DNA of 64,000 nucleotides from Desulfobacterales bacterium (GTDB lineage Bacteria > Desulfobacterota > Desulfobacteria > Desulfobacterales > G963662235). Under the pieces are notes generated by a model. The model was not told the origin of the DNA. It saw nothing but the letters and a program-made list of their open reading frames with translations, and did no database searches. This document shows positions 1-64,000 of the stretch, piece after piece (the stretch's first letter is position 1; each line of letters opens with the position of its first letter). Location: assembly GCA_963662235.1 (NCBI GenBank), contig OY759308.1:1004861-1068860 (forward strand). The letters are read 5' to 3'. A program made the translations under genes and the position numbers.

Positions 1-1
1 T

Positions 2-1072
2 GCAGGAATTATGATATCGGCATCACACAATCCTTATTGTGATAACGGTATCAAAATATTTAACGAAAAAGGGTTTAAGCTCAAAGATGAAGAAGAAAAA
101 GAGTTAGAAAATGCGATATTATCTTCTTATGTCTCAAAAGAAGAAAAGACCGGGAAAATATATCCTATTTACGATAGCGAAGAGCCGTACCTTAATTTTT
201 TAAAAACTTCTCTATCTCTGCCTTTTGATGCTTTTAGTAATTTAAAAATTGTTATAGATTGTGCAAATGGAAGTAATAGTGAAATTGCACCAAAACTTTT
301 TAACAGTCTAAAAGCTAACTTCATAACTATTAATAATTTGCCAGATGGTATTAATATAAATGAGGAGTGTGGTTCTGAACATACAGAAAAGTTAAAAAAG
401 AGAGTTTTGAGGGAAAAAGCGGATATAGGCTTTGCGTTTGATGGAGATGGAGACAGGATAGTCGTTATAGACGATAATGGCGAACAAATTAATGGGGACA
501 GCCTTATTGGAATATTTGCAAAGTTTGCAAAAAAAGAAGCGAAACTTAAAAATAATACGGTTGTTACAACTGTTATGAGTAATTTAGGATTAAAAAAAAG
601 TCTGCAAGATATGCAAATAAACTATCAAACATCTGATGTAGGGGATAGGAATGTAGTAAAAGAGATGCTCAAAACAGGGTCTAATATAGGAGGAGAAAAT
701 TCAGGGCATATAGTTTTTTTTGATAAACACACTACAGGAGACGGTCTATATGCTGCACTCAAGTTGCTTGAAATTATGGCAAAATACAAAAAGAAAGTAT
801 CTGAACTTTCAAAGATTGTAACAATATTGCCACAAACCTTATTAAATGTTGAGGTAGATAAAAAAGAGGATTTTACAAAAATTATTGAAATAAAAGAGAC
901 TATTGAAAGTGTAGAGAAAAAAATAGGCAAGTATGGTAGAGTTTTAGTTAGAAACTCAGGGACTCAAAATATCTGTAGAGTTATGGTGGAAGCTGAAACA
1001 AAAGAAGAGACAGAAAAATATTGTGACGAAATAGGCAAAATTATTAAGAAATACAGCGAGCTTTGCACATAA
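2..1072 (+). CDS. glmM: Phosphoglucosamine mutase (5' truncated by window edge)
   Basis: SASHNP active-site motif, FDGDGDR metal loop, VGDR and GGENSGH motifs; the last four codons (ELCT) and stop lie inside the MITE TIR. Confidence 0.95.
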   Translation, partial: AGIMISASHNPYCDNGIKIFNEKGFKLKDEEEKELENAILSSYVSKEEKTGKIYPIYDSEEPYLNFLKTSLSLPFDAFSNLKIVIDCANGSNSEIAPKLFNSLKANFITINNLPDGININEECGSEHTEKLKKRVLREKADIGFAFDGDGDRIVVIDDNGEQINGDSLIGIFAKFAKKEAKLKNNTVVTTVMSNLGLKKSLQDMQINYQTSDVGDRNVVKEMLKTGSNIGGENSGHIVFFDKHTTGDGLYAALKLLEIMAKYKKKVSELSKIVTILPQTLLNVEVDKKEDFTKIIEIKETIESVEKKIGKYGRVLVRNSGTQNICRVMVEAETKEETEKYCDEIGKIIKKYSELCT

Positions 1073-1242
1073 TATCCTTTTATGAAAAAATCGTAGTGTT
1101 TAATAAAATATCAACTTTTGATAATTTCATAAAAGTTTTAAAAAAACTGACGCTCTCTTTTATAATATTTTTGGGTTCGACGTATTAATATACTACTTCA
1201 CCACAAAAATATTACAAAATTTAAGCTATGCACAAAGCTCTC
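1056..1242. mobile_element. MITE, full-length copy, orientation A
   Basis: Ends GCGAGCTTTGCACATA / TATGCACAAAGCTCTC; 6-bp direct repeat AATACA at 1050-1055 and 1243-1248; internal hairpin shared with other copies. Confidence 0.9.
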
Positions 1243-1276
1243 AATACAGTTTGTAAAAAAATTAAAAACTAGAGGC

Positions 1277-1305
1277 TTGACACTCTAAAAATAAATATAT
1301 ATTGA
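1277..1305 (+). promoter_or_regulatory. Possible sigma70 promoter upstream of ferredoxin
   Basis: Perfect TTGACA at 1277-1282; the -10 candidate (TATATT or TATTGA) is imperfect in sequence or spacing. Confidence 0.3.
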
Positions 1306-1552
1306 GCAAAAAGATTGTTATTTTTAATAAATAATCAAGGCTTTCTAAGTATCTTTCTTATTTTTTAAAATAACTAATTTATTGTTTAATTGCCTTTGTA
1401 TAAAAAGAGTTGTTTTACGTTATTTGAAAAAAATTTAACTTTGTAAATTTTTTAGGTAATGTAGATATTTTATGTAAACAAAGGAATTTACTTATTTTAT
1501 TTTTAAGTAAAAATTTTTCAAACCAATTTACTAATTTAAAGGAGTACAACTT

Positions 1553-1741
1553 ATGTCTTTTAGTGTCACTGTAGATGCGGACAAATGTGAAGGATGTGAA
1601 GAATGTGTAGATATTTGTCCAGCAGATGTCTTTGAAATGGAAGATGATAAATCAACACCTGTAAACGAAGAAGAATGTATGGGTTGCGAAAGCTGTGTGG
1701 AAGTTTGTGAACCTGGCGCAATCGTAGTAGAAGAAGTTTAA
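1553..1741 (+). CDS. 2x[4Fe-4S] ferredoxin
   Basis: Two CxxCxxCxxxCP motifs in a 62-aa acidic protein; strong RBS AAGGAG. Confidence 0.95.
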   Translation: MSFSVTVDADKCEGCEECVDICPADVFEMEDDKSTPVNEEECMGCESCVEVCEPGAIVVEEV

Positions 1742-1746
1742 TTTTT

Positions 1747-1795
1747 AAAAAAAATCCCTTAAGAATTTTTAATTTATTCTTAAGGGATTTTTTTT
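1747..1795. terminator. Rho-independent terminator, potentially bidirectional
   Basis: A8-TCCCTTAAGAAT / ATTCTTAAGGGA-T8 perfect stem immediately after the ferredoxin stop. Confidence 0.85.
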
Positions 1796-1797
1796 AT

Positions 1798-1916
1798 TGA
1801 GCTGTTGCACGTAGCTTAAATTTAGCGTTTGTTTAATGTGGTTTCATAAATTTTTTTATTGAGCTTACCTTAAAAATACTATTTTTTTAATAAAACACAT
1901 TATGTGCAAAGCTCTT
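1798..1916. mobile_element. MITE, internally deleted and degenerate copy, orientation B
   Basis: Ends TGAGCTGTTGCACGTAGC / TATGTGCAAAGCTCTT; subterminal sequences match other copies. Confidence 0.7.
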
Positions 1917-1924
1917 TTCTATAA

Positions 1925-2257
1925 ATGAAACAATACATAATAGACGAGATAAGAGATAAAGATTATAACAAAATTAAATCTTTTTGTGATAATAATTTAG
2001 AGCCTTCAAAGATTGAGGGAATATATCATATCGTATTATCTTCTCCTCTTTTAAACAAAACCCAAAAAAGCCATAAAGAGTGTCAGCCATTCTATTTTGC
2101 TATCCATCTTTTGCGAGATAAGTTGATTATAGAACTTCTTATCAGGACAAAAAAAAAATTAAAGTGCGATTGTATAGGGTATGCCAATAAAACACAGAGA
2201 AACTGGATTATTGACTATTTTGATGGTGTACTAAAACAACTTGGGATAGTAATTTGA
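1925..2257 (+). CDS. Hypothetical protein with Cys motifs (ECQP, CDC)
   Basis: 110-aa ORF with natural composition, co-oriented with neighbours. Confidence 0.75.
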   Translation: MKQYIIDEIRDKDYNKIKSFCDNNLEPSKIEGIYHIVLSSPLLNKTQKSHKECQPFYFAIHLLRDKLIIELLIRTKKKLKCDCIGYANKTQRNWIIDYFDGVLKQLGIVI

Positions 2258-2279
2258 GCTTTTTACCATATAATTTTTT

Positions 2280-3512
2280 ATGATTTACGACTTTTCACTA
2301 CTTTTTATTTTATTATTTTTTTCAGCTTTTTTTTCATCATCAGAAACAGCTTTTTTTTCATTAAGCAAAGTTAAGATAGACTCTCTTAATGGGAAAGAGA
2401 CTTTGTTAAATAGACTTATCAAAAAGATGAAAGATGATTCTAATAAGCTATTAATCACTATTTTAATTGGTAATAATATTGCTAATATTGGTGCAGCAGC
2501 TCTTGCTACATCCATTGCTTTTAAAATATTTGAAAACAATATTGTCAGCATAGCAACGGGTGTTATGACTATTATAACACTTATATTTGGTGAAATTTTT
2601 CCAAAAGTTTTTGCTTCTAAAAATAATATGTTAGTTGCAAAAATTACAATAGTCCCCATCTATTGGTTTTCTATACTATTTTTCCCGCTCATATTCATTT
2701 TAAAACATCTATCAAAATACCTAAAAGCTATAAATCAGGCTCCTTCTTTTACAGAAAAAGAGCTTATTAGTATGATAGACCTTGGGGAGAAGGAAGGCGA
2801 AATAAAGCGAGAAGAAAAGAATATCATTAACAATATCTTAGAATTTGATGATACAAACGCTTACAGTATAATGACTCCAAGAACAGATATGTACGTTATA
2901 GATATTAAGAAAGGGTTAAATTTAAATGCAATTTCTCGAACAGGTTATAGTAGATTTCCTATAATCAATGAGAGTATAGATAACGTCATAGGTATTGTAC
3001 ATATTAAAGATATTTTTAAAGAGATGCTAACTATAGAAGATAAAAAAAATATCGATTTGAAAAATATAATGCGTGCTCCAATATTTATACCTGAAAGTAA
3101 AAAGTTAGATTCTTTGTTAACTCACTTTAGAAAAAGTGAAAACCATATGGTACTTCTTGTTGATGAGCATGGAGGAATTTCAGGCTTAGTAACTCTTGAA
3201 GATTTACTTGAAGAGTTAGTAGGGGAAATATCTGACGAAACAGATAAGACAGAGCCTTATATAGTTAAGGTTAATGATAATGAGTGGATAGTTCCAGGCA
3301 AAACAGAAATTGATGAGGTAAATGAAAAAACGGGACTAAAAATAAAGCCAGCTTCTGAATATGATACTTTTTCTGGATATATACTAAATAAAACGGGTAG
3401 AATACCTGCTTTAAATGAAAAGATTAAAATAAAAGATAACTTTATTGTAACTATTAGAAAGAGAAAAAAAAATCGGCTTGATACTATTTTATTAACCAAA
3501 ACAGGTGATTGA
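2280..3512 (+). CDS. CNNM/HlyC/CorC family transporter (DUF21 + CBS + CorC domains)
   Basis: FFSSSETA, GNNIANI, FGEIFPK, IMTPRTDM, SRFPI and VDEHGG..TLEDLLEELVGEI motifs. Confidence 0.92.
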   Translation: MIYDFSLLFILLFFSAFFSSSETAFFSLSKVKIDSLNGKETLLNRLIKKMKDDSNKLLITILIGNNIANIGAAALATSIAFKIFENNIVSIATGVMTIITLIFGEIFPKVFASKNNMLVAKITIVPIYWFSILFFPLIFILKHLSKYLKAINQAPSFTEKELISMIDLGEKEGEIKREEKNIINNILEFDDTNAYSIMTPRTDMYVIDIKKGLNLNAISRTGYSRFPIINESIDNVIGIVHIKDIFKEMLTIEDKKNIDLKNIMRAPIFIPESKKLDSLLTHFRKSENHMVLLVDEHGGISGLVTLEDLLEELVGEISDETDKTEPYIVKVNDNEWIVPGKTEIDEVNEKTGLKIKPASEYDTFSGYILNKTGRIPALNEKIKIKDNFIVTIRKRKKNRLDTILLTKTGD

Positions 3513-3533
3513 TAGAAGTTTTTTTTTAAAACT

Positions 3534-3728
3534 TTATTCTTTTTTACCTCTTTTCCTACCAATAAGAAAATAGATCAAAGCTCCTATAAAAGGGATTGAT
3601 GCAATAGCAAACCAAATTCCTTTTTCAATCGTGCTTTTAAAATCTTTGAGAATAATATCAATTAATGCCCATATCGTTATCACAAAAAAAGGGAAAGCGA
3701 CTGCTAACAATATCAATAGATTTAACAT
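3534..3728 (-). CDS. Small membrane protein, PLDc N-terminal-like
   Basis: WALIDI...K.IW.....PFIGALIYFLIGR pattern. Confidence 0.75.
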   Translation of the reverse strand: MLNLLILLAVAFPFFVITIWALIDIILKDFKSTIEKGIWFAIASIPFIGALIYFLIGRKRGKKE

Positions 3729-3808
3729 TTTAAATACCTACCTACAATAAAGGGAATTTATATTTTTTTTACCTCTATTTTTTCTTGGAAGAGGGAGTAG
3801 ACAAAAAA

Positions 3809-3825
3809 ATATGTGTAAAGGTCTA
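3809..3825. repeat. Solitary degenerate MITE terminal repeat overlapping the stop codon of the transglycosylase gene
   Basis: ATATGTGTAAAGGTCTA versus consensus TATGTGCAAAGGTCTC. Confidence 0.5.
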
Positions 3826-4683
3826 AAAAAATTTCAGTAAATTTGAGATACTAATAACAGCATTTGCATAATATATACTGTGGTTATATGTCCTAATAAT
3901 CTTAACAGTTTTACTTACTGTCATATCTTTTTTGAAACCATGATATTTAAGATAGTTGGCGATACTATAAATAGCATCAGCTTCTTCAAAAAGATTAACT
4001 TTTGAATTGTTATTCCCATCGACACCAAGTTTTAAGACATTACTTGGCATAAATTGAGCTATACCGATAGCTCCTGCATAAGAGCTTTTTATTTCGTTAG
4101 GATTTAACTTCTCTTTTTGTATATATTGTAAAAAAGCTTTTAGTTCTTTATATGCCCACGCAGATTTTTTATCTGCTATAGCATTAAATCTTTTTTTAGA
4201 TATTTTGTTATTTTTACTAATCTCTTGCCATATCAATAATCTATTTTTTTTGTCTGAAGGCATAAGAGTAGCCATAGTAGAAAGAATATTGATAGCCAAA
4301 TCTCTTCCTAAAAAAGCTCCTAATCTGGTTTCAACGAGCATTATAGCTGCTATAATAGTTTTATCTACTCCATACTGTTTTTCTGCCTCATCAAAGCTTT
4401 TTTGATGTTTTTTCATATATGCAAGAGTCTTTAGAGCAAACTCTTTAGAGCTGAACCTACAATAATTTAATTTACTTTCATCGTGCGAAAAATAGCTTGA
4501 AATTCTATTAGATAAAAAAACTGTGTCGTTATTATTAAAAACACTACTTATGAACTCTTTTTTGAAACCGTCTTCTATTAGTCTCTTTTCAAGATTACTA
4601 AAACGCATATCGCCTGCAAGTATAAGGTTTGGAAATATTAAAACACAAATAGCGATGAACAGTAAATTCCTAACAAAACTCAT
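3823..4683 (-). CDS. Lytic murein transglycosylase, MltB/SLT_2 family
   Basis: Signal peptide, VETRLG catalytic motif, SSYAGAIGIAQFMPS, DGNNN, SIANYL, YNHS. Confidence 0.92.
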   Translation of the reverse strand: MSFVRNLLFIAICVLIFPNLILAGDMRFSNLEKRLIEDGFKKEFISSVFNNNDTVFLSNRISSYFSHDESKLNYCRFSSKEFALKTLAYMKKHQKSFDEAEKQYGVDKTIIAAIMLVETRLGAFLGRDLAINILSTMATLMPSDKKNRLLIWQEISKNNKISKKRFNAIADKKSAWAYKELKAFLQYIQKEKLNPNEIKSSYAGAIGIAQFMPSNVLKLGVDGNNNSKVNLFEEADAIYSIANYLKYHGFKKDMTVSKTVKIIRTYNHSIYYANAVISISNLLKFF

Positions 4684-5455
4684 TTTTTATTTTTTCTCTT
4701 TTTTTAAAAGTCGTAATAGATTTAAAACCTATTTTTTTTAAGTTTTTTAAAGCTATATCAAAAAACCTTCCTACCTGTTTTGGGCTGTGAGCATCAGAGC
4801 CAACAACAATATCTATCCCTTTTTCTTTAGCTTTTTTTAATAGATAATCGGATGGATAACCTTCATAAAAAGGTTTAGCATAACCACTTGTATTATATTC
4901 CAAACAAAGATTTTTATTTTTTATTTTATCTAAGATTTTCTCAAACTCTTTTTTTACGCTATCTATCTTGCTTACATTCTTTTTAATAATGTCAAGATGG
5001 CATACAAAATCGAAATAGTCTTCATTTAACATATTGTTTAATTCATCCATATAAAGCTTTAAAACCTCCATATGGTCAATGTTTGGGTTATCTTTTTTAA
5101 AAGAACTTATAACGATATTGATATCGCCTGCAAAATGAACGGAAGAGCCTACTGCATCAAAGGGATATTTATTTACTACACTTTTTATAATCTCTATTTT
5201 TTTAGGGTTATAGTCAATCTCAACACCAGTTTTAATTGTTATTTCTTTTTGGAATTTTTTTTTAAGAGAGGCTACTTCGCTTATATAATCAGGCAATTCA
5301 TTTAATCCCATTGAAAGATTGATGCCTTTACGTAAAGTAATATGGTCTAAGAAACATATCTCTTTTAGACCTTTTTTAATAGCCTCTATAACATACTCTT
5401 CCATCTCTCCTGTCGCATGATTACAACGCTTTGTATGTATGTGATAATCTATCAT
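4670..5455 (-). CDS. PHP-family histidinol-phosphatase (HisJ/HisK-like)
   Basis: DYHIHT, GSVH-like, HLD, NTSG and GSDAH motifs; start reassigned to ATG at 5455. Confidence 0.88.
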   Translation of the reverse strand: MIDYHIHTKRCNHATGEMEEYVIEAIKKGLKEICFLDHITLRKGINLSMGLNELPDYISEVASLKKKFQKEITIKTGVEIDYNPKKIEIIKSVVNKYPFDAVGSSVHFAGDINIVISSFKKDNPNIDHMEVLKLYMDELNNMLNEDYFDFVCHLDIIKKNVSKIDSVKKEFEKILDKIKNKNLCLEYNTSGYAKPFYEGYPSDYLLKKAKEKGIDIVVGSDAHSPKQVGRFFDIALKNLKKIGFKSITTFKKREKIKNEFC

Positions 5456-5469
5456 AAAAGTACTATTTC

Positions 5470-5666
5470 GAGACCTTTGCACATAATGTTTTTTATGAAA
5501 AAAATAGTGGTTTTTTTGTAAATTATCAACTTTTGGCAATTTTACAAAAACAGCTAAAACCCTTATGAAGACTTACGCTCTCTTTCACTTTTGTTTTGGG
5601 TTCGACGTATAAAAATACTACTTCACCACAAAACAAAAGCAAAATAGAGCTATGTGCAAAGGTCTC
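5470..5666. mobile_element. MITE, full-length 197-bp copy, orientation A
   Basis: Perfect 16-bp TIR GAGACCTTTGCACATA / TATGTGCAAAGGTCTC; 6-bp TSD TATTTC at 5464-5469 and 5667-5672. Confidence 0.95.
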
Positions 5667-7924
5667 TATTTCCTGTAAAGACACTCTTTATTTGGACACT
5701 TTATAAAAGTTCCATCTTTTTTAGTTGTTTTTTCAACAAGATATTTTGAGCCACAATCGGGGCACTTTTCGTTTATTGGTTTATCCCAACTTGCAAACTT
5801 GCACTTTGGATAGTTACTACAACCATAAAATACTCTACCCCTTTTGCTCTTCCTCATTACTACATAACCTTTACAAGAAGTTTCAGGGCACTTAATATTC
5901 GTTTTTTCTTTTGTATTATTGTCAGCACTTACTCCAATATTACTCGTGTTTTTACAATCAGGATAACCGCTACAAGCCAAAAATTTTCCAAACCTACCGT
6001 GTTTAATCACCATCGGTTTTTTACATTTTTCGCATAACAAATCTACTTTTTCATTTAAGTCGGACTTTACAAGTGTGATTTTACCTTTTTCATCTCTTTC
6101 GTAATTACTTGTATAGTTGCATTCAGGATATTTACTACAAGCAATAAAAAAACCATTTTTACCAATCTTAATTTTAAGAGGAGCAGAACACTTGGGGCAT
6201 TTTAAATCGATATCAAGACCGACACCTTTCATACTCAGCATTCCATTTTGTGCATTTTCCAAATCCCCTTTAAATTTTTTATAAAACTCTTCTAAAACAG
6301 TTACATAATTTAAACCTTCCGTTTCTACCTTGTCTAATGAATCTTCCATCTTAGCAGTAAAATTGATATTAAAAATAGTATCAAAGCTTTCGGTTAAAAG
6401 TTTATTTACAACCATTCCAAGTTCCGATGGTTTAAAATAGCCCTTTATTCTTTCCACATACTCTTTATTTGTTATGGTAGACAAAATAGTGGCATAAGTA
6501 CTTGGTCTTCCCACTTCGTTTTCTTCTAACTCTTTTACAAGAGTAGCTTCTGAAAATCTTGGAGGCGGTTTTGTAAAATGTTGTTTAGGTACGATTTTTT
6601 CTTTGTTTATATCTTCGCCTTTTTTAAAATTAGGGAGCATAACTTCATTTTCATTGCTCGTTAAACTTCTATAAACTTTCAAAAAACCATCAAATTTAAC
6701 GTTAGAGCCTGTAAGTGTAAAAGCGTAGTCTCCATTTTTTATAGTGATACTATTTTGATTAATTAAAGCATCAACCATTTGAGAAGCAACAAATCTACTC
6801 CATATGAGAGAATAAAGCTTAAATTGATCATTTGTAAGAAATTTTTTCATTTTTTCAGGAGTTCTATAAACAGAAGTAGGGCGGATAGCTTCGTGGGCAT
6901 CTTGAATTTTGCCTTTACTTTTAAAAACTCTTTTTTTTAAAGGCAGATAATCTTTTCCGTAACTATCTTGTATAAAATTATAAGCCTCTTCAGAAGCTAC
7001 TTCAGACACTCTTTTAGAGTCTGTACGCATATATGTAATAAGCCCTTCATACTCTTGTTTATCGAGTTTTACTCCTTCATAGAGGGTTTGAGCTACCATC
7101 ATTGTTTTTTTTGCAGTAAACTTAAATTCTCTAATTGCATCTTGTTGCATAGTACTTGTGATAAAAGGAGGGTAGGGGGTTCTTTTTAATGTTTTTTTAT
7201 TAATTGCATCTACAACATAAGTACCTTTATCAAGCTCTTTGATAATAGCTTTAGACTCTTTTTCATTTTGTATCTCTATTTTTTTATCATTTTTCTTTGT
7301 AAGTTTTGCAATCAACTCTTCTTCGTTTTTTTTAAAAAGCAAAGAGATGCTCCAATACTCTTTAGGGTCAAACTTTTCTATCTCTTTTTCTCTTTCGCAT
7401 ATTATACGAAGAGCAACTGACTGTACTCTACCTGCACTAAGACCGCCTTTGACTTTTCTCCAAAGTAGAGGTGAAACTTTATATCCTACAAGCCTATCAA
7501 GTATTCTTCTTGCTTGTTGTGCATTATATTTATTTACATCTATAGTAAGAGGATTGTTAATAGCTTCTAAGATTTTTAATTTTGTTAACTCATAAAAAAG
7601 TATTCTATAAAAGTTTTTACCCTTTTTTTTCATTACTTCGGCTGTATGAAAAGCTATAGCTTCTCCTTCTCTATCGGGGTCAGTTGCAAGGTATATATTA
7701 TCTATATCTTTTGCTGCATCTTTTAATTGTTTTATAACTTTTTCTTTGCCTTGAATAGTTACATACGTAGTCTTAAATTTTTCTTCTGGTTCAATCCCAA
7801 GTTCTTTTTTAGGTAAATCTTTTATATGACCTATTGTGGACATAACTTTAAAATCTTTACCAAGATACTTTTCTATTGTTCTGGTTTTTGCAGGTGATTC
7901 TACAATTATAAGATTTTTTGCCAT
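5666..7924 (-). CDS. topA: DNA topoisomerase I
   Basis: VESPAK, DPDREGE, SAGRVQS, ITYMRTDS, AHEAIRP motifs and C-terminal zinc ribbons. Confidence 0.98.
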   Translation of the reverse strand: MAKNLIIVESPAKTRTIEKYLGKDFKVMSTIGHIKDLPKKELGIEPEEKFKTTYVTIQGKEKVIKQLKDAAKDIDNIYLATDPDREGEAIAFHTAEVMKKKGKNFYRILFYELTKLKILEAINNPLTIDVNKYNAQQARRILDRLVGYKVSPLLWRKVKGGLSAGRVQSVALRIICEREKEIEKFDPKEYWSISLLFKKNEEELIAKLTKKNDKKIEIQNEKESKAIIKELDKGTYVVDAINKKTLKRTPYPPFITSTMQQDAIREFKFTAKKTMMVAQTLYEGVKLDKQEYEGLITYMRTDSKRVSEVASEEAYNFIQDSYGKDYLPLKKRVFKSKGKIQDAHEAIRPTSVYRTPEKMKKFLTNDQFKLYSLIWSRFVASQMVDALINQNSITIKNGDYAFTLTGSNVKFDGFLKVYRSLTSNENEVMLPNFKKGEDINKEKIVPKQHFTKPPPRFSEATLVKELEENEVGRPSTYATILSTITNKEYVERIKGYFKPSELGMVVNKLLTESFDTIFNINFTAKMEDSLDKVETEGLNYVTVLEEFYKKFKGDLENAQNGMLSMKGVGLDIDLKCPKCSAPLKIKIGKNGFFIACSKYPECNYTSNYERDEKGKITLVKSDLNEKVDLLCEKCKKPMVIKHGRFGKFLACSGYPDCKNTSNIGVSADNNTKEKTNIKCPETSCKGYVVMRKSKRGRVFYGCSNYPKCKFASWDKPINEKCPDCGSKYLVEKTTKKDGTFIKCPNKECLYRK

Positions 7925-7964
7925 AATGCTCCTTACTTAAATTTAAGTCTAATCAAAGTTTTAG

Positions 7965-9074
7965 TTAAATTTTTGCAAACATTTTACCACTACTTTGTGA
8001 AACCAAACCTTTAAGTTCTAATTTAGTTAAAATTCCAGAAAGAGTAGCAATGTTTATATTTAATTTTTCACTGATTTTATCTATATGTTCATCGTAATAA
8101 CTCAAACTATTAAAAACTTTAAGCTCATCTTTTTCTAATTTTTCTGCAATACCTAATAAGGATTTTTTTTCATCATCTTCATTTTTTTGTTCAACATCTT
8201 GTTCTCTTAACAAAAATCTAACTTCATCAATAATGTCGTTAGCGTTTTCAACAAGTTTTGCTCCTTGTTTTAAAAGATGATGAGTTCCAGCACTTTTAAA
8301 AGAGTTTATATTACCTGGAACTGCGAAAACTTCTCTTCCTTGTTCTAATGCTAATCTTGCAGTTATTAAAGAGCCACTTTTTTTACTCGCCTCTACAACC
8401 AAAGTTCCAAGAGAGATACCCGATATAATTCTATTTCTCATAGGAAAATTTTCAGGTTTAGGCTCTTTAAAAGGCGAAAATTCAGAGATAACTGCACCGT
8501 TTTCTTGTATCTCGTAAAAAAGCTTTTTATTTTCAAGAGGATATATTTTTTCAAATCCACTTCCTAAAACAGCAATTGTCTTGCCACCTGAAGAGATAGC
8601 TCCGATATGAGCTGCAGTATCAATTCCTCTTGCCATACCGCTTACTACCTGAATATCTAAATTAGCAATATCCCCACTAATTCTTTTCGCCACTATTAAA
8701 CCATAATTTGTGGCAACTCTAGAGCCTACAATTGCAATATTGTCTGCCTTATTATTTAGTTTACCTAAAACGTAAAGAAAAGGAGGTGGGTCAGAAATTT
8801 TTAGAAGAAGATGTGGATACTCTTTATCCGACATTGTTATTATTTGATAATTTTTGTCTAATGCGGTCTCGTAATCTTTTTTTACACTGTCAGGAGTTTT
8901 ATGTTTTAAAATGTTTTTTGCTTTCTCTTCGCTAATCCCCTGTACTTTTATTAAATTTTTATAATCTGCTTCAAAAACAGCTTTAGGTGTTTTAAAAACA
9001 GCTATAAGATTTTTTATTGAATAATTTCCTATACCAGCAACACTTTTAAGTTTAAGCCATATCAATTTGTCCAT
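7965..9074 (-). CDS. dprA: DNA-processing protein DprA
   Basis: IVGSR, VSGMARGIDT, FPMRNRIISG, SGSLITA motifs; typical dprA-topA synteny. Confidence 0.96.
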   Translation of the reverse strand: MDKLIWLKLKSVAGIGNYSIKNLIAVFKTPKAVFEADYKNLIKVQGISEEKAKNILKHKTPDSVKKDYETALDKNYQIITMSDKEYPHLLLKISDPPPFLYVLGKLNNKADNIAIVGSRVATNYGLIVAKRISGDIANLDIQVVSGMARGIDTAAHIGAISSGGKTIAVLGSGFEKIYPLENKKLFYEIQENGAVISEFSPFKEPKPENFPMRNRIISGISLGTLVVEASKKSGSLITARLALEQGREVFAVPGNINSFKSAGTHHLLKQGAKLVENANDIIDEVRFLLREQDVEQKNEDDEKKSLLGIAEKLEKDELKVFNSLSYYDEHIDKISEKLNINIATLSGILTKLELKGLVSQSSGKMFAKI

Positions 9075-9102
9075 AAATAGAAATCCCGAAAATTTTTAAT
9101 GG

Positions 9103-9126
9103 AATAGAGCTATGTACAAAGGTCTC
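9103..9126. repeat. Solitary MITE end
   Basis: AATAGAGCTATGTACAAAGGTCTC matches 5643-5666 at 23 of 24 positions. Confidence 0.8.
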
Positions 9127-9164
9127 ATAAAAATATTTGATAAATTGCTATGTATAAAAAAAAA

Positions 9165-9788
9165 TTAAAATTTTACATTAATACCAATAGATAACGTATG
9201 AATCTCTTCTGTAAATTCAATTTCGTATTCTTTATTATAAACTGCCATATTTGCCCATTTAATATAGTGACCTTTATAAGCAAGGTCGAGTTCTACATAG
9301 TCATTGATTAGAAAATAAAAACCTAAACCTAAATTTAAAGCGACACCTTCCAAATCTTCTTTGTTATCTTTGAATTTATCAGCACTATTTGAATATGTGT
9401 AATAACCAGCACCAGCCATTACGAAAGGTTTAATTCTTTTATAATTTTTATCTTTTAAATGTATAACGTATATATAATTTAGGTTTATTCCTGTAATCTC
9501 TTCTTCTGTGTCTGTTCCTGTATTAAAAACAGATGCATCATCATATTTAAGTTTATATCTTGATTGTGAGCACTCAATTCTATGTCTTGGATTTAAAAGA
9601 ACACCTAATCTAATATTAGTGCCAAGTAAATCAGATTCTTTTTCGTACTTTTCGTCATCTAAGCTAACTCTATCTTTATTGATACCTATATGACCTGCAC
9701 CACCCAAATAGACATAATTTTTAGCATAAGCAGGGCTCAACATAAAAAAAGATAAAAGAGTAGTTAAAAAAAAACTTTTATATGTCAT
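9165..9788 (-). CDS. Outer-membrane beta-barrel protein (8-stranded OmpA/porin-like)
   Basis: Signal peptide, amphipathic strands, PFVMAGAG, C-terminal Phe. Confidence 0.8.
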   Translation of the reverse strand: MTYKSFFLTTLLSFFMLSPAYAKNYVYLGGAGHIGINKDRVSLDDEKYEKESDLLGTNIRLGVLLNPRHRIECSQSRYKLKYDDASVFNTGTDTEEEITGINLNYIYVIHLKDKNYKRIKPFVMAGAGYYTYSNSADKFKDNKEDLEGVALNLGLGFYFLINDYVELDLAYKGHYIKWANMAVYNKEYEIEFTEEIHTLSIGINVKF

Positions 9789-10575
9789 TTTTGTACTTTT
9801 TCAGTATCTTTTTGGCTCTTAAAACAGAAGTGTCATTAAAACTTCCGCTATCTGTTGCAACTAATCTTTTTAAATATTGAATGCCTTCGTGTTTTTTGCC
9901 TGTTTTTAAGTAAGTTATACCAAGTTTTAAAAGAGCGGGATAGAACTTATTCCCTTCTGAATATTTATTTTCTACAATCTGATATTGTAAAATTGCTTTA
10001 TTGTATTGTCTTAAAGAGTAAAAACATTCACCCAACCAAAAATGTCCATTATCAATAAGGTCATAAGGAGGGCTTTCTTTTAAAAATCTATTAAATAACT
10101 CTATAGCGTCTAAGTACCTTCTTGAGAGAAAAAGTTTTATACCTGCATCGTATATCTTTTTAGAACTTTCCCCATTTTTTAAAGCTATATTCTTAGTCAC
10201 ATTGTTTTTTTTAGGAGGCTCAGGTTTTGCTTGTGAAGTTTCCTGAACGTTTGCATTTTTATTATATTTATATTTTGAATCTATCTCCACTACACTATCG
10301 GTATTTTTGTTTACACTTTCATCATTAGTTGCCTTTACGTCTTCTTGGATTTCAGAATTTATTATTTTGTTTAATCTTTCTATTTCTTCATCTTTTTTTT
10401 TTATTTTGGTTTCAAAAATGTTTTTTTCATTTTTAAAGGATAGCTCTTTCCTTTTAGATTGAGTCTCCAATTCGTTTATTTTTTTTTCATATAAATCTAT
10501 ATCAGATTGAGTATAAATCGAGCAGGAAGTAATAAAAAATAGGATAAGTAATGGTAATAAAAATTTTTTATTCAT
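9778..10575 (-). CDS. CpoB/YbgF-like TPR lipoprotein
   Basis: Lipobox ITSC, coiled coil, TPR FWLGECFY..ALLKLG; start reassigned to 10575. Confidence 0.8.
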   Translation of the reverse strand: MNKKFLLPLLILFFITSCSIYTQSDIDLYEKKINELETQSKRKELSFKNEKNIFETKIKKKDEEIERLNKIINSEIQEDVKATNDESVNKNTDSVVEIDSKYKYNKNANVQETSQAKPEPPKKNNVTKNIALKNGESSKKIYDAGIKLFLSRRYLDAIELFNRFLKESPPYDLIDNGHFWLGECFYSLRQYNKAILQYQIVENKYSEGNKFYPALLKLGITYLKTGKKHEGIQYLKRLVATDSGSFNDTSVLRAKKILKKYKNDI

Positions 10576-10576
10576 A

Positions 10577-11602
10577 TTAAAAATCTCTCTTTTTCCATAA
10601 AAGCAATATAGGACTTGCAACAAAGATAGAAGAGTATGTCCCAACAACAACACCTATAAACATAGCGAAAGCAAAATCGTGAATAATACCTCCGCCAAAA
10701 AGCAATAAAGTTAAAATAACAATAAGTGTAGTAAAAGATGTTAAGATAGTTCTACTTAATGTATTATTTATGCTGTCATTAATAATCAATGCGAGATTTT
10801 TTTCATTTTTAGTGCTTTTAATATTTTCTCTTATTCTATCGAAAACTATTATAGTATCGTTTAAGGAGTAACCTATGATAGTAAGAAGTGCAGCTATTAT
10901 AGGTAAACTAAACTCTTTATCTAATATAGAAAAAATTCCTACAGTGATTAAAATATCGTGTATAAGAGCTAAAATAGCTCCTGTTGCATATTGTAATTTG
11001 AAAAAATAAAATAGAATTAGACTTACAAAAATTGCACAAAAGATAATAATTGGGATGCCGGTATTAAAAAGGGATAATAGATAAACAACTGTCATAAGAA
11101 AAGCAGCTATTACAACACTTAATGCCCATTTTAGTTCAAATCTTCCAGATATATAAATTGTAATAAATAAAAGAGCATAAAACATAGCAAATAGTGCTTT
11201 TTCTCTTAAATTTTTACCAACTTGCGGACCTACCATTTCTACTCTTCTTATTTCTGCATTAATACCAATTTTTTTACTTATTAAGCCCTCTAACTCTTTA
11301 GAGAAAAAGTCGTTTTCTGTTTTATCTATGCGAATTAAAAATTCATTGTCGTGTTTGTTACCAAATAATTGTATCGCAACTTCGTCAAACCCCATCTTAA
11401 AAAAAGTCTCTTTTATTTTAAGTGGTGTAACTTTATCTTCAAATTTAATTTGCAAAAGAGTTCCACCAGTAAAATCTATTCCGTAGTTAGGACCGCCTTT
11501 TGTAATAAGAGAGATAATACTGCTTAATATCAAAATAGTTGAGAATATAAAGGCGATATTCTTTTTGCCTATAAAGTTGATGTTCTTTTTTTCTTTGTTC
11601 AT
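10577..11602 (-). CDS. secF: Protein translocase subunit SecF
   Basis: GIDFTGG, VGPQVG, IGYSLNDTIIVFDRIRE. Confidence 0.97.
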   Translation of the reverse strand: MNKEKKNINFIGKKNIAFIFSTILILSSIISLITKGGPNYGIDFTGGTLLQIKFEDKVTPLKIKETFFKMGFDEVAIQLFGNKHDNEFLIRIDKTENDFFSKELEGLISKKIGINAEIRRVEMVGPQVGKNLREKALFAMFYALLFITIYISGRFELKWALSVVIAAFLMTVVYLLSLFNTGIPIIIFCAIFVSLILFYFFKLQYATGAILALIHDILITVGIFSILDKEFSLPIIAALLTIIGYSLNDTIIVFDRIRENIKSTKNEKNLALIINDSINNTLSRTILTSFTTLIVILTLLLFGGGIIHDFAFAMFIGVVVGTYSSIFVASPILLLWKKRDF

Positions 11603-11607
11603 TTATT

Positions 11608-13158
11608 TTATATCCAAAGCTTTTTCATTTTTTTGTTAATAATTAAGTAATCGAAAATAAATCTCGAAACAACAAGAGCGGTAAAAAGTGAGGCTAAAAC
11701 TCCAAGACTTAAAGTAACAGCAAAACCTTTTACAGGACCTGTTCCAAATTGGAAAAGGATAACAGCAGCAATAAGAGTGGTTACATTAGCATCAAGTATA
11801 GTAAGGGACGCTTTTTGGAAACCTGAAGTTATAGAAGATATAATAGTAAAACCTTTTCTTTGCTCCTCTTTGATTCTTTCAAAAATTAAAACGTTTGCGT
11901 CAACAGCCATACCTATAGTTAAAATCATACCTGCAATACCAGGCAACGTAAGTGTCGCACCAAGAGAAGCGAGTCCTGCTGTAATAAGAAAAATATTTAA
12001 AACTAAGGCAAGGTCAGCAATTGCACCTGCAACTTTAAAGTAGACGAGCATAAAAAGAACTACTAAAAGACCACCAAGAGTCATTGCCATAAGTCCTTTC
12101 TTAATAGAATCGTGACCAAGAGTAGGGCCTACTGTTCTTTCTTCTATTATTTGTACAGGAGCAGGAAGAGCACCAGCTCTTAAAGCGATAGCAAGAATAT
12201 GAGCTTCTTCCATAGAAAAACCGCCTGTTATCATCGCAAGCCCACCCGTTATTTTATCTTGTATAACAGGGGCAGTATACACTTTATTATCTAAAACAAC
12301 AGCTAATCTTCTTTTTGTGTTTTCTCCTGTAATTCTCGCAAAAGCTCTTGCTCCTTTTTTATCAAATTTTAAACTAACATAAGGTTTATTATATCTTTGG
12401 TCTATTTGAACTCTTGCATCTTGAAGAGAATCGCCAGTAAGAAGAGTCTTTTTTTCTACCAAAAGAGGCTCTTTGCCACTGTCCATTTGTTCTAATAGTT
12501 CCATTCCAACAGGGACATTACTATTATTCAAGTCACTAACGTCATAAGATTCATCTACAAGTTTAAACTCTAAAAGTGCTGTTTTCCCAATAAGCTTTTT
12601 TGCGTTTTCTGTATCTGTTACTCCAGGTAGCTGGATTAATATATTATCTTTACCTTGAATTCTTATATCGGGCTCACTAACTCCAAAAGCATCAATTCTA
12701 TTTCTTATGGTTTCAAGAGCTTGTTCAACTGCCATTTTTTTTATTCTTAACTCTTCATCAGACTTAAGAACAAACACAACTTCTTGTTCTCCATTTTTTA
12801 CAACTGAAGAAGAGATTTCTAAATCTGTATACTCTTTTGCCATAAATTTTTTAAGTGCATCAAAGTTTTCGGAATTAATATTTATTACGATACTTTTTGC
12901 ATTAGTTGTTATGTGATAAATTCTTATACGCTCTTTTCTAAACATATAACGCATCTCTTGAGACAATCTATGTAATACATTTGATACAGCTTTAGGGGTT
13001 TTTACATTTAAAAGTAGATGCATCCCTCCTTGCAGGTCTAAACCAAGATTGATTTTTTTGTATGGCCAGACACTATTTTTGAAAGAAGGAATAGTAAAAA
13101 CAACAGCAAAAATAAATACACAAAATATGAGCGTAAACTTTGTTTTTAACCAGTTCAA
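11608..13158 (-). CDS. secD: Protein translocase subunit SecD
   Basis: LGLDLQGG, GVSEP, GMAVDANVLIFERI. Confidence 0.97.
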   Translation of the reverse strand: MNWLKTKFTLIFCVFIFAVVFTIPSFKNSVWPYKKINLGLDLQGGMHLLLNVKTPKAVSNVLHRLSQEMRYMFRKERIRIYHITTNAKSIVININSENFDALKKFMAKEYTDLEISSSVVKNGEQEVVFVLKSDEELRIKKMAVEQALETIRNRIDAFGVSEPDIRIQGKDNILIQLPGVTDTENAKKLIGKTALLEFKLVDESYDVSDLNNSNVPVGMELLEQMDSGKEPLLVEKKTLLTGDSLQDARVQIDQRYNKPYVSLKFDKKGARAFARITGENTKRRLAVVLDNKVYTAPVIQDKITGGLAMITGGFSMEEAHILAIALRAGALPAPVQIIEERTVGPTLGHDSIKKGLMAMTLGGLLVVLFMLVYFKVAGAIADLALVLNIFLITAGLASLGATLTLPGIAGMILTIGMAVDANVLIFERIKEEQRKGFTIISSITSGFQKASLTILDANVTTLIAAVILFQFGTGPVKGFAVTLSLGVLASLFTALVVSRFIFDYLIINKKMKKLWI

Positions 13159-13208
13159 TTTTTATCTCCTACAAAACTTTTTAGCTTTTTTACCATTTTA
13201 AGTAGTTT

Positions 13209-13285
13209 GAGACCTTTGCACATAAGTTAATATTTTATAAAAAAACCACTATTTTTTCATAAAAAACATTATGCGCAAAGGTCTT
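13209..13285. mobile_element. MITE, 77-bp minimal copy lacking the internal hairpin
   Basis: GAGACCTTTGCACATAA / TTATGCGCAAAGGTCTT; 6-bp TSD TAGTTT at 13203-13208 and 13286-13291. Confidence 0.9.
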
Positions 13286-13334
13286 TAGTTTGTAATTTTT
13301 TATAACAGAAACTTCTGTTCTATTTTTTAAAAAA

Positions 13335-13646
13335 TCAGCTTTTTTTTTCAGTTACAGAAGATTCATTAGCACCAACTTTTTCAGCAATGTTTCCTCTTAA
13401 CATCTTGATTCTTGTTCTTTCTGCTATTTCAACCACAACAGTATCCTTATCTAAAGAGACTACTGTTCCAAATATTCCACTCGAAGTGATAACTTTGTCA
13501 TCTTTTTGCAGACCTTCAAGTAGCAATTTGTGAGCTTTTGCTTTTTTTTGTTGTGGTCTTATTAATAAAAAATAAAAAATCACAAAAATTAGTATTAACG
13601 GCATAAATTGACCAAATGCCCCAGTGCCAGATAGATTGCTTCCCAT
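13335..13646 (-). CDS. yajC: Preprotein translocase subunit YajC
   Basis: FYFLLIRPQQKK, VITSSGIFG; upstream of secD. Confidence 0.95.
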   Translation of the reverse strand: MGSNLSGTGAFGQFMPLILIFVIFYFLLIRPQQKKAKAHKLLLEGLQKDDKVITSSGIFGTVVSLDKDTVVVEIAERTRIKMLRGNIAEKVGANESSVTEKKS

Positions 13647-13686
13647 TATTTTTTTTTCTCCTTATAAGTATTTTTATTTAATTAAT

Positions 13687-13961
13687 GAGACCTTTGTACA
13701 TAGCTTTATTTTGCTTTTGTTTTGTGGTTCACCCAGTGAAATAAGATTTGAGTTTTACAACACAAATCTTATTTTTAAATTTGAAAAATTTAAAAATATT
13801 TCACGGGGTAAAGTAGTATTTTTATACGTCGAACCCAAAACAAAAGTAAAAGAAAGCGTTAGTTCCTATTGGTTTTTATAAGTTTGTAAAATTATCAAAA
13901 GTTAATATTTTACTAAAAACCACTATTTTTTCACAAAAATATTATTATGTGCAAAGGTCTC
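13687..13961. mobile_element. MITE, orientation B, carrying a nested insertion
   Basis: GAGACCTTTGTACATAG / TTATGTGCAAAGGTCTC; no matching TSD (ATTAAT versus TATCTA). Confidence 0.92.
13729..13809. repeat. 81-bp nested palindromic element
   Basis: Absent from sister copies; ends ACCCAGTGAAATA / TATTTCACGGGGT enclose two internal hairpins. Confidence 0.8.
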
Positions 13962-15432
13962 TATCTAAAATGATTTTACTGTCATATGGCATCATATAAG
14001 GGTCTATCTTTATATTTACTTGAATATGATGTCTCGTTTCTAAATCTATAATTTCTTGTTTTTTCTTGTTTAAAATAAAGTAAGCTACCTCAAATGGTAA
14101 AATAATATCCATATCTTTGCCATCAGCCTTTAACGCTTTTAAGCTCACTTTTCTTAACAAATTAAGTCCAAAAGTTTCGGTCGTTTGTATAGAGCCTCTT
14201 CCCTTGCAATATTTACACTCTATAAAATTAGCTTCATAAGAGGGTTTAAGTCTTTGTCTTGACATTTCAAGAAGTCCAAATTTTGATATTTTAATAAATT
14301 TAGTTTTGGCTTTATCTTGTGATAGCCCTTTTTTTAAAGCGTTTTCAACTTCTAATCTGTTTTTACTTTCTCTCATATCAATAAAATCGATTACGATAAG
14401 TCCGCCTAAATCTCTTAGTTTAAGTTGTCTGGTAATCTCTTCGGCAGCTTCAATATTTGTTAGTCTTGCTGTAGCTTCTATATTTTTTTCTTGTATAGCT
14501 TTGCCTGAATTAACATCGATTGAGACTAATGCTTCTGTTGCTTCTATGACAATGGAACCTCCCGATTTCAATAAAACTTTATTGTCAAAAACAGATACAA
14601 GTTGCTTTTCAATTTCATATTTAGAAAATATAGGTTTTTTGCCTTTATAAAGTTTTACCATTCCAATAATCTTAGGTTGAATAATATTTAAGAATTTTTT
14701 TATATCTTTAAATACACTTACATCATCTACCAATATTTCATTAACGTCATTTGTTAGATAGTCTCTTATAGTTCGTATTCCAAGTCCTTCTGTTTTATGA
14801 ATAATATTAGCAGTAGATATGGTTTCAGCCTTTTTTTGAATATCTTCCCAAAGCTTTAAAAGAGATTTAATATCTTTTATTATATTGGTTTTAGCTATCT
14901 TTTCAGCAGCAGTTCTTATTATAACACCAATATCTTCAGGAATTTTTACTGTTTCAAAAATTTGTTTTAAACGTGTTCTCTCTTTTTCGTTTTCTATTTG
15001 ACGAGATATGGAACGGCTTTTACTACCTGGCATAAGAACTACATAGCGACCGGGGAGTGATATAAAAGTGGTGAGAGCAGCACCTTTTTTCATAATAGAA
15101 TCTTTTGTTACTTGAACTATAACTTCTTGCCCTCGTTTAATTAGCGTTGAAATGCTTTTTTCTCTGCCTTGATTGTGTTGGAAATAATCGTTATGAATAT
15201 CTTTCTTTTGTAAAAAGCCATACTTTTTTTCTCCATAGTCTACAAAAACAGCTTGCAGGCTGCTTTCTACTCTTGTTACAATTCCTTTATAGACGTTACC
15301 TTTTTGGATTGTATTGGCTTGTGTTTCAAAATGAAATTCTTCTAACTTACCATCATTTACTTTAGCTATTCTACACTCTTCTGGTTCAATAGCATTTATT
15401 AATATTTTACTGTTTTTTTTAGATTTAGACAT
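13945..15432 (-). CDS. Ribonuclease E/G family protein (short form)
   Basis: S1 domain GNVYKG, KGAALTT, IDVNSG, LRDLGGLIVIDFIDM, CxxC zinc link; the C-terminal DLCT and stop come from the MITE TIR. Confidence 0.95.
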   Translation of the reverse strand: MSKSKKNSKILINAIEPEECRIAKVNDGKLEEFHFETQANTIQKGNVYKGIVTRVESSLQAVFVDYGEKKYGFLQKKDIHNDYFQHNQGREKSISTLIKRGQEVIVQVTKDSIMKKGAALTTFISLPGRYVVLMPGSKSRSISRQIENEKERTRLKQIFETVKIPEDIGVIIRTAAEKIAKTNIIKDIKSLLKLWEDIQKKAETISTANIIHKTEGLGIRTIRDYLTNDVNEILVDDVSVFKDIKKFLNIIQPKIIGMVKLYKGKKPIFSKYEIEKQLVSVFDNKVLLKSGGSIVIEATEALVSIDVNSGKAIQEKNIEATARLTNIEAAEEITRQLKLRDLGGLIVIDFIDMRESKNRLEVENALKKGLSQDKAKTKFIKISKFGLLEMSRQRLKPSYEANFIECKYCKGRGSIQTTETFGLNLLRKVSLKALKADGKDMDIILPFEVAYFILNKKKQEIIDLETRHHIQVNIKIDPYMMPYDSKIILDRDLCT

Positions 15433-15444
15433 TCTTATCCTTTT

Positions 15445-16257
15445 TTATATAATAGCTTTTTTTATGATATCCAAAACATTTTCAAGAGGGATTAGTGTCT
15501 TTGTTTTAGCTAAAAAACCTCCTTTATGTACAAAAGCTACATTTTTATCATTTTCTACATTACAAAAATCTATATTTTCATAATCGTTAAAACGCATCAT
15601 TCTCCAACCTTCTCCTCTATTATCATAACTTACAGCAACCGAAGCTTTTTCTTTCATAAAGTTATCTCTATAAAGCCTTAAGCCTACTAAGTCTTTAGTT
15701 AATCCAACTAAAATTTTTTTATCTGATACCAACTTCAATTCAGCTTCTTCTTCCCAAAATTTAAATCTCTCTTCAATCTTTTTAGCTTTTTTTAATGTGA
15801 ACTCTCCAAACGATTTTATCATATCGTAATGTCCCATAGGGTCTTGTTCAAAAAGTTTTATAACCCAGCTTTCAACAGGGCTTAAAACGGTATACATATC
15901 GTTTATAATAAATTTTTTAGCTGTTTTTATTGGACCGAATCTGTCCATATGGTCTTTAAAATCCCACCATGGCAATTCTTTTATAAGATGGGAAGTAAGG
16001 TTTAAATATTCAGCAACAAGTACAAAGCTTGATGAAACTTTCAAGTCTTGATGGTGGTCAAAATTTTTTTTACTTTCATCATACTCAAAACCTATATCTA
16101 CAACCCATACGTTTTTATCATCAAGCTCTTCTTGAGTGGGTTCTCGTCGTTCTATCATAAATTCTTTTTTTGGAAATGATGCTAAAATGAGTGCAACAGC
16201 AAAAAAATCATCAAAATGTGCTGTCCCTGGGTGTGTTATAATTTTAATTTTTTCCAT
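15445..16257 (-). CDS. MYG1-like (UPF0160) metal-dependent hydrolase/exonuclease
   Basis: THPGTAHFDD, VVDIG..YD...NFDHHQ, FVHKGGF motifs. Confidence 0.8.
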   Translation of the reverse strand: MEKIKIITHPGTAHFDDFFAVALILASFPKKEFMIERREPTQEELDDKNVWVVDIGFEYDESKKNFDHHQDLKVSSSFVLVAEYLNLTSHLIKELPWWDFKDHMDRFGPIKTAKKFIINDMYTVLSPVESWVIKLFEQDPMGHYDMIKSFGEFTLKKAKKIEERFKFWEEEAELKLVSDKKILVGLTKDLVGLRLYRDNFMKEKASVAVSYDNRGEGWRMMRFNDYENIDFCNVENDKNVAFVHKGGFLAKTKTLIPLENVLDIIKKAII

Positions 16258-16315
16258 ATATTATTCTCTATACTATTTTCTAAATTTAAAATATGCGTTT
16301 TAAAACAATACAATC

Positions 16316-16396
16316 AAGACTTTTGCAAATAGTTCTATTTTATAAAGTTATCAAAAATTGGTATTTTACTGAAAATTACTATTTTTTAACTATTAT
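16316..16396. mobile_element. MITE, internally deleted copy lacking one TIR, in tandem with the next copy
   Basis: AAGACTTTTGCAAATAG start; its 3' part is nearly identical to 16525-16575. Confidence 0.7.
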
Positions 16397-16398
16397 TA

Positions 16399-16588
16399 AA
16401 GACCTTTGCACATAGCTCTATTTTGTAATATTTTTGTGGTGCAGTAGTATATTAATACGTCAAACCCAAAAATATTACAAAAGAGAGCGTAAGTCTTTAT
16501 AATGGTCTTCCAAGTTTTTTGTAAAATTATCAAAAATTGGTATTTTACTGAAAGTTACTATTTTTTAACTATTATGTGCAAAGGTCTT
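16399..16588. mobile_element. MITE, full-length copy, orientation B
   Basis: AAGACCTTTGCACATA / TATGTGCAAAGGTCTT; internal 16-bp perfect stem; abuts the ecfT stop codon. Confidence 0.92.
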
Positions 16589-17347
16589 TCATATAAAAAA
16601 AACAATAAACATAAAACAAATCAATATTAAAAAAAAGAACCAATCTTCAGATGTAAAAGGAAGTTTAGTTTTTGTTCTAACTTCTGAAAAGTTTCTTGAT
16701 TCTATAGCATCAGTTAAATCGCTTGCATCCTTAAACACAAGCCGTATAAAAGGGAAAATAAACTTTTTCATTCTATAAATTGGATTTTTTTTTAATTCAA
16801 TGTTTCTCGATTTTTGTGCTTCATCCAACTCTTTAAAAGATGTGAATAAAGCAGGTATAAATCTGAAAATCAAACTTAACATAAAAGATACACGCTCAGC
16901 AGGGAAAAAAGGTATAAATTTTAGATAGTAGTAGGTAGCAAATCTCACCTCTTTAGATTTGGTGGACATAATAAAAAGCAGTGAGAATGAAGTAATAATA
17001 AATAGTCGAAAGATAAACAAAAAACCGAGATAAGTAGCCTCTTTAGAAAAATATATAAATTTATACTGAAAAATATAAGGGGGAGATGTTCTAAAACTTC
17101 TTACAAAAAAAATTATAATTAAAAATATATAAAAAGATTTTATTTTTTTTAAGACACTAAAAAGAGGCAGAGAAGACTCAATTGTTAAAAAAAACAAGAA
17201 AAGAGTCAAAAAAACAAGCCCATAAAAACTCAATTTAAAACTTATAATGCTTATTATTAATAAAAATAAAAATTTAAACCTTACATCAAATCTATGTACA
17301 GCAGAGATGCCATGTATATAATTTATTTGTTCAAAACTTTTGCTCAT
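16589..17347 (-). CDS. ECF transporter transmembrane component T
   Basis: HRFDVRFK, FRFIP, AQKSR and AIESR conserved Arg motifs. Confidence 0.88.
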   Translation of the reverse strand: MSKSFEQINYIHGISAVHRFDVRFKFLFLLIISIISFKLSFYGLVFLTLFLFFLTIESSLPLFSVLKKIKSFYIFLIIIFFVRSFRTSPPYIFQYKFIYFSKEATYLGFLFIFRLFIITSFSLLFIMSTKSKEVRFATYYYLKFIPFFPAERVSFMLSLIFRFIPALFTSFKELDEAQKSRNIELKKNPIYRMKKFIFPFIRLVFKDASDLTDAIESRNFSEVRTKTKLPFTSEDWFFFLILICFMFIVFFI

Positions 17348-18056
17348 AAGGTTTTTTTACCCCAAAATTTTCAAGCATATTAAGAAAATCGTTTGGCTTT
17401 CCATATCCTGCTACATTGCCTTTAGACATAATTAAAATTTTATTAGCATACTTTATAATTTCGTCTAAATTATGAGTAATAACAATTATTGTGTGTCCTT
17501 TTTTGTGCAATTTTATAATCTCTTTCATAATCTTTTTTTTACTAAAAAAATCGAGACTCATAAAAGGTTCATCAAAAACAATTACTTTAGGTTTCATAAC
17601 TAAGATAGATGCTATACAAAGTTTTTTCTTCTCTCCACCAGAAAGGGAATAGGGGGGAGTATTTAATATCTCTATTAAGTCAAACTCTTCTATTATATCA
17701 ACAACCCTTTTGCGTATAACTTTTTCGTCTAAAGATAAATTTTCAAGCCCGAACGCTATATCGTCATAAATAGTTTCTCCGACTATTTGACTGTCAGTAT
17801 TTTGAAATACCATACCAACAAGCTCTCTTACTTTCCTTAAATTTTTTTTAACTTCAATATTACTTACAAAAACCTCTCCTTTATCAGGAATAACCAAACC
17901 GTTAAGAAGCTTTACAAGGGTGCTCTTTCCAGAACCATTTGCACCGCAAATAATAACAAAATCTTTCTCTTTAATAGTAAGTGAAATATCGTCTAATACA
18001 ATATTGTTTGAAGAAGATTTGTAAGTTACGTTTTTTATTTCTATAAAATTCATCAA
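17331..18056 (-). CDS. ECF transporter ATPase
   Basis: GANGSGKST, VFQN..SQIVG, LSGGEK, FDEP. Confidence 0.9.
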   Translation of the reverse strand: MMNFIEIKNVTYKSSSNNIVLDDISLTIKEKDFVIICGANGSGKSTLVKLLNGLVIPDKGEVFVSNIEVKKNLRKVRELVGMVFQNTDSQIVGETIYDDIAFGLENLSLDEKVIRKRVVDIIEEFDLIEILNTPPYSLSGGEKKKLCIASILVMKPKVIVFDEPFMSLDFFSKKKIMKEIIKLHKKGHTIIVITHNLDEIIKYANKILIMSKGNVAGYGKPNDFLNMLENFGVKKPYEQKF

Positions 18057-18170
18057 TTAGCCTTGTGGTTATGGGATAATCTTTGTCGTTATTTTAAATA
18101 ATTTATTCAAAAAAGATATAATTAAATCTTTGTTAAAAACTTATGAAAATAAAAAATAAGAAATTTAAAG

Positions 18171-19142
18171 TTATCTTGACATATTTTTTCTATAAAGTGT
18201 TGTGATAAGGAATGCTACTATAATCTGCCCACATAAACTTTCAACCATCGTTATAGTTTTACTTATTCCTACTGGGGTTATATCTCCAAAACCTACCGTC
18301 GTAAAAACTATTGTACTAAAATAAAGTAAGTTTAAGAGTGTTGTAAAGATTGGCATATGATTGCTATTGAATTTCAAAATTTGGTCATTGTATTTTACGC
18401 CAAACAAGCCGTACAGAAATGCAAAAAAGACAATTGTAATAAGCATTGTAGCTACTACATTTAGAGGCTTTTCTCCGTATCCTGTAGTATAATCTAATAG
18501 TTTTGAAATAAATCTTTTTAATGAAAAAAGAGGAAGTTGCTTTCTTGCCGCAACCATCTCTCTATGAAAAAAAGGACCTTCCTGTTTATTGTGCCCACTT
18601 TCGCGATAGCACAATTTAATATTTCGATAAATTTCTTCAGCTTCTCTATATTTTTTAACTGCTTGTGTTAAATCGCCTTGCTTTGCTAACTTGTCTCCAT
18701 CTTTTTCGTTAATTATAATATATTTTTTGTTCCATCTTGTATTTTCTAACTTGGTGCCTGTAAGGTTAGCTCCAAGCAAATCACAGTCTCTTAAATCAGC
18801 AGCTCTTAGATTAGCATTTTCAAGGTTTGTTTTAAATAGATTAGCAGAATTGAGATTTATTCCATATAGATGACCATCTGACAAATCGGCTTTTGTAAAA
18901 TCACTTTTTGAAAGGTTAGCATTTATAAGATAAACATTGTGAAGTTTTGCATATGGCAACTTAAAACCTTCAAGATTTTTTTCATCTCTTGCGAGTTGTT
19001 CAAGCTCTTTTTTTATATCTTGTTCGGTTCTGTCATCATAAGTGTGCCAAACACAATTATCTTGCCCTTCTTTTGTTTCATAAGGACAAGGAGTGCCATC
19101 ACTAAAGACATACTTGCATTTTTGTGTATTAGAATTTGTCAT
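18171..19142 (-). CDS. Pentapeptide-repeat protein fused to a 2TM potassium-channel pore domain
   Basis: A(N/D)Lxx repeats, TTGYGEKP, LYFS...TTVGFGD selectivity filter. Confidence 0.88.
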   Translation of the reverse strand: MTNSNTQKCKYVFSDGTPCPYETKEGQDNCVWHTYDDRTEQDIKKELEQLARDEKNLEGFKLPYAKLHNVYLINANLSKSDFTKADLSDGHLYGINLNSANLFKTNLENANLRAADLRDCDLLGANLTGTKLENTRWNKKYIIINEKDGDKLAKQGDLTQAVKKYREAEEIYRNIKLCYRESGHNKQEGPFFHREMVAARKQLPLFSLKRFISKLLDYTTGYGEKPLNVVATMLITIVFFAFLYGLFGVKYNDQILKFNSNHMPIFTTLLNLLYFSTIVFTTVGFGDITPVGISKTITMVESLCGQIIVAFLITTLYRKNMSR

Positions 19143-19167
19143 ATTTTAGCTTTCAATTTGTGTGTTT

Positions 19168-19243
19168 TAAAATTAGCAAAAGTTAATATTTTGCAAAAAA
19201 GCCACTATTTTTTTCATAAAAAAATATTATGTACAAAGGTCTC
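19168..19243. mobile_element. MITE, one-ended fragment
   Basis: AAAATTAGCAAAAGTTAATATTTT..CCACTATTTTTTTCAT..TATGTACAAAGGTCTC matches 13888-13961. Confidence 0.82.
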
Positions 19244-19347
19244 TATTGTGTTACGGTATAAAGGTCAACTATTTCATTTTTTTGGGATTTAATTCCTATG
19301 GGATAAGTTTTGGGCTATAAAGAAGACTCAAATTTTACAAGGCAAAT

Positions 19348-19442
19348 TATTTCGGAGCATCTTTAAAAGATTTAGGAAAAAATGGTTTGGGTTTAATAAG
19401 TTTGAAATTGATGCTATAAAAATCTTAAACAAACTATTTTAA
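19348..19442 (+). pseudogene. 3' fragment of an ORF6N-family gene with a 1-bp deletion
   Basis: Encodes FGASLKDLG(fs)WFGFNKFEIDAIKILNKLF*, homologous to the end of 20556-21422. Confidence 0.85.
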
Positions 19443-19558
19443 AATCGAACAAAACACTTTTAATCCACTTTAATTGTCAAAAAAACTAAATAAGACAACA
19501 ATTGACTATTTAGGTTTAAACTAATAATAAAAACAAATATTTATTTAGAAAGGTTTGA

Positions 19559-19774
19559 ATGTTTATGAAAGTAAAAACAATATCATCAAATCAGAACGAT
19601 ATTTCAAATTTATATAATAGTTTTATTTGTGAAAAAAATGAACTTGAATCCACTCTTGCCACAATAGAAATATTATCAGATAAAAATGCTGTTAGTGAAA
19701 TTCAAGAGGGATTAAATGAGATACAAGATGGCAAAACAAAAAAAATGTCTTTTGATGAGATTGAAAATTTATAA
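19559..19774 (+). CDS. Putative antitoxin partner of a RelE-like toxin
   Basis: ESTLATIEILSDK...EGLNEIQDGKTKKMSFDEI tail typical of RelB/Phd-type antitoxins; directly upstream of a relE-like gene. Confidence 0.72.
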   Translation: MFMKVKTISSNQNDISNLYNSFICEKNELESTLATIEILSDKNAVSEIQEGLNEIQDGKTKKMSFDEIENL

Positions 19775-19776
19775 GA

Positions 19777-20034
19777 ATGAGGTAAGCAGAGTTTTCAAAT
19801 AAATTTTTAAAAAATTTATCTAAAACAGATGAGAAATTAAAAGAAGAAATCAAAAAAAGAATAAGGCAAATCTTAATAAATCCCCATTCTGGAATCCCTC
19901 TCAAAAAACCCCTTAAGCCACTTTTTAAGTTAAGGTATTCAAATTATAGAATTATTTATTATTTTGATGATAAATTTGTTTATTTTGTTGCCTTCAACCA
20001 TAGAAAAAAAGTTTATAAAAATTTAAATTCATAA
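19777..20034 (+). pseudogene. RelE/ParE-family toxin with a nonsense codon at position 3 (not in ORF track)
   Basis: ATG AGG TAA, then open frame AEFSNKFLKNLSK..NPHSGIPLKKPLKPLFKLRYSNYRIIYY..FNHRKKVYKNLNS*. Confidence 0.88.
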
Positions 20035-20046
20035 AATTTTTGAAGT

Positions 20047-20080
20047 AAAACTCTTGACTTCGTCAATTTGTTTTTGGTTT
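20047..20080. repeat. Intergenic repeat copy 1 with TTGAC-NNN-GTCAA hairpin
   Basis: 30/34 identical to 21433-21466; overlaps a 13-bp perfect stem at 20070-20113. Confidence 0.8.
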
Positions 20081-20154
20081 TTTTAGTTTTATCAAACCAC
20101 AAAAACCAAAAACCTTATAAAAAATTAAATTCAAATCAAATAAAAATTAAGAAA

Positions 20155-20352
20155 ATGAAAACTATAACAATTAAAAAAGATGAATACGATCTGTTTTTAA
20201 ATTTTAAAAATCATTTTGAAAAAAGTTTGAATGTTTTTTCAAAGAAAACTGAAAATAAAAATTTTAATCCCAAAGAATTTTTTGGATTAGCAAAATATAC
20301 AAAAGATGAGATTGATAAAGATTTAGAAAAAACCAAAAAAGAATGGGAATGA
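20155..20352 (+). CDS. Putative VapB-like antitoxin
   Basis: 65 aa ending EFFGLAK..EIDKDLEKTKKEWE; ATGA overlap with a PIN-domain start. Confidence 0.72.
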   Translation: MKTITIKKDEYDLFLNFKNHFEKSLNVFSKKTENKNFNPKEFFGLAKYTKDEIDKDLEKTKKEWE

Positions 20353-20528
20353 ACTATTTAATAGATACAAATATTTTGATTTATTATTTTAATGGACTGA
20401 TTAATGATGATGGATTATTTGGTAGTTGTGATTTTTACTTACATAATAGAACTTGGCTTTATGCAGGATATGATGATTTTACAAAACCAAAAACTAATAT
20501 AAATGTTGAAGGGGAAACAAAGATATAA
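20349..20528 (+). pseudogene. Truncated VapC/PIN toxin fused to unrelated sequence
   Basis: MNYLIDTNILIYYF PIN N-terminal motif, but only 59 aa and no later PIN motifs. Confidence 0.8.
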
Positions 20529-20555
20529 AAAATCAAAAAGATAGGTGTTTTTAAG

Positions 20556-21422
20556 ATGAAAGATTTAGTTTTGAAAAACCAAAATATTAAAGACAAAATT
20601 TTTACCATTAGAGGTGCTCAAGTTATGCTTGATCGTGATTTAGCTGAACTTTATGGGGTTGAGACAAAAGTCTTAAATCAGGCAGTTAAAAGAAATATTA
20701 AAAGATTTCCTGAAAAATTTCGTTTTCAGTTAAATGATATAGAAAAAAATAAACTGGTCACAATTTGTGACCGGTTCGCTAAAATCAAACATTCATCAGT
20801 TAATCCTTATGCTTTTACTGAACAGGGAGTTGCAATGCTTTCGGGTTTATTGAATAGTGATATTGCTATAGAAATAAGCATAAAAATAATGGATGCTTTT
20901 GTTTCAATGAGAAAATTTATTTCTCAAAATGCCGAAATTTTTAATAGGTTTGAAAGAATTGAACACAAACAAATCCAGTATGACAAAAATTTTGATAAAC
21001 TTTTTAAAGCATTAGAAGACAAATCAATAAAACCAAAACAAGGGATTTTTTTTGATGGGCAGATTTTTGATGCTTATAAGTTTGTAAATGACTTAATCAA
21101 AACTGCTAAGAAAGAAATCGTACTAATAGACAACTATATTGACGAAAACACTCTTTTACTTTTTTCTAAGACCAAGAAAATTAAAGTTACAATTTTTACA
21201 AAAGAGATTTCTAAAAAACTTAAACTTGATTTAGAAAAATACAACTCTCAATACTCTCCAATTGAAATTAAAACATTCAAAAATTCTCACGATAGATTTT
21301 TAATAATTGATAACAAACAAATCTATCACTTTGGAGCAAGTCTAAAAGATCTCGGCAAAAAATGGTTTGCCTTTAACAAGTTCAAAATTGATGCTGTTAA
21401 AATCTTAAACAAACTATTTTGA
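20556..21422 (+). CDS. ORF6N (KilA-N-like) DNA-binding domain protein
   Basis: IRGAQVMLDRDLAELYGVETKVLNQAVKRN, PYAFTEQGVAMLS; C-terminal IDNY / HDRFLIID / GASLKDLGKK domain. Confidence 0.93.
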   Translation: MKDLVLKNQNIKDKIFTIRGAQVMLDRDLAELYGVETKVLNQAVKRNIKRFPEKFRFQLNDIEKNKLVTICDRFAKIKHSSVNPYAFTEQGVAMLSGLLNSDIAIEISIKIMDAFVSMRKFISQNAEIFNRFERIEHKQIQYDKNFDKLFKALEDKSIKPKQGIFFDGQIFDAYKFVNDLIKTAKKEIVLIDNYIDENTLLLFSKTKKIKVTIFTKEISKKLKLDLEKYNSQYSPIEIKTFKNSHDRFLIIDNKQIYHFGASLKDLGKKWFAFNKFKIDAVKILNKLF

Positions 21423-21432
21423 AAATCCAATC

Positions 21433-21466
21433 AAAACTCTTGACCTCGTCAAGTTATTTGTGGTTT
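21433..21466. repeat. Intergenic repeat copy 2
   Basis: 30/34 identical to 20047-20080. Confidence 0.8.
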
Positions 21467-21559
21467 CTTAAAATTTCATTAAACTCCAAGTTTGTTACTC
21501 CTTAAAGTAGTGACAAAACAAAATCTTTATAAAGAAAAAGATATTAGTAAAGTTATAAA

Positions 21560-22384
21560 ATGGAAAAATTAACTGAAAAAATAAAAAAAGGAATAGCAAC
21601 GGGAATGGCACTTGGAACTATGTTTTTATATAGTTGTGGAAGTAGTGGAAGTTCTACTCCTCCTGTTGATCCTCCTACTGAATATTTAAAAGCAAGTGAA
21701 ATAACTGAAAAAATAAAAGGAAAAGGTTATTCATTAAAAACAACAGAAAATATAAATATTGGTGGGACTGCTTATCAAGTTAATATCTTTGATTTTAACG
21801 ATCAAGGTTCAACTACTGACAACAATAAGATTAGGTTTGGTGTTTTAACAAGTGATAGTTTAGAAGCAACTATAGAAGATAGTTACAATAACAATCCTAA
21901 ACAAACTAATAGTTCTACTCAAAATATAGCATATCTTTTAAACTCATCTGATAATTTTACTGGTGATAGTTTAACTTCAAAATTAAACGATTTAGAAAGT
22001 GGAAATTATAAGGCAATTTTAGGGGACGATTTTAATGTCTATTTTTATGGGAACACTGGACTTATAAGGGAAGATAGAACAGATTTAGGAGCAAGAAACT
22101 ATTCAAGTAGAATTCTAACTCAACACAAAAACCCAACTTCAATTTCAAGTGTTAAAATCGGAGATAGTGGAGCAACTTTAGATTTAACAAAATCTGGAAA
22201 CACCTATACTATTACAACAAGTAAAGATTTATCAGGAATTTCTAATGCTTCTTACGATTTAAAAGTTGATAACAGAAATAGTGGGAATTTATGGAAAGGA
22301 ACAAAAACTGATAAATCAGTTTGTCCTACTACAAGAAAAGCAAGTGAAGGAGCACCTGGAAATTTTGATGGTTGTACTTTGTAA
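21560..22384 (+). CDS. Orphan secreted lipoprotein-like protein
   Basis: Basic N-terminus, hydrophobic core, LYSC lipobox, Ser/Gly/Pro linker, Thr/Ser/Asn-rich body. Confidence 0.8.
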   Translation: MEKLTEKIKKGIATGMALGTMFLYSCGSSGSSTPPVDPPTEYLKASEITEKIKGKGYSLKTTENINIGGTAYQVNIFDFNDQGSTTDNNKIRFGVLTSDSLEATIEDSYNNNPKQTNSSTQNIAYLLNSSDNFTGDSLTSKLNDLESGNYKAILGDDFNVYFYGNTGLIREDRTDLGARNYSSRILTQHKNPTSISSVKIGDSGATLDLTKSGNTYTITTSKDLSGISNASYDLKVDNRNSGNLWKGTKTDKSVCPTTRKASEGAPGNFDGCTL

Positions 22385-22394
22385 ATAAAATATT

Positions 22395-22423
22395 GTTTTT
22401 TCAAACTTTCAGTTTGAAAAAAC
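22395..22423. terminator. Hairpin after the lipoprotein gene
   Basis: GTTTTTTCAAACT-TTC-AGTTTGAAAAAAC, 13-bp perfect stem. Confidence 0.55.
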
Positions 22424-22504
22424 TAAAAATTAAATCTTACCTAATTTTTTAATCACTTCTTAAAAATACCAATCTTTTTTAAAACTTAAAAATTTAATTA
22501 GAAT

Positions 22505-23146
22505 ATGAGATTTGTAAAATTTTTAAATTTTTTTATGTTTATACTTTTTAGTATAAATTTTGGTTTTTGTGGTTCAATTCTTTATGATAAAATTGATGAT
22601 TATTCAGATTATATTTTCTATGATGAAGATAATTCAGATTTTGCTGTTTATATGAGAAATGTTGAAGATAATTATATTTCTTTTCAAGGTTATGGAAAAG
22701 GAACAAAAAAATATTTTCCATTTTCTTCTTTTACTTCTTGTTCTGTTGATAATAGTGGAGGCAAATTAACTGCTCCATTTTTATCAAATGATAATGTTAT
22801 AAAAGTGAAAGAAAAAATCATTAATGATGAAAGTATTGGTACAAAACTTAAACAAAAAATTTTAGAAAATAATCTTTGGATGAAAGTTCAAATATATTAT
22901 GAAACTGAAGATGAAGAAGGACATTCCCAAAGTTACTCAAAAGACTTTTCTTTAATTAATGATAGTGGATTAACAAAAAATAATATTTTAGAAAATAAAA
23001 GCTATATAAGAAAAATACTTATAGAAGATATGGAAAAAACGATGAAAAATGATATGGGCGTATATCAATACGCCCCTACAGTTACAAATAATTTCATTTC
23101 GTTTATCTTGGGAATGATAATCAAATTAGAAAGTTTAGGGGGTTAA
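22505..23146 (+). CDS. Orphan exported protein, probably truncated near 23028 and running into REP DNA
   Basis: Signal-peptide-like N-terminus; from about 23029 the sequence duplicates non-coding REP DNA at 23337-23388. Confidence 0.6.
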   Translation: MRFVKFLNFFMFILFSINFGFCGSILYDKIDDYSDYIFYDEDNSDFAVYMRNVEDNYISFQGYGKGTKKYFPFSSFTSCSVDNSGGKLTAPFLSNDNVIKVKEKIINDESIGTKLKQKILENNLWMKVQIYYETEDEEGHSQSYSKDFSLINDSGLTKNNILENKSYIRKILIEDMEKTMKNDMGVYQYAPTVTNNFISFILGMIIKLESLGG

Positions 23147-23388
23147 CTATAAAAACTATTCAAGGCGTCTTTTAGTTTGATGAACTCTTGATATGTAAAA
23201 GATTTTTGCAAATAATCAATCTCGTACACAAGGGCGGGGCGACCCCGCCCCTACGGTTATGATTTTGTTATAAACGTTAAAAAAATTCGTGAAAAATTTA
23301 ATAGAAACGATGTAGGGGCACGGCGTGCCGTGCCCGTATGAAAAAAACGATGGGAAATGATATGGGCGTATATCAATTACGCCTCTAC
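23056..23388. repeat. Cluster of four GTAG-type REP palindromes
   Basis: GGGCGTAT-ATCA-ATACGCCC-CTAC (23056-23079), GGGCGGGG-CGA-CCCCGCCC-CTAC (23232-23254), GTAG-GGGCACGGC-GT-GCCGTGCCC (23312-23335), GGGCGTA-N7-TACGCCT-CTAC (23364-23388). Confidence 0.85.
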
Positions 23389-23483
23389 GGGAAAAAACAA
23401 ATCATACAGGAACTATAGAAAATTTTACATGCACGTAAAATTACAAATAATTTCATTTAAGGACGAAATAGTGGATTAAACAA

Positions 23484-24404
23484 TTAATTTAAAATATATT
23501 TTTGGGGATTGATATTAAGACCGTTTTTTATTACTTCATAATGAAGATGTGGACCTGTGGTGCGACCTGTATTTCCCATTGTCGCAATTTGTTCGTTTCT
23601 TTTTACAAAGTCGCCTTTTTTAACTTGGATTTTGTTAAGATGGGCATATACGGTTACAAAACCTCTGCCATGGTCTACTTTAATTAGCTTGCCATAGTTT
23701 GTTTTTGTACCAACAAAAGTTATAATACCGTCTCCTGTCGCCTTAACAGGTGTACCTATTTTATTGGCAATATCTAAACCTTTATGGAAATCTTTTTTGC
23801 CTGTAAAAGGGGAGACTCTGTATCCAAAATTAGATGTTAACCAACCTCGAGTAGGCTTTATGGCTGGTGTTTTAGACAAAATGCTCTTTTTGTTTTTAAT
23901 CTCTTTTAAAAGCTCTTTAAAACTGTTTTCTTGTAAAGAGATTAACTCTTCAAGTTGTTTATTATTTTCGTAACTTTTTCTTATTAGAGCAAAGTGATTT
24001 TTATTGATGTTTGCATCTATCTCTATATCGTCCAAACTGGAAAAGCCACCTATACCTACGAACACATCATTTTCTTCTATGTTTGAAGATATATTCGCTG
24101 CAATTCTTATTTTTTTATCAAAATCGTTTAATTTTTTTAGTTTGCTGTTTAGCTTGTTTAAATTGTCTGCAAAAAGCTGTATATATTTTTTTTGCATAGC
24201 TATCTCTTCTTTTTGTCTATTTAACTTATTTAAGTTGGTAAGAGAGTTGGTTTGAAAGAAATTGTATGCGACAATTAAAAAAGAGAAGAAACAGACACAA
24301 AAAAAAGAGAAGAGTCCCACTAACAAAAGTTTTGAAACTTCTTTCTGTTTTACGAATCCGCCTTTGTTTTCTAATATACAAATTGTATATTTTTTGTTTA
24401 ACAT
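23484..24404 (-). CDS. M23 family metallopeptidase
   Basis: HKGLD, YAHL and TTGPHLHYE motifs, N-terminal TM segment and coiled coil. Confidence 0.93.
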   Translation of the reverse strand: MLNKKYTICILENKGGFVKQKEVSKLLLVGLFSFFCVCFFSFLIVAYNFFQTNSLTNLNKLNRQKEEIAMQKKYIQLFADNLNKLNSKLKKLNDFDKKIRIAANISSNIEENDVFVGIGGFSSLDDIEIDANINKNHFALIRKSYENNKQLEELISLQENSFKELLKEIKNKKSILSKTPAIKPTRGWLTSNFGYRVSPFTGKKDFHKGLDIANKIGTPVKATGDGIITFVGTKTNYGKLIKVDHGRGFVTVYAHLNKIQVKKGDFVKRNEQIATMGNTGRTTGPHLHYEVIKNGLNINPQKYILN

Positions 24405-24612
24405 TCTATTAAAATCTTTGGATAAAGTTTAAGTTATTAAAAAATTTAAAAAAGTAACCATTTTTATAAAAAAAACTCTAATACATAAACCATTCCAAAA
24501 CACGATGTCAAAGAGAAAATTTTTGTCAGGATAATTTTATTTGCTTTATTATATTGTTTTATTTATGTCACTTTACTTTTAGCTGTAACTCTGATGAGAG
24601 TTTTGCTTTTCT

Positions 24613-24685
24613 AAGACCTTTGCATATAATATTTTTACAAAAAACCACTATTTTTTTCATAAAAAACATTATGTGCAAAAGTCTC
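24613..24685. mobile_element. MITE, 73-bp minimal copy
   Basis: AAGACCTTTGCATATA / TATGTGCAAAAGTCTC; closely similar to 13209-13285. Confidence 0.85.
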
Positions 24686-24720
24686 GTATTTAAAATCTCT
24701 TAAAAACATTTTACATAGTT

Positions 24721-26187
24721 ATGAACATTAGTAATTTAGAACAAACAAAATTAGATAAAATAGAAAAAATTAAAGAAGCAGGTTTCAAGCTTTTCCCTAA
24801 CACCTTTGAAGTCAACTCAAATATACAAAAAATTAAAAGTGGAATAGAAGAAGACGAAAGTTTTTTTACTAAAGAAGATACCGTTTTAAAAATTGCTGGT
24901 AGGATTATGGCAGTTAATAAATTTGGTAAGGCATCTTTTATAAGAATTAGTGACAGAACGGGTAAACTTCAAGTCTATTTGTCTAAAAAAGATGTTGGAG
25001 AAGACAAATATAATCTTTTTAAATATATGGATATTGGAGATTTTATAGGTGTTAGCGGGTTTATGTTCCAAACTCGAACTAAAGAGTGGACACTTTTTGC
25101 AAAAGATATAGAGCTTGTCACAAAAAGTAAAAAATCTTTGCCAGAAAAATTTCATGGCTTAAAAAACACAGAAAAAAGATATAGAAAAAGATATTTAGAC
25201 CTTATTGTTAACGATAATGTTAAAGATATTTTTATTAAAAGAAGTAAAATTATTCAAAATATAAGAGATTTTTTAATCAAAAAAGAGTTTATAGAGCTTG
25301 AAACTCCTATGATGCATAAAGTTGCAGGTGGGGCAGAAGCAGAACCTTTTATTACACACCACAATGCTCTTGATATGGAGTTTTTTTTAAGAATTGCTCC
25401 AGAGTTATATTTGAAACGACTTGTAGTGGGTGGGTTTGAAAGAGTTTTTGAAATTAATAGAAATTTTAGGAATGAGGGCGTCTCTACAAAACATAACCCT
25501 GAGTTTACAATGGTTGAATTTTATATGGCTTATAAAAATTATGAGCATTTAATGAATTTAACAGAAGAACTTTTTAATGAAATAGCAATCAACGTTACAG
25601 GCGGAACTGAGATTGTTTATCAAGATAAGAAAATAGATTTTGGTAAAAAATGGAAACGAATTAAGCTTTTAGACTCTCTTGTGGAAATTGGGGGCGTTGA
25701 TCCAGTGCTTTTTGAAAGCAAAGAGAAGTTATACGATTTTGCCAAAAATATTAATATTGAAGTTTTTAAAAAGGACACTAAAGGCAAGCTTATCACTAAG
25801 CTTTTTGATGCTTTAGTAGAGCCTAATCTTATACAACCTACTTTTATTACACACTATCCTGTAGAGGTTTCTCCTCTTTCAAGAAAAAATGATATTGATG
25901 AAACGGTAACTGATAGATTTGAACTTTTTATTGATGGAAAAGAGATAGCCAATGGTTTTTCAGAGATAAATGACCCTGATGACCAAAAGGATAGATTTTT
26001 GGAGCAATTGAAACAGAAAGAGCAGGGCGATAAAGAAGCACATAGTATGGATGAAGATTATATTGAAGCTCTTAGTTATGGTATGCCCCCTACAGCAGGA
26101 GAAGGTATAGGTATAGATAGAGTTGCAATGCTTTTTACAGACTCTCCATCTATTAGAGAAGTTATTTTGTTTCCACTTATGAAGTAA
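24721..26187 (+). CDS. lysS: Lysine--tRNA ligase (class II)
   Basis: LPEKFHGL, LRIAPELYLKRL, FRNEG..HNPEFT, YGMPPTAGEGIGIDR. Confidence 0.98.
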   Translation: MNISNLEQTKLDKIEKIKEAGFKLFPNTFEVNSNIQKIKSGIEEDESFFTKEDTVLKIAGRIMAVNKFGKASFIRISDRTGKLQVYLSKKDVGEDKYNLFKYMDIGDFIGVSGFMFQTRTKEWTLFAKDIELVTKSKKSLPEKFHGLKNTEKRYRKRYLDLIVNDNVKDIFIKRSKIIQNIRDFLIKKEFIELETPMMHKVAGGAEAEPFITHHNALDMEFFLRIAPELYLKRLVVGGFERVFEINRNFRNEGVSTKHNPEFTMVEFYMAYKNYEHLMNLTEELFNEIAINVTGGTEIVYQDKKIDFGKKWKRIKLLDSLVEIGGVDPVLFESKEKLYDFAKNINIEVFKKDTKGKLITKLFDALVEPNLIQPTFITHYPVEVSPLSRKNDIDETVTDRFELFIDGKEIANGFSEINDPDDQKDRFLEQLKQKEQGDKEAHSMDEDYIEALSYGMPPTAGEGIGIDRVAMLFTDSPSIREVILFPLMK

Positions 26188-26188
26188 G

Positions 26189-26370
26189 AAGAACTTTGAA
26201 TAATTAGTTTTTAAGTTTTTTGGTATTAATAAATGTTTAACGTTTGTTAATTTATCTAAAAGAATAAAAAATCAAACCGCTTTCTTTTGTCCGTTTTTTG
26301 GGCTTGACGTATAAGAATACTACTGCACCACAAAAAACGAACAAAATAGAAGCGATTATTCAAAGTTCTT
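26189..26370. mobile_element. Sister MITE with variant TIR and the same internal hairpin
   Basis: Perfect 16-bp IR AAGAACTTTGAATAAT / ATTATTCAAAGTTCTT; core GGGCTTGACGTAT-N4-ATACTACTGCACCAC. Confidence 0.85.
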
Positions 26371-26481
26371 ATGGTGTTTGTAATATTTTTATTTTTTATG
26401 AACTTTTTAGGCAGTATGTTTTTTATCAGAAAATTTGGTAATTTGGCGAAAATTTTATTATTAATTGTTAAAATATAATTT

Positions 26482-27711
26482 ATGTCTTTTGAATTTTTTA
26501 TAGCCACGCGATATCTAAAATCAAAAAAAAAACATTTTTTTGTATCTCTTGTATCCCTCCTTTCCATTCTTGGAGTTATTGTAGGTGTTATGGCATTAGT
26601 TATCGTTATTGCCGTTATGTCAGGGGTTGAAGAAAGTTTCAGAGCAAGACTTTTAGGACTTGAACCAAATATTATGGTTTTGAAATATGGTAAAGGTTTT
26701 GGAAACCATATTGAAGTGCAAAAAGAGATAACAAAAAGTTTCAAAGATGATATAAAAAACATAACTCCTTTTATCTATTCACAAGTTATGATTAAATCTT
26801 CAAATGGCACTTCTGGAGCTTTTTTAAGAGGTATAAACCCAGACGCTAAAATTTCTGTTGTAGAAGGTTTTTCAAGAGAGGAACTTTTAAAAGCGATTCC
26901 GAAACGAGACGATAAAAATTTTAAAAGTAAAATGATAATAGGTAAAGGTATTGCTGATGAACTTGACCTTAAAGTAGGAGACTCTGTTTATATTATTACT
27001 TCGCAAGGTATGATGTCGCCATTTGGTAACTTTCCTTCAATGTATAGATTTGAAGTTAGTGGAATATTTAAATCAGGGTTTAGTGAATACGATAAAGCTC
27101 TTTTGTATGTTAATATTGATGATGCTGCAAGAATTCTTAAAATGAAAAATTATGTTACTGGTATTGGTATTTGGCTTAAAGATATTTATAAGGCTGGTAG
27201 TATATCTGTCAAAATTTCAGAAAAGTATCCTTTCCCGTATAGGCTAAGAACTTGGCAGGAGATGAACCATAGTCTTTTTTCCGCTTTAAAGCTTGAAAAA
27301 ACAGCTATGTTTATAATTTTAATACTTATTATTTTTGTGGCAGCTTTTAATATTGCAAGCTCTTTAATTATGATGGTTATGGAAAAAACAAAAGATATCG
27401 CTATATTAAAGGCTATGGGTGCAACTGATAAATTAATTAGAAAAATTTTTATAATAAATGGGCTTGCAATAGGTACAATAGGTACGTTTATAGGCTTAAT
27501 GTCTGGTTTGTCTATATGTTTTTTACTTCAAAAATATAAATTTATAGAATTACCAGATGCTTATCCTTTTAGCACTATACCTGTTAATCTTAATCCTTAC
27601 GATATTTTAATTATTGCGGTGTCTACAATTATAATATGCTTTGTAGCTTCCGTTTACCCTGCTATAAAAGCCTCAAAATTAAACCCAGTAGAAGCACTTA
27701 GATATGGTTAA
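26482..27711 (+). CDS. Lipoprotein-releasing ABC transporter permease (LolC/E/F type)
   Basis: IATRYL, AVMSG, VAAFNI..LIMMVMEK..IAILKAMGA, PVEALRY. Confidence 0.93.
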   Translation: MSFEFFIATRYLKSKKKHFFVSLVSLLSILGVIVGVMALVIVIAVMSGVEESFRARLLGLEPNIMVLKYGKGFGNHIEVQKEITKSFKDDIKNITPFIYSQVMIKSSNGTSGAFLRGINPDAKISVVEGFSREELLKAIPKRDDKNFKSKMIIGKGIADELDLKVGDSVYIITSQGMMSPFGNFPSMYRFEVSGIFKSGFSEYDKALLYVNIDDAARILKMKNYVTGIGIWLKDIYKAGSISVKISEKYPFPYRLRTWQEMNHSLFSALKLEKTAMFIILILIIFVAAFNIASSLIMMVMEKTKDIAILKAMGATDKLIRKIFIINGLAIGTIGTFIGLMSGLSICFLLQKYKFIELPDAYPFSTIPVNLNPYDILIIAVSTIIICFVASVYPAIKASKLNPVEALRYG

Positions 27712-28459
27712 TAAAAAACAAATAGATTTTGAAGCTTTAAATCTTCGTTTTAAAAAGGAGATGAAAAAAGAGATTGGTCAAAGGCACGCTCTTTTTCTTA
27801 GAAATATCTCTAAAAGTTTTTATAGTAGCGATGATGAAAAATTTTATATTTTAAAAGATTTAAGTTTTAATATTAATCCCGGTGATACTATAGCTGTTGT
27901 AGGTGAGTCAGGGATAGGAAAATCGACATTGCTCCAAATTTTAGGTGCTCTTGATAGGCCAGATAGTGGAGAAATAATTTTTAGAGACCAAAATATTTTT
28001 GAGTTTGATACTAACAAACTTGCAAAATTTAGAAATGAAGCGATAGGTTTTATTTTTCAATTTCATCATCTTCTTTCTGAATTTACAGCTGTAGAAAATG
28101 TTATTATGCCTCTTTTGATAAAAGGTATCGATAAGCAAACAGCAATTGAAAAGGCTGAAATTATTTTAAACAGAGTAGGCTTAGAAAACAGAATTAATCA
28201 TAAGGTTGTTGAAATGTCAGGAGGAGAGCAACAAAGGACAGCTATTGCAAGAGCTTTGATTCTTAATCCTGCTATTTTGCTTGCTGATGAGCCGACAGGA
28301 AATCTTGATAAAAAAAACAGCAGGCAATTTCATAATCTTTTATTGGAACTTAATGCAGATATTAATATGACTATGTTTATTGTTACACACAATTCGGAAC
28401 TTGCCTCCTTAATGAAAAAGAGAGTTACTTTAGTTGATGGTAAATTAGTTGAAATATAA
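27704..28459 (+). CDS. lolD: Lipoprotein-releasing ABC transporter ATPase
   Basis: Walker A, GFIFQFHHLL LolD motif, ADEPTGNLD. Confidence 0.9.
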   Translation: MVNKKQIDFEALNLRFKKEMKKEIGQRHALFLRNISKSFYSSDDEKFYILKDLSFNINPGDTIAVVGESGIGKSTLLQILGALDRPDSGEIIFRDQNIFEFDTNKLAKFRNEAIGFIFQFHHLLSEFTAVENVIMPLLIKGIDKQTAIEKAEIILNRVGLENRINHKVVEMSGGEQQRTAIARALILNPAILLADEPTGNLDKKNSRQFHNLLLELNADINMTMFIVTHNSELASLMKKRVTLVDGKLVEI

Positions 28460-28483
28460 CAAACTATTTTTAGAACAATTCTT

Positions 28484-30736
28484 ATGCACTATTTAAATAA
28501 ATCACTTCTTGTTTTAATTTTCTTCATTTTCTTTGCGAATATAGCTTTTGGAGCAGAAAAAATAGATGAAATCGTAATATCAGGGAACCAGAGAATAGAA
28601 AAAGAGGTCTTTTTTAATAAGATACAAAGTAAAAAAGGCGACGATTATGACGAGATAAAACTTTCTGAAGATATGCAAACCTTATATAAAATGGGCTATT
28701 TTGATGATATAAAAATAGCAAAAGAGACAAACGAAAAAGGTGTTGTCATAACTTTTGTTGTAAAAGAGAAACCGTCTGTCAGAAAGATTATTATCAAAGG
28801 GAATAGTATTTATGAATCTGAAAAGATAGTTGAAGAGATAAAGATAAAAAAAGGCAGTATCCTAAACGTCTTTGAAATTCAGGAAAGTCTTAGAATTATT
28901 AAAGGTCTTTATATAAAAAAAAACTACTACAACACTTCGTGTACTTATGAAATTGAAGAATCTAAGAAAAATAGTGCCGAGCTTACGTTTATAATAGATG
29001 AAGGAGAAAAGGCTTACATAAGAGAGATAAATTTTGAGGGTAATAAAGCTTTTAAAGACAAAAAACTTAAAAAAAAGATGGAATCGAGTGAAAAGGGCTT
29101 TTTTTCGTGGCTTACAGAATCTGGCAAGTTTGATAAAAACTTACTCTTTGTAGATAGCGTTGAGGTTTTAAATTTTTATAAAAATAGTGGATATGTAGAT
29201 GCTAAAGTCTCAGAACCAGATATTAAAAGAGAAAAAGATAGAATATGTGTTACGATAAAAATAGAAGAGGGTGATAAATTCTATTTTGGTGAAATAGATA
29301 TAGAAGGGGATATTTTAACTACAAAAGAAGATATTTTAAGTAAAATTAAGATAGTTAAAGGAGAGCCTTACAGCCAATTATTGCTTCAGCAAAATATAAC
29401 AATAGTTTCAAATTTATATGCAGATAAAGGTTATGCTAATGTTGATGTTGTTCCTCTTATCAAGAGAGATGGTACAAATCATAGCCTTAACGTAGTTTTT
29501 AAAATAGATAAGAAGGAAAAAGTCTATTTTGATAAAATATTTATTACAGGGAACGATGTTACACGCGATAAAGTTATAAGAAGAGAGCTTAAAGTTTACG
29601 AAAAAGAACTCTATTCGCTAACGGGCGTTAGAAGAAGTGTAAAAAATTTGCATAAACTTGGATATTTTAAAGATGTAAAAACAAAAATTGTTGAGAGCAC
29701 GTCTAACGAGCAAAAGAATTTAAAGATTGAAGTAGAAGAGGGCTCTACAGGAATGTTTACCGTAGGAGGTGGATATAGTTCTGAAAACGATTTTTTTTTC
29801 AAATCGACACTCGGAAAAAGGAACCTTTTTGGAAGAGGACAATCTCTCGACTTAAGTGCTGAACTTGGCGAAGAGTATGATAGTTACTCACTTAGTTTTA
29901 CAGAACCTTGGCTTTTTGACATTCCTCTCTTAGCTGGTTTTAGTATTTATAAATTAGACAAGGAGTATACCGATTACGACAGAGATAGCACAGGGTATAG
30001 TTTAAAATTGGGTTATAGGTTTTTTGATTATACAACATCAACTATAACGTATTCTTATGATAAGTCCGATGTAAATGACATCACAAGAGAAACAGGAGAC
30101 CCTATATACAATTATGAAGGCATAAATAAGACTAAATCTTTTACAATTATAAACAAGTACGATTCTACCGATAGATATTATAATCCTACTGAAGGCAAAG
30201 AGTATAAATTTTTAGTAGAGTATGCAGGAGGTTTTATTGGAGGAGATATAGAGTATACTAAATATATACTTGAAGCAGGACATTACTATCCACTTTTTTG
30301 GAAAACAGTTGGATTTTTACATACAAGATTCGGTTACATTGATGAAAGAAATAGTTTCCCTTTAGATTATGAGAGATTCCATCTCGGAGGTATGTATTCA
30401 GTAAGAGGTTTTAAATCTAAAGATATTACCGTTTATCAAGATGAGGCTAAACAGTTTAGAATAGGCGGTGATAAATATGCACTTTTTAATGCAGAATTTT
30501 TATTTCCTATCGCAGAAGATGCTGGGCTTATGGGACTTTTTTTCTATGATGCTGGCGATGTCTATGATGATGATGAAAATATGTTTTCACGAAGATTAAA
30601 CTCCAGTTACGGAGGCGGGTTCAGATGGTTCTCCCCAGCTGGTCCTCTTCGTCTCGAATATGGCAGAACCATTCATTCCAACGATGATTCTATAGGTGGC
30701 GATAGATGGGAATTTACTGTAGGCATTATGTTTTAG
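28484..30736 (+). CDS. bamA: Outer membrane protein assembly factor BamA
   Basis: POTRA repeats, TRDKVIRRE, NLFGRG, SVRGF, W.SP.GPL, terminal Phe. Confidence 0.96.
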   Translation: MHYLNKSLLVLIFFIFFANIAFGAEKIDEIVISGNQRIEKEVFFNKIQSKKGDDYDEIKLSEDMQTLYKMGYFDDIKIAKETNEKGVVITFVVKEKPSVRKIIIKGNSIYESEKIVEEIKIKKGSILNVFEIQESLRIIKGLYIKKNYYNTSCTYEIEESKKNSAELTFIIDEGEKAYIREINFEGNKAFKDKKLKKKMESSEKGFFSWLTESGKFDKNLLFVDSVEVLNFYKNSGYVDAKVSEPDIKREKDRICVTIKIEEGDKFYFGEIDIEGDILTTKEDILSKIKIVKGEPYSQLLLQQNITIVSNLYADKGYANVDVVPLIKRDGTNHSLNVVFKIDKKEKVYFDKIFITGNDVTRDKVIRRELKVYEKELYSLTGVRRSVKNLHKLGYFKDVKTKIVESTSNEQKNLKIEVEEGSTGMFTVGGGYSSENDFFFKSTLGKRNLFGRGQSLDLSAELGEEYDSYSLSFTEPWLFDIPLLAGFSIYKLDKEYTDYDRDSTGYSLKLGYRFFDYTTSTITYSYDKSDVNDITRETGDPIYNYEGINKTKSFTIINKYDSTDRYYNPTEGKEYKFLVEYAGGFIGGDIEYTKYILEAGHYYPLFWKTVGFLHTRFGYIDERNSFPLDYERFHLGGMYSVRGFKSKDITVYQDEAKQFRIGGDKYALFNAEFLFPIAEDAGLMGLFFYDAGDVYDDDENMFSRRLNSSYGGGFRWFSPAGPLRLEYGRTIHSNDDSIGGDRWEFTVGIMF

Positions 30737-30879
30737 TCCTAAAGAGAATTGTTTTATTTTAAACAGAAAATATTGTGTTTGACAATTTTATGTTATCATT
30801 TTTAGTAAAGACCACATTTTTATAAAGTGATTATATAAATTATTTTATGATTAAATTATATTAAAGAAGAGGAAGAAAA

Positions 30880-31902
30880 ATGAATGATGTTTTTGATAAA
30901 GAAGCAAAAGAAACAAAATATGTGTTATTAAAACCAGAAACAACTCCTATTTATAGCCATTTAAATCAAACAGATGATGAAATAGACCTTTTTGAGCTTT
31001 TCAATATTATTTATAAAAAAAAATGGCTAATAATCGGTATTACATTGCTTTCTTTAATTGTTACTTCGTTATATTGTGCTTATGCCAAAAAAGTTTATGA
31101 AGTAAAATATCTTTTTTCTATAAAACCATATAGTATGATTTTTATTAATGACTGGCAAGAACTGATAGATGATAATGGAAAAGGACAAAAAAATACAAAA
31201 CAAAATTTCATAACAGATTTAAATTTTTATTTAAGTGAAATAGCAGATAAAAAATTAAGCTCTATAAAACATGAGGAAAAGTTTTTGGAAAAATTTAAAA
31301 TAGATGAAAAAGATTTATACCCTCAATTAATAAAAGAATCAAATATGTCATTTGAAAAATATTTTAATATTACTATTCCTAGAAAAGAGACTCAAAATAA
31401 AAGAGTTATAGCTCTTAGGGCTTATAAAGATATTGAGACTACAAAAAAAATATTGAATCAATATATTGAGTTTTCTGAAGATGAAATAAAGCAAGAAGTA
31501 GTAACAGAACAAAAAGCAGTTATAAATTCTAAACGATTAGCATTTGAAGAAGAGTTAAAGTTAAACAAGCAAAAAGAAAAAGAATTGAATAAGAAGGCTT
31601 TAACAAACAAAAAAACAGATAACTATTCAGCTGATCTTTATGCAGACAAAACAAATACTTTAGTACTTAGAAATAATCAATTATTAATCAATATAGAAAA
31701 GTTAAAAAATCTTAAATCTCAATTAGATAAAATAAAAGTTTTTGAAATTGATTATATAGATGTGCCCAAAAAACCTTTTAAACCTAAAACTATAATCATT
31801 ATTAGTTTAGCTTTTATGATACCTCTTTTTATATCTATTTGTTTTGTTTTGTTTTTGAATGCCTTGCAAAACAGAAAAAAGTTGAACTTAAAAGTACAAT
31901 AA
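30880..31902 (+). CDS. Wzz-type polysaccharide chain-length regulator
   Basis: DDEIDLFELF..KKWLII, two TM segments, coiled coil, P..P..PK motif before TM2. Confidence 0.85.
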   Translation: MNDVFDKEAKETKYVLLKPETTPIYSHLNQTDDEIDLFELFNIIYKKKWLIIGITLLSLIVTSLYCAYAKKVYEVKYLFSIKPYSMIFINDWQELIDDNGKGQKNTKQNFITDLNFYLSEIADKKLSSIKHEEKFLEKFKIDEKDLYPQLIKESNMSFEKYFNITIPRKETQNKRVIALRAYKDIETTKKILNQYIEFSEDEIKQEVVTEQKAVINSKRLAFEEELKLNKQKEKELNKKALTNKKTDNYSADLYADKTNTLVLRNNQLLINIEKLKNLKSQLDKIKVFEIDYIDVPKKPFKPKTIIIISLAFMIPLFISICFVLFLNALQNRKKLNLKVQ

Positions 31903-32004
31903 AACTATGTTGTTTTAAGAAGAGTATAGTTATTTGTGATTTCCCTTTGCTATTATTATGGTAAAAATTAGGATTCGTATGTAAAAATTTTGGAGTTACA
32001 TATC

Positions 32005-32775
32005 ATGAATATAAAATTAAGAAAAAAAATATTAGATATAGCATATCAAACTAAAACAGGTCATATTGGTGGTTGTTTGAGTGTTATTGATATGTTGTAT
32101 ATTTGCTATTTAAAATTGAGAGAGGAAGGTGAACAAGTAATACTTTCTAAGGGGCATGCTGCATTGGCTTTATATGTTTGTTTGAATGAACTTGGAAAAA
32201 TTTCAGATGAAGAGCTTTCAAGCTTTTATAAAGATGGTACGAAATTGCCAGCTCATCCATCTTCTTTTCATTTTAAAGAGGATATCCCTTTTGGTTTAGG
32301 TTCATTAGGACATGGACTACCACTTTCTTGTGGGGTAGCTTATGCGAATAAACTTAAGTCTAATAATTTGCGAACTTACATAATTATGTCTGATGGCGAG
32401 ACGAATGAAGGGACAACTTGGGAGGCTGCACATTTTGCTGTTGCTAATAAGCTGGATAAATTAATTGTTTTTATTGATAAAAACAAAATTCAAGCATTTG
32501 GGAAAGTTGAAGATGTTTTAGGAGATACGGCCAGTAAAATTAAATGGGAGAGTATTGGTTTTGATGTTTTTGAAATCAACGGGAATTGTCAGTCTGAAAT
32601 TGAAGAAAGTGTAAAGAATCTTGATTTGAATAATAAAAAACCAAAGTTGATTATTGGGAATACGATTAAAGGGAAAGGTGTTTCATTTATGGAAAATATA
32701 GTTGATTGGCATTATTTACCAATGACTGAAGAACATTATAAAAAAGCTATTGAGGATCTTGATTTTTATGCGTAA
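32005..32775 (+). CDS. Split transketolase-like ThDP enzyme, N-terminal subunit
   Basis: GHIGG.LS, LSKGHA, GSLGHG, SDGE..EG..WEA, TIKGKGVSFME. Confidence 0.92.
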   Translation: MNIKLRKKILDIAYQTKTGHIGGCLSVIDMLYICYLKLREEGEQVILSKGHAALALYVCLNELGKISDEELSSFYKDGTKLPAHPSSFHFKEDIPFGLGSLGHGLPLSCGVAYANKLKSNNLRTYIIMSDGETNEGTTWEAAHFAVANKLDKLIVFIDKNKIQAFGKVEDVLGDTASKIKWESIGFDVFEINGNCQSEIEESVKNLDLNNKKPKLIIGNTIKGKGVSFMENIVDWHYLPMTEEHYKKAIEDLDFYA

Positions 32776-33658
32776 AGAATTTTCAAAATATCTTTTAGAA
32801 AAAGTTAAAAAACAAAATGATATAGTTTTGTTGACAGGGGATTTGGGATTTAATGCTCTTGAAGAACTTAGAGACTATTTAGGTGATAAATTTTTAAATT
32901 GTGGTGTTGCAGAACAAAATATGATTGGTGTCGCTGCTGGCTTAGCAAGTCGTGGGTTTAAAGTTTTTTGTTATAGTATAGCTCCATTTGTTACATTTAG
33001 AGTTTTAGAGCAAATTAAGATTGATTGCTGTTTGCATAATTTACCTGTATGTATTGTTGGGAATGGTGGAGGGTATGGCTATGGTATAATGGGACCAACT
33101 CATCATGCCATAGAAGATTTGACTATAATTTGTTCATTGCCAAATATGACTGCTTATATTCCATCGTTTAATAATGATGTTTGTAGTGCAATAGATAGTT
33201 TTTTAGAATATAAATCTCCGTCATATTTAAGATTAGGTTATAATTCTAATAACGAAAAAATCAATTTAGGGTTAGAGCAATTGAAAAAATCTAAAGAAGT
33301 AAAAATAAGTATTATTGCTCTTGGTCCTGTTGTTCAAAATGTTATAGATATTGTTGAAGAGAGTGAATGTATAGATGTTTTTACAATTAACAAAATTCCT
33401 TTTGAATTAACTCAAGAGTTAAAAACTAGTTTGGTTTTATCAAAAAAATTATTAGTAGTAGAGGAGCATGTTAGGAAAGGAGGAATTGCAGAACATATTG
33501 CATTAAGATTGATGGAAGAGGGTATTGTGTTAGATTGTTTTAAGAGCTTAGCTTCCGAAGGTTATAAAAACTTTAGATATGGTAGTCAAAAATATCATCA
33601 AACAATCAATGGACTTGATTCTAATAATATATCCAAAATAGTGAAAGCATGGATTTAA
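32768..33658 (+). CDS. Split transketolase-like enzyme, C-terminal subunit
   Basis: TGDLG, GVAEQNM, GPTHHA, EEH...GG. Confidence 0.92.
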   Translation: MRKEFSKYLLEKVKKQNDIVLLTGDLGFNALEELRDYLGDKFLNCGVAEQNMIGVAAGLASRGFKVFCYSIAPFVTFRVLEQIKIDCCLHNLPVCIVGNGGGYGYGIMGPTHHAIEDLTIICSLPNMTAYIPSFNNDVCSAIDSFLEYKSPSYLRLGYNSNNEKINLGLEQLKKSKEVKISIIALGPVVQNVIDIVEESECIDVFTINKIPFELTQELKTSLVLSKKLLVVEEHVRKGGIAEHIALRLMEEGIVLDCFKSLASEGYKNFRYGSQKYHQTINGLDSNNISKIVKAWI

Positions 33659-35619
33659 GAAAAGAGATAGAAAATTTAGAAGGACCAATATTTATATTTG
33701 GGGCTAGTGGTTTTATAGGGGCAAATTTATTTGCTGAGATATTAAAGTATAGAAAAGATTGTTATGCAATATCTCATAATATAAGAAATGCTTGGAGGTT
33801 AAAATTACTGAATACTCCAGAAGAAAATATTTTATATTGTGATATAACTTATAAGAAATCTGTTAAAAGCCTTATTAATAAATATCACCCAAAAACAATA
33901 TTTAACCTTTCAGCTTATGGTGCATATGCAAAGCAATCAGATGTATCAGTAATATTTCAAACTAACCTTGTAGGAACTTTAAATATTTTAGAATCGTGTA
34001 ATGATATTAAGATATTTATAAATGCTGGAAGTAGTTCTGAGTATGGAGAAAATTGTACACAACCATCTGTGGATGGTCCTTTCCAACCAAATAGTTTTTA
34101 TTCAGTTTCTAAATTATCAGCTTCATATTTGATAGATTATTATGCGAAGTATAAAAATATCCCATGTATAAATCTGAGATTATATTCAATTTATGGGAGA
34201 TGGGAAGAACCAGATAGATTATTTCCTAAATTGATTGAAAACGCTATAAAAGGCAAGTATCCACCATTGGTGAATCAAGAGATAAGCCGAGATTTTGTAC
34301 ATATTGATGATTGTTTAAATGCATTTTTACATTCGGCTAATTATGTACAAAAAAAAGATTATGGTAAGAGTGTTAATATTGCATCTGGAAGAAGAACAAC
34401 AATAAAACAACTTACTGATTATATTGCAGAAATATTTAATATTTTAGAACCAGCTACATTTGGTAGTATGCCAAATAGGAATTGGGATTTAAAAGATTGG
34501 TATGGTGAAGTTAATAGTGCAAAGCAAATTTTAAATTGGGAAACAGAAATTTCTCTCAAACAAGGAATTGAAAACACTAAGAATTGGCAAAATAGTATTA
34601 ATTATAAAAAAGTTTTAGAAGCATTTATTGAACCAAAGAAGACTTTAAAAATTTGTCCGATTATAGCTTGTTATAAAGATGAACAAGCTATTCCAATCAT
34701 GTATGAAAGGTTAGTTGAAACCTTTAAAAAGATAGGTTGCAACTATGAAATAATATTTGTGAATGACTGTTCTCCAGATAATACTCAAGAAGTTTTAGAT
34801 GAGATTTGTGCTAATGATTTAAATGTTGTGGCGATAACTCATTCAAGAAATTTTGGTTCACAAGCGGCATTTTTAAGTGGAATGGGAATAGCATCAGGTG
34901 ATGCAGTAGTTTTGATGGATGGAGATTTACAGGACCCACCTGAAATAATAGAAGAGTTTTATTATAAATGGATTGAAGGGTATGATGTAGTATATGGAGT
35001 GCGTAAAAAACGAGAGGCATCTTTCTTTATGAATATTTATTATAAAATATTTTATAGAGTTTTGAAAAAATTGTCTTATATCAAAATTCCTGTAGATGCA
35101 GGTGACTTTTCATTAATAGACAAATCTGTTGTTAATGAAATATTAAATCTTCCTGAAAAAGAGCAATTTCTTAGAGGATTAAGAGCATGGGTTGGCTTTA
35201 AACAGACAGGGGTAAGTTATTTTAGACCAGAGAGAATGTTTGGAAAATCAACTAATAATATGATGAAAAATATACAATGGGCAAAGAAAGCAATTTTTTC
35301 ATTTAGTTTTGTTCCATTAGAGATGTTAACTTTTTTTGGTGTTTTATTAACAGGGGTTTCATTTTTAGTTCTATTATGCCAAATAGCTATAAAGTTATTC
35401 TTTCCAAACATACCTCATGGAGTACCAACAATAATAATATTAATTCTATTTTTTGGAGGGACAAATCTCTTTGCGATTTCAATTATAGGAGAATACATAA
35501 TAAAAATTTTTCAGGAAACTAAAGGTCGCCCAGTGTTTATTCGTTCTCAGGTAATTCATAGAGGTAGAAAAGTTAAGGATAGCGATGAAATAGAGGATTT
35601 AGGAGTACAAAAAAGATAA
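33649..35619 (+). CDS. Fusion of NAD-dependent epimerase/reductase and GT2 (DPM1/GtrB-like) glycosyltransferase
   Basis: GASGFIG, SSSEYG, YSVSK; then VNDCSPD, SRNFG, MDGDLQDPPE, GDFSL, LRAWVGF and two C-terminal TMs. Confidence 0.92.
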   Translation: MDLRKEIENLEGPIFIFGASGFIGANLFAEILKYRKDCYAISHNIRNAWRLKLLNTPEENILYCDITYKKSVKSLINKYHPKTIFNLSAYGAYAKQSDVSVIFQTNLVGTLNILESCNDIKIFINAGSSSEYGENCTQPSVDGPFQPNSFYSVSKLSASYLIDYYAKYKNIPCINLRLYSIYGRWEEPDRLFPKLIENAIKGKYPPLVNQEISRDFVHIDDCLNAFLHSANYVQKKDYGKSVNIASGRRTTIKQLTDYIAEIFNILEPATFGSMPNRNWDLKDWYGEVNSAKQILNWETEISLKQGIENTKNWQNSINYKKVLEAFIEPKKTLKICPIIACYKDEQAIPIMYERLVETFKKIGCNYEIIFVNDCSPDNTQEVLDEICANDLNVVAITHSRNFGSQAAFLSGMGIASGDAVVLMDGDLQDPPEIIEEFYYKWIEGYDVVYGVRKKREASFFMNIYYKIFYRVLKKLSYIKIPVDAGDFSLIDKSVVNEILNLPEKEQFLRGLRAWVGFKQTGVSYFRPERMFGKSTNNMMKNIQWAKKAIFSFSFVPLEMLTFFGVLLTGVSFLVLLCQIAIKLFFPNIPHGVPTIIILILFFGGTNLFAISIIGEYIIKIFQETKGRPVFIRSQVIHRGRKVKDSDEIEDLGVQKR

Positions 35620-35630
35620 AAAAGGTTGAT

Positions 35631-36347
35631 ATGGCTTCAATTAAAGACGAAAGAGGGTTTAATCAAGGATTTAAAAAAAATCAAACTTGGTGGGTAAGAA
35701 GTAAAAGAAGATGGGACAGGGTGTTATCAGAAATAGAACTAAAATCTGAAAGAAGAATAAGAGTCCTTGAAATTGGATGTAGCACAGGTGAGATGAGTAA
35801 CTATATTTCCCAAAATTCAAATATGGAAGTTTTGGGTATTGATATTTCGGAAAAGTTTATAAAAGAAGCTCGTAATAAATATCAAAGAAATAATTTAAGT
35901 TTTCAAGTTAAAGATTTCAATAAAATAAGTGATTTCGCGAATATGGAAAGGTTTGATTATGTTATTGGAGATGGTATTCTGCATCATTTATACTATAACC
36001 TTGATAACTCTTTAAAATCTATAAATGGCTTATTAAAAGAGAGTGGGAAAATAATTTTTTGGGAACCCAATTTTTATAATCTTTATGTGTTTCTAATTTT
36101 TAAAATTAAATATTTTAGAAGATTGGCAAATTTAGAACCTGATGAGATGATTTTTTCAAAAGGGTATATTGAAAGGAAATTGAGAAAAGCCAATTTTAAA
36201 GAAACAGAAGTTAAATTTTTGGATTTTTTACTTCCTGTAACACCAAAAAGTTTAATTGGGCTTTTAATTTGTGTTGGAAATATAATTGAAAAAATTCCTT
36301 TTTTAAGATGCTTCTCTCAATCTGTTTTTATAATAGGGGAAAAATGA
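35631..36347 (+). CDS. Class I SAM-dependent methyltransferase
   Basis: VLEIGCSTG, GIDIS, ILHH, EPN. Confidence 0.9.
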   Translation: MASIKDERGFNQGFKKNQTWWVRSKRRWDRVLSEIELKSERRIRVLEIGCSTGEMSNYISQNSNMEVLGIDISEKFIKEARNKYQRNNLSFQVKDFNKISDFANMERFDYVIGDGILHHLYYNLDNSLKSINGLLKESGKIIFWEPNFYNLYVFLIFKIKYFRRLANLEPDEMIFSKGYIERKLRKANFKETEVKFLDFLLPVTPKSLIGLLICVGNIIEKIPFLRCFSQSVFIIGEK

Positions 36348-36561
36348 TTAAACTAAGAGAGGTATTAAATGAGTATAGTTTTTAGGAATGGTATAAAATT
36401 TATCTTAAATTAGAAAAGTTAAAATCTTTTCTTGTCCATCTATCATTTTAAAACTCACCTTGTGTATTTGCTTATCTGCTAATAAACTAATATAAATTCA
36501 CTCCGCTTTTTTCTATAGATAGAAGGTAGCTCGGCAATTTTCCCTATAAACATAAGCAATT

Positions 36562-36700
36562 TATTTTTTTAATAACGACAAACCTGATGGCACAATGATA
36601 AAATTGACAAATCTATCAAAATTAAGTTCTTTGGGTTGAAAATATGCAATTGAATTGGGAAGAAGGCTTGAGAAAAGTTTATGGGTGGTATAATCTTAAA
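36562..36700 (+). pseudogene. C-terminal remnant of GDP-L-fucose synthase (Fcl/WcaG)
   Basis: Reads FNNDKPDGTMIKLTNLSKLSSLG*KYAIEL(fs)EEGLRKVYGWY, matching the Fcl pattern KPDGT.RKL.D.S.L..LGW...I.LEEG. Confidence 0.8.
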
Positions 36701-36768
36701 TTATTAATAATAAAGTAAGGTTCAAGTTGTCTTGAACTTAAAAAATTATAAATTGGTATAAAATTATT

Positions 36769-37959
36769 ATGAACAATATTTTAAAATTAATAGGAAGAGA
36801 CAAAAAACTTTTTGAAGATGAAATTAAAAAATATAAGGAAGATTTAGAAAAAATTATTAATCATTCTTCTTTTTTAGTTCTTGGTGGTGCAGGTTCAATA
36901 GGGCAAGCAGTAGCAAAAGAGATATTTAAAAGAAATCCTAAAAAATTACACATTGTAGATATTTCTGAGAACAATATGGTCGAGTTAGTTAGAGATATAC
37001 GAAGTACATTTGGTTATATTGATGGAGAATTTGCTACATTCATTCTTGATATCGGGTCATGGGAATATGATGCTTTTATAAAAAATGATGGTAAATATGA
37101 TTATGTTTTAAATCTTTCGGCACTAAAACATGTGCGAAGTGAAAAAGACCCTTATACTCTTATGCGTATGATTGAGACTAATATTTTTAATACGGATAAA
37201 TCACTTCAACAATCTTATGAAAAAGGCACAAAAAAATATTTTTGTGTAAGTACAGATAAAGCTGCAAATCCGGTAAATTTGATGGGAGCAAGTAAAAGAA
37301 TAATGGAAATGTTTGTAATGAGAAAATCTAAAAAAATTGATGTTTCTATGGCAAGATTTGCAAATGTGGCTTTTAGTGATGGAAGCTTGCTTCATAGTTT
37401 TAATCAAAGAATTCAGAAAAAGCAGCCTATTGTCGCCCCCAATGATATTAAGAGATATTTTGTTACACCTCAAGAGAGTGGAGAACTTTGCTTAATGAGT
37501 TGTATTTTGGGAGAGAATAGAGACATTTTTTTCCCAAAATTAAGTGAGAATTTGCATCTAATAACTTTTTCAGAGATTGCAATTAAGTATCTTAAAAACT
37601 TAGGTTATAAACCATATTTGTGCAAAAATGAAAATGAAGCTCGAAGTTTAGTTAAAACTTTGCCTTCCCAAGGTAAATGGCCTTGTCTTTTTACTTCAAG
37701 TGACACAACAGGCGAAAAAGATTTTGAAGAATTTTTTACTGATAAAGAGATTTTGGATATGGGAAGATTTGAAAATCTTGGAATTATCAAAAATGATGCA
37801 ATTTATGATGATGAGAAACTAAATTATTTTGAAAAAATAATAAAAGAGATGAGAGATTCTTTGCAATGGAATAAAAAAGATATTGTGCGAGAGTTTTTTA
37901 AATTAATCCCAGATTTTGCCTACAAAGAGACAGGAAAATATCTTGATGGGAAAATGTAG
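36769..37959 (+). CDS. legB: NDP-GlcNAc 4,6-dehydratase, LegB/LgaA type
   Basis: GGAGSIG, LSALKHVRSE, STDKAANP, RFANVAFSDGSL. Confidence 0.85.
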   Translation: MNNILKLIGRDKKLFEDEIKKYKEDLEKIINHSSFLVLGGAGSIGQAVAKEIFKRNPKKLHIVDISENNMVELVRDIRSTFGYIDGEFATFILDIGSWEYDAFIKNDGKYDYVLNLSALKHVRSEKDPYTLMRMIETNIFNTDKSLQQSYEKGTKKYFCVSTDKAANPVNLMGASKRIMEMFVMRKSKKIDVSMARFANVAFSDGSLLHSFNQRIQKKQPIVAPNDIKRYFVTPQESGELCLMSCILGENRDIFFPKLSENLHLITFSEIAIKYLKNLGYKPYLCKNENEARSLVKTLPSQGKWPCLFTSSDTTGEKDFEEFFTDKEILDMGRFENLGIIKNDAIYDDEKLNYFEKIIKEMRDSLQWNKKDIVREFFKLIPDFAYKETGKYLDGKM

Positions 37960-38018
37960 AGAATTAGTAATATATGAGCAAATTTAATAAAAGTTTAAAA
38001 ACTTTGTAGGAGGTATGA

Positions 38019-39593
38019 ATGGTTTTTTTAAGAAGTAATAAAAAAAACATTTCGATAATAGTAGCTATTTATTTGGTAGCTAATTTTTTCCTTTTATTAA
38101 ATTATAATGGTATATACTGGGATGCTTGGTGTTTTCATAATCACAGTTTTAATACATTTAGTGTTATATTTTTACAGTCATCTAATATTGCTGGATATGT
38201 TATGAGCATTTTGCATTATATCTTGCTTCATATAGGGAATGGGATTTTTATTTATAGAATTTTAACAGTTTTGATGTTGTTACTTTCTGGTTTGTTTGTT
38301 TATAATATTTTGAAAACACTTAGCTTTTATACAAAAAGAGATAGATTTATCATTACTTTGTTTTTTCTTTTGGCACCATTGTATATTGCAAGAGTAACCA
38401 TTGGTGTTTTAACAAATACTTTTTTTTATTTTTTGTTTTTCTTGTCATTTTTTCTATTATCGAAGTATTATAACAGCTTAAATGTATTAAAACGAGTAAC
38501 AATCCTTTCTTTGTTTTTCTTGTCATTTCTTATGAATTCACTCTTAGTATTTTATTTCATTGTTCTGTTATTTCTTTTTTATCAAAAATATTCTTGTAAG
38601 TTAAGTGTTCTTAAGAATTTTTGTGTTTTTATTTATAGAAATATAGATTTTATATTTTTACCAATAGTTTTTTATATTGTGAAAGTAAATTATTTTTTCC
38701 CTTATGGACTATATTATAATTACAATAAAATAGATTTTTTAAAATCTTTTAATTTTAATGATTATTGTTTGGTTTTCCAAAATAATTTTATTATTCCTAT
38801 TCGACAAACATTTTCTTTAGTACCTCCAATACTCTTTATTATTTTATTCTTTGTTTTTTTGTTGTTTTTAAGACGAAACACAAAAAGTAAATTTGAATCA
38901 TATTATATTTATTCTTTTTTATTAGGTATACTTTTTTTTATTTTAGGTGCTTTCCCATATTTATCTGTTGGGAAAATACCAACTCTTTTTGATTGGGATT
39001 CTAGGCATCAAATCTTACTTTTTTTAGGATTTAGTTTTATATTATATTTTGGGATAGAAATAGTGCTAACTTTATTAAAAATAAGCATAATTAGGAATTA
39101 TCTATATACTTTAATCATGGTAAGTTTTGTCTTATTTCATCTGAAGATTCAATATCACTACAACATAGATTGGTTTTATCAGGAAAGTATTATGGAAAAT
39201 ATAAAAGAGAATAAAAAAATAGCAAATAATAGCACTTTTATTGTAGATGTAATTCTTTTTGATAAACTGGTTAATAATCGAAAATTTCGTGCTTATGAAC
39301 TTAATGGAATGTCCAGAAAAGCAACTAAATTGGATAATAAATTTTATGCACAATATGAAAAGGAAATTGAATTTTATAAAGACTGCAGAGATTATAAGCA
39401 ATATAACTTTTCAGATTGGAATTATTCTTTGCCTATTCACATAACAATATCTGATAACCTTAATAATGGGCTTAATCAATCGAGGTGGAGGAAAATGTTG
39501 TATTTTTTTAAATTAAAATATTGGGGGATTTTTGAGAGAAATTACTTTAAAGAGCAAGTCAAAAATTTAATATTTTTTAAAGTTAAAGAGTAA
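38019..39593 (+). CDS. Multi-pass membrane protein, putative GT-C-fold (Gtr-type) glycosyltransferase
   Basis: Many hydrophobic segments, YWD in first loop, PYGLY..YNKI shared with the 46175 and 50274 proteins. Confidence 0.65.
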   Translation: MVFLRSNKKNISIIVAIYLVANFFLLLNYNGIYWDAWCFHNHSFNTFSVIFLQSSNIAGYVMSILHYILLHIGNGIFIYRILTVLMLLLSGLFVYNILKTLSFYTKRDRFIITLFFLLAPLYIARVTIGVLTNTFFYFLFFLSFFLLSKYYNSLNVLKRVTILSLFFLSFLMNSLLVFYFIVLLFLFYQKYSCKLSVLKNFCVFIYRNIDFIFLPIVFYIVKVNYFFPYGLYYNYNKIDFLKSFNFNDYCLVFQNNFIIPIRQTFSLVPPILFIILFFVFLLFLRRNTKSKFESYYIYSFLLGILFFILGAFPYLSVGKIPTLFDWDSRHQILLFLGFSFILYFGIEIVLTLLKISIIRNYLYTLIMVSFVLFHLKIQYHYNIDWFYQESIMENIKENKKIANNSTFIVDVILFDKLVNNRKFRAYELNGMSRKATKLDNKFYAQYEKEIEFYKDCRDYKQYNFSDWNYSLPIHITISDNLNNGLNQSRWRKMLYFFKLKYWGIFERNYFKEQVKNLIFFKVKE

Positions 39594-39597
39594 GAAT

Positions 39598-40737
39598 TTG
39601 AAAGAGATAATTGATTTTATAAAACAGACTTTTGGTATTCAGGGATTTATACCTCTGCATGAACCAAGATTTTTAGGTAATGAAAAAAAATATCTTAACG
39701 ATTGTGTTGATTCAACTTTTGTTTCCAGTGTTGGAAAATATGTTGATTTTTTTGAAAAAGAGTTTGCAAAAATAGTTGGGTCTAAATTTGCAGTTGCGAC
39801 TGTAAATGGAACAGCTGCTCTGCATATTTCTCTTATTTTAGCAGGAGTTCAAGCAGATAATGAAGTTATTACTCAACCTATCACTTTTATAGCCACATGT
39901 AATGCAATTTCCTATTGTGGGGCAAAACCAATATTTTTGGATGTAGATTTAGATACAATGGGTTTAAGCTCTAAATCGTTAAAGAATTTTTTAGAATTAA
40001 ATTGTGAAATTAAAGATGACAAATGTATTAATAAGATAACAAATAAAATTATTAAAGCTTGTGTTCCTATGCATACCTTTGGACATCCTTGCAAAATAGA
40101 TGAGATTAAAGAAATTTGTGATGAATGGAATATTGTTTTAATTGAAGATAGTGCAGAATCGTTAGGAAGTTATTATAAAAAAAAACATACTGGAACTTTT
40201 GGGGAAATAGGAGTTTTTTCTTTTAATGGGAATAAAATAGTCACCTCAGGAGGAGGAGGTGTAATTGTTACAGACGATGAAGCTTTGGCAAAAAGAGCAA
40301 AGCATATAACAACAACAGCAAAAATTTCTCATCCTTATGAGTATGTGCATAACGAAATTGGATATAATTATAGAATGCCAAATATAAATGCGGCACTTCT
40401 TGTTGCACAACTTGAACAATTGGATAATTTTTTAAAATCTAAAAGAGAGTTAGCTTTTTTGTATGAAGATTTTTTTAAAAAACACAATTTTATAGAATTT
40501 ATTAAAGAGCCTGAAAATGCCAAATCCAATTATTGGCTTCAAGCAGTTAAATTTAAAAACAGACAACAACGAGATGAATTTTTAGAATATTCTAATAAGA
40601 ATGGTGTAATGACTAGACCCATTTGGAAATTAATGAATGAATTGGATATGTTTGCATCTTGCCAAAAAGATGATTTGAAAAACGCAAAGTATCTGGAAGA
40701 AAGAGTTGTGAATATACCAAGTTCGGTAAGAATATGA
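39598..40737 (+). CDS. legC: LegC-family aminotransferase
   Basis: IPLHEP, NGTAALH, SFNGNK..T.GGGG, GYNYRMPNINAA. Confidence 0.92.
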   Translation: MKEIIDFIKQTFGIQGFIPLHEPRFLGNEKKYLNDCVDSTFVSSVGKYVDFFEKEFAKIVGSKFAVATVNGTAALHISLILAGVQADNEVITQPITFIATCNAISYCGAKPIFLDVDLDTMGLSSKSLKNFLELNCEIKDDKCINKITNKIIKACVPMHTFGHPCKIDEIKEICDEWNIVLIEDSAESLGSYYKKKHTGTFGEIGVFSFNGNKIVTSGGGGVIVTDDEALAKRAKHITTTAKISHPYEYVHNEIGYNYRMPNINAALLVAQLEQLDNFLKSKRELAFLYEDFFKKHNFIEFIKEPENAKSNYWLQAVKFKNRQQRDEFLEYSNKNGVMTRPIWKLMNELDMFASCQKDDLKNAKYLEERVVNIPSSVRI

Positions 40738-41312
40738 AAAAAGAGAAGATAATACTGATAGGTGGTGGTGGACATTGTAGGAGCCTTATTGATGTTATTG
40801 AACAAGAAAACAAATTTGAAATTGCAGGTATTATTGAAAAAAAAGAATTAATAGGTTCATCTGTGCTTGGATATAAGGTTATTGGATGTGATGATGATTT
40901 ATTGGGTATTTTTAAAAATATTAAAAATGCGATTGTTTCTATTGGGCATTTAGAGAGCAATATATCAAGAGTATCTTTATATAACAAATTAAAGAATATC
41001 GGTTTTAACTTACCTATAATCATATCACCATTGGCTTATGTATCAAAGTATGCGAATATTGACGAAGGAACAGTTGTTATGCATCAGGCTTTAGTAAATT
41101 CAAATGTGAAAATTGGGAAAAATTGTATTATAAATTCAAAAGCCTTAATTGAGCATGATGTTATTGTTGGGGACCATTGTCATATTTCTACAGGTAGCGT
41201 CTTAAATGGTGAAGTAGTTGTGGGAAATAACACTTTTTTTGGAAGTAATGCTACTTCAATACAATGTAGTAATATTAATGGCTTTGTAAAAGCAGGGAGT
41301 GTCTTTAAATGA
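40734..41312 (+). CDS. NeuD/PglD-family sugar acetyltransferase
   Basis: GGGGH N-terminus, hexapeptide repeats, IEHD. Confidence 0.9.
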   Translation: MKKEKIILIGGGGHCRSLIDVIEQENKFEIAGIIEKKELIGSSVLGYKVIGCDDDLLGIFKNIKNAIVSIGHLESNISRVSLYNKLKNIGFNLPIIISPLAYVSKYANIDEGTVVMHQALVNSNVKIGKNCIINSKALIEHDVIVGDHCHISTGSVLNGEVVVGNNTFFGSNATSIQCSNINGFVKAGSVFK

Positions 41313-42307
41313 GCAAAGTCTTTATTATAGCAGAAGCTGGTGTTAATCATAATGGTTCTATTGAACTGGCTAAAAAACTTGTAGACGTAGCGGTTGAAGC
41401 TGGCGTAGATGCTGTTAAATTCCAAACATTTAAAGCAGAAAACTTAGTTTGCCAAAATGCTCAAAAGGCTGAGTATCAAAAGCAGATTACCAATAGTAAT
41501 GAATCTCAGTTTGATATGCTAAAAAAACTTGAGTTGGATATTAAATCGCATAAGGAGTTAATTGCATATTGTAATAGTAAAAAAATAATTTTTTTATCAA
41601 CTCCCTTTGATAGTGATAGTATAAAACTTTTAGATAATTTAGGTTTAGACATTTTTAAAATTCCCAGTGGTGAAATTACTAATCTTCCATATTTAAGAGA
41701 AATTGGAAAATTAAATAAAAAAGTGATTTTATCAACAGGAATGGCTGATATTGGTGAGATTGAAGATGCTTTGGATATTTTAATTAAAGCAGGTACTAAA
41801 AAAGATAATATAATAATATTACATGCGAATACGGAATATCCAACACCAATGGAGGATGTAAATTTAAAAGCAATGGTTACTATTGGGAAAACTTTTGATA
41901 TAGCATATGGTTATAGTGACCACACTTTAGGGACAGAGGTTGATATTGCAGCTGTGGCGATGGGTGCTTGTTGTATCGAAAAACATTTCACTTTAGATAA
42001 AATGATGGAAGGTCCTGATCATAAAGCAAGTTTAGAACCAGACGAATTGAAGCAGATGGTTAAAACAATTAGAAATATTGAATTAGCTTTAGGGATAGAG
42101 GTAAAAAAACCAAGTAAAAGTGAATCAAAGAATAAACAAATTGCGAGAAAATCGATAGTCGCTAAAGTGGCTATCAAAAAAGGTGAAATCCTAACAGAAG
42201 GCAATCTTGCTACAAAAAGACCAGCTGATGGAATTAGTCCAATGAGATGGGATGATATAGTGGGGACAACTGCTCAAAAAGATTATAAAGAAGATGAATT
42301 AATATGA
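41309..42307 (+). CDS. neuB: Nonulosonic acid synthase (NeuB/LegI)
   Basis: IAEAGVNHNG, KFQ, SDHT, IEKHFTLD, C-terminal SAF domain. Confidence 0.93.
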   Translation: MSKVFIIAEAGVNHNGSIELAKKLVDVAVEAGVDAVKFQTFKAENLVCQNAQKAEYQKQITNSNESQFDMLKKLELDIKSHKELIAYCNSKKIIFLSTPFDSDSIKLLDNLGLDIFKIPSGEITNLPYLREIGKLNKKVILSTGMADIGEIEDALDILIKAGTKKDNIIILHANTEYPTPMEDVNLKAMVTIGKTFDIAYGYSDHTLGTEVDIAAVAMGACCIEKHFTLDKMMEGPDHKASLEPDELKQMVKTIRNIELALGIEVKKPSKSESKNKQIARKSIVAKVAIKKGEILTEGNLATKRPADGISPMRWDDIVGTTAQKDYKEDELI

Positions 42308-43479
42308 AAAAAGTATGTGTAGTTACAGGAACTAGAGCTGAGTATGGTCTTTTATATTGGTTGATGAAAGAGATTGAGGCTGATAAAGATTTGGAACTTC
42401 AATTAATAGTTACTGGTATGCATTTAAGTTCTGAATTTGGATTAACTTATAGAGAGATAGAAAAAGAGTTTAAAATTAATAAAAAAATTGAAATGCTTTT
42501 ATCTTCAGATACATCTATAGGCATATCTAAATCAATGGGGTTAGCTCAAATATCTTTTGCAGAAGCTTATGAAGAATTAAAACCTGATTTGATAATTTTC
42601 CTTGGGGATAGATATGAAATATTTTCTGCAGCAAGTACGGCAATGATTGCTAAAATTCCTATTGTGCATATACATGGGGGAGAACTTACAGAAGGTGCAT
42701 TTGATGATGCAATAAGACATAGTATAACAAAAATGAGCCATATTCATTTTACGGCTATTGATGAATATAGAAACCGTGTTATTCAGTTAGGAGAAAATCC
42801 AAAGAGAGTTTTTAATGTTGGTGGAATGGGAATTGAAAATATAAAAAGATTGAAACTTTTATCTAAAGATGACTTTGAAAATTCTATTAATTTCAGATTA
42901 AATCAAAAAAATATTTTGGTTACTTTCCATCCTGTTACTTTGGAAAATATGACTGCACAAACTCAATTCCAAGAATTATTAGTTGCCATTGATTCGTTAG
43001 AAAATACAAATGTAATTTTCACAAAAGCAAATAGTGATACCGATGGAAGAATTATAAATCAAATGATTGATGAGTATATAGCAAATAACTCTCATAAATC
43101 TGTAGGTTTCACTTCTTTAGGGCAAGTAAGATATTTAAGTGCTCTTCAATTTGTTGATGCTGTTTTAGGAAATAGTTCAAGTGGCCTTACGGAAGTTCCC
43201 AGCTTTAAAATCGGCACAATCAACATTGGAGACAGGCAAAAGGGTCGAATTAAAGCCAAAAGTGTAATTGATTGTAAGCCAGAGTTAAATAGTATAAAAA
43301 ATGCATTCAATATTCTTTATTCAAAGAAATTCCAAACAGAGTTAAAAAGTGTAGTTAATCCATATGGCGATGAATGTAGCAGTGCAAAAATTGTGAGTGT
43401 ATTAAAAAAAATAGATTTAAAAAATGTATTAAAAAAAACTTTTTATGATGTTAAGGTTTTAGATGATAGAGATAAATAA
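42304..43479 (+). CDS. neuC: Hydrolysing NDP-sugar 2-epimerase (NeuC/LegG)
   Basis: TGTRAEYG, GDRYE, HIHGGE, GNSSSG. Confidence 0.93.
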   Translation: MKKVCVVTGTRAEYGLLYWLMKEIEADKDLELQLIVTGMHLSSEFGLTYREIEKEFKINKKIEMLLSSDTSIGISKSMGLAQISFAEAYEELKPDLIIFLGDRYEIFSAASTAMIAKIPIVHIHGGELTEGAFDDAIRHSITKMSHIHFTAIDEYRNRVIQLGENPKRVFNVGGMGIENIKRLKLLSKDDFENSINFRLNQKNILVTFHPVTLENMTAQTQFQELLVAIDSLENTNVIFTKANSDTDGRIINQMIDEYIANNSHKSVGFTSLGQVRYLSALQFVDAVLGNSSSGLTEVPSFKIGTINIGDRQKGRIKAKSVIDCKPELNSIKNAFNILYSKKFQTELKSVVNPYGDECSSAKIVSVLKKIDLKNVLKKTFYDVKVLDDRDK

Positions 43480-44509
43480 AATTAAATTAAAACAAAATTC
43501 TACAATTAAAGATGCTCTTCAAATTATTGATAATGGCGGTAAACAAATTGCTTTGGTTGTGAATGAATATGATAAGTTAATAGGCACGATAACTGATGGA
43601 GATATTAGAAGAGGTCTACTAAAAGGTCTGAATGTTGAAAGCTCTATTGAAAGTGTTGTTTTTAAAACTCCTACAATTGCAAAAATAAGTAATACCAGAG
43701 AAGAAATTTTAAAAATCGCCTTAGAAAAAAAACTACATCAAATTCCTGTGGTAGATGATATGGGGCATGTTGTTGGTCTTGAAGAGATAGAAGAGTTAAT
43801 TAAACCCAAATATAAAAAAAACAGAGTAGTACTTATGGTTGGGGGGTTAGGTTCCAGATTAAAACCACTTACAGAAAAAGTCCCCAAACCTATGTTAAAA
43901 GTCGGTAATAAACCTATTTTACAAACTATAGTGGAAAAATTTGCTGAATATGGATATTGTAATTTCACTATGTGCTTAAATTACAAATCAAATATTATTC
44001 AAAATTATTTTAGTGATGGCAAAGATTTTGGTGTTAATATTGATTATATTTGTGAAAAGAAAAGAATGGGTACAGCTGGTGCTCTAAGTTTATTAGAAGA
44101 AAAGCCATATGAACCTTTCTTTGTTATGAATGGAGATTTATTAACGAATGTCAATTTTGAGCATTTGTTTAATTTCCACATTGCAAACGACTCTATGGGA
44201 ACTATGTGTGTACGCGAATATGATTTTCAAGTACCTTATGGAGTTGTAAATATTGACGAAAATAAGATTTTTTCTATTGAGGAAAAGCCTACCCATAAAT
44301 TTTTTGTTAGTGCAGGTATTTATTTGTTAAACCCCAAAGTATTAGATTTCATTCCTAAAGATACTTTTTACGATATGCCTGATCTTTTTAACGAACTTAT
44401 ACAAGCTAAACATAATGTTATTTCTTTTCCAATTAGAGAATATTGGTTAGATATTGGACATATAAATGAATACAAACGAGCCAATGAAGAGTATAATGAG
44501 GTCTTTTAA
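43463..44509 (+). CDS. CBS-domain nucleotidyltransferase (PtmE/LgaF-like)
   Basis: TDGDIRR CBS pair, GGLGSRL.P....PKPML, MGTAGAL, NGD. Confidence 0.9.
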   Translation: MIEINKIKLKQNSTIKDALQIIDNGGKQIALVVNEYDKLIGTITDGDIRRGLLKGLNVESSIESVVFKTPTIAKISNTREEILKIALEKKLHQIPVVDDMGHVVGLEEIEELIKPKYKKNRVVLMVGGLGSRLKPLTEKVPKPMLKVGNKPILQTIVEKFAEYGYCNFTMCLNYKSNIIQNYFSDGKDFGVNIDYICEKKRMGTAGALSLLEEKPYEPFFVMNGDLLTNVNFEHLFNFHIANDSMGTMCVREYDFQVPYGVVNIDENKIFSIEEKPTHKFFVSAGIYLLNPKVLDFIPKDTFYDMPDLFNELIQAKHNVISFPIREYWLDIGHINEYKRANEEYNEVF

Positions 44510-45421
44510 TTGAAAGTTTTACTCATAGGGTTCGGTTCTATAGGGAAAAGACATTGTGAAGTTTTATCTAATTTTTCCAAAATTAAGAAAATAGATTTAG
44601 TTACCAAGCAAGATATCAAAAACAAAATGTGTTACAAAAGTTTGGATTTTGTATCTGATTTAAATCAATATGATTATTTTGTTATATCTAGCGAAACCAA
44701 TAAACATTATGAACAATTACAATTTTTAGAAGAGAGGGTAAAAGATAAACTAATATTTTGCGAGAAACCTTTGTTTGAGGCTAAAAGAGAGCTAAAAATA
44801 AAAAATAATCGTGTCTATATAGGATATGTCCTTAGATTCTATCCTTTATTAGCAAAATTAAAAGAAATTTTATCGCACGAAACAGTTCTTTCTGTAAATG
44901 TTAGATGTGGTCAATATTTACCATTTTGGAGACCAAATACCGATTATAAAAACTCATATAGTTCAAAAAAGGATAAAGGCGGAGGGGTTTTATTAGATTT
45001 AAGCCACGAAATAGATTATATACAGTGGATGTTTGGTGAGTTTGATGAAATTAATTCTTATCAGGTAAAAGTTTCTGATTTAGAAATTGATTCAGACGAC
45101 CTAACGATATTAATTGGGAAAACGATTAAAGGCATTTTTGTAAGTCTTTCTTTGGATTATATAAGTAAAATAACACATAGAGATATAATTGTAGAAACTC
45201 TTAACTATACATATGTATTAGATTTTATTTTAAATAAGATGATTCGAAAGGGAAAAGATGGAAAAGAAAAAAGTTTCGAAATTCCAAATTTTGAAAGAAA
45301 TTTTATGTTTGAAAAAATGCATACAGATGTTCTATCCAAAAGAAAAAATGTATGTGCTTATAAAGAAGCTTTAAAGGTAATGAATACGATTGCGATTATA
45401 CAGGAACAAAATAATGAGTAA
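44510..45421 (+). CDS. Gfo/Idh/MocA oxidoreductase (PtmF/ElaA-like)
   Basis: GFGSIGKRH, EKP, GGGVLLDLSHEID. Confidence 0.88.
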   Translation: MKVLLIGFGSIGKRHCEVLSNFSKIKKIDLVTKQDIKNKMCYKSLDFVSDLNQYDYFVISSETNKHYEQLQFLEERVKDKLIFCEKPLFEAKRELKIKNNRVYIGYVLRFYPLLAKLKEILSHETVLSVNVRCGQYLPFWRPNTDYKNSYSSKKDKGGGVLLDLSHEIDYIQWMFGEFDEINSYQVKVSDLEIDSDDLTILIGKTIKGIFVSLSLDYISKITHRDIIVETLNYTYVLDFILNKMIRKGKDGKEKSFEIPNFERNFMFEKMHTDVLSKRKNVCAYKEALKVMNTIAIIQEQNNE

Positions 45422-46115
45422 TATCTTATGTACGATTTGTGCGAGAGGTGGCTCTAAGGGTGTTCAAAATAAAAATATTAAAGATTTGTGTGGGAAACCG
45501 CTTATCTCCTATACAATAGAACAAGCAAAAGCTTCAGGTCTTTTTGAACATATTGTTATTAGCACAGATAGTGATGATATCGCCAATATTTCAAAAGGAT
45601 ATGGAGCCGAAGTTTTTTTTAAAAGAAGTGCCAATATGGCAAGTGATATGGCTGGAAAACTTGAGGTTATTAAAGATGCTTTTAAAAAAAGTGAAGAATA
45701 TTACAATAAAAATTTTGATTATTTGATAGATTTGGATGCGACTGCGCCACTTAGAAGAGTTGATGATATAATTAACTCTTTTGAACAATTTAAAAAAAAT
45801 AATAATGACAATTTAATAACAGCAATGCCAAGTAGAAGAAGCCCATATTTTAATCTTATAGAACAAGATAAAGTTGGGAAGGTTTATTTATCAAAAAAAC
45901 TTGATAGTGCAGTTGTTCGAAGACAAGATGCTCCAAAATCTTATGATATGAATGCTTCTATTTATATATGGAAAAGAGATGCTATCTTAAATGAAAGTTC
46001 TATTTTCTTGGAAAAAACTGGATTATACATTATGCCAGAAGAACGCTCAATAGACATTGATAGCGAATTGGATTTTAAATTTGTAGAGTTTGTAATGAAA
46101 CAAAAGTTAAACTAA
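45414..46115 (+). CDS. Acylneuraminate cytidylyltransferase (PtmB/LegF/ElaB-like)
   Basis: ARGGSKG..KN, STDS, RRQD, SIDID. Confidence 0.93.
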   Translation: MSNILCTICARGGSKGVQNKNIKDLCGKPLISYTIEQAKASGLFEHIVISTDSDDIANISKGYGAEVFFKRSANMASDMAGKLEVIKDAFKKSEEYYNKNFDYLIDLDATAPLRRVDDIINSFEQFKKNNNDNLITAMPSRRSPYFNLIEQDKVGKVYLSKKLDSAVVRRQDAPKSYDMNASIYIWKRDAILNESSIFLEKTGLYIMPEERSIDIDSELDFKFVEFVMKQKLN

Positions 46116-46174
46116 TCACATTGAAATTATTTTAATGATTTTATTTATAATGTTTTATTGGAGTAATTATTTTT

Positions 46175-47662
46175 ATGACAATGAATAAAGGAATATTTTA
46201 TTTATTTTTTTTATTAGTTTCTATTCCCATTATGTTCATAACTAATGATTTTTGGGATGGTACTATTGTTCATTATGCTTTTCGTATTAATGATTTATCG
46301 GCTTTAAAAGTTTGGTTTTCTGAAAGCAGATTATATTTACAATATTATTTATTCTATATAGTTCATTGTTTTTCTAATTTAAGTGGAATATCAGAAGCGA
46401 TATGGTTAAAAACAATAGTTCTTTTGTCATTGTTTGGTACTACATTAGAAGTAAAACATTTATCTAAAACATTATTAAATCTTTCAGAAAAACAATCTTA
46501 TATCCCAGCATATTTTTTTTTATTATATCCTGCTTGGCATGTTTTGGTAACTAATGTATTAGTAGCATATATTTTTTTTATTTGGATGCTTGTTTTAGGA
46601 TTTAGGTTTATAGTAGGAAAAAGAAAAGTTATCATTGGGTGTTTATTTGTTGTCCTTTCGTTACAATTAAATTCTAATTTTATGATGTTATGTGCTTTAA
46701 TTTTAAGTAAGTACATTTCTGATCGTTATATTTATTATAGAAAAACAAATTTACTTAAGTTTGTAGTTTATATTTTTTTAATAGTTGTTTTGTTTATTAT
46801 ATATAAAGTTCAGTTCCCACCTTATGGGCTTTATAGTGATTATAATAAAATCAATTTCTGTATTAAAACAATTTATGATATCATATTTTCATTTAAGCGT
46901 TTTTTCCAATTTGTTTTACCCATTGTTTTTTTCCCTATTTTAACTTTAATATTAAGTAAGAAGTTAATAGATAAAAAAATAATAGTTCCAATTATCATAA
47001 TTTTTCTTCTTTTTTTCGCATCAATTTTCCCATATGCAGTTGTTAACAAATATCCATATGTTGATGATTTTTATAGGTGGAGTTTTAGAAATACATTGTT
47101 ACTTGGGATTCCTGTTTCTATGTTTTTAGGATATTTGTTTGTGTTTATGTTAGAAGAAAAATCTAAAAATAGAATTATAAGTATATTTTTAATTATTAGC
47201 TTAATTATTAGTTCTGTTTTTTTATTTAAGGGATTTTATTATAAAGCTAAAAGTGAACTTTATCATAATGCCTTTATTAAAGCACTACAAGACATAGATA
47301 AACCTATAAAGAGCTTAGTGCATATAAAATTAAATCAAAAAAAATCAAATTATTTAGAAGCTATAGCAGATTATGAATTAAATGCACTTTTCCAAAGAGC
47401 ATATGGAGAGTGCGGTTGGATGGCGAAAATAGATTATAATAATTTTGCTTCAAAATATGAACTTAGTGAATCTGATAAAATGATGTTAAGATCTGAATAT
47501 AGAAATAAATATCTCACAGTGAATGTTGATACTACTAAGTTGGTTAATTTAAATTTGGAACAAATAGATAATTTATCATTTTTTGATGTTATATTTCTTC
47601 ATAATAAAGATTTATATAAAATAAGCTTTTATAGTCAATATGATTTAAAAATGGTAAATTAA
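46175..47662 (+). CDS. Putative GT-C-fold membrane glycosyltransferase, paralogue 1
   Basis: 495 aa, many TMs, DFWD first-loop motif, adjacent to gtrB. Confidence 0.7.
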   Translation: MTMNKGIFYLFFLLVSIPIMFITNDFWDGTIVHYAFRINDLSALKVWFSESRLYLQYYLFYIVHCFSNLSGISEAIWLKTIVLLSLFGTTLEVKHLSKTLLNLSEKQSYIPAYFFLLYPAWHVLVTNVLVAYIFFIWMLVLGFRFIVGKRKVIIGCLFVVLSLQLNSNFMMLCALILSKYISDRYIYYRKTNLLKFVVYIFLIVVLFIIYKVQFPPYGLYSDYNKINFCIKTIYDIIFSFKRFFQFVLPIVFFPILTLILSKKLIDKKIIVPIIIIFLLFFASIFPYAVVNKYPYVDDFYRWSFRNTLLLGIPVSMFLGYLFVFMLEEKSKNRIISIFLIISLIISSVFLFKGFYYKAKSELYHNAFIKALQDIDKPIKSLVHIKLNQKKSNYLEAIADYELNALFQRAYGECGWMAKIDYNNFASKYELSESDKMMLRSEYRNKYLTVNVDTTKLVNLNLEQIDNLSFFDVIFLHNKDLYKISFYSQYDLKMVN

Positions 47663-47760
47663 TGTTTAAATATAATGTAGTTGTAAGAACAGGATAGTAA
47701 ATTAATTTATAAAAAGAATAAAATATGAATAGTATAACTTTTATAAAACTTATAAAGTTC
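47662..47760 (+). pseudogene. Decayed 5' copy of the SDR (ptmA-like) gene
   Basis: 47662-47694 is 27/33 identical to 51761-51793 and overlaps the upstream stop in the same way. Confidence 0.7.
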
Positions 47761-47857
47761 TTTCTATAAGGTTGAATTTTAGATGTTACTTTATAGCTTG
47801 TCCAAAATCTTATAGATGTGTTAAATTTGTATAATTTTTTATGAAGGAAATTTGTAA

Positions 47858-48796
47858 ATGATGGAGAAAAAAAATAACCCAATAATTAGTATTGTTTGCC
47901 CTGTTTATAATGAAGAAGATGTAATACCTTTTTTCATAACAGAGATTTTAGAGACTATAAAAGAAATAGGTAAGACATATGAAATTATTTTTATAAATGA
48001 TGGTAGTTTTGATAACACTTTACAAGTTCTTTTGAATCAACAAAATACACTTCCAAGCATTAAAATAATTAATTTATCTAGAAATTTTGGGAAAGAATCA
48101 GCTTTAACAGCTGGATTTGATTATGCATCAGGGGAGGTGATTATACCTATTGATGTGGATTTACAAGACCCCCCCAAGCTCATTATAGAATTTATTAAGC
48201 ATTGGGAAAATGGTAGCGAAGTTGTAGTTGGGAAAAGGATAGACAGGTCAGAAGATACTTTTTTGAAACGTTTTACAGCTAGTATCTTTTATAAGATTCA
48301 TAATAAGATATCCAACGTTAAAATACCTGAAAATGTGGGTGATTATCGATTGTTTACAAGACTAGTTTTAAATGCCATTAAATTATTACCTGAAAATCAA
48401 AGATTTATGAAAGGTGTTTTTGCATGGGTTGGTTTTAAAGTTACTGTCGTTGAATATAAGAGAAATAAACGGAAAGCAGGGAAAACGAAGTTTACTGGCT
48501 GGAAACTTTGGAATTTTGCACTTGAAGGTATTACCTCTTTTAGTACGCTTCCTCTAAGATTTTGGACTTATCTAGGATTTATAGTTTCACTTATGTCGTT
48601 TATTTATGGTAGTTGTATCATAATCCCTTCTTTTATACAAGGAATAGATGTCCCAAGTTATAAAACAACAATTTTTATAATATTATTTTTTGGAGGATTA
48701 CAATTGATTGGTATTGGTATTTTAGGAGAATATTTAGGCAGGATCTATATAGAATCTAAACGAAGACCAATATACATAATAGATAAAATTTTTTAA
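47858..48796 (+). CDS. gtrB: Bactoprenol glycosyltransferase, GtrB family (GT2)
   Basis: PVYNEE, NDGS.D, LSRNFGKE, DVDLQDPP, GDYRL, FMKG.FAWVGF, two TMs, GEYLGRIY.E.K.RP. Confidence 0.9.
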   Translation: MMEKKNNPIISIVCPVYNEEDVIPFFITEILETIKEIGKTYEIIFINDGSFDNTLQVLLNQQNTLPSIKIINLSRNFGKESALTAGFDYASGEVIIPIDVDLQDPPKLIIEFIKHWENGSEVVVGKRIDRSEDTFLKRFTASIFYKIHNKISNVKIPENVGDYRLFTRLVLNAIKLLPENQRFMKGVFAWVGFKVTVVEYKRNKRKAGKTKFTGWKLWNFALEGITSFSTLPLRFWTYLGFIVSLMSFIYGSCIIIPSFIQGIDVPSYKTTIFIILFFGGLQLIGIGILGEYLGRIYIESKRRPIYIIDKIF

Positions 48797-48896
48797 GTTT
48801 GATATGATTAGATTTAGTGTATAATGATTAAAAAGAAAGGGATATGGATGGTTTAAAGCTATAAGAAATATACTAAAGAAGCTTATTGAAAAAAAG

Positions 48897-50173
48897 TATA
48901 ATGCACCCCCAAAACTGGACAGTTGGAATAAGTGTAAAGATGTCATAAAAGATTTCGAAAAATCAAGGAGAATTTTATGACAAAAAAACGCATATCCCAG
49001 CATTTAAGGCAAAAGTTGCATTTGAAGCAGCAAAACAAAAAAAGACAGCAGCTCAGCTTGCAAGCCAATTTGGTGTTCATCCGAACCAAATTAGCCTTTG
49101 GAAGAGAGAGCTTTTGGAAAAACTACCCGAGCTTTTTTCTTCAAAACACAAGAAAAAAGCTAAAGATGGTACAAAGCTTCAAGAAGAATTATATAAGCAA
49201 ATAGGTCAGCTCAAGGTGGAACTTGACTGGCTAAAAAAAAATCTAAAGAATTGCGTTGATAAGCGTAAGAAACTTGTAGACAGTGGGCATAAAAAAATAA
49301 GCATTACCCGGCAATGTCAGCTTTTAGGTCTTCCGAGATCAAGTTTTTATTATAAGGCAACACAAGATGATAGCCGTGATGTATCCTTAATGAACTTGAC
49401 AGATGAGATTTATACAAAGCATCCTTATTTTGGAGTTCGCATAATAAAAAAGAGATTAGAAAAAGAAGATGAAATTGGTAATCGCAAGAAGATCAGACGA
49501 ATCATGAGAGAAATGGGGATTTATGCTATTTATCCAAAGCCCAACTTGAGTTTACCGAATAAAGAGCATCTGAAATATCCGTATCTTCTTAGAAATTTAA
49601 ACATAAATAAGGCAGATCAAGTTTGGGCATCTGACATATATTTTAAAAGAATTAGAGATAAAGATCAGCATGAATGGCAAAAGGCGTGCTATTGACAATG
49701 TTCTTGTTGAAAGATTTTGGAGGAGCATAAAGCAAGAAAAAATTTACATAAATGATTATGTTTCTGTCAAAGAATTGAAAGATGGAATAGAACAATACAT
49801 AAAATTTTACAATTATGGCAGGCAACATCAAGCTTTAGGCTATAAAACTCCACACGAAGTTTATAGCGAAACTTTGGGGAAGAAATTTGTTGCTTAATTT
49901 AAGAGATAAAAAAATTTTTGTAGCCGAAGCTCAATCTGCTTGTGCACCATTGACAAGCATTTCGCTTCAGCTCTTTGACAGCTACGGCTTTGAATGAATT
50001 CAAAGCCTTTGTGATAAAAGGCTTTTTGAAAATTCAATATTTTGAAATATGTGAATTAGCAACAGATACAAACTTTGAAAGCACAATTTTTTAAGACAAA
50101 TGGAAATCTTTTTATTAAACAAATTTCACTTATAATTACATCAAAATTTATCTTGATTTTGGGGGACATTTCA
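48897..50173 (+). mobile_element. IS3-family insertion sequence, degenerate
   Basis: Imperfect IRs TATAATGCACCCCCAAAA / TTTTGGGGGACATTTCA enclosing orfA/orfB remnants. Confidence 0.88.
48977..49897 (+). pseudogene. IS3-family transposase with frameshifts and an internal deletion
   Basis: FKAKVA..LASQFGVHPNQISLWK (orfA), RQCQLLGLPRSSFYY, YPYLL, VWASDI, then a jump to ISM.G..RAIDN..VERFWRSIK.E; central integrase-core segment missing. Confidence 0.9.
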
Positions 50174-50273
50174 ATATTTTGAATTAAATTTTTCGTTCAA
50201 AGTGTATAAATTCAACCATCCTTTGTTCCATCAATCTTAAAATTAATCTTAAATTTATAGACGAGCAATTATA

Positions 50274-51761
50274 ATGATAACGAATAAAAAAATACTTTGC
50301 ACTCTTTTTTTAATGGTTTCTATTCCTATTATATTTATAACGAATGACTTTTGGGATGGTTCAATTGTCAATTATTCCTTTCGTATTAATGTTTTATCGG
50401 ATTTAAAGGTTTGGCTTTTTGAAACCAGATGGAATGTACAGTATTATATATACTTTATAGTCCATTATTTTTCTAATGTTAGTGGACTATCAGAAGAATT
50501 TTTTTTAAAAACATTAACTCTATTATCATTGTTTGGTGCGACATTAGAAGTAAAACATTTGTCTAAAACATTATTAAATCTTTCAGATAAACAATCTTAT
50601 ATATCCGCATATTTTTTTTTATTATATCCTGCCTGGCATGTTTTAGTATCAAGTATAATGGTGATACATATTTTGTGTGTTTGGCTAATTTTTTTAGGGT
50701 TTAGGCTTATAGTAGAAAAAAGGAATGTTATTATTGGACTTGTATTTGTAGCTATTTCTTTGCAATTAAATTCTAATTTTATGATGTTATGTGCTTTAAT
50801 TTTAAGTAAGTATCTTTCTGATTGTTATATTTATTATGAAAAAACATATTTATTTAAGTTTATATTTTGTATTTTCTTAGTAGTTGTTTTGTTTATTTTA
50901 TATAAAGCTCAGTTCCCACCTTATGGGCTTTATAGTGATTATAATAAAATCAATTTCTGTATTAAAACAATTTATGATATCATATTTTCATTTAAGCGTT
51001 TTTTCCAATTTGTTTTACCCATTGTTTTTTTCCCTATTTTAGTTTTAATATTAAGCAAAAAATTAATAGATAGAACAGTGGTAGTCCCATTTCTAATTAT
51101 TTTCTTACTTATTTTGGCGTCAATTTTTCCATATGCAACTGTTGGGAAACATCCATATGTGAATGATATTGAAAGGTGGAGCTACAGGCAAACATTATTA
51201 CTTGGGGTTCCTTTTTCTATGCTTTTGGGATATTTTTTTGCATTTATATTAAAAAAACAATCTAACCATAAAATTATAAGTGTATTATTAATTATTAGCT
51301 TAGTTATCAGCTCTGTTTTTTTATTTAGAGGTTTTTATAGTAAGGCTCAAAGTGAGCTTTATCATAATGCTTTTATTAAAGCCCTGCAAAATATAGATAA
51401 ACCTATAAAGAGCTTAGTGCATATAAAATTAAATCAAAAAAAATCAAATTATTTAGAAGCTATAGCAGATTATGAATTAAATGCACTTTTCCAAAGAGCA
51501 TATGGAGAGTGCGGTTGGATGGCGAAAATAGATTATAATAATTTTGCTTCAAAATATGAACTTAGTGAATCTGATAAAATGATGTTAAGATCTGAATATA
51601 GAAATAAATATCTCACAGTGAATGTTGATACTACTAAGTTGGTTAATTTAAATTTGGAACAAATAGATAATTTATCATTTTTTGATGTTATATTTCTTCA
51701 TAATAAAGATTTATATAAAATAAGCTTTGATAGTCAATATGACTTAGAAAGGGTAAATTGA
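50274..51761 (+). CDS. Putative GT-C-fold membrane glycosyltransferase, paralogue 2
   Basis: 495 aa, colinear with 46175-47662 at offset 4099. Confidence 0.7.
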   Translation: MITNKKILCTLFLMVSIPIIFITNDFWDGSIVNYSFRINVLSDLKVWLFETRWNVQYYIYFIVHYFSNVSGLSEEFFLKTLTLLSLFGATLEVKHLSKTLLNLSDKQSYISAYFFLLYPAWHVLVSSIMVIHILCVWLIFLGFRLIVEKRNVIIGLVFVAISLQLNSNFMMLCALILSKYLSDCYIYYEKTYLFKFIFCIFLVVVLFILYKAQFPPYGLYSDYNKINFCIKTIYDIIFSFKRFFQFVLPIVFFPILVLILSKKLIDRTVVVPFLIIFLLILASIFPYATVGKHPYVNDIERWSYRQTLLLGVPFSMLLGYFFAFILKKQSNHKIISVLLIISLVISSVFLFRGFYSKAQSELYHNAFIKALQNIDKPIKSLVHIKLNQKKSNYLEAIADYELNALFQRAYGECGWMAKIDYNNFASKYELSESDKMMLRSEYRNKYLTVNVDTTKLVNLNLEQIDNLSFFDVIFLHNKDLYKISFDSQYDLERVN

Positions 51762-52531
51762 TGCTTAAAGATAAAGTAGTAGTAATAACAGGTGGAGCAG
51801 GACTTATAGGGAAAGAGTTTGTAAAAGCAGTTGTAGAAAAGAATGGTATAGCAATAATTGTAGATATAAATGAAAAGTTGGGCTTGAAAGTAAAAGAAGA
51901 TTTATTGAAAGAATTAAATACTAAAAAAGTAGATTTTGTAAAACTTGATATAAGTTCTAAAGGCTCTTTAAATAATTGTATTGATTACTTGAATGTAAAA
52001 TATAAAAGAATAGATGCCTTGGTAAATAATGCTTATCCAAGAAATAAAAATTATGGGAAACATTTTTTTGATGTTGAATACGATGATTTTGTAGAAAACA
52101 TAAGTTTGAATCTTGGAGGTTACTTTATTACTTCACAGCAATTTGCTATGTATTTTAAAAAGCAAGGATATGGTAATATTGTTAATATTAGTTCTATTTA
52201 TGGTGTAGTTGCTCCAACATTTGAGATATATGAAGGGACAAATATGACTATGCCTGTTGAATATGCAGCTATTAAATCGGGGCTTATTCATCTCACTAAA
52301 TATATGGCTAAGTATTTTAAGGGAATGAATATCAAAGTCAATGCCTTGAGTCCAGGGGGAATTTTTGATTACCAACCTGAATCTTTTCTAAATAACTATA
52401 AAGAAAAATGTTTGAACAAAGGGATGCTTAATAAAACTGATTTACAAGGAACTTTAGTTTATTTGCTTAGTGATATGAGTAAATATGTAAATGGACAAAA
52501 CATTGTGGTAGATGATGGGTTTAGTTTATAG
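51761..52531 (+). CDS. SDR oxidoreductase (PtmA/ElaC-like)
   Basis: TGGAGLIG, NNAYP, SSIYG, YAAIK, SPGG, GQNIVVDDG. Confidence 0.9.
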   Translation: MLKDKVVVITGGAGLIGKEFVKAVVEKNGIAIIVDINEKLGLKVKEDLLKELNTKKVDFVKLDISSKGSLNNCIDYLNVKYKRIDALVNNAYPRNKNYGKHFFDVEYDDFVENISLNLGGYFITSQQFAMYFKKQGYGNIVNISSIYGVVAPTFEIYEGTNMTMPVEYAAIKSGLIHLTKYMAKYFKGMNIKVNALSPGGIFDYQPESFLNNYKEKCLNKGMLNKTDLQGTLVYLLSDMSKYVNGQNIVVDDGFSL

Positions 52532-53864
52532 ATGTAAAAGTAAAAGTATTTTATATACTTTTATTCTATTTTGTGTGCTTATCTTTATAGGTTTTATAGA
52601 TTCATTTGAACCCATTATTATTTCATTATTTATATTAATTACTTATTTTATATATAAACCTAACAATTTCTTACATCCAAACAATATAATTTTTGCTTTT
52701 TCCTTATTATATGTAGTCTTACCTGGTTTTGTATATTATTATTTTGAGTTTTATAATATAGAATATATTTTGCCATGGGGTAAATTATATGGATGGGATA
52801 ATTTTTCTAAATTAACTTATTTCGGTATGCTATATATTTTTATTATCCCTTTTTTTAGTATTAAATATTTTACTAGGAAAGTTGTAAATAAAACGAATGG
52901 TATCAAATTTGATCAATATAAAATCAAAATCTCATCAATTATAATTATAGCCTGTTTTTTTATTTTGAGTTTAGTTATTTTTATTTCTAAAACAGGTGGA
53001 ATTAATAGTTGGATTTATAACTATCAATATACATTTCTCGTTTTACGAGAAGGAAATGGTTTAATAAATTTCATTACAATTTTTTTATTAAATTTTTTAA
53101 TTTTTCTAATAGGTATAAAAATTTTTCAAAAAAAAAGGAACTGTTTTTTTCTATTTTGCATACTAATTCCTATTTTAATTTCTATTGTAACTGTTTCATA
53201 TTTTCAGGGGTTTAAAAGTAGGTTTATAATTTTATGTATAATCCTTTTTTTCCCTATATTAGTTAGTATGAAATTATCGTATAAAAACATCTTTTTATTC
53301 GGTGTATTATTTATTTTAATCGTTAGTTTCGGAAATTATTTAAGAAGTGATGGTTTTTATAATTCAAGCACTAAACTCTTAGAGTATACATTAACATATT
53401 TTAATGTATATCCAATTCATGATATGATATTGAAAGATTTTGATTTAAACTTATTTCAAACTATTCATCAAGTCTTTGTGAAACCTTTTATCCTAGTTGA
53501 TTTATTACCATTAGATACAGAATTTGATTTGTCAGTAATGTTAACTAAAATTTATTTCCCTAATGATTGGTGGTTAGGAAGAGGGACTCAACAATGGCCA
53601 TTATTGACAGAACTACGTTTAAATTATTTTGGAATGTTATTTGGTTGGATTCCATTAGTATTATATTCTTTTATAATTTCCTATATTTATAATAAAATGT
53701 ATTTAGGTAAAATTGAATTAAGTTTAATTTATTTATTAGAAATGATAAGACTGTTTTCTACCTTTAGAAGTGTTCTATTGCCTTGGGATTTACCTTTGAA
53801 TATTTTTGTCTACGTCGTATATTTTTATTTGCTAAAATTAACAGCAAAAAAAATAACTCTTTAA
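52512..53864 (+). CDS. wzy: O-antigen polymerase Wzy (probable)
   Basis: Multi-TM protein with a large late periplasmic loop, adjacent to the flippase. Confidence 0.7.
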   Translation: MMGLVYRCKSKSILYTFILFCVLIFIGFIDSFEPIIISLFILITYFIYKPNNFLHPNNIIFAFSLLYVVLPGFVYYYFEFYNIEYILPWGKLYGWDNFSKLTYFGMLYIFIIPFFSIKYFTRKVVNKTNGIKFDQYKIKISSIIIIACFFILSLVIFISKTGGINSWIYNYQYTFLVLREGNGLINFITIFLLNFLIFLIGIKIFQKKRNCFFLFCILIPILISIVTVSYFQGFKSRFIILCIILFFPILVSMKLSYKNIFLFGVLFILIVSFGNYLRSDGFYNSSTKLLEYTLTYFNVYPIHDMILKDFDLNLFQTIHQVFVKPFILVDLLPLDTEFDLSVMLTKIYFPNDWWLGRGTQQWPLLTELRLNYFGMLFGWIPLVLYSFIISYIYNKMYLGKIELSLIYLLEMIRLFSTFRSVLLPWDLPLNIFVYVVYFYLLKLTAKKITL

Positions 53865-53865
53865 T

Positions 53866-55134
53866 ATGAATAAGCAAATAGCTATTTATATATTAAGCAC
53901 AGCTATTGATAAAGGTAGCATTCTACTTTTTTTCCCATTTTTATTGCAAATTTTTACGCTTGAGCAATTTGGTATATGGAGTTTAATTGTAATTGTTGCA
54001 AATCTATTAGTCCCTCTTGTCACATTAAATGGTTCAGCTTCTATTTTAAGAGAAGGAAGTGAAAATATTTCAATAGGAAAATATTTGTTAAAAAAATATG
54101 TTTTTTTAACATTTTTTGTAGGTACTTCAATAGGCACTTTATTGTATTTTATAGATAATTTACAAGAAAGATGGTTGTTCTATAGCTCGCTAATAGCTAC
54201 TTATGAAGGGTTGTTAATACTTATTTTAACATATATTAGGGCACAAAATAGAGCTATATTATTCCTTTCGATTAATATTATAAAGGTTTTAATAATTTTA
54301 GTTATTATATTTTTTACAATTAAAAATAAGATAGAATTTAGTCAGTATTTAACTTTTCAGATTACATCGATGTTCTTTTTTACTTCAGTTTTTTTTTTTA
54401 TTTCTTATTTTAATTCAATTGAATCTATAAAAACAGCTTTTGGTACAGTACTTTTTTTTTCTTTATCATTAATACCACACTCTATGTCTCAATGGGTAAT
54501 GAGTAGTTCAGACAGATTAATAATTAAATATATGTTAGGAGCAAAGGATTTAGGAATTTATAGTTTATCTTATAATATAGCTCAAGTATTAACTTTGCTT
54601 AATATAGGTTTAGGCTTAGCTTTACCTACATATTTAATAAAAAATTATTCAAAATGGAAAAATGACAATTTTGATAATAATATTATTAAGTATTACAGTT
54701 ATATAGCGATATTCTTATTTATTGTTATTTATATATTTTATTACATTGATTATAAGTATTTTAACTTATTAAAATATTATAGTAGTGAAATGTTGAATTT
54801 AATTACTATCAATTATTTAGCTATATATATACTTGGTTTATATACTTTTTATGCTAATTATCTTTTTTATAATAGAAAAGGTACAATTATAAGTATAGTG
54901 ACATTTTATGCGGCGTCATTCAATGTTGTTTGTTCAGTAATCTTTATTTATATCTTTGGTCTTATCGGGGCATCTATAGCAACTTTATTCGCTTATGTTT
55001 TTTATTTATATTATATAAAACTTAAAACAATACAGATAGAAGTTAATTTAAATATAAAAATTATGAAAAATATTATATTGGTAATATTAGTTATGATTAT
55101 TTTAAGAATAGGTATTATCAGTGTCACTTCTTAA
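53866..55134 (+). CDS. wzx: O-antigen flippase Wzx
   Basis: About 12 TMs, LIPH....W...SSDR..I..MLG...LGIYS, GLIGASIAT. Confidence 0.88.
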   Translation: MNKQIAIYILSTAIDKGSILLFFPFLLQIFTLEQFGIWSLIVIVANLLVPLVTLNGSASILREGSENISIGKYLLKKYVFLTFFVGTSIGTLLYFIDNLQERWLFYSSLIATYEGLLILILTYIRAQNRAILFLSINIIKVLIILVIIFFTIKNKIEFSQYLTFQITSMFFFTSVFFFISYFNSIESIKTAFGTVLFFSLSLIPHSMSQWVMSSSDRLIIKYMLGAKDLGIYSLSYNIAQVLTLLNIGLGLALPTYLIKNYSKWKNDNFDNNIIKYYSYIAIFLFIVIYIFYYIDYKYFNLLKYYSSEMLNLITINYLAIYILGLYTFYANYLFYNRKGTIISIVTFYAASFNVVCSVIFIYIFGLIGASIATLFAYVFYLYYIKLKTIQIEVNLNIKIMKNIILVILVMIILRIGIISVTS

Positions 55135-56239
55135 GGTTTTGGATATATTTTATAACTCAATTTGTAATGAAGTAGATGCGGAAGAAAATTTTTTAAAAAG
55201 AACAAATAGCAACTTGAATTTTGTCCCAGTAAGAGTTGTGAAAACTCTTAAATATATTGATAAATTTCACATAAATAAATTTTTCTATGGTTTGATGAAT
55301 ATAACTTGTTTTTTGATCTTTCCAATATTTTTTTTATTTAAAATTAGGTTTAATTTTGAAAACAACTATTCATTTAATAACGAAATAAAAAATATAGTTT
55401 TAGTCGCAGATAACAGAATAGAAAGCTTATATAAAAAGATTGATATTTCAAACAATCTTAAGACTATTTTTCTAAATATAAATCAACCCACAAAAAATTA
55501 TTATATTGATATAAATTCGTTTATTAATTTTAAAAAAACTATGAAAGCTTATGCTTACTCTATATTTAGTTTGTTTTATACAATAGTTAGACTAAAAAAA
55601 AAAACAGATTTTCTTCAAGTTTATGTCGCTTACAATTGGTTCAAAACTTATTTTGCATTGGAAAATATAGTTACTTCTGTAGATAATGTCTATTTTTCTA
55701 ACCATTATGATAGATGGTCAACTATGTTTGATTTCTTGTTTGAGGGGAAAAAAATAAATTTCATTCAACATGGAATTCTTCCCGATGATTTGATTTTAAC
55801 TTATAAACTTAAAAATTTAAAAACTATTTATTGTTTTGATGAAAAAAGTAAAAAAATTTTTTCAAAATTGTTTGAGTGTAAAAAAACTCAATTTAAATTC
55901 ATTAATTTAAAATTAGAATTGAGAAGTATAAAATCCGATAAAAAGACAGTATTGATTATAGGGCAACCTCACAGTATAGAAAGAGAATTGGAAATCATAG
56001 AGCTAATAAAAAAAAAATATTTAGTTTATATTAAGCCACATCCATTATATGATAATTCTCAATATAAGGTTGATGAAGTTAAATTAATTTTAGATAAAGA
56101 TTTTTTCCCAAAAGTAGATATAGCTTTGACATATGAATCAACATTAGGTTTGGAATATGAAATAAGTGGTGTTAATGTATTATGGTGGAAGGGAATGACT
56201 AACAAACAAATAATGGATCAAGTTTTAAAACTTATATAA
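55121..56239 (+). CDS. Hypothetical protein, candidate nonulosonate transferase
   Basis: IQHG, IKPHP and ST.GLE motifs resembling CMP-ulosonate-using GT-B enzymes. Confidence 0.55.
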   Translation: MSLLKVLDIFYNSICNEVDAEENFLKRTNSNLNFVPVRVVKTLKYIDKFHINKFFYGLMNITCFLIFPIFFLFKIRFNFENNYSFNNEIKNIVLVADNRIESLYKKIDISNNLKTIFLNINQPTKNYYIDINSFINFKKTMKAYAYSIFSLFYTIVRLKKKTDFLQVYVAYNWFKTYFALENIVTSVDNVYFSNHYDRWSTMFDFLFEGKKINFIQHGILPDDLILTYKLKNLKTIYCFDEKSKKIFSKLFECKKTQFKFINLKLELRSIKSDKKTVLIIGQPHSIERELEIIELIKKKYLVYIKPHPLYDNSQYKVDEVKLILDKDFFPKVDIALTYESTLGLEYEISGVNVLWWKGMTNKQIMDQVLKLI

Positions 56240-56260
56240 AATATTTAAAGAGTTTATTAA

Positions 56261-57403
56261 ATGAATAAAAAAAAATATCAAATATGCACAAATTGCATTA
56301 TGGATACATCAGATCCTCATATAACTTTTGATGAAAAAGGTGAGTGTGATTATTGTCAAAATTTTAAAAATAATATTCTTCCTGAGTGGAATTTTGGGAT
56401 AGGTAAATTAGATGAGTTGCAGTCAATTGCGGAAAAAATTAAGAAAGATGGGGAAAATAGAGATTTTGATTGTATCATAGGACTTAGTGGTGGATTAGAT
56501 AGCTCATATACTGCACATATAGCTAAAAAAACTATGGGGTTAAGGCCTCTTCTTTTACATGTTGATGCGGGTTGGAATACTGATCAAGCTGTATCAAATA
56601 TTGAAAGACTTGTTGATGGTTTAGGACTAGATTTATATACAGAAGTTATTAATTGGGAAGAGATGAAAGATTTACAACTCGCTTTTTTAAAATCTCAAAT
56701 CCCTGATCAAGATTTACCACAAGATATAGCATTTTTTTCAGCATTATACAAATTTGCTAGGCAATATAAAATCAAGTATGTCCTAACGGGAGGTAATTTT
56801 TCAACAGAGTGTTGTAGAGAGCCTGAAGAATGGGGAGGTTATATCGGTATTGATAGCAGATTGGTTAAAGATATACATAATAAATTTGGTACTAAACAAT
56901 TAACTTCTTTTCCTATTGTAGACATTTTAAAATACAAAATTTTATATAAATATATTTATAAGATGGATGTGTTTAAGCCTTTAAATTATGTAAAGTTTGT
57001 AAAAAAAGATGCAGAAGAAACCTTGAATAAACTATATGGTTGGGAAAAGTTCCAACATAAACATCATGAATCTAGATTTACTAGGTTTTATGAAGATTAT
57101 TGGATGCCAAAAAAATTTGGTTATGAAAAAAGAAGAGCTCATTTTTCTAGTTTAATAATGACAAGACAAATGTCTAGAGAAGAAGCATTAAAAAGGATAT
57201 CTTTTCCTGAAATGAGTGATGATTTTTTAAATAAAGAGTTGGAGTATGTAGCACATAAACTTGATATAATGAAGCAAGAATTGATTGAGATATTCCAAGG
57301 AGAGAATAAGACTTATAAAAATTATAAAAATAAAAGATTTTTGATTGGTATAGGTTCAAATGTTATGAGATTATTAGGTCTTGAGAAGAGGTTGTTTAGA
57401 TGA
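56261..57403 (+). CDS. N-acetyl sugar amidotransferase (WbuX/WbpG-like)
   Basis: C..C.MDTSDP, SGGLDSS PP-loop, KHHES.FT. Confidence 0.92.
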   Translation: MNKKKYQICTNCIMDTSDPHITFDEKGECDYCQNFKNNILPEWNFGIGKLDELQSIAEKIKKDGENRDFDCIIGLSGGLDSSYTAHIAKKTMGLRPLLLHVDAGWNTDQAVSNIERLVDGLGLDLYTEVINWEEMKDLQLAFLKSQIPDQDLPQDIAFFSALYKFARQYKIKYVLTGGNFSTECCREPEEWGGYIGIDSRLVKDIHNKFGTKQLTSFPIVDILKYKILYKYIYKMDVFKPLNYVKFVKKDAEETLNKLYGWEKFQHKHHESRFTRFYEDYWMPKKFGYEKRRAHFSSLIMTRQMSREEALKRISFPEMSDDFLNKELEYVAHKLDIMKQELIEIFQGENKTYKNYKNKRFLIGIGSNVMRLLGLEKRLFR

Positions 57404-58011
57404 TTGCTATAGTTGATTATGGGGTAGGGAATATTAGGGCTTTTTTAAATGTATATAAAAATCTAAATATTTTATGTAAAATTGTGCAAAAAAATAATGA
57501 ATTTCAAGGTGTATCAAAAATTATTTTACCTGGGGTAGGTTCTTTCGATCATGCAATGGCAAGTTTACAAAATTCTGGAATGAGGGAAAAACTTGATGAA
57601 TTAGTTCTGGAGAAAAAAATACCTATTATCGGTATTTGTGTAGGTATGCAACTGTTGGCAAAAAGTAGCGAAGAGGGAAGTTTGGGTGGGCTTGGGTGGA
57701 TAGATGGAGTTGTGAAAAAATTTGATAAATCGAACATAGGTGAAAATCCTTTGCCACATATGGGATGGAACAATTTGAATATAATAGGTAAAAATCGTAT
57801 ATTCAATAATCTAGAAAAAAATCCAAAATATTATTTTTTACATTCATATTTTTTTCAATGTGATAATAGAGAAGATGTTTTAGCTACAGCAACATATGGG
57901 AATGAATTTGAATGTGTAATCAATCATAAAAATGTTTATGGGATTCAATGTCACCCAGAAAAAAGTCATTATAATGGGATTCAATTATTAAAAAACTTTG
58001 GGGAATTGTAA
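57400..58011 (+). CDS. HisH-like glutamine amidotransferase (WbuY-like)
   Basis: PGVG, GICVGMQ, PHMGWN, HPEKS. Confidence 0.92.
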   Translation: MIAIVDYGVGNIRAFLNVYKNLNILCKIVQKNNEFQGVSKIILPGVGSFDHAMASLQNSGMREKLDELVLEKKIPIIGICVGMQLLAKSSEEGSLGGLGWIDGVVKKFDKSNIGENPLPHMGWNNLNIIGKNRIFNNLEKNPKYYFLHSYFFQCDNREDVLATATYGNEFECVINHKNVYGIQCHPEKSHYNGIQLLKNFGEL

Positions 58012-58779
58012 ATGTTATTGCCTAGGATAATACCTTGCTTGTTAGTTCATAATAAGGGTTTAGTAAAAACAGTAAGATTTAAAGAAGGGAAATATATTGG
58101 TGACCCTATCAATGCTGTAAAAATCTTTAATGAGAAAGAAGCTGATGAATTAATGGTCTTAGATATTGATGCAACAAGAGAAGGTAAAGAACCTGATTAT
58201 AAAATGATTGAAAATTTAGCTACTGAATGTAGAATGCCTTTGTGTTATGGTGGAGGAATAAAAACTGTAAAGCAAGCAACAAAAATTTTCAATCTTGGTG
58301 TCGAAAAAGTAGCATTAAGTTCTGCAGTTGTTAAAAACTCGCAATTGATTTCGAATATAGCAAAAGAAGTTGGGAATCAAAGTGTAGTAGTAGTTATAGA
58401 TGTAAAAAAAAAAATGTTTGGAGAGTATGATATTTATACTCATAATGGTACAAGAAAAACTAATCTAAATTTGGAATTTTTTTTAAAAGAGATTCAAACC
58501 TTTGGTGTTGGAGAAATAGTTATTAATTCTATAGATAATGATGGAGTTATGAAAGGATATGACTTAAATTTAGTAAAAAAACTCAAATCATTAATTGATG
58601 TGCCTATGACAGTTTTAGGTGGAGCTGGTTCTTTAGATGATCTTAAATTATTAATCAATAATTTTGGAATTATAGGCTGTTCTGCAGGAAGTTTATTTAT
58701 TTTTAAAGGTAAATATAAAGCTGTTTTGATAAATTATCCAAAAAATTTAGAAAAACAGCGGTTAATTCAAGAATTGTAG
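58012..58779 (+). CDS. HisF-like cyclase paralogue (WbuZ/AglZ-like)
   Basis: RIIPCLL, GDPINAVKIFNEK, CRMPLCYGGG, AVLINYP. Confidence 0.92.
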   Translation: MLLPRIIPCLLVHNKGLVKTVRFKEGKYIGDPINAVKIFNEKEADELMVLDIDATREGKEPDYKMIENLATECRMPLCYGGGIKTVKQATKIFNLGVEKVALSSAVVKNSQLISNIAKEVGNQSVVVVIDVKKKMFGEYDIYTHNGTRKTNLNLEFFLKEIQTFGVGEIVINSIDNDGVMKGYDLNLVKKLKSLIDVPMTVLGGAGSLDDLKLLINNFGIIGCSAGSLFIFKGKYKAVLINYPKNLEKQRLIQEL

Positions 58780-58793
58780 TATAAAGGTATTAG

Positions 58794-59813
58794 ATGTTTA
58801 AAAACAAAATATTTTTAATTACTGGAGGCACTGGTTCGTTTGGAAATGCTGTTCTCAAGAGATTTTTAGATTCAGATGTCAAAGAAATCCGCATTTTCTC
58901 GCGTGATGAAAAGAAACAAGATGATATGCGTCATGCTTTACAAAACTCAAAAATTAAATTCTATATTGGTGATGTTAGAGATAAGTCTTCTGTAGATAAA
59001 GCAATGCGAGGAGTAGATTTTGTTTTTCATGCCGCAGCTTTAAAACAAGTTCCTTCTTGTGAATTTTTCCCAATTCAAGCAGTTTATACAAATATTCTGG
59101 GAACTGAAAATGTTTTGGATTCCGCTATTGAGAATAAAGTAAAGAATGTGGTTGTTCTTTCGACGGATAAAGCAGCTTACCCTATAAATGCCATGGGAAT
59201 TTCTAAAGCTATGATGGAAAAAGTAGCAACTGCAAAAGGAAGAGCTTTGGGTGAAGGAGCAGACACAACTATTTGTTGTACTCGCTACGGAAATGTTATG
59301 GCTTCGCGTGGTTCTGTTATTCCACTTTGGATAGAGCAAATTAAAGAGAATAAACCAATAACTATTACAGATCCTAATATGACTAGATTTATGATGACTT
59401 TGGATGATGCGGTTGATTTAGTGATTTATGCTTTTCAAAATGGACACAATGGTGACTTATTTGTTCAAAAAGCTCCTGCTGCAACTCTTGATGTCCTTGC
59501 AGAAGCTTTGAAACAACTTTATAAAGCTGATACTAAAGTGAAAATAATAGGTACCCGTCATGGAGAAAAGCTTTATGAAACTCTTGTAACAAGAGAAGAA
59601 ATGTCAAACTCAATTGATATGGAAAATTATTATTGTATTCCTTGTGATAAGCGAGATTTAAATTACGACAAATTTTTTGTAGAAGGTAATGAAGATATTT
59701 CAAGAATAGATGATTATCATTCTCATAATACAACGCAATTGGATGTTGAAGGTATGAAAAAGCTTCTTTTAAATCTTGAATCTGTTTGTGAAGATTTAGG
59801 AATAAAGAAATAA
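58794..59813 (+). CDS. fnlA: UDP-GlcNAc 4,6-dehydratase/epimerase FnlA (WbjB/CapE)
   Basis: TGGTGSFG, SRDEKKQDDMR, AALKQVPSCEF, RYGNVMASRGSV. Confidence 0.93.
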   Translation: MFKNKIFLITGGTGSFGNAVLKRFLDSDVKEIRIFSRDEKKQDDMRHALQNSKIKFYIGDVRDKSSVDKAMRGVDFVFHAAALKQVPSCEFFPIQAVYTNILGTENVLDSAIENKVKNVVVLSTDKAAYPINAMGISKAMMEKVATAKGRALGEGADTTICCTRYGNVMASRGSVIPLWIEQIKENKPITITDPNMTRFMMTLDDAVDLVIYAFQNGHNGDLFVQKAPAATLDVLAEALKQLYKADTKVKIIGTRHGEKLYETLVTREEMSNSIDMENYYCIPCDKRDLNYDKFFVEGNEDISRIDDYHSHNTTQLDVEGMKKLLLNLESVCEDLGIKK

Positions 59814-59818
59814 TAATT

Positions 59819-60967
59819 ATGAATATTCTTATAACTGGTGCGAAAGGATTTATAGGGCAAAATTTATTAGCTCAATTAAACAATATAAAATTTGGTAAGG
59901 CAAAAAATTATAAACTTTCGTCTGATATTAAAATTTTTGAATATAATAGTGATAGTTCCACTGAAGAATTAGATGTTTATTGTAAAAAAGCAGATTTTGT
60001 TTTTAATTTAGCCGGAGTAAACAGACCAAAAGAGCAATCGGAGTTTATGGTTGGTAATTTTGGATTTGCCTCTACTTTATTAAATACTTTAAAAAAATAT
60101 AAAAATATTTGCCCGATAATGCTTTCTTCTTCTACACAAGCCACACTGAACAATCCTTATGGCGAATCAAAAAGAGCGAGCGAAAATTTATTTTTCGACT
60201 ATGCAAAAGAAACAGGTGCTAAAGTTTTGGTTTATCGTTTTCCAAATATTTTTGGGAAATGGTGTCGCCCTAACTACAATAGTGCCGTTGCCACATTTTG
60301 TAACAATATTGCTCATAATTTACCCATTCAAGTCAATAATACAGAAACTGTAATGAATTTGGTTTATGTTGATGATGTTGTTGATGAACTTATATCTGCA
60401 TTAAGCGGAGATGAGCATTATGAAGATAAATTTTGTGTTATTCCAACAGTATATACTGTAACTCTCGGCAGAATAGTTGAGTTACTTAATTTTTTTAAAG
60501 AAAATAGAATAAATTTGGATTTACCAGATTTTCAAAACGAGTTTGTAAAAAAATTATATTCAACTTTCCTTTCATACTTACCTGAAGATAAATTTAATTA
60601 TCCTTTAAAGATGAATATTGATGAACGAGGTAGTTTTACTGAAATTATTAGAACAATGAATAAAGGGCAGTTTTCTGTAAATATATCTAAACCGTATATT
60701 ACTAAAGGGAACCATTGGCATAATACTAAGAATGAAAAATTTGTTGTTGTAAGTGGAGAAGGTATTATTCGTTTTCGTAAAATAAATGAGCCACAAGCTA
60801 AAGTAATTGAATATTGTGTGTCAGGGAAAAAAATAGAAGTTGTTGATATTCCTCCAGGCTATACTCACAATATTGAAAATTTGGGTAAAACTGATATGGT
60901 TACTTTTATGTGGTGTAACGAATGTTTTGATCCAAAAAATCCCGACACCTATTTTGAAGAAGTGTAA
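59819..60967 (+). CDS. fnlB: Reductase/epimerase FnlB (WbjC/CapF)
   Basis: LAGVNRP, FGKWCRPNYNS, cupin KGNHWH.TK.EKF. Confidence 0.93.
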   Translation: MNILITGAKGFIGQNLLAQLNNIKFGKAKNYKLSSDIKIFEYNSDSSTEELDVYCKKADFVFNLAGVNRPKEQSEFMVGNFGFASTLLNTLKKYKNICPIMLSSSTQATLNNPYGESKRASENLFFDYAKETGAKVLVYRFPNIFGKWCRPNYNSAVATFCNNIAHNLPIQVNNTETVMNLVYVDDVVDELISALSGDEHYEDKFCVIPTVYTVTLGRIVELLNFFKENRINLDLPDFQNEFVKKLYSTFLSYLPEDKFNYPLKMNIDERGSFTEIIRTMNKGQFSVNISKPYITKGNHWHNTKNEKFVVVSGEGIIRFRKINEPQAKVIEYCVSGKKIEVVDIPPGYTHNIENLGKTDMVTFMWCNECFDPKNPDTYFEEV

Positions 60968-60972
60968 CCATT

Positions 60973-62115
60973 ATGAATAAGTTAAAATTAATGACAATTG
61001 TAGGTACTCGTCCTGAGATTATTAGGTTATCTGAAGTAATAAAAAAATGTGATAAATATTTTGAGCAAATTTTGGTTCATACTGGACAAAATTACGATTA
61101 TACTCTTAACCAAGTTTTTTTTGATGATTTGGGTTTGCGAAAACCCGATTTCTATCTTGATGTGGTAGGAAAAGATTTAGGAGAGACTATGGGTAATGTT
61201 TTGGCAAAATCTTATGCTTTAATGCAGGAGCAAAACCCGGATGCTGTTTTAATTTTGGGCGATACCAATTCTTGTTTGTCTGCTATTTCTGCAAAACGCT
61301 TGCATATCCCAACTTTCCATATGGAAGCTGGGAATCGTTGTTTTGATGAAAATCTTCCAGAGGAAACCAATCGCCGGATTGTTGATCATATCTCCGATTT
61401 GAATATGTGTTACAGCGAGCATGCACGTCGTTATCTTAATTATGAAGGAACAGCCAAAGAACGAACTTATGTTACAGGTTCTCCTATGGCAGAGGTGCTT
61501 TCAGCTAATTTTGATAAAATTGTTTCAAGTAGTATTCTTAAAAAACTAAAATTAGACAAAGGTAAGTATATTTTATTATCTGCTCATAGAGAAGAGAATA
61601 TTGATAATGAAGCTAATTTTTTGAATTTAATGAATGCAATAAATGCTCTTGTTGAAAGATACGATATTCCTATTTTATACTCTTGTCATCCGCGTTCAAA
61701 GAAGTTTATAGAAAAACGAAATTTTAAATTAGACAATCGTATTATTCAAAATAAACCTTTGGGGTTTCATGACTACAATAATTTGCAATTAAACGCGTTA
61801 TGTGTCGTTTCCGATAGTGGTACATTGCCTGAAGAAAGTGCTTTTTTTAGTTCAAAAAAATTACATTTCCCTGCTGTTTGTATAAGAACTTCCACCGAAA
61901 GACCAGAAGCTTTAGACAAAGGAGCTTTTATTTTAGCAGGAATAACAAAAGATCAAGTAATACAAGCTGTTGATATCGCTATAAATATGAATAAAAATAA
62001 AGATTTTTCTGTGAATGTCCCTGATTATACAGATCAAAATGTTTCCAGTAAGGTAGTAAAAATTATTCAAAGCTATACAGGTATTGTTAACACAATGGTC
62101 TGGAAAAAATATTAA
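60973..62115 (+). CDS. fnlC: Non-hydrolysing 2-epimerase FnlC (WbjD/CapG)
   Basis: GTRPEIIRL, HTGQNYD, HMEAGNRCFD, SDSGT..EE, TERPE. Confidence 0.93.
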   Translation: MNKLKLMTIVGTRPEIIRLSEVIKKCDKYFEQILVHTGQNYDYTLNQVFFDDLGLRKPDFYLDVVGKDLGETMGNVLAKSYALMQEQNPDAVLILGDTNSCLSAISAKRLHIPTFHMEAGNRCFDENLPEETNRRIVDHISDLNMCYSEHARRYLNYEGTAKERTYVTGSPMAEVLSANFDKIVSSSILKKLKLDKGKYILLSAHREENIDNEANFLNLMNAINALVERYDIPILYSCHPRSKKFIEKRNFKLDNRIIQNKPLGFHDYNNLQLNALCVVSDSGTLPEESAFFSSKKLHFPAVCIRTSTERPEALDKGAFILAGITKDQVIQAVDIAINMNKNKDFSVNVPDYTDQNVSSKVVKIIQSYTGIVNTMVWKKY

Positions 62116-62144
62116 GTTAATGAAATCTCCAATTGCTAATTAAT

Positions 62145-63359
62145 ATGAAAGATTTAAATAAAAAAATTTTAATTGTAACTGAATATTTTTATCCTGAAGA
62201 ATTTAAGATTAATGAAATAGCTATAGAGTGGAAGAATAAAGGATATGAAGTTGCAGTATTAACTAAAAATCCAACTTACCCTTTCGGCAAAATTTATTCT
62301 GGCTACAAGAACAAATGTTTTTCTGTAAGTGATTGGAATGGAATAAAAATTTACAGACTTAAAGCAGTAACAGGATATAAAAACAGCATATTAAAAAAAA
62401 TCCTTAACTATTTTAGTTTTATGTTTTTAGGTAGTATAGTAAGTTTAAGAATTGGTAAAAAATACGATTATGTTTTTGGGAATAGTATGGCTGCTCTAAC
62501 AGGGATGATTCCAGCTATAGTATTAAATAAGTTTTATAATAAAAAAGTTACACTTTGGGTTCAGGATATATGGACAGATAGTGTCTATGCATATGGTTTT
62601 AAGGAAAGAAAAATAATAGTCTTCTTATTAGATCGACTTGTTAAATTTGTTTATAAACATACTACTAATTTTGCTGTTTCAGCAAAAGGTTTTGAAAAAA
62701 AAATAAGACCTTATTTAGATAGGCAAAAAAAAATAATATATGCTCCCAATTGGGCTGATTTTTTAAATAAAGAATTGTCTCCTTTTAAATTGAATGAAGA
62801 GAAAAAAATACATTTCGTTTTCGCTGGAAATATAGGGGCTATGCAAAATTTAGAAAATATCATTAAAGCTTTTGGTACACTCGATAATAAATATTTAAAT
62901 AGTGCTCAATTAAATATTATAGGTGATGGCTCCTGTTTAGAACATCTTAAATTCTCAGTTAATAAAAATAAATATAAAAATATTGTTTTTTGGGGGAAAG
63001 TGGTAAGGAATGATATTTATAAATATTTAAATGCCAGTGATTTTTTAATAGTATCTTTAATAAATAAAGAGATTTTCTCTTTAACTGTCCCAGCGAAAAC
63101 TCAAACATACATAGCTGCTGAAAAGCCAATAGTAGCAATTATAAACGGAGAAGTAGCAGATATTATTAAAGAAAATGAATTAGGCTTTGTTGCTCCGCCA
63201 GATAATATTAATGAAATTCATAATGTGTTAATCTCTTGTTTATCTCTAAATGCTGAAGAAAAACAAAAATTTACAAAAAATTGTAAACAATTAACTAATA
63301 CAGTTTTCAATAAAACTAAAATAGTAGATAATTTATTGGCTTTATTATTAGAAAAATAG
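62145..63359 (+). CDS. GT4 glycosyltransferase (WbuB-like, probable L-FucNAc transferase)
   Basis: YFYPEEF.IN, P.YP.G, W.QD.W, FAGNIG..Q, P.K.Q.Y; follows fnlABC. Confidence 0.88.
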   Translation: MKDLNKKILIVTEYFYPEEFKINEIAIEWKNKGYEVAVLTKNPTYPFGKIYSGYKNKCFSVSDWNGIKIYRLKAVTGYKNSILKKILNYFSFMFLGSIVSLRIGKKYDYVFGNSMAALTGMIPAIVLNKFYNKKVTLWVQDIWTDSVYAYGFKERKIIVFLLDRLVKFVYKHTTNFAVSAKGFEKKIRPYLDRQKKIIYAPNWADFLNKELSPFKLNEEKKIHFVFAGNIGAMQNLENIIKAFGTLDNKYLNSAQLNIIGDGSCLEHLKFSVNKNKYKNIVFWGKVVRNDIYKYLNASDFLIVSLINKEIFSLTVPAKTQTYIAAEKPIVAIINGEVADIIKENELGFVAPPDNINEIHNVLISCLSLNAEEKQKFTKNCKQLTNTVFNKTKIVDNLLALLLEK

Positions 63360-63362
63360 CTT

Positions 63363-64000
63363 ATGATATATATTATTGCTTTCTTTTTAACTTTTATTAT
63401 TACTTTCATTGTTAGAAAAATAGCTCTTAAAAAATCCTTTTTAGACATTCCTAACAAGCGAAGTTCGCACTCTATTCCTACTCCGAAAGGTGGAGGCATT
63501 GCTATTGTCTTTGTTTGGTATGTGTTTTTATGTTATTTTTATTATAAAGGCTTGATTGATCAAAATTTGTTTTTTGCTTTGCTTCCCGGAATAATCTTGT
63601 CGGCAGTCAGTTTTTTTGATGATATTTTCAATTTGTCTCCCGAAGATAGATTATGTTTACAAGCTTTGGTTAGTGCTTTGGCTTTGTTTTTTTTGGGTGG
63701 TTTGCAAAAAATCGACTTGGTTTTTTTTGTTTTTGATAATGTTTATCTTCTCAGTTTTCTTACATTTTTTGGAATAATTTGGTTTATTAATTTATTTAAT
63801 TTTCTTGATGGAATTGATGGCTATGAGGCTTCGGAAATTATTTTTATTTCTTTAGCTTTATTTTTTTTTACCAAAAATCCCATAGTTTTATTGCTTACTG
63901 TCGTTTGCTTTGGCTTCCTTCTTTGGAATTGGCAAAAAGCAAAAATTTTTATGGGAGACGTCGGTAGTACTTTTCTTGGTTATACAATAGCTGTTTTTAT
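63363..64000 (+). CDS. WbpL/WecA (MraY-like) initiating phosphoglycosyltransferase, 3' truncated by window edge
   Basis: DIPNKRSSH..PTPKGGG, DD, NLFNFLDGIDG, AKIFMGDVGS. Confidence 0.92.
   Translation, partial: MIYIIAFFLTFIITFIVRKIALKKSFLDIPNKRSSHSIPTPKGGGIAIVFVWYVFLCYFYYKGLIDQNLFFALLPGIILSAVSFFDDIFNLSPEDRLCLQALVSALALFFLGGLQKIDLVFFVFDNVYLLSFLTFFGIIWFINLFNFLDGIDGYEASEIIFISLALFFFTKNPIVLLLTVVCFGFLLWNWQKAKIFMGDVGSTFLGYTIAVF

Follow-up and report, generated by a model that had tools for sequence, protein, structure and literature searches.

The interspersed elements described here are best read as a superfamily of IS5-type MITEs that is non-autonomous and restricted to one lineage, and each full copy carries an internal fold-back whose stem covariation is real: between subfamilies the stem differs by paired substitutions. 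Bacterial repeats of this kind are already known, and a function for its hairpin is put forward here as a proposal. We propose, giving the idea about an even chance of being right, that in this orphan superfamily the fold-back is kept in propagating element lineages and not locus by locus.

Elements in the Window

The window (the whole stretch of DNA analysed, 64 kb) was scanned for the TIR GAGACCTTTGCACATAAT with up to 3 mismatches. Fifteen TIR halves were found, against 0.12 expected, and none of 100 shuffles contained as many. A pattern search for the core, GGGYTYGACGTAT-N4-ATACTACTKYACCAC, gave five matches (0 expected), starting at 1173 (+), 5598 (+), 13805 (-), 16436 (-), and 26300 (+). 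The copies were the following:

1056..1242 (+): full 187-nt element, short-core form; stem AATATTTTT/AAAAATATT; 5' arm 1152-1172, core 1173-1204, 3' arm 1205-1225; exact 6-bp TSD AATACA at 1050-1055 and 1243-1248
1799..1916 (-): coreless degenerate derivative with a TIR-like end on both sides
3808..3825 (-): lone TIR-like 18-mer, weak (3 mismatches)
5470..5666 (+): full 197-nt element of the main subfamily; stem TTTTGTTTT/AAAACAAAA; 5' arm 5577-5597, core 5598-5629, 3' arm 5630-5650; exact 6-bp TSD TATTTC at 5464-5469 and 5667-5672
9100..9126 (+): right-end fragment (3'-arm remnant and TIR)
13209..13285 (+): coreless short 77-nt form; TSD TAGTTT at 13203-13208 and 13286-13291
13687..13961 (-): long 275-nt form; core 13805-13836 (-); extra palindromic module P3 of about 80 nt, roughly 13724-13804, within the 3' strand of the core, giving a three-way junction fold
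16316..16396 (-): partial copy without hairpin, directly adjoining the next element
16399..16588 (-): full 190-nt element; core 16436-16467 (-); no exact TSD
19168..19243 (-): left-end fragment (left extension and TIR)
24613..24685 (+): coreless short 73-nt form; no exact TSD
26189..26370 (+): full 182-nt element of another TIR subfamily, TIRs AAGAACTTTGAATAAT and ATTATTCAAAGTTCTT; same core at 26300-26331; stem CCGTTTTTT/AAAAAACGA

The original prediction had listed about 12 related TIR-bearing elements, and every coordinate in that list was matched or adjoined by the TIR scan. Its five long copies with a common core, its three exact 6-bp TSDs (AATACA, TATTTC, and TAGTTT), and its stem variants, which do pair, were likewise all present in the sequence. 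The other copies bounded at both ends had no exact TSD. Two corrections apply to it: the TIRs of the 26189 copy place it in another subfamily (AAGAACTTTGAATAAT), and the long copy at 13687 has the additional palindromic insert inside its core. When contigs of four DNA runs from one study were compared with window positions 1-20000, no joint spanning an empty insertion site was found; the contigs break at the repeats.

Abundance in the Genome and IS5-Like Termini

The 2.13-Mb genome contained 187 cores and 675 TIR halves (345 + 330). The TIRs are 16-18 bp long with tips GAGNSYTTTG, and the elements fall into size classes of about 70, 110, 190-200, and 270-290 nt, the 190-200-nt form being the commonest (about 106 of the 208 TIR-paired elements). 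TIR-paired copies account for at least 1.7% of the genome (36.9 kb). An exact, AT-rich 6-bp target duplication flanked 93 of these 208 elements, whereas 1.1 would arise by chance and 1000 shuffles of the flank pairs never gave more than 6, and other TSD lengths or offsets fitted merely as sub-windows of the same 6-mer. These counts confirmed the proposed nature of the family as a TIR- and TSD-bearing MITE. Nine of the 187 cores overlapped crude ORF calls, mostly ORFs of about 90-100 aa.

The termini had been suggested to be IS5-like. The first 12 nt of the TIR, GAGACCTTTGCA, exactly match the TIR given for ISNme1, an IS5-family element of Neisseria, and the same tip is listed for the copies BrickBuilt_4 and BrickBuilt_5 of the Porphyromonas gingivalis MITE BrickBuilt (PMC4596501, Table 2). 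The TSDs of BrickBuilt are reported to be irregular, whereas those found here are a regular 6 bp, and the passage of PMC4596501 dealing with BrickBuilt and ISNme1 holds no evident counterpart to the left extension, the stem, or the core. A search of the genome for a cognate IS5-type transposase with Pfam profile DDE_Tnp_1 (PF01609) gave two matches, both to one unrelated 1351-bp IS, and profiles PF05598, PF13586, PF13359, PF13612, and PF01610 gave none. The sole TIR-bounded stretch that might have been an autonomous copy (1639 bp, 886853-888491) proved to be a long-form MITE split by the insertion of an unrelated IS that bears a TIR of its own and a 9-bp TSD. Repeats of 1.2 kb near 1262026, 1425274, 1599068, and 1678582, also considered as IS candidates, are paralogous protein genes, and those at 107145/967334 are EF-Tu duplicates. 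The autonomous IS with the same TIR that the original prediction had envisaged was thus not found by transposase profiles or among TIR-bounded stretches of this genome; the element is an orphan, with no cognate transposase left in the genome.

Covariance model R1 matched this genome at 150 or more places but found nothing in 100 other genomes of the order, all of them from outside its family and genus. A DNA search of 40 relatives returned one 24-nt match (E 7e-4), taken as chance. The core pattern had no match in the public collections genome_contigs and metagenome_contigs, and the exact 18-mer TIR had five single matches in genome_contigs, which is chance level. Rfam 15, run over the window as the original prediction had advised, identified no described RNA family at gathering score; the best sub-threshold match, Phe_leader (29.4 bits vs a gathering score of 55), was to a generic U/A-rich hairpin. 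A literature search by the motif strings of the element found no mention of it.

The genome also contains three Y1_Tnp-like genes. The best of them (223842-224138), with its adjacent core, was considered as a REPIN arrangement and rejected: the gene is interrupted by a MITE, not flanked by inverted copies. A GTAG-headed palindrome distinct from the MITE looks like the true REP of the genome.

A Conserved Core Within a Covarying Stem

In each full copy about 75 nt fold back. The stem is A/T-rich, 21 bp long, and interrupted by a single conserved C·T mismatch; it encloses a 32-nt junction, likewise conserved (the core), and a 4-bp apical mini-hairpin. Most columns of the core do not vary or are conserved to at least 90%, while the apical 4-nt loop varies, as had been noticed in the window. 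Covariation was analysed in 108 distinct hairpins against two nulls, shuffles and slid registers. Paired cells amounted to 89.9%, whereas shuffles reached 82.4±0.3 and slid registers 43-55%. Of 24 outer-helix pairs, 14 had changed on both sides, and double-change cells numbered 207 vs 68±6 in shuffles (0/500 reached 207) and 29-59 in slid registers. The claim that the hairpin is kept by compensatory changes is therefore upheld. The shuffle control ignores relatedness among copies. Independent compensatory events are far fewer than these cell counts; from pair types we estimate roughly 15-20. RNAalifold, unaided, recovered the inner eight pairs of the long stem and the four-pair mini-hairpin, five of them covarying. 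A further core pair (Y32-K52), proposed from linked variants, was dropped, as only 30.6% of rows pair.

Identity between groups was 0.89 in the core and 0.69 in the arms, and the core is common to at least five TIR subfamilies that differ in termini and stems. Of 129 elements delimited by their TIRs only and no shorter than 150 nt, 115 had the core within 3 mismatches, six had it with 4-9 mismatches, and eight had none. This result indicated that conservation of the core is not due to ascertainment alone.

Thirty-two long copies carry P3 as a third palindromic branch. Their predicted fold is a three-way junction of -53 to -56 kcal/mol (z between -8.5 and -9.5) in which GGGTTC pairs with GAACCC, and P3 is present at one fixed position in either orientation. 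The asymmetric internal loop of the short form is probably the scar of such a junction after loss of the third branch, and the short core, which has junction sequence in common with the long form, may have been derived from it by deletion.

Proposed Maintenance of the Fold-Back

Under the favoured explanation, the fold-back would be a cis-acting structure needed for mobilisation, acting as single-stranded DNA, cruciform, or RNA; alternatively, it could be preserved by selection on master copies. Inserted copies would afterwards decay almost neutrally. Effects on host transcripts, such as stable hairpins in mRNAs, would likely be by-products, as described for the bcr1, Correia, and ERIC repeats.

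Single copies appear to decay almost neutrally. The analysis of private mutations covered 103 elements, each anchored by its left extension and its right TIR. Core and arms each had 0.31 singletons per nt and the left extension 0.49 (p 0.22 and 0.15); relative to that extension, rare variants (up to two copies) were reduced by about 40% per nt in core and arms (p 0.04 and 0.017), so that some constraint after insertion is possible. The 20 rare stem states were mostly disruptive: 10 other mismatches, five A·C, three G·T, and two compensated. Core orientation showed no significant bias in co-directional gene pairs (66 same vs 49 opposite), nor relative to replication (87 vs 100, p 0.38). None of the seven terminator-like sites at window positions 900-17000 lay on a MITE hairpin (shuffles, 6.1±2.8); the hairpin has no T-tract terminator (a G+C-rich stem followed by a T tract), and the scan of this stretch, which also took in promoters, gave no excess over shuffles. 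The unbiased orientation, the lack of terminator-likeness, and the near-neutral decay argue against a signal read by the host locus by locus. The original prediction that the module could mark sites of processing, termination, or protein binding in the transcripts of operons was accordingly not borne out.

The strongest alternative, although we consider it unlikely, is a host-level RNA module, as the original prediction had it, in which the hairpin would be selected at each locus in read-through transcripts for processing, stability, or protein binding. It draws on the strand asymmetry of the mismatches: A·C, which is G·U on the reverse strand, accounts for 160 cells and G·T for 32, or 71 vs 27 distinct combinations of pair, state, and haplotype, yet 19 vs 14 distinct pair/states. 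Fold energies also favour the reverse over the written strand in all three window copies compared (-32.2/-26.3, -25.7/-16.4, and -34.0/-23.8 kcal/mol). This asymmetry is a hint that one strand in particular acts in single-stranded form, as would be compatible with a role as RNA, and the G·U signal points weakly to the strand opposite to that written in the original prediction. The modest depletion of rare variants in the hairpin is also in its favour, and bcr1, which is transcribed and has compensatory changes, offers a precedent (Delihas, 2011, PMC3184786). However, the better-folding strand is not preferentially transcribed, the mRNA containing the written strand in the 66 same-oriented cases and the reverse strand in the other 49; copies are over-represented between divergent genes (47/187 vs a background of 184/1111 gaps) and not at 3' ends; and three of the 187 copies are inter-subfamily chimeras with broken stems. 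The missing T tract, the non-significant depletion of singletons, and the non-wobble mismatches that make up half of the rare stem states also speak against it.

Somewhat less probable is a mutational by-product, by which intrastrand template switching or fold-back repair would homogenise the arms with no selection on structure. Stems do change in blocks (CTTTTG and TAATAT differ at five of six adjacent pairs), the whole element is a nest of palindromes, P3 is found both ways round at one site, as recombination between inverted repeats predicts, and neither transcription nor replication imposes an orientation bias. Plain arm-to-arm copying and conversion should, however, erase such irregularities, and here the A57 bulge and the C·T mismatch at columns 11/75 are each retained by at least 90% of the 108 hairpins, across subfamilies, while common A·C mismatches are retained by dozens of copies (at columns 16/70, by 45 rows). 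Nor does this explanation account for an asymmetric 32-nt core as the best-conserved part.

Least likely of these three alternatives, the arms would be symmetric double-stranded binding sites of a lost transposase that covary through a shared protein while the hairpin never forms; forms of about 110 nt are indeed one long inverted repeat whose arms directly continue the TIRs (copies 323631 and 922870), and TIR tips covary with subfamily, but in the 190-200-nt form the arms, 105 nt from the left tip and 16 nt from the right one in the 190-nt form, are still complementary and diversifying, which indicates a local hairpin. The left extension is found with each of the stem types A, B, and C, and pairing takes its register from the core and not from the tips.

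A bolder reading, which we regard as improbable, would make the 32-nt junction and its sequence-free stem a portable cis-module, read as a folded single strand by a trans-acting factor that is not a cognate DDE transposase, such as one of the RAYT-like HUH enzymes of the genome or a host nucleic-acid-binding protein. If so, several MITE subfamilies of different termini would share one mobilisation or processing handle, and P3 and the GTAG-headed hairpin would serve as exchangeable building blocks within one modular system.

Comparison With Known Repeats

In the Bacillus cereus group, bcr1 is a MITE-like element of about 155 bp and resembles the present family as an interspersed, non-coding, mobile-looking repeat with terminal short direct repeats and a fold kept by compensatory changes (Delihas, 2011, PMC3184786). 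It differs in its 5-bp direct repeats and two-stem cruciform, compared here with a 6-bp TSD, IS5-like tips, and one long stem with a junction; its host lineage is unrelated and its transcription is documented (PMC3184786), and likeness is claimed for function alone.

The Correia/nemis elements of Neisseria and the ERIC/IRU elements of enterobacteria are likewise abundant palindromic MITEs of about 100-200 nt, intergenic and found in either orientation. RNase III and RNase E have effects on these elements. Their TIRs and TSDs are different, the Correia TSD being TA, and unlike this element they are not known to have a conserved asymmetric junction spanning subfamilies of differing termini. Transcripts of both groups take on a long hairpin fold; that of nemis is mentioned in PMC3184786 (legend to Figure 1). 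The REP/REPIN sequences, mobilised by RAYT (HUH Y1) enzymes, are similar in that hairpin structure outweighs stem sequence and a short conserved motif stands beside a variable palindrome. REPINs are not known to have TIRs or a TSD, whereas this element has TIRs and a 6-bp TSD and shows no replication-strand bias.

The family provides a new case, from a phylogenetically isolated bacterium, of a MITE in which an internal structured junction, and not the transposase-binding ends, is most conserved, and evolution of the stem by compensation is documented in the same MITE. Its approximately 190 paralogous copies in one genome form a data set for separating selection at the level of propagation from selection at host loci, and are suited to asking in which form, DNA or RNA, MITE hairpins act. 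Annotation is affected as well: the elements interrupt genes, including the Y1 transposase-like gene, and provide stop codons and new C-termini. For instance, ORF 11..1072, upstream of the 1056 element, ends 17 nt within its left TIR.

Abundance, Termini, and Target Duplications of the MITE Family

The genome examined consists of a single contig (C1) of 2,133,799 bp with 30.9% G+C, the window being its bases 1004861-1068860. The original prediction described a repeat family with terminal inverted repeats (TIRs), a shared core and three 6-bp target site duplications (TSDs), and all of these were borne out: the 18-nt terminus GAGACCTTTGCACATAAT had 15 matches in the window at up to 3 mismatches (0.12 expected; reached in none of 100 shuffles), the core pattern as originally given had five matches versus 0 expected, and the three quoted TSDs were all found in the window sequence. 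Genome-wide, the terminus matched 345 + 330 times and the core 94 + 93 times (187 copies). Pairing of the termini across the genome yielded 208 elements shorter than 400 nt, with size classes near 70, 110, 190-200, and 270-290 nt and the main peak at 190-200 nt (about 106 of the paired elements). An exact 6-bp duplication was present in 93 of these 208 elements, while random re-pairing of the flanks gave 1.1 (maximum 6); the target site is rich in A/T and shows a weak A-W-W-W-W-T profile. The repeat family is real and abundant. The description of two window copies needs correcting: the one at 26189-26370 belongs to a different terminus subfamily, and the one at 13687-13961 is a long form carrying an extra insert.

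Architecture of the Element and of the P3 Module

Parts of a full main-family element
Left TIR, 18 nt
Left extension, 87 nt
5' arm, 21 nt
Core, 32 nt
3' arm, 21 nt
Right TIR, 16 nt

In the ~110-nt forms the arms directly adjoin the TIRs, so that the entire element is one long imperfect palindrome. Within the core, GGG pairs with CC(A)C and T with A, and GTAT-N4-ATAC forms a 4-bp mini-hairpin. A palindromic module of ~80 nt, P3 (TTYACCC-N-GTGAAATA...TATTTCAC-N-GGGTGAA), interrupts the core's 3' strand in 32 of the 187 copies and is found in both orientations. In elements with P3, GGGTTC pairs with GAACCC, and the predicted fold is a three-way junction (-53 to -56 kcal/mol, z -8.5 to -9.5). Since the junction sequence TACTT...ACCAC is common to short and long forms, and each form is present in several subfamilies, we infer that the short core probably arose from the long one by deletion; in that case its "asymmetric internal loop" would be a remnant of the former junction.

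Further products of deletion from the long form are the core variants at C1:73558, 1504202, and 1823475, which have lost part of the mini-hairpin and most of P3 and are joined at a shared TATTTTTA. Chimeric copies at C1:991052, 1354741, and 311069 combine 5' and 3' stem arms from different subfamilies, so that the stem is broken, which suggests inter-copy recombination with a breakpoint in the core. P3-like units were also found apart from pattern-detected cores at 30 of 72 loci, some in divergent cores, some solitary, and some joined to other small palindromes.

Conservation of the Core Across Subfamilies

The core is common to five or more subfamilies whose termini differ and whose left extensions are unrelated.

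Termini of the subfamilies
GAGACCTTTGCACATA
GAGAGCTTTGCACAAAC
GAGACCTTTGAACAA
AAGAGCTTTGAATAATC
GAGNCTGT...ATAATGCC

Identity between group consensuses is 0.69 in the arms and 0.89 in the core. Because the copies had been found through the core, a recount was carried out with elements delimited solely by their tips: of 129 that measured 150 nt or more, 115 contained the core at up to 3 mismatches, 6 at 4-9 mismatches, and 8 had none. The C·T mismatch and the A bulge of the stem are each at least 90% conserved. The core is the best-conserved part of the element.

Covariation of the Stem and Strand of the Fold

Compensatory changes were analyzed in an alignment of 108 distinct 84-nt hairpins, without the 32 long forms. 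A crude pairing filter removed 13 of the initial 114 distinct short-form windows, and 7 of these, with a mere 1-nt register shift, were restored; the 6 excluded were four mis-typed long forms, one deletion variant, and one truncated copy. In the named structure, standard pairs occupied 89.9% of cells versus 82.4±0.3% in shuffles, and 43-55% when the partner was slid by 1-3 columns. The compensatory changes proposed for the stem were confirmed: 14 of the 24 long-helix pairs changed on both sides, and double-change cells numbered 207 versus 68±6 in shuffles (reached in 0 of 500) and 29-59 in slid registers, this shuffle control taking no account of copy relatedness. Read from the pair types, independent double changes are estimated at roughly 15-20, not hundreds; each pair of columns in 17-22 with 64-69 showed between two and four Watson-Crick types. 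Run with no preset structure, RNAalifold recovered the mini-hairpin and the long stem's inner eight pairs, with five covarying. A pair inside the core (columns 32/52), 30.6% paired, was rejected as unsupported.

A·C mismatches (G·U when read on the reverse strand) outnumbered G·T by 160 to 32 cells and by 71 to 27 per pair, state, and stem haplotype, but by only 19 to 14 per pair and state. Together with the better predicted fold of the reverse strand in all three window copies examined (3/3), this excess hints that the folded strand, as RNA or ssDNA, may be the complement of the one originally written. No matching orientation bias was found among the cores, and the A·C excess could instead derive from strand-biased mutation in the past of a small number of master copies.

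Level at Which the Hairpin Is Kept

Between co-directional genes, the written strand was in mRNA sense for 66 cores and in the opposite sense for 49; a further 47 cores are flanked by divergent genes and 16 by convergent ones, and 9 fall within crude ORF calls. No replication bias was detected with direction inferred from GC skew (87 vs 100 cores, p 0.38). A scan of window positions 900-17000 revealed no terminator-like sites on MITE hairpins, and neither promoter-like nor terminator-like sites there exceeded shuffles. Private mutations were counted in 103 elements picked independently of the core: per nt, singletons were 0.31 in the core, 0.31 in the arms, and 0.49 in the left extension (p 0.22 and 0.15), and variants in up to two copies 0.56, 0.55, and 0.95, respectively (p 0.04 and 0.017). 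A stronger-looking result was discarded because its copies had been selected in a biased manner. Among the rare stem states, 10 were non-wobble mismatches, 5 were A·C, 3 were G·T, and 2 were compensated.

Taken together, the orientation, terminator, private-mutation, and rare-state tests indicated that compensation arose along lineages that later multiplied, and that inserted copies decay nearly neutrally, with weak constraint at most. A role of the hairpin as a dispersed signal in operon transcripts, as put forward in the original prediction, is not supported by these sequence-only tests. The idea that the arms are symmetric end-binding sites is spoken against by the most successful form, in which one arm is 105 nt and the other 16 nt away from its tip; these distances favor local fold-back.

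Transposase Search and Distribution

A search for an autonomous IS with the TIR and 6-bp TSD of the MITE had been suggested, and none was found in the genome. The sole TIR-bounded stretch of IS size, C1:886853-888491, was rejected as a candidate, being a long-form MITE interrupted in its P3 part by an unrelated 1351-bp IS. This IS occurs in two identical copies outside the window (C1:886901-888251 and C1:1681203-1682553), has its own TIR (CAGTAATGTCCGGTTAGG...) and 9-bp TSDs (GGTTCACCC; CAACAGATG), and encodes a 388-aa DDE_Tnp_1 transposase; its copies are the only two Pfam DDE_Tnp_1 matches in the whole genome. Pfam DUF772, DDE_Tnp_1_2, DDE_Tnp_4, DDE_Tnp_1_3, and ISL3 had no match genome-wide, rve had two, and Y1_Tnp three. 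The best Y1 gene, HUH/Y1 transposase-like (C1:223812-224159; 53.9 bits to Pfam Y1_Tnp), is interrupted close to its 3' end by a GAGACCTTTGAACAA-subfamily MITE. Two further Y1-like ORFs (180 and 209 aa, near C1 1967107 and 1246392) look intact.

The core pattern had no exact match in species-representative genomes or metagenome contigs, collections that may omit the records of this genome, and the 18-mer terminus gave five single matches in unrelated organisms, which is chance level. A covariance model of the hairpin detected at least 150 copies in this genome, and 100 further genomes from the same order yielded none, the relatives available for comparison sharing order only. The element is orphaned, no cognate transposase having been found in the genome.

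Relation to Known Elements

Correia/nemis and ERIC elements, which undergo nuclease processing, are of the same general kind as the present MITE. No Rfam family matches the MITE hairpin, as a search suggested alongside the original prediction established, and neither core nor terminus strings were found in print in the searched literature. The IS5-type character proposed for the termini is broadly supported by the 12-nt tip of the MITE, which matches exactly the TIR that Table 2 of PMC4596501 gives for ISNme1 (IS5 family) and for BrickBuilt MITE copies; the particular likeness to IS1106 is putative. An earlier-described precedent for a MITE-like repeat with a compensated fold is bcr1 of the Bacillus cereus group, for which compensatory changes keeping an RNA-level fold, 5-bp direct repeats, and transcription are documented (Delihas, 2011; PMC3184786). 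The element is a real structured MITE, strongly supported as such, and forms a new family of an already known kind. Slightly unusual are an internal junction conserved above the termini across subfamilies, the orphaned state, and the construction from exchangeable palindromic modules.

Other Repeats and Genes Touched by the Elements

A G+C-richer palindrome headed by GTAG, GTAGGGAACGGTTT(T/A)AAACCGTTCCCTAC, occurs in about 28 copies genome-wide (for example at C1:295907, 296202, and 507958) and in none in the window. It resembles a classical REP, and the Y1-like genes may use it as their substrate; no copy lies within 3 kb of these. P3-like units and a GGGGG...CCCCC hairpin are frequently found attached to it.

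A gene of ~570 aa, often with MITEs alongside, is present in four diverged copies (82-88% identity).

Copies of the ~570-aa gene
C1:1262026-1263218
C1:1425274-1426484
C1:1599068-1600267
C1:1678582-1679806

MITE ends also supply gene ends. The element at 1056 contributes, from its left TIR, the last five codons and the stop codon of ORF 11..1072 (+). For the element at 5470-5666, the right boundary falls within the stop of ORF 5666..7924 (-), and 18 of 1676 crude gene calls genome-wide stop in the terminal 20 nt of an element.
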